Under the pieces are notes generated by a model, which was not told the DNA's origin, did no database searches, and was given only the letters and a program-made list of their open reading frames with translations. 64,000 nucleotides of DNA from Malacoraja senta (Eukaryota), in NCBI GenBank assembly GCA_038087875.1, contig CM075992.1, positions 7,194,001-7,258,000 on the forward strand, read 5' to 3'. This document shows, piece by piece, positions 1 through 64,000 of the stretch (positions within the stretch are counted from its first letter, which is position 1; each line of letters begins with the position of its first letter). Made by a program: the position numbers and the translations under genes.

Positions 1-1176
1 TTGCTACGGGAGGCGTGTGTGTGGTGTGTGTGTGTGGTGGTGGTGGTGGTGTTGGGGGGTGGGGGGGCAACAAAAAATAGCTGTTCGGAAAACAAAACAT
101 GGTTTACTTGGCCAGGGTGGGGCGTCAGAGTGAGGGCGCATAATAAAGAGGTGGGGAGAGGCGGAAGAGGAGGAACTGGCGGGAAGAGTAGGAAGTACAT
201 AGTACTTCTGCAGCCTAGTCTAGCTACAGACTAATAATTCTGTGGAGTAACACCATGGGGCAGCTTGAGTAGGCACAATAAATGGATCAAAAACATAAAC
301 TTCTTAGGGACACGATAAGATAATCGAATGTTTGCTGTACTGCTCGTCTAAAAGCAAGGGCATATTTCGATCTCCCATTTTCTGGGAAGTATTATTCCTA
401 CCTGTCTGCAGGCAGCCCCACAAAAAGGAGGCAATCGGTAGTGTGCAACCGAAATGCTGAAAAAATTTCAGTGTTTTCTACTTCTCCCCCATCCAGCCGG
501 ACCAAATTGCATCTTTGGACTGCCCCTTTAAATGCTGGAGTTCAGATTTCATCACGGGCCTCTGCTGCCGGTTAGAGAGGCGGGGTTAATAATCACAGGG
601 TCGATCAGTGAAAATGCCTTTGACCGAGGGAATTAACCGCTTGGTGCCTTCGATACTGTACTGTACACCTCTATGCACAGTAAACTCCCATTAATATTAT
701 GACTTTTTAAAATGCACATTAAGTGGAATTGCTGTTTGTATTATTATTACCACCTATACCACGCAATAATGAGATGGTGTGTCTGCCTATTAAATCATGT
801 CATACATGAGTTCAATCAAGCTATACATGAGTACAACAATGCAAAGAGAGAAAAAACTGCACACTATAGCGATATCGCATTACAACGTTAAACTTACAGA
901 AAGAAAAGTGTAAAATACCAATGAAGTCGATTGGAAGATCGGGTTTGCAGCCTGGCTTGTGGGAGGACGGTCACTTACATTATGAATACATGCTGATTTA
1001 TATATAAGACAGACACAACATGCTGGGGTAATTCAGCGTGTCAGGGAGCATCTCTGGAGAAAAAGGATGGGTGACGTTTCGGACCCTTCTTCACACACAT
1101 ATGCATTTCCTTTTATTAATTTATAGTCAATCACATCTGCGACTCGTTTCAAAGTTTAAAGTTGCACAAAACTTAC

Positions 1177-2236
1177 CCTGTATAACCGTGGTACCGAGAG
1201 CAACGATAGACACCATGATAGAAAGACTCAGGAGAGTGTAGGCGATGGGGGCTGAGAGTATTCCTCGGCCAGGCTCTATTAGTCTGACACCATCTTCTGC
1301 AAAGTGCAAATTAAATGAATGATTGAAAGAACGAGAGGGAATTGTCCACTGATAAAGACTCCTAATATTTCCCGGTTTACTCCCGGGATCAGGCAGACAA
1401 ACCGGCGACTGCTTTTAAAACTATTCAGCTCATAATATTTCAATTTAAGAACCATCATATGCAATATCTTCGAGATCTAAATATCGCATACAAAGGAAGT
1501 GTGACACATTCTGGACAGTTTCACACAGCAATGTATCACAATGAGGGGACCTCATTGAAACGTACAGAATAGTGAAAGGCTTGGATAGAGTGGATGTGGA
1601 GAAGATGTTTCCACTAGTAGGAGAGTCGAGGACTAGAGGTAATTGTCTCATAATTAAATGACGTTCTTTTAGAAAGGAGATGAGGTGGAATTTCTTCAGT
1701 CAGAGGGTGGTGAATATGTAGAATTATTTGCCACAGAAGGCTGTGGAGGCCGTCAGTGGATATATTTAAGGCAGAGATAGATTGATTCTTGATTAGCACT
1801 GGTGTCAGAGGTTATGGAGAGAAGGCAGGAGAATGGGGTTAGGAGGGAGAGTTTGACCAGCCATGATTGATTGGCAGATTAGACTTGATGAGCCGAATGA
1901 CCCAATTCTGCTCCTATCACATGATCTTGTGTTCTCCAAGTATCATTCGCTCAGATAAGCCCGAGGTACGAGGAAGGTAGCACTCGGCCATCTCTCCCCT
2001 TCTTCGTAAACTTTGCGCCCTTCCTCTCCACGTATGTACGCTTCCAGCAGCAGTTTCTAGTTGATCTGAAAGTGTAATGCATTCGACTTCCTTTACTGGG
2101 ACGGAGGAGATAAATAAATGCACGTACCATTCTTACATCGATGCAAATGCAGCTCCAGTTTTTCCGGCTCATTTGTGTCCGCCGTCGGTTCTTCAGGGTT
2201 ACACTCACTGACCGTTTCCCTGTCGTTATACTCCAT
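1177..2236 (-). CDS. Locus A: 5' exons of a type II transmembrane C-type lectin receptor (cytoplasmic and TM exons); the rest of the gene presumably lies left of the window
   Basis: Exon 1 2128-2236: MEYNDRETVSECNPEEPTADTNEPEKLELHLHRCKN, donor G|GTACGT; EPEKL is homologous to EPEDLKP/QPEKLKP in the paralogs. TM exon 1177-1296 (120 bp, TTTGCAG acceptor, GTAAGT donor, phase 1/1): EDGVRLIEPGRGILSAPIAYTLLSLSIMVSIVALGTTVIQ. Same size and phase as the TM exons of B, C, D, E and G. Confidence 0.7.
1535..1925 (+). mobile_element. CR1/HER1-type LINE 3' fragment
   Basis: Encodes the CR1 ORF2 C-terminal signature (…GLDRVDVEKMFPLVGESRTRG…FFSQRVVN) followed by a 3' UTR that recurs throughout the window. 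Confidence 0.8.
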
Positions 2237-2685
2237 ATTCTCAATTACAAAATCCTTTTCTTTATGAAGAATATATCAATTAGAGAGCAGCAGTTTTTGG
2301 ACTCGCATACTTCCTCATGCGGTACTTTCAGTATTGCGCGATGAAATGGACAAATAAGTTCTGCTGATTTAGATGTTTTTAAAACGGCTTCTCCAGCTTA
2401 ACGTGTGGAGCTCCGAGGCGAGGAATGTGCGTCTCGCTTAGACAATTCCCCCCTAACTTATGCTGTCAGAATGTTGGTTCCTAAACAGATCCGTGCGTGT
2501 ATGAACATGAAATGCTAGTTGGACTTCCGTGCTAACAGGGACCTCCAAAATAAATGAACAGCTTGTTCTGTCAGCTGTAGGTCAGGCTGGTGCAACTTTC
2601 ACAACTTCCTGGGATGCGAGCCGCTATATCAGCAATTAACAATGTGAGTGAATCTATCAGAAAAGGGAAACGAGTAATGCACTAG

Positions 2686-2992
2686 AGCGGCACAATGGGC
2701 AGCGGTAAGGTTGCTGTTCCACAGCGCCAGCGACCCGGGCTCGATTCTGACTACGAATGCTTTCTGGCCGGCGTTTACGCTAGCTCTCTGTAACCGCATG
2801 GAATTTCTCTAGGTGCTCTGGTTTCCTCCCACACTCCAAAGATGTGCAGATTTGTAGGTTAACTGGCATCTGTAAATTGTCCCAATTGTGTAGGATAGAA
2901 CCAGGGTACGGGTGATCGCAGGTCGGCGCGGACTCGGCAGGCCGAAGGGCCTGTTTCCACGCTGTATCTCTAAACTAAATTAAATTAAACTA
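2686..2992 (+). mobile_element. tRNA-derived SINE (HE1/V-SINE-like)
   Basis: tRNA-like head with A/B-box-like motifs, core GGTTTCCTCCCACACTCCAAAGA, LINE-like tail GGCCGAAGGGCCTGTTTCC…CTAAACTAAA. Confidence 0.75.
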
Positions 2993-4452
2993 CAGGACGG
3001 CAGAAACAAATAATCATGGGATTTAGACATGGGAGGGGGGTGGGGCAGTTAATAAAATAACATTCTGGAAGTTCATTGCGGTGGCCTAGATAAGGCGATT
3101 CACCGCCCCCCCCCCCCCCCGCCCCCTCTCCCTGTGACATTGTCGAGCAGTAAAACGATGGTCTTGCCAGTGACACCCAAATGCTTTAAAACGAATGCAG
3201 GCGTAAAACTGAAAATCAGGTCGGAATTGTATTAATACATTTATTCTCCATGTTGCTCTCTATGGCGAACACCGCGCGTTCAGGCGCAAATTACCACATG
3301 GTTCCAGGCCGGGGATAAGCTCCTTGGACCATACAAGTGAATATTAATAGCATCGAACACCTCACTGTAACGTCCTAATCTCTCCTGACAAAGAACACGG
3401 CGAGACTCCAGGAGCACAGTGTACAAATTTATATTATTAAGCATAAATATAGGTGGGGAGGAGAAGTGTGGATGGGGTGGGGGGGGGGTTATAAAGCGAA
3501 AAACGGGTTCATTGCATCGTCTGTGGGAAGGAATGGCAGATACTGGTTTAAACCGAAGATAGACGCAAAAAGCTGGAGTAACAGCGGGGTAAGCAGCATC
3601 TCTGGAGAAAAAGAATACGTGACGTTTTGCGTCGAGACCCTTCTTCCGACTGTGAGTCTGGGAAAAGGGAAACGAGAAATATAGACGGAGCTGTAGAGAG
3701 ATATATAGTACAAATAAATGAAAGATATGCAAAAAACAGTAACGATGACAAATAGAAACAAGTCATTGTGAGCTGTTTATTAAGTAGGAACGCGTTACAG
3801 ATAATGAGACTCAATAAGACGACTTTGAAGCTGGTACGACGGGTTGGGGAGGGATGGAGAGAGAGGGGATGCAAGGGTTACTTGATGTTAGATAAATCAA
3901 TATTCGTACCACTGGGCTGTAAGCTGCCAAAGCGAAATATGAGGTACTGTTTCTCCAATTTGCGTTTGGCTTCACTCTGACAATAGAGGAGGCCATTGCA
4001 TTAAACATTTTCAGTCGTGGGGAACCCCCCAATTTCTCTGGTAAATGCGCCTCTCTCATTCTAAGCTCATGACCCTGGAGAAATCTCTGAGCTTCGGAAA
4101 GCTGTCCAGCGAAAGAAGAGAGAAGGAGAGGCGGCATCGCCCATCACATCCAAGTGGACGTTCGGAGAGAGACCTGGGGCTCTGCACGGCCAGTTAAAAC
4201 AATGAGCAGAGGCAACCAGCACACAGTAATCTCTGTCGGACACCGTGCCGGCTGGAGTGTGGTGCTCAGAACTGGGCGGCGGCATCATTCCCTCCGCCTG
4301 CTTCTTCCAACAGCCCTCACAGATAGCATATCTTCTCCGAATCTTGGGGTGATTCATTGCTGAGCAAGTGGCGATTAAGCCAAGGGTTTGCAGTCGGTTG
4401 CCAGCGCAGCAGCGCACAGGCCGATTTCATTAGTTTATAACGTAACGTTTCG

Positions 4453-4957
4453 GGTGGTACAGTGACGCAGCGGTAGAGCTGCTGCCTCACAGCGCCGGAG
4501 ACCCGGGTTGGATCCTGACCTCGGGTGGTGTCTGTGTGGAGTTTGCCCGTCCCCCCTGTGACCGGGTGGGTTTCCTCTGGGTGCTCCGGTTTCCTCCCAC
4601 ATGCCAAAGACACGCAGCTTTGTAGGTTAATTGGCTTCTGTAAATTGTCGCTAGTGTGTAGGATAGTGTTAGTGCACGGGTGATGGCTTGGCGGCGTGGA
4701 CTTGGTGAGCGATGGGTCTGTTTCCGCACAGTATCTCTCAACTAAACTAAACTAAACTGAACCAAACTAAACTAAACTGAACAAAACTAAGCTGAACTAA
4801 ATTAAACTAAACTAAACTAAGCTAAACTAAACTAAATTAAACTAAACTAAACTAAACTAAATTAAACTAAATTAAACTAAACTAAACTGAACTGAACTAA
4901 GCTGAACTAAACTAAACTGAGCTAAACTAAACTAAACTAAACTAAACTAAACTAAAC
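4453..4957 (+). mobile_element. HE1/V-SINE-like SINE with an expanded (ACTAA)n tail (4740-4957)
   Basis: Same head and core as the other copies; ~215-bp pentanucleotide tail. Confidence 0.8.
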
Positions 4958-5170
4958 GATGCCGTGCCCCATAGTGCAGAGTGGTGTGGCAGTGAATTAG
5001 ATAACTCCAGTGATCATAAGATCACCTAAACATGGCAGTAAATGCTGGCCGTGCCAGGCACGCCACATTTTGTAATACGAATATTCGTCTTCTTGGTCCG
5101 CTGGTCAACTGCTCACAGGAATTGAGCCTCACACAGCAGAGAGGTTCTGGGCGATCTGATAGTGCTGTAT

Positions 5171-6380
5171 ATGGGGGTTGCACGTAAGGTCATCGGGTCA
5201 AAGGCCGTGACGCACGGACCAGCTCAATCCATGTGGAGTACATGGCAGCTTCCGGCATATACTGCTAATACACGAAACGCGAACTTTCTTACCCGTTAAA
5301 AACCGCTGAAAATGTATTTTTTTGCGCTGTATAAAATTGTGGAAATCGGGGTAAGCGTAAACATTTATCCTACTTCAGAATTGCAAAAGTGAGGAGAAAT
5401 GATGGTAGAGAGAAGGACAGCTGAAGGGACAACAACAGCTAAACATTGGCCGTGCAGATATCGAGATTGAAAATATTGGGAATTATCGCGTTTTTTTCCT
5501 GATTCCTTTGGTATCTAAAACGTTTCAGAAGTGATAAATCTGGCTGTAAAATTTTAAAATCGCACATGGATCTGAAGTGGGTTTTTACATGCAAAATGAA
5601 AACGCTTCTGAAGCTAAATTTATCATTAAAAATCTCCAGACGCACGAGTGTAGTGTGGAAAAGTAAGTTTTCTATCATTATGCTATTGAGATGTATATTT
5701 GGCAAATAATAAAATGTCTTGACAGCTTCAACACCCACTCCCTTTCAATAGGATATTGTCAATTTGCTGAGGTTGATTATGTCCAATTAACAGCTAACAA
5801 TTATGCCATTCCTTGGCTTGCATCTGAGTAAAATGTAATTCAAAACCCACGTATGGTTTGCGATTTTTTAATGATAAATTTTGCTTCAGAAGCGTTTTCT
5901 TTTTGCATGTAAAAACCCACTTGAGAACCGAGGGCGATTAAAAAAATTTACAGCCAAATTTATCACTTCTGAAACTTTTTAGATACAAAAGGAATCAAGA
6001 TAAAACACAAATAATGCCTTACTGTTGATGAAATGCAGTGAGCAAACGCGATAATTCCCAATATTTTCAATCTCGATATCTGCATGGCCAATGTTCGCCA
6101 ACCACTTTAGCTGTTGTTGACCCTTCAGCTGCCGCTTCTCTCTACCGTCATTTCTCTTCACTTTTGGAATTCTGAAGTGGGATAAATGTATTTCACGCTT
6201 ACGCCGATTTCAATAATCATTTACAGCGCAAACATTGACCATTTCGGCGGATTTTAACGGGCCGCTACGCTGGAAACAATGGTACGTGCTTACCTGCAGT
6301 TCATCGCGTGTACTCCAGTTGGCGTAGCGTGGCAACAGTACGGTCACGGGTCGTGACCAGACTGCCGTGCAACCTCCCTA
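5171..6380. mobile_element. Non-autonomous foldback DNA transposon with ~450-500-bp inverted arms carrying THAP-domain remnants (ISL2EU/Harbinger-like)
   Basis: Termini TATATGGGGGTTGCACG / CGTGCAACCTCCCTATA. Arms ~5173-5640 and ~5845-6378 are reverse complements. The right arm encodes KWLANIGHADIEIENIGNYRVCSLHF, a THAP W…RVCSxHF pattern. Superfamily assignment is tentative. Confidence 0.75.
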
Positions 6381-7055
6381 TAAGGTTCCAATGGCTTTCA
6401 TTGCTCTAAGACAGTGAAGCTGTTCCAATAGGGCCAGGGTCAGGGCAGATGGCTTCAGAGTGATAGGAGGGAATAAATGTGTGGGTTGTGGGGGTGGAGG
6501 GGGCGGGGAGAGAGGGAGATCAAGGAAACATTTTATACACCGTTTGTGTTCCTGCTCTAACTCGCTGCTGCTGGATTGTTGGAAATAGGCAATTAAAGAT
6601 TTCGAAAAGAAATTTGATAGAAAACAATGTGCAGTGCTACAGGGAAAGTAAGCAAGTAATTTCGGAATCATCGTTGAAATGGTCAATATGTGTGGGAAGG
6701 AACTGCAGATGCTGGTTTACACCGAAGGTGGACACAAAATTGGAGTAACTCAGCGGGTCAGGCAGCATCTCTTGAGGCAAGTAATATGTGACGTTTCGGT
6801 TCCAGACCCCTCTTCAGTCTCGATTCGCGTCTGGAGAAGGGTCTCGTCCCGAAATGTCACATGTTCCTTTACCCCAGATATGCTGCCTGGCTCGCTAAGT
6901 TACACCAGCATTTTGTGTCCATCTTCGATAAAATGGTCAACATGGATTGCTTAATCAAATGGTCTTCTTCTATGGTGTAACATTCCCACCACATGCTCAA
7001 CGTGAACAAACTGGTTCTTTGACATTTTGCACTAACTGAGACATTGAGAAGGACA

Positions 7056-12390
<5,335 letters not shown>

Positions 12391-12816
12391 CTGCAAAATG
12401 CAAGTGAAAGTCATCGACGAAAGCAGGAGATGCAATGGCCTAATGGAAACGCCTTCAACACGTTCATGATTTCTATCAGGAGATTCTATAAACTGACCAA
12501 CACACATCTCTTAAAAGTAAGAACCGTCATTCACGGCGGAGTAGTAATCTTACAAATCATGGAATGCAGCAGTTGCCAGTGCCGTACAGTTCCACATAAC
12601 AGACACAAATTATAATTATAATTCGGACAGATGAACCCAAGGTACAAGGAAGAAAGAGCATTCGCCCACCGCCGTTCTTCCTCATCAACGTTTCACCATC
12701 TGCATCCCAGAAACATTACTTTCGGTATCTGCCACTAATTTAACTGACACTGTTATGAATTCCATCTCATTTACAGGATCTGATCAATTTCAACAAGCCA
12801 GTCCACTGATGTGAAG

Positions 12817-12907
12817 CAGGCGTCAGTTCTTTTGGCTAATATCTACCTTGATTCTATTCATTAGGTTGAACTTCTCTGTGTGTTTCCAAATCGTACTTTA
12901 CCGCCGT
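12817..12907 (-). pseudogene. Decayed exon 1 of locus B
   Basis: Aligns by eye to exon 1 of D/E, but ATG has become ACG, there are two in-frame TAG stops (…CCT AAT GAA TAG AAT CAA GGT AGA TAT TAG CCA AAA GAA CTG ACG CCT G) and no GT at the donor position. Confidence 0.6.
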
Positions 12908-15900
12908 CCTCTCAGCTGGAATATGTTTTTTTTAACAAGAGAAGGGAGGAGTTAGGGGGGGGGGGTTGTGGCGCAGGTGAGGGGGGGGGGACGGTTGTGG
13001 CGCAGGGGGAGGGGTTGTGGCGCAGGGGGGGGGGGGTGCAATCGGAGAGATGCAAGTTCTTGTTTACACCGCCCCTGGAGCAATTATATATTTTTTATGC
13101 GAAACATACAACTGCAAGTCTGTTCTGAATGTCATAACATGTAACGAGTTCTACCTCTTGATGCCGGATTCTAACGGCAGTAATCGGATATATGGATCTC
13201 GAGAAGTCACTCGGTCATTTCTGTCCGAACCACACTCTCGGACTCGTTTTTTTTAACCGAATACTACGGGTGTGTAGATACACACTCTCAGTGGAAGATC
13301 AGCCGGGCGTAATCTACCGTTCTTGCCCAGGTTCTAAGTGACGCCAGTTGCACAACAATATGACTGAATGTCACATTTTCTCTGCAAAATGAAACCGCGA
13401 ACCACCACATTTGTCATGACGTGTAGGAAGGGACTGCAGATGCGGGTTTACACCGAAGAGAGACACACAATGCTGGAGTAACTCAGCGGGTCAGGCAGCA
13501 TCTCTGGATAGAAGGAATGGGTGATGTTTTGGGCCTGAAGAAGGGTCTCGACTCGAAAGGTCACCCTTTCATTCTAACCAGAGATGCTGTCTGTCCCGCT
13601 GAGTTACTACACCATGTTGTATCTATCTACCTGTGTTATAACTACAGCCTTACACGTGTGGCTCAAGACAGCAACGTACCACCATCTCCCAGCTTTGAAT
13701 TAAACAAGTAACATGGAAACCGGCGGTTCCGCCCACTGAGTCGACGATGACCTTCGATCACCATTCATACTAGTTCAAAGTAATCCCGCTTCCTCGTCCA
13801 CTCCCTTCACACGTGGGGGAATTTACAGAGAACAGTTAAGCCACATACGCTCACGTCTTTAGCACATAGTAAGAAACCGGAGGACCACGAGAAAATCCAC
13901 ACGGTCACAGGGACAACTTGCAAACACCACACAGACAGCACCAGAGGTTAAGATCGAAGCCGGGTCTCTGGCTCGGCGAGCCAGCATCTCTTGCTGCGTC
14001 ACAGTGCCGCCCTAAATCCTTCTGACTCACTTAGACATAGGAATAAAATCAACATTTGTTAAAAGCTTCAACGCATTAAATAAAAATCCGTGCTTTCAGA
14101 TATTTCTAAACAAATACTCTGAAATACCACAAAACGACCCGACAAGCGGCAGTGGGGTACGATGATGAGTATGTGGAATGTATGTTTCTGTTCTTGCGGA
14201 CTGCTACTGGGTCTTTTGTGCCAACGCCTCCTCTCAATCCTTCTTGCGGATTGCTGCAAAAATGCCAACGAATGTGTTTGACTGTAATCTACAAATTATA
14301 TTGCTGGTATTTACCTGGTTTCAGCTCTTCTGGGTTTCTTTTGCCTTCTCTCATTGTCCTGGGATAAAAATAATCGATATTTTGATAATCCTCATTTAAC
14401 TCCATGTTCTCACATACACCTTGTCTCCCTCAACACCGTGAGAGGCAGTGGGAGCGATGTCACTTCTGGTTCCTAGTGTTGAACCTCCAGTGTTCAGCGG
14501 TGAAACTCACAGGACAGAACCTGTTCTGCTGCATTTTATGGCGTGTGACCACTTCTGCTTCCAGTTGCTGTGCTCCAGTTTCCATGTCGTGTATCAAAGA
14601 GCCTAGAGGAACCATCAGAGTTTCCAATCCTTAACGCGTTCTCCGACAATCTTTTATGATACAGATCACCGTGAAAATGTAGATGCTCATGGCCAGTAAA
14701 ACCCCAGTGAAAAAAATTGACCCCAGACGAGAGCAGGTTCATGAACAAATGCGATATTGAAGCCGGAGATGGTCACTGGGATCATATTGCATGCCCAATT
14801 CTTCAATACTAATACGTGCCTTTGCACCACTTCCCTAAACCGATGTCACATCATCACATTTTCATGGAATTCTCCAACAATGTTCCCAGACCTGTCTGCC
14901 CGTGTGGAAAGTTTAAACAGCATTTCGCTAACTCCAGTTCAATTGAGTTGACACTTAGCGAATGTCAGAGGTTATGGGGCGAAGGAAGGAGAATGGGGTT
15001 AGGACGGAGAGATAGATCAGCCATGACTGAATGGCGGAGTAGACATGATGGGGTGAATGGCCTAATTCTACTCATATTCCCTTAAGGCCTTATGCTTTTT
15101 GTTCACCTGGTGTATACTCCATTTCACTGAACTCCTGTTCCAGTCTATGTGTTCATTCCATTATGGACGCACTCCATTCAAATAAGTGTACACACAGTTC
15201 AACTGAGTATAAACAGTTCCAATATTCTCGAGTTTTACTGTCTGTGTGCCCAGTCTATTGAGTGTGCACTCCAGACTATGTGATACTCGCTTCTGCATCA
15301 TGCATTCGGCTATACATTGCTTCGTTTGCCCAAATAAGTGAATGGGAATGAAGATTATTGATTAGTACAGGTGTCAGACGTTATGGGGATGAGGCAAGAG
15401 AATGGGATTAGGAGGGAGAGATAGATCAGCCATGACGGAATGGCGGAGTGGACTTGATGGGCCAAATGGCCTAATTCTACTCCAATTCCTTATGACTTTA
15501 TGACCTAATATTGTGAACTCATTAATTGTCATTTAAAGATGGAGGAAATACCATTGATGAATCAACAACTGTAGTGCAGTCGTTTGATTTACATTGTGTT
15601 TTGTTATTGTGCAAAGTAGGCGCGTGTGTGGGGGACGAGAGGACAGTTTTATTGTTCATATATATAAAATGCCCAACTATTTTGGCGTACACCTGCTGAT
15701 GTGGGAAAGAGGAATCAGTCTGAGACGGACGAGAGGAACTTTACCGAAATGGTTCAAGATGGTATTTCTTGCGAAAAAGCTGGTAACAAGACAAGGCCGT
15801 TGAGGCCGTTTGCTGTGAACGTTGAAAAAATAACCAAACAAGTAAACAGACAGATGAGCGCGCAGGTTCACACCAGCCTAACCGATGCTTGGTTTTTAAT

Positions 15901-16577
15901 CCTGAACCATTAGCATGCGGTTTTGTCAGTTTATAGCTTTTAGTTTAGATCAGAAATATCAAGTAATCTACAGACCCGCACGTGTTGGGATGTGGGGGGT
16001 TCACGCAGGCACAGAGAGAACGTGCAAACTCCACACAGAGAACAACCGAGTTAGGTTCGAACTAACTGTCGTGGTCTCTGGCGCCCCGGGGCGGCGGCTA
16101 CACCAGTTACACGACTGTGCTTCCCTTTTAAAAACAAATCGGAAATGAATTGCAGAACATTCTGTTGGTGACTGCGCTTCCTCTTAGTTCGTGGTCAGCG
16201 ACACCTGTTTGGGGATAAAGGTCACCATGCTCCAGTTCACGTCTGCACTCCAAACGCACCTGTCGTGGCTGATTTTGCGGTTAGCCCGCGTTGTGAACTT
16301 AATTGACCCCTGAACGGGTCCGTGTATTAAATGATATGAGCCAAACACGGGCAGGTGGGGTAGTGTTGCTGAGACATGTTGACCGGTGTGGGCAAGTTGG
16401 GACGACGGGCCTGTTTCCGCGCTGTATCACTCTACGACTCTATTAATGTACTCAGGCATGTGCTAATTTTAGAGCTGTGTCCTTTCACATACACGCTCAC
16501 AATCTCTCACTTCTACCATTATTCTCCACACTCTCGCTTTTACTTCCACTCTCTATCACGTAGCTCCGCCACATCAT

Positions 16578-16975
16578 GAGGTCATAAGTGATAGGAATAG
16601 AATTAGGCCATTCGGCCCATCAAGTCTACTCCGTCATTTAATCATGGCAGATCTATCTCTCCCCGAAACCCATTCTCCTTCCTTCTCCCCAAAACCTCTG
16701 ACACCTGCACCAATCAAGAATCTAACTCTCTGCCTTAAACATATCCACTGACTTGCCTTCTGTGGCAAAGAATTTCACAGATTCACCACCCTCTAACGAA
16801 AGGAAATTCTCCTCATCTCCTTCCTAAAAGAACGTCCTTTAATCCTGAGGTTATGACCTCTAGTCCAAGACACTCCCACTATTGGAAACATCCTCTCCAC
16901 ATCCACTCTATCCAAGCCTTTCACAATTCTGTGTTTCAATGAGGTCTCCCTTCATTCTTCTAAACTCCAGCGAGT
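16578..16975 (-). mobile_element. CR1/HER1-type LINE 3' fragment
   Basis: Reverse complement of the family at 1535-1925. Confidence 0.8.
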
Positions 16976-17833
16976 GATGGCAGTGCTTCCATAAGATGTG
17001 TGCATCCCATTATATGATCCATCTGATTTCAGTAATCCTTAGATGCGCAAACATTAGCTGAGATTGGCCATTTGACTGAGTCGGCCGCGCTCTCCCTCCC
17101 TTCCTCTCCCCGCTGCATCCACCTTAAAGCCCACAACTCAGATTCCGATTTGCTTCATTCTCCTAACACAGCATTGCAAAAGCCCACATGCAGAAATATG
17201 TAGGAAGGAACTGCAGGTGCCGGTTTACACCGAAGATAGACATAAAAAGCTGGAGTAACGCAGCGGGACAGGCAGCATCTCTGGAGAGAAGGGAAAGGTG
17301 CTGTTTCGGGTCGAGACCCAGTCATCGTTTGGTGGGCGAGGCGTGTGCGCTATATTGCGTGGGGGCACCTGGTCGTAACAGTCCATAGGTAGGACAGATG
17401 CTATGGAAAGGTGATGTCGCATCTCCCAAGCAGCACAGTCACACACCCGCTTTGCTCAGTAGGTTCGGAAAGTGCAGGGCAACACAACGCAGAAGGATAT
17501 TGTGGATAGACACAATGTGCTGGAGTAACGCAGCGGGTCAGACAGCATCTCTGGAGAAAACGTATGGGTAATGTTGCGGGGCGGGACAATTCTTCAGACC
17601 GAAGAAAGATCCCGACTCGAAAAGTCACCTATCCTTTTTCTCCAAAGATGCTGCCTGACCCGCGGAGTCACTCCTGCACTTTGTGTCTACCCTCTGTATA
17701 TGCCACCTTGCACTAAACGTTATTCCCTTATCATCTATCTGTACACTCAGTATTCTCGAATTGCACTTCAGGATGTACTGGTAAGCGTTCTCTATTCGCT
17801 GCATTCCTTGAAGTGAACATGCTTTCATATGGT

Positions 17834-18045
17834 TAAGAAAGAACTGCAGATGCTGGAAAATCGAAGGAGACCAAAATGCTGGAGAAACTCAGCGGGTGAG
17901 GCAGCATCGAAAGAGCGAACGAAATAGGCAACGTTTCGGGTCGAGACCAGTCTGAAGAAGGGTCTCGACCGGAAACGTCGCCTATTTCCTTCGCTCCACA
18001 GATGCTGCCTCACCCACTGAGTTTCTCCAGCAATTTTGTCTACCT
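17834..18045. repeat. Palindromic (inverted dimer) Penelope-derived terminal repeat
   Basis: …AATGCTGGAGAAACTCAGCGGG…TTTCGGGTCGAGACC / GGTCTCGACCGGAAAC…CTGAGTTTCTCCAGCA. Similar palindromes at ~6709-6930, 13425-13630, 17505-17690, 33622-33835 and 43397-43610. Confidence 0.75.
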
Positions 18046-18092
18046 CATGCTTCCATATGGTATTGTGGAATGTGTTGCCATCACAGGCTCTG

Positions 18093-18393
18093 ATTTAGTT
18101 TAGTTTAGTTTAGAGATACAGCGTGAAAGCAGCGCCTTCGGCCCACCGTGTCCACGCCCATCAGCCATCCCCGCACACTAACAATATCCTACACACACTG
18201 GGGACAATTTACCGAATTTTACCGAATCCGATTAACCTACAAACTACGTCCTTGGAGTGTGGGATGAAACCGGAAAACCCGGAGAAAACCCACGCTGGGG
18301 ACAGGGAGCACGTACAGACTCCGCACAGACAGCATCCGTAGTCTGGATCGAACCCGGGTCTCTAGCTCCTCCGCTGCACCACTGTGCCACCCC
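18093..18393 (-). mobile_element. HE1/V-SINE-like SINE
   Basis: Reverse-strand copy with a (TTTAG)n tail. Further copies at ~7748-7880, 10683-10855, 13760-14012 and 38100-38410. Confidence 0.75.
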
Positions 18394-19224
18394 TTTGTCC
18401 TTATAGCCACGGTATTTATTTAGCAGGCCTAGTTGTGGTTGTAGTAAAATGTAACATCAGATTGTTGGCGACGGGGGACTTGGCGATGGTGGAGGAATGG
18501 AATATCCAGGGGAGTTGATGACGTTCTCTTGTGTTGGAGCTGTTTATATGTGGGCATCAATCTTGTTGATAATCTATCGGCCTGTTCGCCAATGCTATTT
18601 CAGTCAGTCAGAGGAGCATCATAGCAAATCTGGATGGATTGCCATAATCGGATCGTTGAGAAATAGACAGGAGCTAAAGTCACAAAGACGCGGAGTCATA
18701 GAGCAGACAAACACAACTCATGTCGATCATGGTGCTCTATCCAAGCTCAAACTGCAATCTGGCCAGTATTCCTCAAAACCTTTCTCATCCACTCCCCTCC
18801 TTCAAATGTCTTTTAAATATTGTTATTTTACCTGCCTCAACTAATCCACCCGGCAACTCGTTGCTCCCCTTTACAGACAACTTTGAGTAAATCAGCGGAA
18901 TTTCAGACTGAGATGTCATGGCGGATAGAAAGTAATTTTAATTTAATCAGGAGACCTAACGCCTCCATTTATTCATCCGGCAATATAAGAATGATGTAAT
19001 TAAATGATGGTGGGGGGACGGTAGTTTTACTCCTTCCCGGTTACTTAACCCAGGCTCTGGGTGCTACCTGCTTGAGGTTTGATGTCATTATAGCAGTAAA
19101 TGTTCCATTTAGTCTGTCATGAAACCTAATGGGAAGAGCGATGTATACTCGAGGGATTCCTGCTGCTCTGGGAGGTGTGGATATGAATAGAGGGAAGGGC
19201 CATGATCCTGCATCCTCGCCATAT

Positions 19225-19580
19225 TTGCCATTTACAATGACATTCCACCTCCAGCATCATCTTCCCAACCCCCTACATTTCCGCTTCCATCAGGGACCAT
19301 TCCGCCCGTAACGTCACGACCCCTCTGATCCCTCTACACCCACTCCTCCGTCCCACACACTTCACATTATCAGTGCGGGAGGTGCAACACCTGTTCCGAC
19401 AATGATTCTTCCTCGCCATCAAGGGTAATAACTGCCTTTCCAGGTGAAGCAAAGATTCACGAGCACCATCTCCTGCCTCGAATACTACATTCGGTGCTCC
19501 CGGTGTGGCCTCCGCTGTATCAGTGAGACCAAATGTAGGCCAGACATCCGATATGCAGAGCAGTTACTCTCTGTCGGCAA
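19225..19580 (+). mobile_element. Degenerate Penelope-like GIY-YIG fragment
   Basis: KQRFTSTISCLEYYIRCSRCGLRCISETK, homologous to the fragment at 55591-56070. Confidence 0.65.
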
Positions 19581-19673
19581 TATAGTGATGCCGAGCTCCG
19601 TGTTGGATGACATTTCAATTGTCCTTAACATTCCAACAACGATCCCCAAACGCCGCCTACTACCCCCCCCCCC

Positions 19674-19728
<55 letters not shown>

Positions 19729-20578
19729 GCTGTCTGACACATTGTATTTAATGAAGATCCTAGAATCTGCAATACCTGGTGTTTTAGGACAAGCTGCTTG
19801 TGTAATGTAAAGTAACACTAGGCGCACATATCTCACTCGAAACTTCCGAACTATCCGACTGCGGACAAATACACAACGGGAGCCAGACAACCAGCTCTAA
19901 CAAATTATTGTACAGGAATCAGCTTAGCGGTGCAAAATAAAGAGAAAAACACGTTCCAGTGGTTTATAAACTTTCAGATCTATAGAACAATCCTACAGTT
20001 ACAAAACAGTTTATTAAATTGCCGCTGAGACGGGGAGGAACTGGGAAGTGTGTGTGGGGGAGGAGAAAGACGAGGTTAGATAGAGAGGACTGTCTAAAGA
20101 GATGAAGTTCACGTGGAAGTATTACAAGAATAATGTTTTCAAATGTATTCCATGCCAGGGAATAGAAAATAAATCCGCTTTACTTGCAGAGGTTCTGTTA
20201 CAGCTACGAAACAAGGCATGTTTATAGTTGTTAGGTTTGTGCAGCCAAAATCGTTCGAGCATTTTTAAAGGACGAGGCATAGCCTGTGAGTAGTTGGACT
20301 GGAGATCCAAGGGGACTGTAATGAACCATCTTGTCGGACGGCCCATAGTGGGATGGTAGTGAATTAGACTGCCTCTGGGGCTGAGACTTTCGAACTCTGA
20401 ACATATACTGGAGAGTAGTTTGGGGGTCACATAGTAGAGCATTCCATGAGATACATGGGGTTCTGGTGGATTTGATTGAGCTAAGGTCGTGAAGTAAGTC
20501 CATTACAGCATGCTCCAAGAATCTGCCGGGTTTAATTCAAAGTGTTGCACATAGGATTTGGGGTTGATAGGGGTGTGC

Positions 20579-20609
<31 letters not shown>

Positions 20610-20916
20610 GGGAGGGGTGTGGAGGGGTGGAGAAAGCCCTCTTTTCACTGCTAGTGGTGATGATCGAAAATTCTGCTGCGGGAGTGGCTGAAACAGACAA
20701 CTAAAGGATTTTGAAATGGCTTCTGCTCAGAACACGATTGCAAATATTGGGTAGCGCTAGTGGAGAAAAGGTGCGAAAAATGTCTAAAGCATTTTGCAAA
20801 ATGTCATCAAAGACCACGTAATTCGAATGGCCTCCTACACTGCTATCACATTCCTGCGACATGTTCCAAGCCGGTTCATTGCACATTTTGCACGAACTTC
20901 GAATTTAAGGAGAACA

Positions 20917-23900
20917 TCACTCTGCTGGTTTCTCACAGATCCACCTCTGTAAATCGCTGCACTCTTGATCATTCCAACGTCCAACACCAATCATTTCCCC
21001 ACAGTGTTCCACATCTTCCTTATTATTGGGTTCTCCCACATCCCAAAACCTATTAAAAAATATGAGCATGGAAGATATAAATGTTACAAGGATTCCTACT
21101 TCGCTCTTAACAGCCTGTAGTGCCGCAAGCATGACCTGCATTTCTTATCAAATGTTTAGATGCTATTATGAATTCCGTCTGCTGAAGGTAATCCCACAAA
21201 GTGTTTGGTTGTCTATTTCAGCATTTCGATTCAATCGATTTCGACCATAAAGAACCACCATTGAATTTCCAAGGCAGGATGGAGTGCATGTTGATCTCAA
21301 ACCTGTTGTTTCAGTTTCAGTTTCAATTTAGTTTATTGTCACGTGTACCGATGTACAGTGAAAAGCTTTTGCTGCGTGCTTTGCAGTCAGCAGAATTGGA
21401 ATACATTATTACAATCGAGCCATTTACAGTGTATAGATACACGATAAAGGAATAAGGGAATTAGTGGCGATCCTTTCCTCTTACTATCCATGTTCTGGCG
21501 AAAGAGGACGAGGCTTCGGGAGTTGCTATTTTCATCAGCCTTGGAGGTCAATGTGGTTTGTTGTGTGGATGGTGCCACAGTGCATAACTGGTGGGGAAAT
21601 TAACGATGATGAATAGTCAATGGACTGCCTCCCAAGACGTCTATTTTATCCTGTGTGGAGTCGTGCTCCATGAGAATTATTGAGGATGGATTAGCCCCCG
21701 AAATTTGAGAGATTATTCTTCACTGCCTTTGATCACGTCATTAGGAATAGGAGTAGAATTTGGCCATTTGGCCATCAAGTCTACTCTGGCATGGCTGATC
21801 TATCTCTCCTTCCTAGCCCCATTCTCCTGCCTTCTCCCATTGACCTCTGACACCTGTACTAATCAAGAATCTATCAATCTGTGCCTTAAAAATGTCCATT
21901 GACTTGGCCTCCACAGCCTTCTGTGGCAAACAATTCCCTAGAATAAAGATCAGCACAACAGGATGAGGCGAAGGAATTTTAAGGAGATACATGCATGGCA
22001 TGGGTGGATCGGTGTCTCAACTGAAAGTCTACACAGTGGAAGGTGAAGTTTTACATTTTCCTAAGAAGAATAAGAAGAGGCAAATAATTCCCTAAATTCA
22101 CCATCCTCTGACTAAAGATCAGCACAAAAGGATGAGCTGTGCTGAGAATTGCGAAGGAATTTTAAGGAGATACAAGCATGGCATGGCATGGGTGTCTCAT
22201 CTGAAAGTCTATACAGTGAAAGGTGAAGTATTACATTTTCCTAAGAAGGATAAGACGAGACATTATTAATGAGGGTCCAATTCTAATGGAGGATTTTGCA
22301 ACAAGAGAGATTTTCTTTCGCAATCCTAAGGGTCACCTGAAATTAGAAATTCATTGTTCATGCCATTGGGTTGTAGGCCACCAGGTGGATTATAAGGTTT
22401 TGACATACAGTGTTTTGTTTTCTCTTCAACATTCAACACCACAGGTCTGAAGAAGGGTTTCGGCCCGAAACGTTACCTATTTCCTTCGCTCCATAGATGC
22501 TGCTGCACCCGCTGAGTTTCTCCAGCATTTTTGTGTACCACAGATACTGAACAGAACGTGCGACCGGAAAGCAACTTACTTTACATTGGAATTATAATCG
22601 GTTCCATCTACCCAGCGCCAGTCACCTTCAGAGGCCGAATCACTCAGGCCAATCCACCGAGTGACATGAAAATATTTCTTCAAAAAGCCCTGTGATGGAA
22701 ACGGAAGGATTTTAGTTTATGTGGAAACAATAGCTGATGACAGTATTGTATTACTTGTATGTACAACCCCGTGTAATAATTATCCTACTCTATAACGTTC
22801 GTCTATTTATTAACAACTAGAGAAATGAAATGCCGGTATAGGGTGAGAGGGATATGTGTTTTGCATTTTCCATGTTTACATGTCCTGGCTACAAAGCTGA
22901 TGCCGTAAATATCAGGCAGGACTTTGACGAGGTCTTCATGGCGTTGTTCGTGTACGGAAAGCTCTTTCTGCATTTGGAGGTTAACTCGTAGAACATGGCC
23001 CACAACCGGTCTCTTACAACCACACACACAACAAGACCCTTCCACACCAAACCTCTGCTACTGGGGCTATCTCCTGTGCCATGTTGCTCAGCCTGGTCCT
23101 TTGAATACCAGCAGCAAGTTTCATATCTAACAACATGTGGCAGAGCTCAGTCTCCAGCATGATAAAGGACCCTACACTTCATCCACCTACTACTCGTCGC
23201 AAGTTCATCAGACTGACAACATTCCGCAAGATCAAGAATACCACCATTGATGTAAAGATGGAGGACCACATCCAGTTAATCCAAGCACCCATAGGCATGT
23301 CAACCAGAAGCTACCATCCTGGAAATTATTTCATTCTGCACGGCACTTCATTAGCACTTTCTAACTCATTTTTCTTCAAGACAGCAAGGGATTCGAATAC
23401 CCTATCAGCCAGCATCAGAGATCTCCAAAACATCAACACATACAAAGATGCATCTCCAAAAGCATCTCCATCTCGATTAGCACGTCCATCACCATCATAG
23501 TGCTGAGTGATGCTCAAGCTGAAGCTTTTCAGCGTATTACATCCAGATCCAGATCCAGATCCAGATGTCTACTGCTATTTCATGCGATACAAAGAAACAG
23601 GTGATATTTCCACGAAAAAACAAGTGGTGCGTGATTGCGCTCAGACTATCCCGCGTGTGAACGCAAACTGTCCGGGTCAAACATTACTTTAATTTCTAGT
23701 AGGAATAGCAACACGCTTTCATAGTGGATCAAAAGTATCACTTAGCAGGGAACGTGGTCTGCAGGTGTTATCACAGAAAAACACCTACCTGTTCTTCAGC
23801 ATTATTAATGACAACAAGGTGGGCGTCGGCTGATGCACAGGATATTTGTGCCTCCACCCAGGTGTTCGAGCTTGAGGAAAAGTGATAACAGCTTTGCTTG

Positions 23901-26900
23901 AACTTGGTCCATTCCTCGGGACAAGAAAGCACACCTGTGAAGATGTTGAGGTAAATGTCAGAAGAGTCCGCTTCAGACGGGAATATTTCCGGCCATATCT
24001 GGATGATCGAGGCGAGGGTAAAAAACCTTCACTACTCTTCCAGTTTCAATTATCGAGACAATCATCCGGACAAAACCAGGGCCAGTTTAGATCACCGTTT
24101 TACATAATAGAAAGCAGGGCGGCACGGTGGCGCAGCGGTAGAGTTGCTGCCTTACAGCGCCAGAGACCCGGTTCGATCCTGACTACGGGTGCTATCTGTA
24201 TGGAGTTTGAACGTTCTCCCCGTGACCCGCGTGCGTTTTCCCTGAGATCTTCGGTATCCTCCCACATTCCAAAGACGTACAGGTTGTGAGGAAATTGGGT
24301 TGGTCCCTGGTGTGTGTGGGATATTGTTGGTGTGCTGGTTCGTGCTGACTCGGTGGGCCGAAGGGCCTGTTTCCGCGCTATATCTCAAAACTAAACTAAG
24401 CATTGCGAAACGTGTGGGAAATATGGGTGAGGTTGATACCAGAACAAAGGTGTCATCCCAGACCATCGGGTAGCAACGAATAACCTCATTCATTGCTATT
24501 ATTCGGTGAAGGCGAAGACTGCGGAAAGATCTAACTAGAATGATGAAACTCGATATGCTTCTTTCATCCACTCTATTTTGGCTTTTCAATGCGATATCCT
24601 AAAATCCAGAGCCCCTGGTCGCTCTCCAATGCTAACATACCCTTCCTCAGATATGGAGCTCAAAACTCCGCAGAATATTCCAAATGTGGCCTGACCTGCG
24701 TCTCTTAAAGCCTCAGGATTACATCCTTGCTTTCAGATTATAGTCCCCACGAAATTAATGGCAACAGTGCGAATGCCTTCGTTACTACCGACTTAACATG
24801 CAAATTAATCTTTTGGTAATCCTGCACAAGCACTTCCAAGTCCCTTTGCATCTCCGATTTGTGAATCCTCTTCTCATTTCAATGATCACCATACTTACTC
24901 TCCCTCTTCCGTGGAGTCTCAGTCTGGAGTTTGGAGAGTTGGGCAATTGCCTTCTCAAGGTTCACTGTAACTGAAAAGGGACAATAGTTTAGATCGTTCC
25001 GAACATGTTTCTTGATTAAACCTGTTCCGACACCGGCGCTCCGGTTTCCTTTCATCGTTCATCTGAAGTCTATGGCTTCTATAGGTTAGAGAATCTGGAA
25101 CAATTGAATCGTTTTGCGATGATTCACATCATCCTGCAAGAATATAGCAGGGCCCCAAGAACCACTAGTTGCAGTTGGAGAAAATTCGGGTTAGCCACGG
25201 GCATACTGGATTGGATTAAGTGGATTGACCTTAAATTGATCTGACGTGCGCTCAGCCGGCTTTGTGCTTTTATTCCAAGCTTTTCTCCATGGTATCCCGG
25301 ACATTTTTACATTGCCATTGTAAGACTTGAGTTTTTGCTCACCATCTTTCATACCTAACGGTTTCATTCCCACCATTGGATCTCACCCTCCCTGTCAATG
25401 AATCTCTGGAATGGACGCAGCTTAGATTGCGAAGTGACTGCGCAGTGTAATGAATATTGGGCATGTCGGTGAAAGGACCTGGTATGTTGCTATTGAATAA
25501 GAGGTCACTGGGCAAATAGAGCTGAGATGGTCCCTTCGCAAGGCTGAAGCTCACTCTTTAAACTCCCCTCACATTGGGCACACAAGCGGGGACACGGTTG
25601 CCTTTCACGCTCACGATACTGGTGACCCCGCCCGAAGCAGCTGCAACCAATTCCATTCCACAGGAGTTATATCATGTTCATATCACCCTTCTATGTAATC
25701 TTCCCTTGCAGGGCAACTGGTGTCCTTGGTAAGAAAGGATGAGTAGCTGGACAGGTTTAGTAACCGCCTCACCCTCCCCAACACACCCTATCCCAGATTC
25801 ACAAGCAACTGAATCATCCGACCACAACTAGAGACAAGCCCAGAACTGCTATCTACGTCATGGGTGTCCTTCGGACTATCTTTGGTTCGATTGTAATCAT
25901 GGCTCGATTGTAATCATGTATTGTCCTTCCGCTGACTGGTCAGCACGCAACAAAGGTTTTTCACTCCACCCCCGGTACAACTGACAACAAGTTTAAGGTG
26001 AGAGAGGAAAGATTTAAAATGACCCGGCGCAACGTTTTCGCACAGTGCGTGCATTCATGGAACGAGCTGCCAAAATAATGAGAGAGGCGACTACAATATC
26101 GTCATTTAATAGACCATTCGACAGGTAAATTGATACAGAAAATTCGGTGGGTTATGGACCAGACACAGTCAAAGTGGCTTCCATTTGAGCATCAAACTCC
26201 TTGTCCTCAGAATGTATGGCCACACTCTCGAGCTTTGAAAGTGTGATCTAAGTTCTTGAAAGTCGTCCAAGCACAGCAGAATAGTCTGCGGCTCTGTGAA
26301 CTGGGACTGGACATCAGATGAGGAACAAATGCCCAGTAGCTGCTGTGCATCATCGTCGTCGCCAGCGGCCGCTGTTATCCGAGAGATGTGAGCTGTAGAG
26401 GACTGCCGTTCAGTCAAAGAACCAGCAGGTGGCGCAGCTTGTAAAATGCTGCTTTAAGAGGTCTGGACTCGAAATGTCACTTAGCTGTTTTTTTCCCACA
26501 AAAGCTGCCTAACCGGCTAACTTACTCCGGCACTTTATGATTTGACCAACTGAGGATTGAGGGAAGTGGCAGTCGTGGATAGGGATTACGGATGAGGGGA
26601 AGTTGTGAGGCAGAGACTGGCTATCCCAACGTTCAAAAAACAGTTCGACAGATACATAGATAGGAGAGGTTTGGAGGTGATATGGACCAAACACAGGCAA
26701 GTGGGACTAGTGTAGATGGGATATGTTGGCCGGCGTGGGCAAGTTGGGCGGGTGGGTGGCATGGCACAACATTATTCCCTCCACACTAGGGACAACTGAC
26801 CCATTGATTAGCAGATCTAGAGGGATAGAGAAGGTGAGATTGGATGTCTACATTACAGAGATCTGTCAGATTAGATTATGACACTCACCATTGCTCTTCC

Positions 26901-28669
26901 ATTGGGAACTTTCCATCCGAAAGTCAGCATCTGACCTCTTCATTTCACCCATCTGTACCACTGAAATAGAAACTAATATTTGAATATCACACGTCGATAT
27001 AATTTGCCCCCCCAGAACATTCTTGATGCCCATTATTCGAGGCGGGGAATGAAAGAGATGGGAGATTCTGCAGGAATTCTGTTGACCACCAGTTAGGATA
27101 TGTCAGGATATGTCATTCCTTCCACTTCCTTGCAAGCAACAAACACATCTCTGGTTGCAACAATAAACAGGGATAGAGGTCCGGGATATCTTCACAACGT
27201 TCAGGACCTTCCACTTCTCCGAATTCACCTGCTCCAAATTAGTTCCATACTGCAGCTGACGTGTTGTCGTATGTTTTTGTTAGAATACTACCGCTTATTT
27301 GATGGGGAAATCCGGAAAGGAAAGTATAACGAGCAACTGAGAAGAAAACGACACATTGACCCGTGCTTTCAAATAACCCACAATGCCCTTGATATCGGGT
27401 TACCGACTACACACACCCTCAAGCTTAAATCACGACCAGCGTTGCTCCTCGAGACTGAATTAAAGTTGCTTGCGGATCCATGTATATTCCTCAATTAGCT
27501 TTCGAAACGAATAATATTAAAGCTACAGACACTAGAAATCTAATAATTAAGAAAGAGTATGCAGGGAACGCCAAGCGTCCGTGAAACGCAAATTTAGCAA
27601 CAGAATACATAGACAAAGGTGGTTAGGTGCCCATGTAGTAGCGACTATATTTTACCGGATCACAGAAGTTCTATCTATTTCACCGCTCCCCTCCCCCCCG
27701 CACCCCCAATTTACTTGCGAACTTGTGTTATTTCTTTCTCAGTTCCAACGAATGATCTCAGATCTGAAACATTAAACGTTTCTCTGTGCAGCGATACGGC
27801 CTGACTTACTGATGGTTATCACCATTTTCAGTTTTTATTTTTACAGAACAATTTTCAATGTTTAAACTTACTCAGTATCATCGCAAGAGCAAGCGACAGA
27901 ACGGATACCACGATGCAGATACCCAGAAGAGTGTAGATAATCTTGGGTGGTAGATTTCGTAGAGCAGTATCTGCTCTTCGGAGCCAATGTTCTGCAAAGT
28001 GCAAATGAAACTAATCACGGAAAGCAAAATATTGATTCCTCCAATGGAAATTAGACCAATCCTTTCCCGGTTTAAACTTGGCGACGGCCAACGGAGCCGA
28101 CGGATATTGTCAACACCTCAATTTTCAACTGACAAAATATTTATCTTCCTTTGTCTAATCTTTACGCAAAACAGAATGGGCATAGACCTGTGTAGGGAGG
28201 TGGTGTAAGTTACACATCAGAGAAAAGCTGAAGTCTGAAGAAGGGTCTCGACCCGAAAGGTCACCTATTCCTTTTCTCCATAGATGCTGCCTGACCGGCT
28301 GAGTTACTCCAGCATTCTGTGTCTATCTGCAGACCGAAAGCATCATTCGCTCCGTACGCTGTTCAAATGGGAAGATTCAACAAAACTCACCCATCCATCC
28401 CTCTTTTTCTTCAACATTTTGCCCATCCCCCCCCCCCGCCCCTCCCCCGCAGTTAAATTCTACCCCCCCCCCCCGTTCGTTACGGTGAAAGTGTAATCAA
28501 TTCAAGCCCATTCATTTGAACTGGAAAACTAGGATAACTAGGAAACATTATAATATATTATAAACATAGTGATGAAACCTGGCTTCAGATCTTCCGGCTC
28601 AGATTCGTCTCCATTCAGCCCATCGACGTGAAACGCAGTCATATTTTTATAAATGTCCGTTAGTCCCAT
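20917..28669 (-). CDS. Locus C: complete 7-exon type II TM C-type lectin receptor, CD209/CLEC4-like, 247 aa, EPN/WND mannose-type CRD
   Basis: Exons 28579-28669 (91), 27872-27991 (120), 26889-26960 (72), 24899-24970 (72), 23789-23934 (146), 22580-22689 (110), 20917-21049 (133); 744 nt total, open frame. Protein: MGLTDIYKNMTAFHVDGLNGDESEPEDLKPEHWLRRADTALRNLPPKIIYTLLGICIVVSVLSLALAMILMVQMGEMKRSDADFRMESSQWKSNVTVNLEKAIAQLSKLQTETPRKRESVLSCPEEWTKFKQSCYHFSSSSNTWVEAQISCASADAHLVVINNAEEQGFLKKYFHVTRWIGLSDSASEGDWRWVDGTDYNSNVKFWDVGEPNNKEDVEHCGEMIGVGRWNDQECSDLQRWICEKPAE. Has six canonical Cys, WIGL, EPN and WND. The exon-1 donor (GTTTCA) is weak. Confidence 0.9.
22860..23566 (+). mobile_element. Non-LTR retrotransposon 3' fragment with an (ATCCAG)n tail, inside an intron of locus C
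   Basis: Degenerate RT C-terminal motif (…NSFFFKTARDSNTL…, an FFPRTxRxWNxL-like pattern) ending in tandem hexamer repeats at 23541-23566. Confidence 0.55.
24117..24400 (+). mobile_element. HE1/V-SINE-like SINE
   Basis: GGGCGGCACGGTGGCGCAGCGGTAGAG head, GGTTCGATCC B box, GGGCCGAAGGGCCTGTTTCC…CTAAACTAA tail. Confidence 0.8.
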
Positions 28670-28744
28670 GTTGTCGGATGGGAGATCTGGCCTGTGTTGA
28701 ACTTTTAAGTAGAAGTCAGAGAGATGACGATTTTTACCTCAAAT

Positions 28745-28752
28745 AGTTCCTC
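28745..28752 (-). promoter_or_regulatory. Candidate PU.1/ETS site (GAGGAACT) ~76 bp upstream of the locus C ATG; conserved in position across paralogs
   Basis: The same motif lies 73-76 bp upstream of the ATG in A (2309-2316, GAGGAAGT), D (33106-33113), E (44114-44121), F (45369-45376) and G (54981-54988). Confidence 0.5.
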
Positions 28753-31700
28753 AATCTGCACTTCCAATTTTAGGTGCAATTCAGCACAATTCCAAATATA
28801 TTTTGCTGAATTGATGGCATTGCAAAAATACTTCTGCTGTTAGATTCTGTGTTCAAGTGACATTACTCTGACCTCGATGTGACCTCGATACCTGCCCTAG
28901 ACGTCTTCTCAGACTGGGGATTTAATGCAGATCTCTGTGCAAGTGTGTACACCCACTGTTAGTTTGACCCCAGGTGAAAAGTTACATTGAAATGGGGCCC
29001 AGGAGCTCGGCCTTTGAAGCTGCGCCACCACCTTAAAGTCGTTGGCTGATGTAAAACCATGGACGGATGGCGGCACAGCGACATTCACGAAACCAGAATT
29101 AAGACAAAGCATGGTCGCTGGATATGTATCCATAATTCTAAATCCAGCGACCGTTGATATTTTTTTTGCATATTCTGGGGAGTTAATTAATGATTTCTAC
29201 CAAGCCTTTCCCGCTTGTCATGCTGAGTGTTTCCAACATTTTCTGTTCCGATTGTACGTTTCCGGCATACCTATGATTTTCAGATTCCAGATCTAACCCG
29301 AGCAGAGAATAGAGATTTTGCAATTTGCTTAAGTCACGGACATAGCCATATGTAACCTGAGGTACAAGGAATGAAGAATCCTCGCTCCATTCACACCATT
29401 TTCCCTCTCGACCTTCACTGACCAGTAACTCACCACCTCCACCTTAGACGCCCCCACCACAACGGTCAACATGCGGACAAATCACCCTCGTTCTCAGGTA
29501 TTTCTAAGCCCACAACTCTGCTACACGCTATATTAATATTGTTATATGATTAATATTGTAAAATGGGTTAAGAGGACGGTTATGGGATACTCTTGATCAT
29601 CACAAGTTTATTTCACCCTTTGGTTCTAACAGGCAATATTTTTGTTTGAAGGCTCCATGTCTCCTGACCACGTATTTTCTCAGCCTACAAGATATGTCCC
29701 TTTCATTGCAATGCTGGAATCTTGAGCAAAACATAAATCAGCAGGTGGCCTTATAGAGGTGTATAAAATCATGATGGGAATAGATCAATAGATGCACACC
29801 GTCTCTTGCTCAGAGTAGGTGAATCGAGGACCTGAGGACTAGGTTTCAGGCGAAGGGGAAAATATTTAATTAGAATCCGAGGGGTAAATTTTTCACACCA
29901 AGGGTGGTGGGGGTACGGAACAATCTGCCAGGGGAGGTACTTGAGGCCGGGACTATCCAACGTTTAAGAAACAGCTAGACAGGTACGTGGATAGGATAGG
30001 ACCAAACGCAGGCAGGTGGGGCTCGTGTAGCTGGGACATGTTGGTCGGTGTGGGCAAGTTGGGCCGATGGTAATGTTTCCGCGCGGTACAACCCTATGAC
30101 CCTATGACAGAGTGGAGGACGAACTCAGGCTGTATCTGTGGGGTGACCCAACGCGAAAAGTCGTCCGTCCTTTCCCTCCTCAGATGCTGCCCAGCCGCCG
30201 AATTCCTCCAACATTTTATGTTTTGCCCCTTTCATTGTTAATCACCGCACTGAGGTTTTTCGATGAATGTCAGTTCCATATCTGTAAATTGCTCAATGAT
30301 GTGATGTTTACTAATGTTTACCTGACTTCTCTTCCCCATTGTCTGCACTTCGGTGAGCAGAAAAAAGAATATAGATATTTTGATGGGCCTCGTCATGTTC
30401 CATGTTCTTCGCTGGAAAAATGTCTTGCTTCTGAAAAGCATGAAGGAATCAATTCTGAATCATAAACTTCCATTTTCTGAATACCCGCTACTTTCTGAGA
30501 AACTCGGCCGTGAATATGGATTTTGAGGAACTCGGGGATATTTTTAAGCCTTTCTTTCTTGATGTGGACGTGGACGCATTTGCAGCAAGGCGACACAAAA
30601 GTAAACTTGCATTGCACCCTCCATGCTATTAGTTTCCCTCCTAGAATGGGTTATACAAAAAGCCCTCTATCTTTCCTAGCTGATCTCTCCTGCTCAAAGC
30701 CGAGTTTCAACAATTTCATTGTTCAACGATGGTTTGTGCGTCCACGTTGCATCCAGAGTGCATTGCACAAGCATTCAGTTTCCACTTTGAGTGTTATCCT
30801 ATTACTGGGTGTATGATCCTAAATTACTTTAAAGAACGGACTGTAACTTTGAGACATAAAATACAGGCAGATGTTTAAATTAATCCTGATATAGTGTACA
30901 TTCTGGGAAAGGAGTCCAAGCCTCAATTGAGCAGGCAGCAACATTCTCGCACCCTTTCATTTCCCCTCGCAAACCCTTTCATATTGTGCCCCAAGTCCGC
31001 GCACGATCCGACATCTTTTGTATTCATTCTTTTGTCTGAATGTACCGTCTTTTGTCCGAATGTGCCCCACACATATTCCCTCTATCCACAGACTCCCTCT
31101 GGTACACGCTCCATTTCTCTTCACACTCGGCTTCTCAAGCATTTGCTCTTTCTCCATACTCTAACAACGACGCCATCTTTCTCTGCCCATCTTATTCCCT
31201 CTCTCCATACGCAACCCTTACTCCCTTACGTCGTGTTCATCTTACATTGGTGGTGAATCTAGTTTCCATTATCTACACCGTGTCCAACTGGTACACTGTT
31301 CAATATCTTTCTACTTTGAGGTAATCGTGGATTTCCCCGGAATTAACCAGCCGCCGAGGTGAGGAATTTCTCCCCAGCTCGGACCGCAGTTGCCAATGTA
31401 CATCCTAAAGATGGCGCACATTTGCACATCCCCGTCGGTGCAAAGAGCCTCTCAGCCCCAATCCCTTCCGGGGTCGCTTTCTGACATCTCTCATACCTCC
31501 AAACCCCATTGGCCATGGGCCCCTTTTGCTTTACCTCATCGCAGGACCCAGGCTCAGAGTGGAGGTACATGTGCTGAATGCAATCCACATTTCCCAAGGC
31601 CAGTTTATCCCTTTACAGGCTCGAAGACCAAAACCACACAGAGCCCTCCATGCTTGGTCTTATAGAAGGCCCTGGGTTGCCATCTCTCCTCTAGGGATTT

Positions 31701-32704
31701 GATGTGCGCGCTGGTTCTCTCTGGGAAGGGCAGTCGGCTGAGACACGAATTGTTTTGGGAACTCTTCTTCTTCTGTCAGAAGTAGGATGGATTGAAGTGC
31801 ACAACACATTGCACCGGATTACACAGCTAACAAAGGGCATTGCGTTGTATTGAGGTGGGAACCATGTAGAGTAATGTGACATCGTGACGACTGAGAAAGT
31901 AATCGATAGAAGAAGCCGATGTCATCCTGGGATTACATTATATTATCTAAAAAAGATGTGATTCTGTAAATTATGAAACAATTGTTCTGTTGGCAATATC
32001 GTTATCCCTAGAGCTTGCATGCTGGAGCAGTATGAAGATAATGACTATATATAAAATTCGTTAGAGAGGGAATAAATAGATTTAAGAATTATTTATATTG
32101 GAAGTCATTGCTAACGAGTAAAGATAGCATGGTCGGTTGTAAACCATGCTGAGTGAAATCAAACTGATCATTAAGTAACATAAGTCCTATATGGCAAACC
32201 GGCAAATGGCAAAAGACAAATGGCAAACCGTTTTCTAAATAATAAGAAATAGAAGATTAACGATAACTGGGGAAAGGATGAACGCTGCAAAGAAACGTTG
32301 ATAAATGATGAATTGTTAAAAATATATAAACTTCGCAAAAGTGTCACCGGATGTTGTAGCCTGCTGTCAGTTATTGAAACACTTTGTGTTTTCACGGAGC
32401 GTTTCCTAGTATAACCCATTAAGGCCTTAAATAAACCGACGTTTGAGAAACTGCTCTACGAGATGTTCTGTAAGTCTGTCCCGTTCCACTCAAGAGGGCC
32501 ACTGGGCGCCACGTGAAAGCCAGATTCTGAGTGCACGTCAAACACACAATTATACAGCTTTTATACGCCCCAGAGTGTGGACACGAAATAAAGGCAGAGT
32601 GATGGGTACATATCAGGTGGCCATGGCACTAATGCACTACTTTGTCTTATTTGTCCCTGACTCCTTGAACATCGGTGCGGATCCATCCATCCATGGGCGT
32701 TGCG

Positions 32705-34792
32705 TTTCATCAGCCAGAGCCATTCTGAAGAAGGGCCCCGGCCCGAAATGTCGCTCATTATTTCTCTCCAGAGATGCTGCCTGCCCCGTTGAGTTACTCC
32801 AGCATTTTGTGTCTATCTTCCATTAAGATGATGTTGAAGTTCAAAGCCCGAGCTACCGGGCCCCTTTTTAATGTTACTTTTCACCTGCGATCCCACTAAT
32901 GGTGGATGTACACACCTGCACAGAGATTAGCATTAAACCCCTAGCCTGAGAACACGTTTGGGGAAGATGTAACTGACAGATCCGTCTGGCTCCCCGATGT
33001 CTGGGCGTTGTCACTGGAATCCAGCATCTCGAAGCAGAAGTGGTTGGATTTCAGTGATATCAGCAACTTCGTTTGTTTTACCACATAATATTGAAAGTAG
33101 GGCATGAGGAACTGTGAGGTCAGAAAAGACATCTGCTCTGACCCACTCTTACCAGTTCCTCAAAGACCAGATCGTCCTGCTGAGAACATGGAATTACTGG
33201 TCGATTATGAAAAAATCACTGCGCTTCAGGTCGAAGGGGACAATGGAGATGAATATCAGCCGGAAATACTGAAGCCATGTGCTATCACTGAACTCGTGTT
33301 TATCGTGCTTTCCCAGTTCCGATGAATGAGTTGGAATTAATTACACTTTCTTTTTAGTTAACCAGAGAAGTCGACAACATGGAAGTCGAAATGCAGGGTG
33401 AGGGGTGGACAAATGTTGAGGGGAAGGGGGAGAGATAAGAATTGTTGTTTGTCCTCTTTGTGTTAACGGGATCGAATGATATTTGGGTTTCTTGTGTGTA
33501 ACTTACAATGCCTCCACTACCTGCTCATGTCTATGTTTAGCCTGCTTTTGGTAAGTTTAACATTCCGATGTTGACAACAGCACTCGGCTACTCTGGCTGT
33601 TGCCAAATCTAACCCGAGGAAGGTAGACACAAAAATGCTTGAGTAACTCAGCGGGACAGGGCCGCATCTCTGGAGAAAAGTAATGGGTGACGTTCCGGGT
33701 CGGGACCCTTCTTCAAACTCGACCCGAAACGTCACCCATCCCTACTCTCCAGAGATGCTGCCTGACCCGCTGAGTTACTCCAGCATTTTGTGTCTAACTT
33801 CGATTTAAACCAGCATCTGCAGTTCTTTCCTACACAGCCATGATGCAATGACGGAGTAGACATGATGGGTCGAATGGCCTAATTCTGCGCCTTGATCTTG
33901 TGAATTTATGAGACTGCGCCGTCGAGCGAGTCGTTATTTTGGTTTCACTGATGACCCCCATTTACATTTTGCAGGACTTCGTCTCCAACGACGAGATCCT
34001 GCTCGAAGAAATGTCTCACCGCTGATCATGTACATTCTTCTGGGCCTCTGCATCCTGCTGTCCTCTCTGGCACTTGCTATTGCGCTAATACTGAGTGAGT
34101 TTAAACATTGAAACATTGTTCCGTAATGTCAATCTTGTGGCGCCATCTGGTGGTCGAGTCACTTTGGTCTCGAACCTGCGTTTGTCGAGCTCGAACTCTC
34201 GCGTGAACTGGCGTGATCTGGGCCGACCAATCAACGCAGTCAATTGTGCAAAGCACTGCCGTGTGCTGCACCCGTCACCTGACCAACCACACAGAGCTAG
34301 ACGTCACTTGGCATCCATCGCTTTTGTATTAATATTAAACTGTGTGCTTATATATTAAATGGACACGTGAACATCTTCAATCTTAAAATATAACGAGATG
34401 CTGAACACATGCAGTTAGTCAAACAGCATCTGTGCACAGAGAAACAGAGAAACAGCTAATGGTTCAGGTCTGAGATCGGTCGTTAGAACTGAGAAAGAAA
34501 GAAAACAAGTTAGCAACGAATGCGAGGGAGGACAATGGGTGAAAGAACTAGAATTTCCGGGATGCGTTGAAATAATGTCGCCATTAAATGCACACAATTA
34601 CATATGTGCACTCTGTTGCTAAATCTGCGACTTCTATATATATTTTTATTTGTCTCACGTCTTATTTCCAGTGTATGTAGCTTTTTTAAAATGATGTTTC
34701 ATTAGCTAATTGAGGAACATACTGGCATCGGCAAGCAGCCATTTGAGAGTAATATTAATTCAGTCTTGAGGAGGAACGCTAGCGGTGATAAA
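32705..34792. repeat. Inverted segmental duplication of ~42213-44523 (D versus E)
   Basis: The reverse complement matches across promoter, exon 1, intron and TM exon (e.g. ORFs 32941..33132- and 44095..44286+ are near-identical). The copies differ by substitutions, and E has an extra insertion at ~42656-42890. Confidence 0.9.
33188..34094 (+). pseudogene. Locus D: inverted paralog of E; ITIM-bearing exon 1 plus TM exon; the spliced junction reads TGA; the rest runs into an assembly gap
   Basis: Exon 1 33188-33278 MELLVDYEKITALQVEGDNGDEYQPEILKP ends CCA T|GTGCTA. TM exon 33975-34094 starts GA (…LRLQRRDPARRNVSPLIMYILLGLCILLSSLALAIALIL). T+GA makes a stop, whereas E has G+GA (Gly). Confidence 0.7.
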
Positions 34793-34992
34793 NNNNNNNN
34801 NNNNNNNNNNNNNNNNNNNNNNNNNNNNNNNNNNNNNNNNNNNNNNNNNNNNNNNNNNNNNNNNNNNNNNNNNNNNNNNNNNNNNNNNNNNNNNNNNNNN
34901 NNNNNNNNNNNNNNNNNNNNNNNNNNNNNNNNNNNNNNNNNNNNNNNNNNNNNNNNNNNNNNNNNNNNNNNNNNNNNNNNNNNNNNNNNNNN
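34793..34992. other. Assembly gap (200 N) between convergent loci D and E
   Basis: Run of N. Confidence 1.
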
Positions 34993-35291
34993 CTGTTCCT
35001 AATGTCCACATTTTTGGAACTCTTCTTCTTCTGTCAGAAGTAGAATCTCGACCCGAAACGTCGCCTATCCATGATCTCCAGAGATACAGCCTGGACTGCT
35101 GAGCTACTCGAAAACTTCATGTATTTTTTTCTCCGGAACAAAAAAAATGGTAGTTCTTGGAAACTGTGGGTCAGCGGCGCAGGGCAACTTTGTAAATACT
35201 GCACATTACTCTGAAATAAAAAATATATAGCAGCAGACCTGAAGGACCACGAGTGGAAGTACCTCACTGTAGGATGCAAAGCGCCACTCAC

Positions 35292-38200
35292 TTGACATTT
35301 GTGTCGTAATCCGTGCCGTCCACCCAGCGCCAGGTTCCTTCGACAGCAGCGTCATGGAGCCCTATCCAAGTGTCCACATTTATGTTACTCCGGATATAAT
35401 CCTGGCGATAAATAACAGTGTCCCACGTGAACCGATTTCTTCCTGTTAGTGACACGGACAAAGGTTTATTTGCGCAACAGTCGTTTGGTCAGCAATGTGA
35501 CATCCACCTGTATTACACTGGTACATTGGCAGATTTGGCTGTCCGGTAATATGAAATCACATGGAATGAACATAGACTGTTCCACCATGAAGGTATGAAT
35601 CACAGACTGACCAGTTCCCTCCCACTCCCACACCCCCACTCCAAACCCTTCACGTAGCTGCTTTGATCTCCAAAGTTCTCTCTTATTCCACGATCCTGGT
35701 CGGAGGTGTGGTGTAACGAAGGAATGAGTAAGGTGGGGATTTTCTGCCGTCTTCTTATCGGTGATGGGGCCTGTTGTTGCTCACCTGCCGTTTTTCCACC
35801 CCTGTTGGCTCGTCGCCCGTAGATTAAGACTCTCCTTTCCCCCTTTCCTGTCCAGATGTAGGCGAATGTAATCATCAAATGGTTCTTACCTGCTCCTCGT
35901 TACTGTTAATGACCACGAATTTAGAGTTCATTGCGGCACAGATTTTTACAGCTTTATCCCATCTATCGCGATTTGATGAGAAGTAATAAAGTCGTTGATT
36001 GAATAATGTCCATTGGTTGAAAGCGTTGGAAATGGACGAGCCTGTGAAGACATTTAAACTCAAATCAGAAACACTGGGACACGACATAGTCTCACAATTC
36101 TCACTGCTCACTCAGATTTTGCACATGGAATATATTTATATATAGTTTCATACTGCGGATTAAGTCCCCACACTGCGTTACTTAACGGGACGTCATCAAT
36201 CAAAGATGTTCTTGTATTGAATTCACACGAACATCGTCCTCAACTAACACCAGTGACTACTGAACAGCATCGGGGTCCACACGCAGAAAAAAATATTCTA
36301 AACATATTTTTCCTTGAAACACAACTCATCACTGGCCACACACCGTCCGATCTCTGTATCCTTTAACCTAAACCACCATTCTGTTACCCCTGCGGACACA
36401 CGATTGAGGACACAGCCCCGACTATTACAAAACCGACCTCCCTTCCATTGACTCCATCTACACTTCTCGTTTGCTCGGCAAGGCCAGCAGCATAATCAAG
36501 GACCAGTCTCGCCCCGGTTACTCCCTCTTCTCCCCTCACCATCTGGCAGGACGTACAGGCGTGTGAAAACGCGCACCTCCAGCTTTAGGGATTGTTTCTT
36601 CTCAGCTACAAGCAGGTATCTGAACCATCCTAACAACAACTAGAGAACGACCCTGACCTACTACCCACCTCATTGGACACCCTCGGACAATCTTCAATCG
36701 GACTTTACTAAATTTTATCTTGCGCTAAACGTTATTCCCTGTATTATTATTCTGTACACTGTGGATAATCACGTATATCTTTCCGCTGACTGGATAGAAC
36801 GCAACAAAACACTTTTCACTGCACCTTGGTACACGTGAGAATAAACTAAACTCAACTAGACTAAACTAACATAAACTAATCTAAGCCAATCTAAACTAAA
36901 CTATACCATTCATATTGCGAATGATTAATGCTAGACGAGCAGTCCCTCCAGTGGTCGCCATACTTACTCGCCCTCAGCCGTGAAATCTCAGCTTGAAGTT
37001 CGGAGAGTGAGCTGGCTGCATTCTCACAGGTTCCTGTAACTGGAGAGAGACAACAGTTTAGATTATGCAGATCCCTTTTCTCAATAAACCACCTCCTCCG
37101 CCGAAAATCCTGCCATTAAATATCACATATTAAGTTTGCAGGGAATTATTAATATGTAGTTAGTGAACAATAAGCCCCCCGGTCGTATGGATAGAAAAAA
37201 TACAAACACTGTATTTCTAAACTAAACTAAACTAAACTAAACGAAACGAAACTAAATTAAACTAAGCTAAACTAACTAAACTAAACTGCATTAACTAAAC
37301 TGAACTAAACTAAACTAAACTAAACTAACGGCGGCAGATATGAAACATTCAGGTAAAGTAATGTATTAAGTCACATGAGTGCAATTTCTTTTTGTGCAGC
37401 GAAATGTTCGTGTTTGGAATATTGAGTAGCAGTGCATTCAGGTTGAATTGTGCATTCAAGCAGGACCTGGGTAAGTCGGTAAAGGGAGCAGGAGACTGCG
37501 CTGACAGAGGGGGTCATATCTTGGACGAGGTGGATTGACATTAAATTGATCTGATGTGCGCTCAGCGGGCAGTGTGGTTTATTTCAAGCTTTTCTTCATG
37601 ATATTCTGCCTGATCATTCCTGATATTGTGCTGTAGTTATTAGCCAGTTGCCTGGGACTGTGGGCGTTGTCTCCAAGCATCCCCATAACGATTTCATAAC
37701 GGGTTGAAACGGGCCATCAAACTCAAGGAGACCTATGCCACTGCAATTCCCGCACCGGTTCTCCACCAATTAATGCTCTCTACCCCCTCATCTACTACCC
37801 ACCTCTCCCAGGATAGCTGGAACCTTAGGGAAATCGTTATACACTTTTGAAAGTCAGGGGAAGTGAGGAGAGAAATTGACTGCTCACCGCAAATTTAGTG
37901 CCCAGAGCCCGGGTAGCTGGGCGGGATCAACAATGTCCTGCTCTCGGCGTCTAAAAAGCGAGAGGACATGGGCTGCAAGGCGAGTTAAATACTTGGCTGC
38001 AAATTTGGGTTGAAAGTGTGAGATTGCGGGTGATGGTAGAGGGTTGATTTTGGACTTCAAACTTCTAACAGGATGAGTACAACCCAGATTATTGTACAGA
38101 ATAAACAGCATGGAAGCAGGCCCTTCTACCCACCGAGTCAAAGCCGGCCATTGATTACCCATTCACAATAGTTCTATGGTACCCACTTCATCATCCACTC

Positions 38201-41200
38201 CCTGCACACTAGCAGCAGTGTGCAGAGGCAAATTAACCCATTTCCCCGCATTTATTTGGGATGTGGGAGAAAATTTGAGAACCCAAGGAAACCCATGCGG
38301 TCACAGGGATTAGGTGTAAACTCCCTATAGACAGCATCGAAGGTCTGGGTCCAGCCCGGGTCTGTGCAACTGCGAGGCCGCAGCTCTACCAGCTGGTCAC
38401 TGTGTCGCCCTACATTTACATAGTACCTAGCACGATTAGTAGCTTTGCTAATGACACTGTGTAATTGGTGGTATAGTGAACAGTGCAGTGAGCAAAGTTA
38501 TCTATGATTACAACAGGATCTGGGACCACTGGACCAATGGGCCGAGGAAAGTGGGATGGAGATTATTTCACAAAAGTCTGCGGTGTTGTTGTCTAGTGGC
38601 GCAAAACAGGACAGGGCCAACACAGTAAACATTAGCGCCCCGGGGAGTTTTTAAAACGGGGATCCTCAGGTGCATGTACGTAATTTCACTCCACTGGACA
38701 GGGATGGTGAATAAGGCGTTTGGGGTTTCTTGCCTTGATTGGTTAGGGTATTAGGTTCAGGAGTTATGGCGTGATGTTACAACTACACAAAACGTTGGTA
38801 AATCCACATTCGGACAGTTCGGACAATGTGTACAGTTCTGGTCATCCCGGCGTAGAGAGGATGTCATAAAACTGGAAATGAACTGTAAATATTTGCGAAG
38901 ATGTTACCAGATATGAATGGTTTGACCTATCCGGAGAAGATGGATAGGCTGGATTTTCTATGGTATGTAGTGTAGGACTCGCCGTTGGATTGCAACCTTG
39001 TCGTGGTCGTGGAGCTTGTGTGTCTCAGTGACCCCGAGAGCTATGCCAGCGGGAGATTCGTCTCCTGTTAGGGTCTCCCATGCTGGACAGGTCGAAGGGT
39101 AGAGGCGAGACCAAGAGCGATCCACTGGTCCTCCAGGTTGGAGGTTGAGCAGAGGGATAACAACCCTGTCTCGTAAAACAAATATGTTACTGAAACAGCA
39201 ACTGAAGGAATCAACACTACTGAGTGGAGGACCTTCGTTGCTCCCTACATGCCAGGAGGCATAAAAGACAGTGAGTAAGTAGTGTAGGAGTCTGGGAAAT
39301 GACTGTTGGGGCCTATGTATTCACAAAGAGCTTGGATAAAGTGGACGAGTTTAAGGTCAGATGAAACGTTTTAAAACGAGGAAGTAGCTGAGGCCAGGCC
39401 TTTCCGGACGTTTAAGAAACAGTTAGACAGGTACATGGATAGGACAGGATTTGGAGGGATATGGGGCAAACGCAACTAGGTGGGACTGGTGTAGCTGGGA
39501 AATGTTGGCCGGTGTGGGAAAGTTGGGCCGAAGGACCCGTTTCCACGCTATATCACTTTATGACTCTATGGCGCTATGACCTGAGACGCAACATTTTTAG
39601 AAAGAGTGTGGCGCACAAATGGAATGAGTCGCCAATAAAAGTGCTAGTCGATTTCAATACCGAATTTTATATACAATTAATATGTGGACATTAACGTTTT
39701 GGGGGGATATGGAGCAGACACTCACAAGTGGGAATGGCTCGGTTAGACAACTTGATCGACATTAACGTGTTGGACCGAAGAAGTTGTTTTCCTGCTCTAT
39801 TGTCATTGACTCAATAACTCCATTACGGAGATCCATCAGGTTGGATCATCACACTCACCATTGCTCTTCCATTGGGAAAGTTCCATCTGAAAATCAGCAT
39901 CTGACCTCTTAATTTCCATCGTCTGTGTCACTGGAAAAGAAACATCGATTTGGTCATGAGATCACGTGATAGGAGTAGAATTAGATCATTCGGCCCATCA
40001 AGTCTACTCCGCCATTCAATAATGGCTGATCTATATCTCCCACCTCACCTCATTCTCCTGCTCCCCCCACACCCATAACATCTGACACCTGTACTAATCA
40101 AGAATCTATCTCCGCCTTACAAATATCAACGGACTTGGCCTCCACAGCCTCCTGTCGCAATGAATCCACAGATTCACCACACTCTGACTAAAGAAACTTC
40201 TCCTCATCTCCTTCCTGAAGGGACGGCATTTAATTTTGAGGCTTTGACCTCTGGTCCTAGACTCTACCACTAGTGGAAACATCTTCCCCACATCCACTGT
40301 ATCCAAGCCGTTACTATTCTGTATGTTTCAATGAGGTCCCTCCTCATTCTTCTAAAGGACCAGTGCCGACAAACGCACATCATAGGTTAACCTACTCATT
40401 CTTGGGATCATTCTTGTAAATCTCCTCTTGGACCCTGTCTCTGGTGATCACGTGTTGGACAGCATTCGCCTGCACCGCATCCCACGGCCCATTATTCCGG
40501 GGCAGAGAATGCAGAAAGAGGAAGATTTAGTTTGGATTTTCTTAACCCCTAGTTTGTCCAAGCTGGTCCATACCATCCATTATTTAAGGTTTATAATACC
40601 CCTTTTATCTTGCGGAGAGCACATGCCACGTTTACTGACGGCTCAAAAAAATAATATACTCTATACAAAAATCATGATGTCGTTTGTAGAGACATCAAGA
40701 AGATATGCACAGTCGGATGGTCAATACAGTTTCAGAGGGGAAAGGTGAGATCAGACGAGGAAGGGAAACTAGAATGTCAGCAAACATGTTGGAAAAACTG
40801 CTATGGTTGGGCAGAAATTCGGATCTATTACTGATAAAGGAATGTCTGAACAATTAGAGAAACGTGGACTGATTTGCGCATAAACATTCTCTGGTCAGCT
40901 GTTGCCAAAGACCGCATGGGTTTGAAATTCGTTGTCGTCGGATTTTATGCCCCACTCTCTGAAGCTTTGAAGATACGCTCGGAACTCTGGAGATCGTCCA
41001 AGCACATTAGAACAGTCTGTGGCTCTGTGTACCGGTGCTGGACGTCAGATGAGGAGGAAATACCCAGTTGCTATTGCATCACGTTCTTGGGTCCTCCCAG
41101 AGAGAGAGACCTGCACAGGACTGCCTTTCGGTGAAGGAACCAACAAGTGGCGCAATTTGCAGGAACCTCCAATTACATGAAGGCTGATGAAGGGCCCCGA

Positions 41201-44039
41201 CCCGACATGTTGCCTAGCTATTCCTTCCACAAATGCTGCCTGACGTGCTGAGTTACTCCAGCACTTTGTGTTTTGCCCAACGGCATGAAGTTGCCTGGGG
41301 ACGATGCAAGTGGTAATCATTGACGGACAGATAGGATTTGGGGATCAGAGGCAGTGCAGATGCAGATGCTGGCTCCACATCCAATTACGGTGTCTCTGTA
41401 GAATGAGGGGATTCCCCGAGAAGGTGCAGGGAAGCTGCGCGCGTTACACGCAGCAGAACTACTGATTAGATGTAGGTTTAAGTTTATTATTATCATCTGT
41501 ACCGAAATACAGTGGGAAACTGTTGCTTGCTATCCAATCAAACCACATAATACGTGTAAGAAAGAACTGCAGATGCTGGTTTAAATCGAAGGTAGACACA
41601 AAATGCGGGAGTTACTAAACGGGTGAGGCAGCATCTCCGGAGAGAAGGAACGGGCGACGTTTCTGGTCGAGACCCTTCTTCAGATAATACGATACGTGAA
41701 CTAAATCAAGCCAAACACAATTTCAACAGATAGAGGGAAGGGAAAGCTGCTTCTTTGTAACTGTGTTAACTGTCCTAGACTAAACTGGCGAGGCCATTAA
41801 CTCACACCTGTGCCACACGGTTATGGGATAACATCTTGGGATAATCTCACGTCATCTTCCTTATTCTTGGCTTGTGCACGCCCCTGCCATTCCTGGGATA
41901 TGTTAACCCAGCCGGTTCCTCACACGCGACTAAACCACATCACTGGTGGCACCAATAAACAGGGACAGAGGTCCGGAATATCTTAAAACCCTTCAGGAAT
42001 TTTCACTTCTCCAAATTCAGCTGCTCCAACCGTGGACAGGCCCGTTAAATACTGGGATTGTAGCTTTAACGTGCTTTTTATGGCCACAAGATGCGGAATC
42101 CGGAATTGAAAGTATAATGTGCAACCGGTAGTGAAAAAGACCTGTGGCCCAGGCTTTGAGCAAACCCAAATTTCCATTGATATTGTGTTACCGTCTACAC
42201 ACACCATCCACGTTTATCACGGCTAGCGTTCCTCCTCAAGACTGAATTAATATTTCTCTCAAATGAATGCTGGCGGATTCATGCATGATCCTCAATTAGC
42301 TAATGAAACATCATTTTTAAAAAGCTACACACTCACAGGAAATACGATGTGAGACTAAGAAAAAAAAGAGAAGTCACAGATTTAGCAACAGAGTGCACAA
42401 ATGAAATTGTGTGCATTTAATGGCGACATTATTTCAACGCATCCCGGAAATTCTATTTCTTTCACCCATTGTCCTCCCTCGCATTCGTTGCTAACTTGTT
42501 TTCTTTCTTTCTCAGTCCTAACGACCGATGTCAGACCTGAAAAATTAGCTGTTTCTCTGTGCACAGATGCTGCTTGACTAACTGAATGTGTTCAGCATCT
42601 CGTTATATATTAAGATTGAAGGGGTTCGCGTGTGGAATGAACACCCATTTAATATTTAAGTAAAGTAAAGTAAATTTATTTATTTATATAGCACTTTTCA
42701 ATCAATTTCAATCAAAGAAGCCAAAGTGCTTTACAGAGAAAATTATCAAATAATAAAAAGAGGTAGAAAAAAAATGTCACAACACACTATAAGAGATTCA
42801 ACACGAATATCCCCCCTACAGCAGAATCTATACTCTCCACTGTGAGGGAAGGCACTAAAATGTCCAGGCCTCTTCCTCCTCCTCCTTTTTAAGCACACAG
42901 TTTAATATTAATACAAAAGCGATGGATGCCAAGTGAAGTCTAGCTCTGTGTGGTTCGTCAGGTGACGGGTGCAGCACACGACAGTGCTTTGCACAATTGA
43001 CTGCGTTGATTGGTTCAACGCCAGTTCACGCGAGAGTTCCAGCTCGACAAACGAAGGTTCGAGACCAAAGTGACTCGACCACCAGATGGCGCCACAAGAT
43101 TGACATTACGGAACAATGTTTCAATGTTTAAACTCACTCAGTATTAGCGCAATAGCAAGTGCCAGAGAGGACAGCAGGATGCAGAGGCCCAGAAGAATGT
43201 AGATGATCAGCGGTGAGACAATTCTTCGAGCAGGATCTCGTCGTTGGAGACGAAGTCCTGCAAAGTGTAAATGGAGGTCATCAGTGAAACCAAAATAACG
43301 ACTCGTTCAACGGCGCAGTCTCATAAATTCACAAGATCAAGGCGCAGAATTAGGCCATTCGACCCATCATATCTACTCCGTCATTGCATCATGGCTGTGT
43401 AGGAAAGAACTGCAGATGCTGGTTTAAATCGAAGTTAGACACAAAATGCTGGAGTAACTCAGCGGGTCAGGCAGCATCTCTGGAGAGAAGGAATGGGTGA
43501 CGTTTCGGGTCGAGTCTGAAGATGGGTCTCGACCCGGAACGTCACCCATTCCTTCTCTCCAGAGATGCTGCCTGTCCCGCTGAGTTACTCCAGCATTTTG
43601 TGTCTACCTTCCTCGGGTTATATTTGGCAACAGCCAGAGGAGCCGAGTGCTGTTGTCAACACCGGAATTTTAAACATACCAAAAGCAGGCTAGACATAGA
43701 CATGAGCAGGTAGTGGCGGTATTGCAAATTACACACAATAAACCCAAATATCATTCGATCCCGTTAACACAAATTGGACAAACAATAATTCTTATCTCTC
43801 CCCCTTCTCCTCAACATTTTCCCGCACCTCTCCCTGCATTTCGACTTCCATGGTGTCGACTTCTCTGGTTAATTAAAAAGAAAGAGTAATTAATTCCAGC
43901 TCATTCACCGGAACTGGGAAAGCACAATAAACACGGGTTCAGTGATAGCACCTGGCTTCAGTTTTTCCGGCTGATATCCATCTCCTTTGTCCCCTTCGAC
44001 CTGAAAAGTGATATTTTCATAATCGACCAGTAACTCCAT
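35292..44039 (-). CDS. Locus E: ITIM-bearing type II TM C-type lectin receptor; six exons seen, last CTLD exon not visible (adjacent to the gap)
   Basis: Exon 1 43952-44039 (MELLVDYENITFQVEGDKGDGYQPEKLKP); TM 43138-43257; neck 39859-39930 (MTQTMEIKRSDADFQMELSQWKSN); neck 36968-37039 (VTGTCENAASSLSELQAEISRLRA); CTLD1 35890-36041 (SSISNAFNQWTLFNQRLYYFSSNRDRWDKAVKICAAMNSKFVVINSNEEQ); CTLD2 35292-35401 (DYIRSNINVDTWIGLHDAAVEGTWRWVDGTDYDTNV). All in frame with AG/GT boundaries. Confidence 0.85.
38978..39278 (+). mobile_element. ~300-bp bipartite RTE-derived non-autonomous retroelement with an 11-bp TSD, nested in an old CR1 fragment (~38440-39570)
   Basis: TSD GTAGTGTAGGA at 38967-38977 and 39279-39289. 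RTE-type 5' UTR motif GGTCCTCCAGGTTGGAGGTTGAGC…ACAACCC…CGTAAAA joined directly to an RTE-type ORF end (TGGAGGACCTTCGTTGCT, WRTFVA…). Confidence 0.65.
39955..40440 (-). mobile_element. CR1/HER1-type LINE 3' fragment
   Basis: ORF 40106..40306: DTVDVGKMFPLVVESRTRGQSLKIK…FFSQSVVNLW. Confidence 0.8.
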
Positions 44040-44434
44040 GTTCCCAGCAGGACGATCTGGTCTTTGAGGAACTGGTAATAGTGGGTCAGAGCAGATGTCG
44101 TTTCTGATCTCACAGTTCCTCATGCCCTACTTTCAATATTATGTGGTAAAACAAACGAAGTTGCTGATATCACTGAAATCCAACCACTGCTGCTTCGAGA
44201 TGCTGGATTCCAGTGACAACGCCCAGACATCGGGGAGCCAGAGGGATCTGTCAGTTATATCTTCCCCAAACGTGTTCTCAGGCTAGGGGTTTAATGCTAA
44301 TCTCTGTGCAGGTGTGTATATCCACTGTTATTGGGGTCCCAGGTGAAAAGTTACACTAAAATGCGGCCCGATAGCTCAGCCTTTGAACTTCAACATCATC
44401 TTAATGGAGGATTGACACAGAATGCTGGCGGAAC

Positions 44435-45293
44435 TCAACGGGACAGGCAGCATCTCTGGAGAGAAGTAATGAGCGACATTTCGGGCCGGGACCCTTCTTC
44501 AGAATGGCTCTGGCTGATGAAAAGCGACAGAACAGACACCAGGATGCAGATACACAGAAGAGTGTAGATAATCTTGGGTGGTAGATTTCGTCGAGCAGTA
44601 TCTGCTCTTCGGGGCCAATGTTCTGCAAAGTGCAAATGAAACTAATCACTGAAAGCAAAATATTGATTCCTCCAATGGAAAATATACCAATTTTGTCCCG
44701 GTTTAAACTTGGCGACGGCCAATGGAGCCGCCGGCTATTGTCAACACCACAATTTTCAACTGACAAAAATATTTGACTTCCTTTGTCTAATCTTTACGCA
44801 AAACAGGCTGGGCATAGACCTGAGTAGGGATTGGAGTTGGTGTAAGTTACACATCAGAGAAAACCTGAAGTCTGAAGAAGGGTCTCGACCCGAAAGGTCA
44901 CATATTCCTTTTCTCCATAGATGCTGCCTGACCCGCTGAGTTACTCCAGCATTTTGTGTCTATCTGCAGACCTAAAGCATCATTCGCTCCGTAAGCAAAG
45001 TTCAAATGGGAAGAATCAACAAAACTCACCCATCCATCCCTCTTTTTCTTCAACATTTTGCCCATCCACCCCCCCCCAGTTAAATTCTAGCCTCCCCCGC
45101 TCGTTACGATTAAATTGTAATTAATTCAAGCCCATTCATTTGAATTGGAAAACTAGGATAACTAGGAAACATTATAATATATTATAAACATAGTGATGAA
45201 ACCTGGCTTCAGATCTTCCGGCTCAGATTCGTCTCCATTCTTCTCATCGATGTGAAACGCAGTGGTATTTACATAAATGTCCATTCCTTCCAT
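44435..45293 (-). pseudogene. Locus F: truncated paralog of C (exon 1 plus a TM exon broken at ~44522 and fused to the upstream region of E)
   Basis: Exon 1 45203-45293 MEGMDIYVNTTAFHIDEKNGDESEPEDLKP. The TM exon starts at 44622 and matches C up to …SVLSL (44522), then switches to sequence shared with the D/E upstream region. The frame stays open to a stop at 44435. No neck or CTLD exons of its own. Confidence 0.72.
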
Positions 45294-46487
45294 GTTCTCG
45301 GCTGGGAGATCTGGCCTGTGTTGAACCTTTAAGAAGTAGTCAGAGAGATGACGATTTTGAGCTCAAATAGTTCCTCAAGCTGCAGTTCCACTTTTCCGCT
45401 CAATTCTGCAAAATTCCAAATCTGTTTAGCTGAATTGATGGCATTGCAAAAACACTTCTGCTATTAGATTCTGTGTTCAAGTGACATTACTCTGACCTCG
45501 ATGGTCCTCGATACCTCCCCCAGACGTGTCCTCAGACTGGGAGTTTAATGCACATCTCTGTGCAAGTGTGTACACCCACTGTTAGTTTGACCCCAGGTGA
45601 AAAGTAACATTGAAATGGGGCCAGGAGCTCGGCCTTTGAAGCTGCGCCACCACCTTAAAGTCGTTGGCTGATGTAAATCCATGGACGGATGGCGGCACAA
45701 CGACATTCACGAAGCCAGAATTAAGACAAAGCATGGTCGCTGGATATGTATCCATAATTCTGAATCCAGCGACCGAGTTGAATTTTTTTGCATATTTTGG
45801 GGAGTTAATTAATGATTCCTACCAAGCCTTTCCCGCTTACTTTTCATGCTGTGGTTTTCCAACATTTTCTTTTCCGATTGTAAGTTTCCGGCATACGTAT
45901 GATTTTCAGATTCCAGATCTAACCAGAATAGATCGATAGAAGCACACAGTCTCCTTTTCAGAGTAGGTGAATCGAGGACCTGAGGACTAGGTTTCAGGCG
46001 AAGGGGAAAATATTTAAAAGGAATCCGAGGGGTAAAATTTTCACAAAAAGGTGGTGGGGGTATGGAACAATCTGCCAGGGGAGGTACTTGAGGCTGGGAG
46101 TGTCTAACGTTTAAGAAACAGTTAGACAGGTACATGGATAGGATAGGTTTGGAGGGATATGGACCGAACGCAGGCAGGTGGGGCTAGTGTAGCTGGGACA
46201 TGTTGGTCGGTGTGGGCAAGTTGGGCCGAAGGGAATGTTTCCACGCAGTACATCCCTATAACTCTGGAGGACGAACTCAGGCTGTATCTGTGGGGTGATC
46301 CAACGCGAAAAGTCGTCCGTCCATTCCCTCCTCAGATGCTGCCCGGCCGCTGAATTCCTCCAACACTTTATGTTTTGCCCCTTTCATTGTTAATCATCGC
46401 ACTGAAGTTTTTCGATGAATGTCAGTTCAATATCTGTAAATTGCTCAATGATGTGATTTTTACTAATGTTTACCTGACTTCTCTTCA
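44522..46487. repeat. Direct duplication of the locus C 5' region (~27891-30335)
   Basis: Collinear similarity, e.g. ORFs 29042..29296 and 45664..45939. The C copy has ~480 bp extra at ~29300-29775. A third copy lies at ~54080-55100. Confidence 0.85.
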
Positions 46488-46880
46488 GAAGATTCAGGAT
46501 CAGTTCCTGTGGATTGGAGGATAGCTATTGTTATCCCACTTTTCAAGAAAGGAGCGAAAGGGAAAACGGGGAATTACAGACCAGTTAGCCTGACTTCGGT
46601 GGTGGGAAAGATGCTGGAGTCAATTATTAAAGAGGTAATAATGGGGCATTTGGATAGCAGTAAAATGATTAGTTCAAGTCAACATGGGTTTATGAAAGGG
46701 AAATCATGCTTGACTAATCTTCTGGAATTTTTTGAGGATGTGACAAGTGAAATGGATGAAGGGGTGCCAGTGGATGTAGTGTATCAGGACTTTCATAAAG
46801 CCTTTGATAAGGTCCCGCACGGGAGACTGGTGACTAAAATTAGAGCACATGGTATTGGGGGTAGGGTGTTGACATGGATA
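46488..46880 (+). mobile_element. CR1-type LINE reverse transcriptase internal fragment at the F/G junction
   Basis: DWRIAIVIPLFKKG…GNYRPVSLTSVVGKMLESII…QHGFMKGKSCLTNLLEFFE…DVVYQDFHKAFDKVPH. Confidence 0.92.
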
Positions 46881-47647
46881 GAAATGGACGCGCCTGTGAA
46901 GACATTTAAACTCAAATCAGAAACACTGGGACACGACATAGTCTCACAACTCTCACTGTTCACTCAGATTTTGCACATGGAATACGTTTATATATTGTTT
47001 CATACTGCGGATTAAGTCCCCACACTGCGTTACTTAACGGGACGTCATCAATCAAAGATGTTCTTGTATTGAATTCACACGAACATCGTCCTCAACTAAC
47101 GCCAGTGATTACTGAACAGCATCGCGTTGTACACGCAGAAAAAAACATTCTAAACATCTTTGTCCTTGAAACTCAACTCGTCACTGGCCACACACCGTCC
47201 GATCTTTGTATCCTTTAACCTAAACCACCCTTCTGTTCCGCCTGCGGACACACGATTGTGGACGCAGCCCAGGCCTCCCTTCCATTGACTCCATCTACAC
47301 TTCCCGTTTGCTCAGCAAGGGCCAGTCTCACCCCGGTTACTCCCTCTTCTCCCCTCACCATCAGGCAAGCGCGCACCTCTAGCTTTTGGGAATGTTTCTT
47401 TGCAGCTATAAGCAGGTAACTGAACCATCCTAATAACAACTTGAGAGCGGCCCTGACCTACTGCCCACCTCATTGGAGACCTTCGGACATTGTTTAATCG
47501 GACTTTACTAGATGTTATCTTGCGCTAAACGTTATTCCCTGTATCATATATCTGTACACAGTGAGTGGCTCGATTCTATCATGTGTTGTCTTTAGCTGAC
47601 TGGTTAGAACGCAACAACAACTTTTCACTGCACCTTGGTATACGTGA

Positions 47648-47679
<32 letters not shown>

Positions 47680-48089
47680 CTAAGCTAAGCTAACCTAAAC
47701 TATAACATTCATATTGCGAATGATTAATGCTAGACGAGCAGTCCCTCCAGTGGTCGCCATACTTACTCGCCCTCAGCCGTGAAATCTCAGCTTGAAGTTC
47801 GGAGAGTGAGCTGGCTGCATTCTCAAAGGTTCCTGTAACTGGAGAGACACAACTGTTTAGATAATGCGGATCCTTTTTCTCAATAAAATTGTTCCTCCGC
47901 CGGCACTCGGGGATTCTTCCTTCCATGGTTCACCCTGTCTATGGCTTATACATTGAGGATCTGAAAAATTGTAACGGCCTTGTTCGCATTAGCCTGTAAA
48001 AAGAATCCAGGAAATGAAGAACGGATATGATCACCCATTGAATTATCAGTGATGGCTCCCACTGATTGTCACCGGAAGCTTGCGTCCTT

Positions 48090-48090
<1 letters not shown>

Positions 48091-48149
<59 letters not shown>

Positions 48150-48375
48150 TATTTTATTGTCATTGCACATAAGTGCAACGAGATTTGGTATGCAGCTTCC
48201 ATCCGATGTCATAACTTACACAACTAATACAATTTAGATTTAGATACCCCGAGAACATGGTTTATAAAAAGAACAGTAAAACAGTAAAAGTCAAAACAGT
48301 CTAAAGTGCAACTGTGTCTGTGCGACGTGACCATCCGAGGGTGACAGTCCATGGAGGTGGGGGGCACTCAAGACG
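48091..48375 (-). mobile_element. LINE 3' end with a (TAA)n/(TTA)n tail
   Basis: (TAA)n at 48091-48146 abutting TTTTATTGTCATTGCAC; absent from the paralogous intron of E. Confidence 0.5.
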
Positions 48376-51300
48376 GTCGATGATAGCGATGTCAACATTT
48401 GAAACAAGGAAGATGGACACGAAAGAGGAAGGTCAGTCATAACTTATATTGATTATGAACATTAAAAAAACATGGACGCGTTAGAGCGAAACCATATCTA
48501 ACCATTTTATGTATTTAATGTATTTAACCAATAAACATACAGGTTTATGAGGTAGATGCATTGATGAGATATGTGGGAATTTTGCAAAATCCTGTCATTA
48601 AGTATCACATATTAAGTTTGCATGGAATTATTAATGTATAGTTAGTAAACAATAATCGTATGGATAGAAAAAATACAAACACTGTATCTCGAAACTAAAC
48701 TAAACTAAACTAAACTAGCGGCGGCAGATATCAAACATTCAGGTAAATAAACGTATTAAGTGAAACGAGTGACATTTCTTTTTGTGCCGCGAAATGTTCG
48801 TGTTTGGAATATTGGGTAGCAGTGGCGTCAGGTTGAAAGGTGCATTCAAGCAGGACCTGGGTAAGTCGGAAAAGGGAGCAGGAGACTGCGCTGACAGAGG
48901 AGGGCATATCTTGGACGAGGTGGATTGATATTAAATTGATTTGATGTGCGCTCAGCGGGCAGTGTGGGCAGTTCCAAGCTTTTCTTCATGATATTCTGCC
49001 TGATCATTCCTGATATTGTACTGTGGTTATTCACATCACCCTGCAAGAATATAGCAAGACCCCAAGATCCACTAGTTGCAGTTGGAAAGAGTTCGGGTTA
49101 GCCACGGGCAGACTGGATTGGACTAAGTAGATTGACCATAAATGGATCTGACGTGCGATCAGCCAGCTTTGTGCTTTTATTCCAAGCTTTTCTCCATGAT
49201 ATCCCGGACATTTTCACTTTGCCATTCTAAGGCTTGAGTTTTTGCTCACGACGTTTCATACCTAACGGTTTAATTCCACCATTCGATCTCACCCTCCTTG
49301 TCAATGAATCTCTGGAATGGACACAGCTTAGATTGCGAAGTGACTGCGCAGTGTAGTGAATATTGGGCATGTCGGTCAAAGGACCCGGTATGTTGCTATT
49401 GAATAAGAGGTCACTGAGCAAATAGAGCTGAGAGGGTCTCTTCCCAAGGCTGAACCTCTCTCTTTAAACTCCCCTCACATTGAGCACACAAGCAGGGACA
49501 CGGTTGCCTTTCACTCTCATTGTACTGGTGACCCCGCCCGAAGGAAATACAACCAATTCCATTCCACAGGAGTTCTATCACCCGCCCTTCCATGTAATCT
49601 TCCCTTCCAGGGCAACTGGTATCCTTGGTAAGAAAGGATGAGTAGCTGGGCATGTTTAGCAATCCCCCCCCCCCCGCCCCCTCCCCTCCCCAACACACCC
49701 ATGCCAGATTCACAAGCAACTGAATCATCCGACCACAACCAGCGACAGCTACTATCTACGTCATTGGTGACCCTCGGACTATCTTTGGTTCGATTGTAAT
49801 CATGTCACGATCCATCCGCTGACTGGTTTGCACGCAACAAAGGTTTTTGACTGTACCTCCGGTACACGTGAAAATATACTAAACGGAACTGAACTGCACT
49901 ATTTAGATATTTTACCGGGTGATTCATTGGTGACCTGCGATCCGTCTGATGAGCAGCTCACTTACGCTCTCTCAGCAGTGCAATCTCAGCCTGAACGTCG
50001 CAGAGTGAGCTGGTTGCTTTCTCAACGTTTCCTGTAACTGAAGACGGACGACAGTTTAAGTTACGTGGAGCCCCTTTCTCCGTGACCCTGTTCCTGCACC
50101 GTCACCCCGCGTTCCTTCCAGTTTACCTGACGTTTACGGTTTCTACAAGTACGGACGGCACGGTGAACTGTGTACAATTGTGGTCACCCTATCGTTGTGA
50201 GAATTCCATTAAACTGTAAAGAGTGCAAAAATAAATTTACGAAGATGTTATCCGGTCTGAAGGGTTTGAGTATCAGAAGAGTTTGAATAGTCTAGTATTT
50301 TATTCTCTCGGGTGTATAGGGACTGGGGAGTGAATTTGTACACGTCCATGAAATCATAAAATGCATAGAAAACGTGGAATGCCACGGTCCAGTGAAAGGG
50401 AGTCCAGGTTTAAGTTGAGTGAGGAAAGATTTAAAATGACCCGAGGCGCAAAGTTTTCGCACAGTGTGTACTTTCATGGAATGAGCTGCCAAAATAATGA
50501 GAGAGGCGGCTACAATATCGTCATTTAATAGACCACTCGACAGGATAAATTGATACAAAAATTTAGGAGGGTTATGGACCAGACACAGTCAAAGTGGGTT
50601 TCATTTGAACATCAAACTCCTTGTCGTCAGAATGTATGGCCCACACTCTCGAGCTTTGAAAGTGTGATCTAAACTCTAGAAAACAGCAGAAAAGAATAGT
50701 CTGTGGCTCTGTGAACCGGGACTGGACATCAGATGAGTAGCAAATGCCCAGTAGCTGCTATGCATCATCGTCGTCGCCAGTGGCCGCTGTTATCCGAGAG
50801 ATGTGAGCTGCAGAGCACTGTCGTTCAGTCAAGGATCCAGCAGGTGGCGCAACTTGTAAGAAATGGCACTTAGCTGTTTTTGACTCGTAATGGCACTTAG
50901 CTGTTTTCCCCCACAAAAGCTGCCTAAACTGCTAAGTTACTCCGGCACTTTGCGATGTGACCAACTGAAGATTGAGGGAAGTGGCAGTCGTGGATGGATA
51001 GATAGGAATTGCGGATGAGGGGAATTTGTGAGGCAGAGACTGGCTATCCCAAGTTCGAAAAACAGTTCGACAGGTACATGGATAGGACAGGTTTGGAGGT
51101 GATATATACAAAACACAGGCAGGTGGGACTAGTGTAGATGGGACATATTGGTCGGCGTGGGCACTTTGGGCCGAAGGGCCTGTTTCCAACTGTAGCACAC
51201 TAAGCCTCTATGAGAAAGTAGCGACGTGATTTCACGAGTAGCGGGTGAGGAGGGGGGGGGGGGTTGGCATGACACAACATTATTCCCTACACACTAGGGA

Positions 51301-52354
51301 CAATTGACCCATTGATCCGCAGATTTATAAGGATAGAGAAGGTGAGATTGTATGTCTACATTACAGAGATCTTTCAGATTCGGTTATTACACTCACCATT
51401 GCTCTTCCATTGGGAACTTTCCATCCGAAAGTCAGCATCTGACCTCTTCATTTCACCCATCTGTGGCACTGAAATAGAAACTAAGATTTGAATATCACAC
51501 GTTCGATATAATTTGCCCCCACAACATCTACAGTACCATGATGCCCATTATTCGAGGCGGAGAATGAAAGAGATGGGAGATTCTGCAGGAATTCTGTTGA
51601 CCACAAGTTAGGATATGTCAGGATATGTCATTCCTTCCACTTCCTTGCACGCTACAAACACATCTCTGGTTGCAACAATAAACAGGGACAGAGGGCCGGG
51701 ATATCTTAAAAACGTTCAGGACTTTCCACTTCTCCGAATTCACCTGCTCCAAATTAGTTCCATACTGCAGCTGTCGCGTTGTCGTATGTTTGTCTTCGAA
51801 TACTACCGCTTATATGATGGGAAATCTGGAAAGGAAAGTATAACGAGCAACTGAGAAGAAAACGACACATTGACCCGTGCTTTGAAATAACCCACATTGC
51901 CCTTGATATTGGGTTACCGACTACACAACCCTTCAAGCTTATATCACGACCAGCGTTGCTCCTCAAGACTGAATTAATGTTACTTCTCAAATTAATGCTT
52001 GCGGATCCATGTAGATTCCTCATTTAAATTTCGAAACTAATAATATAAAAGCTACAGACACTAGAAATCTAAAAATTAATAAAGAGTATCCAGGAAAAGC
52101 CAAGCGTCCGTGAAACGCAAATTTAGCAACAAAATACAGAGACAAGGGTGGTTGAGTGCCCATGTAGTAGCGACTGTATTCTACCGCATCACAGAAGTTC
52201 TACCTATTTCACCGCTTCCACCCGCCCCCCTCCGCCCCCCAACGTAGTTGCTAACTTGTGTTATTCTTTCTCAGTTCCAACGAATGATCTCAGATCTGAA
52301 ACATTAAATGTTTATCTGTGCAGCGATACGGCCTGGCCTACTGATGGTTTTCAC

Positions 52355-54069
52355 TGGAGCCAGGATTTTGCCATAAATGCCTTGTGCCTTTAAATGCCTT
52401 TTTTGATGATTTTAGGAAGATAATGCCTTTTCATCATTGTGCCTAAATCAGCCTTTTTTTGCCGTTAAAACGTAACTACAAGACAATTTAAACCACAGCG
52501 GCGAAACCCGGCTGTAAATGCGTGTTAAGTTGATTGGAGAGGGGTGCGTGGGAAAGCGTTCAGTCTTTGCAGACTGGAGTCATGTTTTAAGTAGGTGTGA
52601 AGTGGTGATTGGGGAGGTGTAGGTGGGAAGGGTCGCGTCTTTTCAAACTGGAGTCAAGCTGTGAGTAGGTCTGAAGTGGTATTTGGGGACCGGGTACCAG
52701 GGTTAAGTTTCTGTTTATCGAACCTGCAGTAGAACTCGTTCAGATCGTTGGTCAGCTGAAGATTGTCCAAGGAGTGGGGGGGTTTCCTCTTGTAGGCTTG
52801 TGATTTCTTGCAAGCCCTTCCACACTGAAGAAGAGTCATTTGCTGAGAACTTGCTCCTCAACTTCTCAGAGTACCTTTCCTTGGCTGCTCTGATTCCCTC
52901 TTCTCAGCTTGTACTTGGCCTGCCTGTAGAGGTCTGCATCCCCGCTCCGATGATCTGCCCCCTGCACGCGTCAAAATGCCTAATGTCAAGTCAAGGCCTT
53001 GGAAAAAAACTGAACGATTTGGTGAGAGTGTACGGGAGAGATATATTCTCTACAGACTTCTGAGAAAGCAGTGGACCATGAGAAGACATATATCGTCTCC
53101 CAGCATGTACAGACAGCTAAACACAAGTTCGGCGGCAGAGAACTGAAGGTAGGAAATACCCAAGCTTGTCTCCTCACAACATTTACTGCTGGCTCCATTC
53201 GCAAATATGAGTTTTCGAGTGATCTGTGCAACGCATTCATTAATGCTGGAATTCCACTGTGGAAATTGGAAAACAAATCTCTCAGATGTTTTTTAGGGAA
53301 ATACACAGGAAAATATACCAAGCGAGTCATCATTACGGAAATATTATATTGATAGCAACTTCAACATTGTTGTGCAGAAAATTAGAGATGAAGTTGCATG
53401 CAACAAAATAAGGATCTCAATAGACGAGACAACTGATGCTGTGGGGAGATATGTTGCCAATGTGGTCATCTGTACTCTGGAGGCAGGTCAACCATCAAAG
53501 GAGTATTTCTTGACATCGGAAATATTGGAGAAGTCAAAGATTGCTATTGCTATTGCTTAGTTGTTTACATCTTCACTTGCTCTACTTTGTACTTAAAGTT
53601 CCTGGCGATGTAGGTAAAGACATACAAAGAAAATGTGAGAGGGGGTTTAGCTAACAAAGATCTTGAAGAGATACAAAACATAGCTAAAGTTCTCAAAGGT
53701 AGCTGTAATGCACAAGATATCGACATGAATATAGAGTCTGTAGCTCGTTTCGGGCATGCACCAGTGACCTCAGCTGGGGTAGAAGGAAGATTTTCACAAC
53801 TGAAGCATATTCTGTCTGACAGATGGCATAGTTTAACTCAGGATAAATTGCAAAAATGCTAGTAATTAGGTGCAACCAGGCAACTGTGGGTCATTTAATG
53901 TAGTATACCTTTTATATTATCATTTTAACCATATTTTGGTGGCGGAAATAAATGCCCTTTTATGCCTTTGTTGTCAATAAATGCCTTTTCCGAGCCTTTT
54001 TTGTAATTTTATTATGCCTATTTGCCTGCGTATTTCAGAGATTTTTAGCGCCTAAACATCCTGGCTCTA
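52355..54069 (+). mobile_element. hAT-superfamily DNA transposon (degenerate transposase) with 8-bp TSD and short TIRs; nested LINE fragment at ~52640-52945
   Basis: TIRs TGGAGCCAGGAT / ATCCTGGCTCTA. TSD GTTTTCAC (52347-52354) / GTTATCAC (54070-54077), with a single GTTATCAC at the paralogous site 27815-27822. ORF remnants ISIDETTDAVGRYVANV and APVTSAGVEGRFSQLKHIL (hAT catalytic and C-terminal dimerisation-type motifs). Confidence 0.88.
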
Positions 54070-55167
54070 GTTATCACCATTTTCAACTTGTTTAAACTTA
54101 CTCAGTATAAACGCAAGAGCAAGCGACAGAACGGACACCACGATGCAGATAGCCAGAAGAGTGTAGATAATCTTGGGTGGTAGATTTCGTCGAGAAGTAT
54201 CTGCTCTTCGGGGCCAATGTTCTGCAAAGTGCAAATGAAACTAATCACTGAAAGCAAAATATTGATTACTCAAATGGAAAATATACCAATCTTGTCCCGG
54301 TTTAAACTTGGCGACGGCCAACGGAGCCGACGGCTATTGTCAACACCACAATTTACAACTGACAAAAATATTTATCTTCCTTTGACTAATCTTTACGCAA
54401 AACAGGCTGGGCATAGACCTGAGTAGAGAGTGGGCTGGAGGTGATTTAAGTTACACACCAGAGCAAAGCTGAAGTCTGAAGAAGGGTCTCGACCCGAAAG
54501 GTCACCTATTCCTTTTCTCCATAGATGCTGCCTGACCCGCTGAGTTACTCCAGCATTCTGTGTCTATCTGCAGACTAAAGCACAATTCGCTCCGTAAGCT
54601 AAGTTCAAATAGGAAGAATCAACAAAACTCACCCATCCATCCCTGTTTTTCTTCAACATTTTGCTTATTACCCCCCCCCCCCCCTGCAGTTTAATTCTAG
54701 CCTTCCCCCCGTGTGTTACGCTGAAAGTGTAATTAATTCAAGCCCATTCATTTGAACTGGGAAACTAGGATAACTAGGAAACATAATAATATATTATAAA
54801 CATAGTGATGAAACCTGGCTTCAGATCTTCCGGCTCAGAATCGTCTCCATTCTTCTTATCGACGCGAAACGCAGTGGTATTTGCATAAATGTCCATTCGT
54901 TCCATGTTCTTGGCTGGGCGATCTGGCCTGTGTTGAACTTTTAAGAAGAAAAGAGAGAGATGAAGATTCTGAGCTAAAATAGTTCCTCATGCAGCACTTC
55001 CAGGTTTCCGTGCAAATCAGTAAAAAATCCAAATCTATTTTGCTGAATTGATGGCATTGCAAAAATACTTCTGCTATTAGATTGTGTTTTCAAGTGACAT
55101 TTATTGGAGTCCATGTCCTGCAAAGCCGAATTGAAAATCATCACTGAAAGCAAACGAGGAAATCACT

Positions 55168-56070
55168 GGAAAGAACTGCAGATGCTGGTTTAAATCGAAG
55201 GTAGACACCAAATGCTGGAGTTACTCAGCGGCACAGGCAGCATCTCTGGAGAGAAGGAATGGGTGACGAGACCCTTCGGGTTTCGGGTCGAGACCCTTCT
55301 TCACACTGATGTCAGGGGAGTGGGCGGGACAGAGATACAGTAAGACAGGTGGGCGAATTGGGAAGGGGAGGGGATGGAGAGAGAGGGAAAGTACGGAGAC
55401 AGTAAGACAGGTGGGCGAATTGGGAAGGGGACGGGATGGAGAGAGAGGGAAAGCAAGGGCTAATTGAAGTTCGAGAAGTCAAAGTTCATACCGCTGGGGT
55501 GTAAACTACCCAAGCGAAATATGAGGTGCTGTTCCTACAATTTGCGCTGGGCATCACTCTGACAATGGAGGAAGCCCAGGACAGAAAGTTCTAAACAATC
55601 GGGGGATCAGGTAGGTTAAGGCGGACTGAGCGGAGGTGTTCAGCGAAACGATCGCCGAGCCTGCGCTTGGTCTCGCCGATGCACATGGAACAGCGGATAA
55701 AGTAGATGAGGTTGGAGGAGGTGCAAGTGAACCTCTGCCTCATCTGAAAAGATTGTCGGGGTCCTTGGATGGAGTCGAGGGATGAGGTAAAGGGATAGAA
55801 GTTACATCTCCTGCGCTTGCAGGGGAAATTACCTGGGGCGGTTTGGGAGGGAGTTGCTGAGAGCAGAAATGGACCCTGCGGAAAGCAGTAAGGGGTGGAG
55901 ATGGGGAAATGTGGCCAGTAATGGGATCCCGTTGGAGGTGGCAAAAATGTTGGAGGATTATGTGCTGTATGCGACGGCGGATGGGATGGATGGTGAGTAC
56001 ATGGGGGACCCGTCCTTGTTACGAATGGGGCGGAGGGGGGCAAGCAAGAGTGGAGCTGCGCTATATCGAT
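55168..56070 (-). mobile_element. Penelope-like element fragment (RT remnant, GIY-YIG endonuclease, terminal repeat)
   Basis: QRFTCTSSNLIYFIRCSMCIGETKRRLGDRFAEHLRSV followed by the terminal repeat. A related fragment lies at ~3521-3992. Confidence 0.85.
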
Positions 56071-56856
56071 GATAATTTGAGTACACATGTATCCATATGT
56101 TAATATGGGTGTACACCTAATGTGTACAATCTTACCTTCCAAACCTCATATTTCATATACCTCATAGACCGCATATTTGCTTGGATGAAATCCGCCCTGC
56201 CATTTCTACGCCCATATTTTTAACTTATATATATATCGCGACATCATTTCACAAACTTCCTTACTCTTCACTACTCCATCCATTCTGTTGTCACCTGTAA
56301 ACTTAACCGACCCAGGATCACGTCCTTCCACCACTAACTTCTGTCAACTCAGGGTATTTCAGTTCTGAATTCAAACTATTCATCGTGGATCCCATACAAG
56401 TTATTCTTTTGGATCCGACTGCCATTAGGAGATTTATCGTATGTCTTTCTAAAGTCCAAGTATCCAATATCCACCGCCATAGAGTTATAGAGTCATAGAG
56501 CGTGGAAACAGGCCCTTCAGTCCAACTTGCCCACACCAACCAACATGTTCCACCATCACTAATCCCACCTGCCTCCGTTTGGCTCGGATCTTTCCAAACC
56601 TTTTAGACTGACTTTTTCAATCCTGGCGTTATGATTCTTTCACGCAGATTGTCGGTGTACCGACTGCCAGTGACATGATAAGTAAAACGGGGGTAAAAAT
56701 ATCACGAAGTTCCTGAGTGAATTCATCCGCTTCACTAATTGCGATAAATCCAAGGTTTTCTTTGGTGATGTGAAACCTCTGCATTCAGAGATACTAATCA
56801 CGTCCACTCTTCCCTGTCCACTGTTGAATAAATGCAGACATGTTAACAATATTTGC

Positions 56857-57196
56857 TTAGTTTAGTCTAGTTTAGTTTAGTTTAGTTTAGAGATACAGCG
56901 CGGATACAGGCCCTTCGGTCCACCGGGTCCGCACTGACCAGCGATCCCCGCACATTAACACAAACCTACACCCACTAGTGACAATTTACACTTATGCAAA
57001 GTATACAAACCCATGCCAATTAACCTACAAACGTGCATGTGTTTGGAGTGTGGGAGGAAACCGAAGATCTCGGAGAAAGCCCACGCGGTCACGGCGAGGA
57101 CGTGCAAACTCCGTCAGACAACACCTGTAGTCGGGGTCGAATTCGGGTATCCAGCGTTGTAAAGCGGCAACTCTACCGCTGCGCTACCGTGCCGCT
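56857..57196 (-). mobile_element. HE1/V-SINE-like SINE
   Basis: Reverse-strand copy with a (TTTAG)n tail. Confidence 0.78.
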
Positions 57197-58049
57197 TATT
57201 TATACACAACCCTTCATTAGATTATTTGTTCACGCTATAAAATACATTTAAGACGATAACACTTCCCCCCAAACGACTCAGTTCAACTGCGTTTAACGCC
57301 ACTTCAGTACAGAAAAGCTAAAGAGAGCGTAGATGACCTGGCGGGGGTGTTTTTCTTGACCAGGCTCCAGTGGTACGTTCTACAGAGTACAAGTGAAAAC
57401 ATCACTGAAAACACATGATAGAGACGGTCAATGGAATTTATTTCAAACATTTTCCGATTGGGATTTAGGGAAATGTCAGAGCAGGGACTTTGATTTGTTA
57501 CCGTCTATCAACGGTCCAAAACACATGCCCTCAATCTTGGAAAGTACACCCGCAATACGCTGGGGTTTTGCTGGGCAGAGGATTGAAGTGTTGCAAATGC
57601 ATGACAACGGGCGTAACATCTTATTCGCTCAGGTAAGATGGAAAAGCAGGAAACGAAGAGCATTCTGCAGCCCCAGCATCAACCCTTCTTGTTCGGTAAC
57701 ATTTCTCCACCCCTCCCCCTGAATCATTACTTGCCGTCTTTGCTGAACTGAGCATGTGAACAAAATTCCTATTCATTCAGTGAAATTGAAATATAAACAT
57801 TCCCCATTTCTCCCAGTTCAACCTCTGATATTCACCTGGCTTTAAATTCCCGCACCGTTGTCGTGCTCTACGGCCAGGCAGACGAAGAGTTTCATAATCT
57901 TCCATCCTGTTCTCAGCTAGAAGACCTTCTTGCCGTTGAGGAAACTGGAGGCTGTGATGCAGTTTTTGGACGCACCCTTTTCCGCATAATGTATTTTAGT
58001 TTGCCAAGTATCATCTATCATCAGCGAAATGTAATGTCAGCATCTTGCC

Positions 58050-58312
58050 ATTTAGAACAGAGATGAGGAAACAGTTTTTCACACAGAGTTGTGAGACTGT
58101 GGAATTCTCTGCCTCAGAGTGCGGTAGAGGCCGGTTCTCTGGATACGTTCAAGAGAGAGCTAGATAGGGATCTTAAAGATAGCGGAGTCAGGGGATATGG
58201 GGAGAAGGCAGGAACGGGGTACTGATTGGGGTTGATCTGCCATGATCACATTGAATGGTGGTGCTGGCTCGAAGGGCCGAAAGGCCTACTCCTGCACCTA
58301 TTGTCTATTGTC
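58050..58312 (+). mobile_element. CR1-type LINE 3' fragment
   Basis: FRTEMRK…RVVRLWNSLPQ…FKRELDR and a 3' UTR ending GGCTCGAAGGGCCGAA…CTATTGTCTATTG. Confidence 0.8.
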
Positions 58313-59544
58313 TATTGAACCATCAGTCCTTAATGAAACCATCCGCTGTACACCAGTGGGAACGTACCATATTTCTACATCCCAGAGAAATATACCCTAC
58401 ACAAGGAAAGGCAGTGGATAAACTGCATTATGAATAAAACATCTAAAACTAATGCAGGATTACGGAATCCTGCACAACTTTTACAAAGAATTTCAAAAAA
58501 ATCTTTTTTCACTGGTTCTCGGTACACATGACAATAATGAACCTACTCACTAATAACTTGGCGGGCACGTGTATGTCCTTTCCTCTCTCTGATAAAATGT
58601 CAATAAATTGAACATTTTCGTGAAAGTTTCTGATGTTGTTCGGGGAAATAAAAAAAGCACAGAATGGAAATAGCAAATGCAAAATCAGAATGCCGATCTC
58701 ACTTCACATCCTACATTATTTATCCAGGATTGGCTCTTCCTCTCGTTACCAAATTTCCACGGGGCTGGAAAGTCAGAGGCGATCAGCACAGGGTTTGGAC
58801 CTTTCCCTCTCAGCCATCTATTCTTCTGTTCCATCTGAGGTACTCAGCCAGCCTTGGAACTTGACATCAAATGATCCCATGACCTGGGTAAGTGATGAAG
58901 CCGACAGCCGACATTGAGGCAAGGGTCAAGATGCTCGTGTCGAGGCAATAATATGCTGTGTGTCATTAGACTAATGAAAAAAGCCATTGACCAGTGTCTT
59001 TGACCAGGGTCCCAGTAGGACATGGTGGAGGTCAAATAGAAGCACCATCAATGCAAGGTGAACATGACGCAAGAGATCAAGAGATGCGTAGTAAGAGAGG
59101 GGATAATGCGGAGAAAGAGGGATAGTTTTAGAGGGAGAGTGCGGAGAGAGATAGGGGGGGCGCGAGGACCGAGAGCGAGAGGGGGGGAGAGAGAGAGCGA
59201 GGGAGAGAGAAAGAGAGGGAGAGAGAGAGGGAGAGAAAGAGAGGGGGAGAGAGAGGGAGGGAGAGCGTGGAAGAGGGAGGGACAGAGGGGGAGAAAGGGA
59301 GAGAGAGAGAGAGAGAGCGCAAGAGCAAAGGTGTGGGAATCAGATTGTGTAAAGTAAGGGATAGAGAGGATCATTGTGAGAAGGAAATTCAGACAAAAAG
59401 ATTGGCAGAGTGCAGAGCTCGGGACGGTATGAAAAGAGGAAGGTGCGGGTGTGAGCATGACAACATGGAGAGACAAGAGATTGTGAAAGAGGGAGAAGTG
59501 GTATGGTCAGAGAGCTAGCCTAGTATGGAAGGAGTATGGTCAGG

Positions 59545-59855
59545 CGGGCAGCACAGTGGCACAGCGGTAAAGTTGCTGCCTTACAGAACCAGAGACGCAG
59601 GTTCGATCCTGAATATGGGTGCTGTCTGTATGGAGTTTGTACATTCTCCCCGAGTCCGCATGGGTTTCCTTCAGGTGCTCTGATTTCCTCCCACGCTTCA
59701 AAGACGTGTCGGTTTATAGGTTAATTGGTTTCTGTGAAGTGTACATTGTCCCCAGTATGGAAGTCAGTGCTAGTGTATGGGGTGATCTCTGGTCAGCGCG
59801 GACGGTGGGCCGAAGGCTCTGTTTCATACGCTGCATCTCTAACTGTCTAAAGTAA
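59545..59855 (+). mobile_element. HE1/V-SINE-like SINE
   Basis: tRNA-like head, conserved core and LINE-like tail. Confidence 0.75.
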
Positions 59856-60151
59856 AGCTAGTGTTGTAAACAATGTGGCGAGAGGGAGGGGAAGGTGTGA
59901 GGATGGAGTGTGAAAGCAAAGAGTGATGTTGATTGTGATATTAGGCCTTTCGATCAACCACCGACCATCGATCAACAGTTCACACATTAGTTTTATGTTT
60001 AGTTTAGCGGTGTTAACCTTTACAGTACCATAATGGAGGGTGCATTTGCCACCATTAAACATTGAACAATCAGTCCTTAATGAAAACAAGGGTGCCTCAT
60101 AATCGAGGACCAGCCTCGCTGCCTCTTCTCCACTCGCCCATCGTGCAGGGG

Positions 60152-60801
60152 TAGAAACATAGAAACATGGAAAAAAGGTGCAGGAGTAGGCCATTCGGCC
60201 CTTCGAGCCTGCACCGCCATTCAATATGATCATGGCTGATCATCCAACTCAGTATCCTGTACCAGCCTTCTCTCCATACCCCCTGATCCCTTTAGCCACA
60301 AGGGCCACATCTAAATCCCTCTTAAATATAGCCAATGAACAGGCCTCCACTACTTTCTGTGGCAGAGAATTCCACAGATTCACCACTCTCTGCGTGAAAA
60401 GAAAAATTCTCATCTCGGTACTACAAGACTTCCCCCTTATCCTTAAACTGTGACCCCTTGTTCTGGACTTCCCCAACATTGGGAACAATCCTTTTGCATC
60501 TAGCCTGTCCAACCCCTTAAGTATTTTTTAAGTTTCTATAAGATCCCCCTCAATCTTCTAAATTCTAGCGAGTACAAGCCGAGTCTATCCAGAATTTCTT
60601 CATATGAAAGTCCTGCGATCACAAGAATCAGTCTGGTGAACCGTCTCTGTACTCCCTCTATGGCAAGAATGTCTTTCCTCAGATTAGGAGACCAAAACTG
60701 TACGCAATACTCCAGGTGTGGTCTCACCAAGGCCCCGTACAACTGCAGTAGAACCTCCCTGGTCCTATACTCAAATGCTCTTGCTATGAATGCTAACATA
60801 C
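60152..60801 (-). mobile_element. CR1-type LINE ORF2 3' portion, interrupted by the DIRS element
   Basis: MLAFIARAFEYRTREVLLQLYGALVRPHLEYCVQFWSP… and FPMLGKSRTRGHSLRIRG…FTQRVVNLWNSLPQKVVEA. Confidence 0.9.
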
Positions 60802-60802
60802 T

Positions 60803-63800
60803 ATTTTACTTCGGAGTCACGTGATTGACTACGTGAAGAAGACCCCGTCCAGCCGCACACGCGTCATTATCGATCAGACGCATAGCGTTCATGACCGTGT
60901 GTGGAGGAGCAGCAGCTCCTCCAGGCGGTGAGTAAAGCAAATTTAAAGTAAAAATCCGTTTCGTTTTTACTTACAGGGCGCTTTTGTTCCCGCTCAGACG
61001 TGTTGGCAGAGGTCCACACAAACTCAGAATGGAGATAGGGCGTAGGGGAAGGAGAGGCCAGGGACGCACCGCATGTAAAACCCCCGATGCTAAGGGTAGC
61101 AGACGTCAGAAAGAGGAGGCAGTGGCATCGAAGCCATCAACTCCCATTACGGTCGAATGTGTCGTTAAACCGCTGGCGGCGGGGCGCAAGGCAGGACAAA
61201 AGTCGGCCCGACCTGTAGACTCGGATGAGTCAGACCCGGAGGTATACCCTCCTGCAGCAGAAAATGTTATGGCTGCAAGGGTCGCCAGTTTAGACCTCCT
61301 GATGGGGAATGATTTACAAAGAACCCCACAGGAGGAATCAGGTCGGTGTTGGCCAATGGAGGATACAGCACAGGGTGTGCCTTGGTTGGGACAGGCACAA
61401 GGGTGGCCTACAGGAGAGCCATCAGAAATGACTGTGCAAAGTTATTACAGTGGTTGGCCTACAGGAGAGCCAGTGCCAGAAATGCCTGAAAAAAGGCAGT
61501 ATATGTGCTGGCCTACTGAAGAGCCAGTACCAGAAATGTCTCAAAAAAGACAGTACAAACGTACTTATGTGCCAGCACCGAAAGTTCCTAAAAGAGAAAA
61601 CTATGAAGTGTTGGCCTAGAGTTGAGCCAGCGCCAGCAGAACCTGAAACAGGGCTGCCTATCCGTGGGCCTATAAGAGAGTCGGCGCAGGGGGAATCTGG
61701 CATAGACTTACCTGAAACAGGGGAGCCAGAATTTACCCAACCTGAAGAGGAACAACTAGATTCAGAAGATGAATTCTATGAGGATGAGAGCCCATTATCA
61801 GAGCTGAAAGTTCCTGGACTAGCACAAAAGTTTGCTCTTCCTAGAATAAAAGGGGAACCTTTGAGGGATGAAATAGCAATGACTATAAATTATCTACTCT
61901 CCCATCAGCTCCAGGAAGTAACTATGGATGAGACTATGAAACAGTATGAGCCTCGGAGAATTGTGAATTGCTGACAGTTCCAGCAGTGAATAACTTAATA
62001 TGGGGTTATTTGAGCATTGGTTTATGCTCACAAGAATTGAAATTGCAACATGTATTGAAATTGCTGGGGTCAGGCATCACGGCATTTGCCAGAGGATTGG
62101 ATGATGATTTGTATCAGATTCACAACAAGATGCTTCAGCACTGATGTGTGGTGCACACTTTGAAATAAATTGTATTCATAAAAATGCAATAACACCAAAT
62201 ATTCATCCTAAGTATGCAGGGCTCTGCAAACCAACCAACATACAAATGCCTAAATCTGCTGTTTGGAGAGTTTAAAAAAAAATTTAAAAAAGAAAAAACC
62301 TGAGTGGTATGATGATGCGACCACCAATGCTGAGCAGAGCAGTGCGAAGGCAGTATCCCTACAGGCGGAATGCTGGTGCTGGAGAAGGAACAAGTCGATC
62401 ATTCTCGTATACACGTTGGCGTGCTGCACCGGGGATACGTGGAGGTTACAATATGCCTACCAGAAGGGGACAACAATGGCCGGTGGCAAACCCCGATGTA
62501 GGTGGTCCTGGTCTGGTAAGGAAGACAAATGATTGATTTATTCTAAACAGCATTGTAGGATTCAAAATTGAGTTCTATCCACATTTGGATCCTCCAAGGC
62601 AAGAAAATTCAAACTGGTCACGAATTTTCTCAAAAGAAGAGAATAAGTTGATCAAAGGAGAATTAGAAACTTTAACCAAAAAGGGGGTAATAGAGAAGTC
62701 AGTAGAACAACACCATCAGTTTGTATCAAATATTTTTCCAAGAACAAAAAAGGATGGTGGATGTAGAATCATATTGGATCTGACAAATCTTAACCTTTAT
62801 GTACAATACAAACATTTCAAAATGGAAACATTTACTAATGCAATTCAGCTAATCACGGAAAATTGCTACATGGCAAGCATAGATCTGCAAGATGCATATT
62901 ATTCCATGGCAATGCATGGTAATGGTCAAAGATATTTGAAATTTAGATGGATGAGTCAGTTATGGCAATTTAAAGCATTGCCCAATGGTCTGACTTCAGC
63001 ACCAAGATTATTCACTAAATTGCTCAAACCAATTTTAGCTCTGTTAAGAGCTGAGGGCCATGTTTTAATGGCTTATTTAGATGATATCCTCATTGTAGGG
63101 GACACTTTGGCTGCTGCAAAATTGTCAGTATCCAGAGTCAAATACATTTTGAGAAATTAGGTTTCATTATTCACCTACAAAAATCTAAATTGTTACCAAG
63201 CAAAAAGATTGATTACCTAGGGGTCACAATTAACTCCGAACACATGGTAATCACTTTGCCAAAAGATAAAAAGCTGCAGTTAATTGAAGGTTGCATAAAA
63301 CTCATTAACGAGGACACACCTTCAATTAGAGAAGTGGCAAGCTTGCTAGGCAAATTAATTGCAGGGTTTCCAGCGGTCACGTTTGGACCATTGCATTATC
63401 AATGTTTACAGAGAGCTAAGGTACAAGCGTTAAAAATGAATAGAGGGCATTTTGACAGGCCCATGAAATTAACAATTGAATCCATTACAGAAATAGAATG
63501 GTGGATTAACAATGTTTCTAATGCTTCCAGAAAAGTTATGGTAGAAACACCTTCCGTCACTCTACAGACTGATGTAAGTGCGCTGATTTGGGGCGCTACT
63601 AACATGATTTCCAGCTGTGGAGGTAGGTGGAATGTGAATGAAGTACCTTTGCTGGAAAATCTGGGAATCAATTACCTAGAGCTATTAGGCGCATTTTACG
63701 GCCTTAGAGCTTATTGCACTGATATGGGAAATGTGCATGTTCAGGTACAGGTTGACAATACTACAGCTGTAGCATACATAAATCACATGGGTGGTATAAA

Positions 63801-64000
63801 ATCAGAATCATGTGATAAATTGGCAAATGAAATTTGGACCTGGGGTATTGCCAGAAAAATTTGGCTGTCAGCAATATATTTACCAGGTAAAAATTAATAC
63901 AATTGCAGACAAAAGATCACGTAAATTTAATGATAATACAGAATGGATGTTAAATCGGAAAATATTCACACAAATTATCACACAATTTGGAATGCCAGAA
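60803..64000 (+). mobile_element. DIRS-type (tyrosine recombinase class) retrotransposon, frameshifted; gag-like ORF1 plus RT and RNase H; continues beyond the window
   Basis: RT 62585-63160 (KKDGGCRIILDL…HFKMET…SIDLQDAYY…LPNGLTSAPRLFTK…AYLDDILI). RNase H 63190-63897 (LQTDVS…WGA…INYLEL…QVDNTTAVAYINHMGG). Fragmented ORF1 ~60984-62536. The tyrosine recombinase itself is not inside the window. Confidence 0.88.

Follow-up and report, generated by a model that had tools for sequence, protein, structure and literature searches.

Known clustered type II lectins

Several groups of type II C-type lectins offer a basis for comparison with the cluster described here. The mammalian CD209/CLEC4M/CLEC4G/FCER2 cluster and CLEC17A encode, like the skate genes, type II receptors with neck repeats and an EPN/WND CRD. 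The YxNx motif of CLEC17A (prolectin) is bound by Grb2 (PMC2709368), as is the YENV motif of CD22 (PMC6286995), and YxN is likewise common in the tails of the skate family. ASGR1 (YQDL), CLEC10A (YENF) and the hepatic lectins of amphibians and reptiles also resemble the skate receptors in having a single tyrosine motif around residue 5; in ASGR1 and CLEC10A this motif serves both uptake and signalling, YENF being an endocytic motif and a hemITAM at once (PMC7404283). It has further been reported that small changes in motif context can shift lectin signalling (PMC5932189).

The DCIR/DCAR receptors and the Dectin-2 family are clustered type II lectins as well, the Dectin-2 family being located in the NK complex (PMC2756403), and the activating members of paired receptors are described as having a short tail and a charged transmembrane residue (PMC3533184, PMC2756403). 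YxxL/I motifs have already been described in teleost type II lectins (zebrafish illr, salmon and carp sclr, clec4c; PMC3319919, PMC6400144). Of these, sclra and clec4c show NK-complex synteny, and the resemblance to the skate cluster concerns layout and motif.

In this contribution, we describe a lectin cluster of the skate Malacoraja senta. The window, i.e., the whole stretch analysed, comprises 64,000 nt of the forward strand (GCA_038087875.1, CM075992.1, positions 7,194,001-7,258,000). A preliminary description made from the letters of this DNA reported eight loci with one exon plan and proposed that inhibitory and activating tyrosine motifs are distributed over their tails. Searches of the open-access literature found no publication on the skate cluster or its tails.

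Organization of the cluster

Exon-profile searches of the window revealed eight first exons plus two degenerate ones, eight transmembrane exons, two of them broken, and full copies of CRD exons 5 (three), 6 (three) and 7 (two). The cluster continues past the window on the left and on the right, where copies I and J contain stops or a frameshift. The gene models place all seven exons inside the window for loci B and C only (Table 1). A common plan for eight loci is therefore not what we found: E is represented by six exons, A appears to be decaying, and D, F, G and H, i.e., four of the eight loci, are broken. The motifs that had been quoted from C, D, E, F, G and H are nonetheless present in first-exon-like segments, as is their lack in A, and the first exons had been correctly recognized, differing tails included: they are mutually homologous, and in the RefSeq models of related skates both the first exon and its join to exon 2 are the same. 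The possibility that these are internal exons is unsupported because the RefSeq orthologues begin at the identical Met and because, in 6 of 13 first-exon modules, a GAGGAA(C/G)T box, presumably a PU.1 site, is located 78-81 bases upstream of the ATG. Segmental duplications in the cluster are 85-94% identical, with breakpoints that fall within exons.

Table 1. Features of the lectin cluster in window positions; D is on the plus strand and the other seven loci are on the minus strand
Feature	Positions	Strand	Tail motif	Description
Locus A, exons 1-2	1177..2236	-	none found in first exon (ATG 2236)	exon 1 from 2236; transmembrane exon 1296-1177
Locus B	7056..14405	-	EDYQNI, ATG at 14405	complete 7-exon ORF, 247 aa
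Gap inside B intron 3	10175..10374			200 N
Vestigial second tail exon	12847..12915	-		B intron 1; in-frame stop
Locus C	20917..28669	-	DIYKNM; YKNM at 28651	complete 7-exon ORF, 247 aa; exon joins as in RefSeq skate models
Orphan first-exon module upstream of C	30322..30403	-		B-like; Tyr to His; good donor
Locus D, exons 1-2 only	33188..34094	+	VDYEKI at 33200	inverted copy, 94% identical to the start of E
Assembly gap	34793..34992	.		200 N; D and E converge on it
Locus E, exons 1-6 in frame	35292..44039	-	VDYENI at 44027	exon 7 not in assembly
Locus F	44522..45293	-	YVNT at 45275	exon 1 and 101 of 120 bases of the transmembrane exon (exon 2), cut at duplication breakpoint 44522
Locus G	46880..54905	-	YANT at 54887	C-type exons 1-4, then E-type neck exon (47838-47767) and 14 bases of exon 5
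Locus H	57293..57905	-	EDYETL at 57902	short exon 1 and transmembrane exon 57379-57293

Locus C combines a tail that matches the YxNM consensus with an uncharged transmembrane segment, two neck exons and a CRD containing EPN and WND, which by the established EPN rule is predicted to be of the mannose/fucose type. The orphan module upstream of it may be either an alternative first exon for C or a relic; no model with a matching tyrosine-free first exon was found among the relatives. Locus B, whose tail the preliminary description did not quote, contains neither EPN nor WND and thus its CRD is unlikely to bind sugars in a Ca2+-dependent manner. A further relative carrying DYQNI was obtained in a profile search of representatives, the results of which were dominated by multi-CRD proteins. 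A two-exon, two-tyrosine tail in B-type genes is excluded because the second tail exon contains a stop in three of three copies. At locus A, exon 1 has lost its usual donor and the usable one is probably located after 2128, while exons 3-7 extend up to 10.5 kb to the left of the window; the splice sites of the neck exons are damaged (the exon-3 donor is changed from GT to AT and the exon-4 acceptor is disrupted) and the CRD is devoid of EPN/WND. Locus A may thus be described as a putative decaying or neckless gene.

The tail of locus E fits the ITIM consensus and also includes YxN. Its CRD is of a short form in which the first cysteine pair is missing, and its orthologues contain EPN or QPN together with WHD. 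The assembly gap probably hides exon 7 of E and further E-type exons, and both D and E may be completed within it. Locus D, which runs into this gap, has a T as the last base of exon 1 (33278), which leads to a TGA codon at the exon 1-2 junction; this T is supported by a short-read contig with no differences over 33153-33420. Beyond its 14 bases of exon 5, locus G continues into unrelated repeat-like DNA and the lectin domain is missing. The transmembrane exon of locus H is frameshifted and contains a premature stop, and neither exon profiles nor models revealed neck or CRD exons belonging to it. The EDYETL sequence, previously likened to the hemITAM of Dectin-1/CLEC-2, is therefore carried by a copy without an ectodomain and not by an intact receptor with an acidic YxxL.

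Relatives and genomic neighbourhood

The cluster is most closely related to RefSeq models of skates, rays and sharks, with skates the closest, which agrees with the earlier attribution of the DNA to a cartilaginous fish. Both the models and their names (CD209-like, CLEC4M-like, CLEC17A-like or hepatic lectin-like) are automatic; examples are Amblyraja XP_032868211-216, Leucoraja XP_055486676-680 and Rhinoraja XP_078282799. The RefSeq orthologues have the same exons and the same tail pattern as C (75% identity) and E (83% identity), the -2 and +3 tail residues varying by species, and M. senta has more broken copies. B and C show in full the layout of tail, transmembrane segment, neck and a single CRD encoded by three exons; together with these relatives, this also bears out the assignment to type II DC-SIGN/CLEC4-like lectins. 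A Lectin_C domain is present in 11 of 11 relatives scanned and the Lectin_N neck (PF03954) in none of the 11; with EPN instead of the galactose site QPD in C, the features of the ASGR/CLEC10A group are not those found here. The Ca2+/sugar site (EPN or QPD, plus WND) is present in C and in Z, a gene outside the window that is described below, and is not present in A or B. The best single-CRD structure match is DC-SIGNR (118 bits), but the scores of Mincle (114) and CLEC10A (101) are close to it and thus one-to-one mammalian orthology is not indicated. Compared to the mammalian CD209 cluster, the skate receptors are distinguished by having one short tail whose single tyrosine lies close to its start.

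The preliminary description suggested examining the synteny of flanking genes: exons of DOCK6, a SYDE-type RhoGAP, a P5A-ATPase and a cNMP-domain protein flank the cluster, whereas a patatin search gave no match on its scaffold. The P5A-ATPase exon had no structure match, and for the right-hand neighbour a structure-atlas look-up returned 'cNMP-binding' alone. We take this neighbour to be PNPLA6 and assume that the flanking genes correspond to human 19p13. They point to the CD209 region, to which the skate cluster is likely orthologous; our CRD tree was built by a quick method, has weak deep support and includes no mammalian CD209 sequence. The genes flanking ASGR1 and CLEC10A are located at human 17p13, and the skate flanks are unlike them. 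No NK-complex marker genes were found among the skate flanking matches.

One tyrosine motif in the family

A single tyrosine occupies the equivalent spot in 44 of 50 distinct N-termini of shark and ray relatives, which were collected via CRD exons and full-length models, so that odd members such as Z orthologues may be missed. The sequence around it is YxN in 30 of the 50 and YxxPhi in 30 (both in 24), and D, E or N is found at -2 in 39. The common tyrosine position across the loci derives from homology. The ITIM consensus and YxxM occur in two N-termini each, and an acidic residue plus YxxL/I in 14; the hemITAM-like pattern of H is therefore a common one in the family and not the mark of a special class. 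The ITIM consensus alone is weak evidence because 12 of 467 Met-started 30-residue open pieces, taken from the six frames of the window with real exons included, carry one in their first 12 residues. Moreover, VDYENI contains a YxN Grb2 site and therefore the inhibitory and activating classes of tails overlap. A bat CLEC10A, encountered in the search for relatives, begins with YENF.

Two lineages of tails can nevertheless be followed across skates. VDYENI is present in E and in four Amblyraja models, and D and E share V at -2; an actual ITIM lineage is therefore possible, and a putative ITIM-like inhibitory motif in the E tail is a possibility. The E-type tails of two Rhinoraja models (DDYENI and EDYENL) have no V at -2. 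Unlike E-type tails, C-type tails have consistently lost the hydrophobic +3 residue, which is replaced with T or A. The preliminary description regarded YKNM as an activating motif and itself stated that lack of conservation in orthologues would speak against this; none of the three skate orthologues of C contains YKNM or any YxxM, their tails being DIYENT, DIYEDA and DMYATA.

Paired receptors or rapid turnover

The transmembrane cores of A, B, C, D, E and G contain no charged residues, as had been noted for the window. The conclusion drawn from this, that the tails themselves must carry the activating signal, fails because of gene Z, which is located just outside, 16-25 kb to the left of the window. 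The open Z model (212 aa, with canonical splice sites and a first exon of 31 bases) has a short tail without tyrosine, a transmembrane arginine, an intact EPN/WND CRD and one neck exon fewer; this is the predicted layout of DCAR, i.e., of an activating partner.

We consider it probable that the locus holds group II C-type lectins evolving by birth and death, the intact members of which share one inherited multipurpose YxN-Phi tyrosine motif. With four copies broken and tails that vary a single old motif, an ordinary fast-turnover family is the likely interpretation and not a paired on/off system. In such a family, the Ca2+-dependent CRD of intact members, mounted on a coiled neck, would bind microbial mannose/fucose glycans on behalf of a myeloid cell. 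The (D/E/N)xYxN-hydrophobic motif would act in uptake as a YxxPhi signal and, when phosphorylated, could become a docking site for Grb2 (perhaps Syk or SHP), comparable to CLEC10A YENF and prolectin YxN. Drift of the -2 and +3 residues among copies would occasionally give rise to an ITIM or YxxM look-alike, and there would be no fixed split into inhibitory and activating genes. Sitting less easily with this interpretation are the retained V at -2, the loss of the +3 residue in C-type tails at the level of a lineage, the adaptor-coupling layout of Z, and the possibly complete D and E in the gap together with an E-type exon 5 that short reads contain but the assembly does not.

It is conceivable, though unlikely, that skates independently built a DCIR/DCAR-style set, in which E-type ITIM genes inhibit and Z activates via an ITAM adaptor. 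The ITIM gained by the E lineage would then be one change beside the ancestral tyrosine, and Z would have shortened its tail, lost the tyrosine and gained its transmembrane arginine for adaptor coupling. E fits the ITIM consensus shared with Amblyraja, Z is built as described for the activating members of paired receptors, and one zeta/FcR-gamma-family transmembrane exon was matched in the genome. The ectodomains, however, are not highly similar: over CRD exons 5-6, E is identical to Z at 37 of 84 residues (44%) and to C at 39 of 84 (46%), as opposed to the 91% extracellular identity of DCIR and DCAR (PMC3533184). E and C are thus too divergent for a classic pair, and Z is nearer to C (70%), a receptor without an ITIM. 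The arginine codon of Z is one base away from the leucine codon of its paralogues, one of its neck exons is missing, a charged residue is found in 1 of 58 transmembrane segments of relatives and is one position off that of Z, and no Z orthologue was retrieved among relatives found by CRD exons or full-length models. The Rhinoraja tails without V at -2 also argue against an E-type inhibitory lineage.

The model of the preliminary description, in which inhibitory (VDYENI) and activating (YKNM, YxN, hemITAM) signals are built into the tails, appears very unlikely to us. It can draw on E and C, which are probably both intact and fit the ITIM and YxNM consensus, respectively, on the consistent distinction between E-type and C-type tails across skates, and on the reported sensitivity of lectin signalling to motif context (PMC5932189). 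However, three of its four activating tails (F, G and H) and one of its two inhibitory ones (D) belong to broken copies, so that of the proposed split the possible ITIM-like tail of E is what stands; the scarcity of YxxM, the commonness of the pattern seen in H and the 46% identity of the ectodomains also count against it. One could alternatively suppose that D, F and G are fragments created by the assembly and that several additional intact genes of the E and C types exist in the true genome. D and E do meet at a gap, Amblyraja has four E-type models, and the short reads hold a further E-type exon 5, not contained in the assembly, and a neck exon, both distinct from those of E and of the G-linked fragment (2/8 and 3/8 listed variants shared). 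Yet the F and G breakpoints (44522 and 46880) are in contiguous sequence away from any gap, the D stop codon is present in reads, and separate contigs correspond without any difference to D, E, F and part of the G region, these contigs coming from one DNA run, with repeats dominating over 34993-54990 and the F/G breakpoints not directly covered. This run may be from the source sample and therefore checks base errors, not other individuals. As missing copies would add genes and not repair D, F and G, we regard artefact as highly improbable.

Conclusions

The cluster is a modest addition to what is known of these receptors: an elasmobranch lectin family with a CLEC10A/ASGR1-like motif at an apparent CD209-region position, a combination relevant to group II lectin ancestry. 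Should the doubtful DCIR/DCAR-style interpretation be true, the skate genes would provide an early case, within the most ancient jawed-vertebrate lineage, of a single multipurpose motif giving rise to paired receptors; with an inhibitory E and a Z that activates via an adaptor, paired lectin signalling would have arisen separately in cartilaginous fish.

Structure of the cluster

The cluster of C-type lectin receptor genes is real, its locus count was overstated in the preliminary description, and the paired-tail model proposed there is largely unsupported. The window corresponds to G000:C16:7194001-7258000. With 100 kb to the left and 300 kb to the right of the window added and every exon class mapped with profiles, a seven-exon plan was found, comprising a tail, a transmembrane (TM), two neck, and three lectin-domain (CRD) exons. 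Eight loci (A-H) sharing one exon plan had been described: eight first exons are indeed present (seven on the minus strand, that of D on the plus), as are all the quoted tail motifs, but the full exon set lies within the window only in B and C, each encoding 247 amino acids. C contains the EPN and WND sugar-site motifs; B, whose EDYQNI tail had not been quoted, has lost both. Exons 1-6 of E are in frame, its last exon was not found anywhere in the assembly by exon profile search, and D and E each run into one 200-N gap.

The remaining loci are damaged. A extends left beyond the window; three of its splice sites are damaged, and its CRD lacks the sugar site. D is an inverted copy of the start of E (94% identical), in which a T as the final base of exon 1 creates a TGA junction codon. 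The TM exon of F ends at base 101 of 120; G is chimeric, its exons 1-4 being C-type and followed by a neck exon of E type and by 14 bases of exon 5; in H, the TM exon is out of frame relative to exon 1 and has a stop at its end, with no ectodomain exons found behind it by exon profile mapping. The TM exon of D (window 33975-34094) has a Met, absent from E, opening its hydrophobic core, and one may speculate that translation restarting there, past the junction stop, could yield a tail-less form.

Blocks that are 85-94% identical connect the cluster pieces, and these blocks and the lesions form a pattern of birth-and-death turnover. The junction T of D is carried by a short-read contig with 0 differences, and a second contig corresponds to the E copy; that the picture is an assembly artefact is highly improbable. 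Since an E-type exon 5 in the short reads matches neither E nor the fragment in G, at least one further E-type copy is missing from the assembly.

A GAGGAA(C/G)T box, which we take to resemble a PU.1 site, precedes the ATG by 78-81 bases in six loci; about 0.02 are expected by chance per 250 bases, the copies being homologous and hence not independent.

Outside the window, copy I has its tail Tyr replaced by Cys and a frameshifted exon 7, and copy J has a YYANI tail and stops in exons 6 and 7. The orphan pieces comprise a final CRD exon with a frameshift, isolated first-exon modules, and gene K, which has neck and CRD exons (QPQ/WHD) and no TM exon detectable by exon profile mapping. Gene M has 15 neck-type exon matches (several weak) across 53 kb, and the same mapping detected no CRD exons for it; it is a candidate very long-necked receptor, or its CRD is absent from the assembly. 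The B-type gene on the unplaced contig has exons 6-7 duplicated, and one gene of the second cluster begins with a YDDF motif. An open Tc1/mariner-type transposase frame of 343 aa was also observed (L026:6142-7170).

Positions of related genes, fragments, and the upstream box (L-numbers label further stretches of the same genome)
Feature	Position	Strand	Remarks
GAGGAA(C/G)T box	window 2314 (A), 28750 (C), 33108 (D), 44119 (E), 45374 (F), 54986 (G)		
Gene Z	G000:C16:7168662-7177600 (L008-L009), 16-25 kb left of window	+	open 212-aa model
Copies I and J	L012-L013 and L016-L017; window +80.9-92.5 kb and +119.7-130.5 kb	+	7 exons each
Gene M	G000:C16 about 7343200-7400500 (L019-L025)	+	tyrosine-free first exon, TM exon
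Orphan pieces incl. gene K	L011 about 8457-8605; L015 8890-8967; L018 1145-1234; L018 6960-L019 2975		
B-type gene	G000:C4926:18251-27910 (L042-L043), small unplaced contig		EDYQNI tail, EPN/WND intact
Second, more distant lectin cluster	G000:C16:3397000-3473000 (L045-L053), cluster's own scaffold		about three genes

Relatives and genomic position

An exon query with locus C retrieved skate proteins at 77-91% identity, and a full-length profile search yielded 117 proteins, mostly from sharks and rays, with automatic names including CD209-like and hepatic lectin-like. Their predicted models have the same first exon and joins, including the weak-looking C and E donors. A quick tree with 92 rows (SH-aLRT support only) places three skate proteins with C (99) and six with E (100). 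Because E falls inside a 31-row group containing sharks (98) and C outside it, the two are old paralogues; 39 of 84 residues are identical between them in CRD exons 5-6.

Among the flanking ORFs scanned (103 of 108 candidates), those on the left include DOCK-C exons, with DOCK6 as the sole structure match, and those on the right cNMP-binding, SYDE-type RhoGAP, and P5A-ATPase exons. The cNMP exons presumably read like PNPLA6; a patatin search gave no match on the cluster's scaffold, where a Sec1-family gene is present. We assume that the human counterparts of the flanking genes are at 19p13 with CD209. On chromosome 19, about 7 Mb is reported to separate prolectin from the DC-SIGN cluster (PMC2709368). 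The structure matches DC-SIGNR, Mincle, DC-SIGN, langerin, and CLEC10A all fall within 20 bits, in that order, and so single out no one gene as the orthologue.

Tail motifs and receptor pairing

Inhibitory (VDYENI) and activating (YKNM, YxN, EDYETL) tails had been proposed to be distributed over related ectodomains. When six models without a first exon were removed from 63 family-clade relatives and identical starts merged, 50 N-termini remained, 44 of which have a tyrosine in the first 11 residues. YxN and YxxPhi are each present in 30 and both in 24, D/E/N occupies position -2 in 39, and the ITIM consensus and YxxM occur in two each. Tails of C orthologues are DIYENT, DIYEDA, and DMYATA, and F and G have Thr at the position of C's Met; among E orthologues, four Amblyraja models have the tail VDYENI, and the tails of two Rhinoraja models are DDYENI or EDYENL. 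These counts and tails indicate that the tyrosine is ancestral and that the proposed classes are variants at neighbouring residues. Bat CLEC10A, from the same search, starts with YENF, which is described both as an endocytic motif and as a hemITAM, the ASGR1 motif being YQDL (PMC7404283); YxN and YENV have been linked to Grb2 (PMC2709368, PMC6286995). Lectin signalling is reported to be only loosely predicted by motif class, with small context changes mattering (PMC5932189), which cuts both ways for pairing wired into the tails, an arrangement that we regard as improbable.

A DCIR/DCAR-like pair consisting of E and gene Z is somewhat less improbable, though still unlikely. Z has a 31-base first exon, a tail without tyrosine, a TM arginine, one neck exon, and a CRD with EPN/WND intact. 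Activating paired receptors such as DCAR are described as having exactly this layout (PMC3533184, PMC2756403), so that the Z sequence model predicts an adaptor-coupled activating receptor, and the genome holds a zeta/FcR-gamma-family TM exon. However, the Arg codon is one base away from the Leu codon of the paralogues, a charged TM residue is present in one of 58 relatives, no Z orthologue was found among the relatives retrieved, and Z is more like C (70%) than the ITIM-like E (44%). Gene Z is the one lead that merits follow-up.

No description of this skate cluster or its tails was found in the portions of the literature searched, and fish lectins with tail motifs have been described (PMC3319919, PMC6400144). 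We consider it probable that the cluster represents a birth-and-death family of sugar-binding receptors with a single multipurpose tyrosine. Gene structure and lesions are seen directly, and A and B have lost the sugar site; as to cell type, ligand, and partners, we infer that the intact genes, comprising C, the B-type copy on the other contig, and probably also E and Z, would be sugar-binding receptors on myeloid cells and would take up ligand and dock adaptors via the single tail tyrosine.
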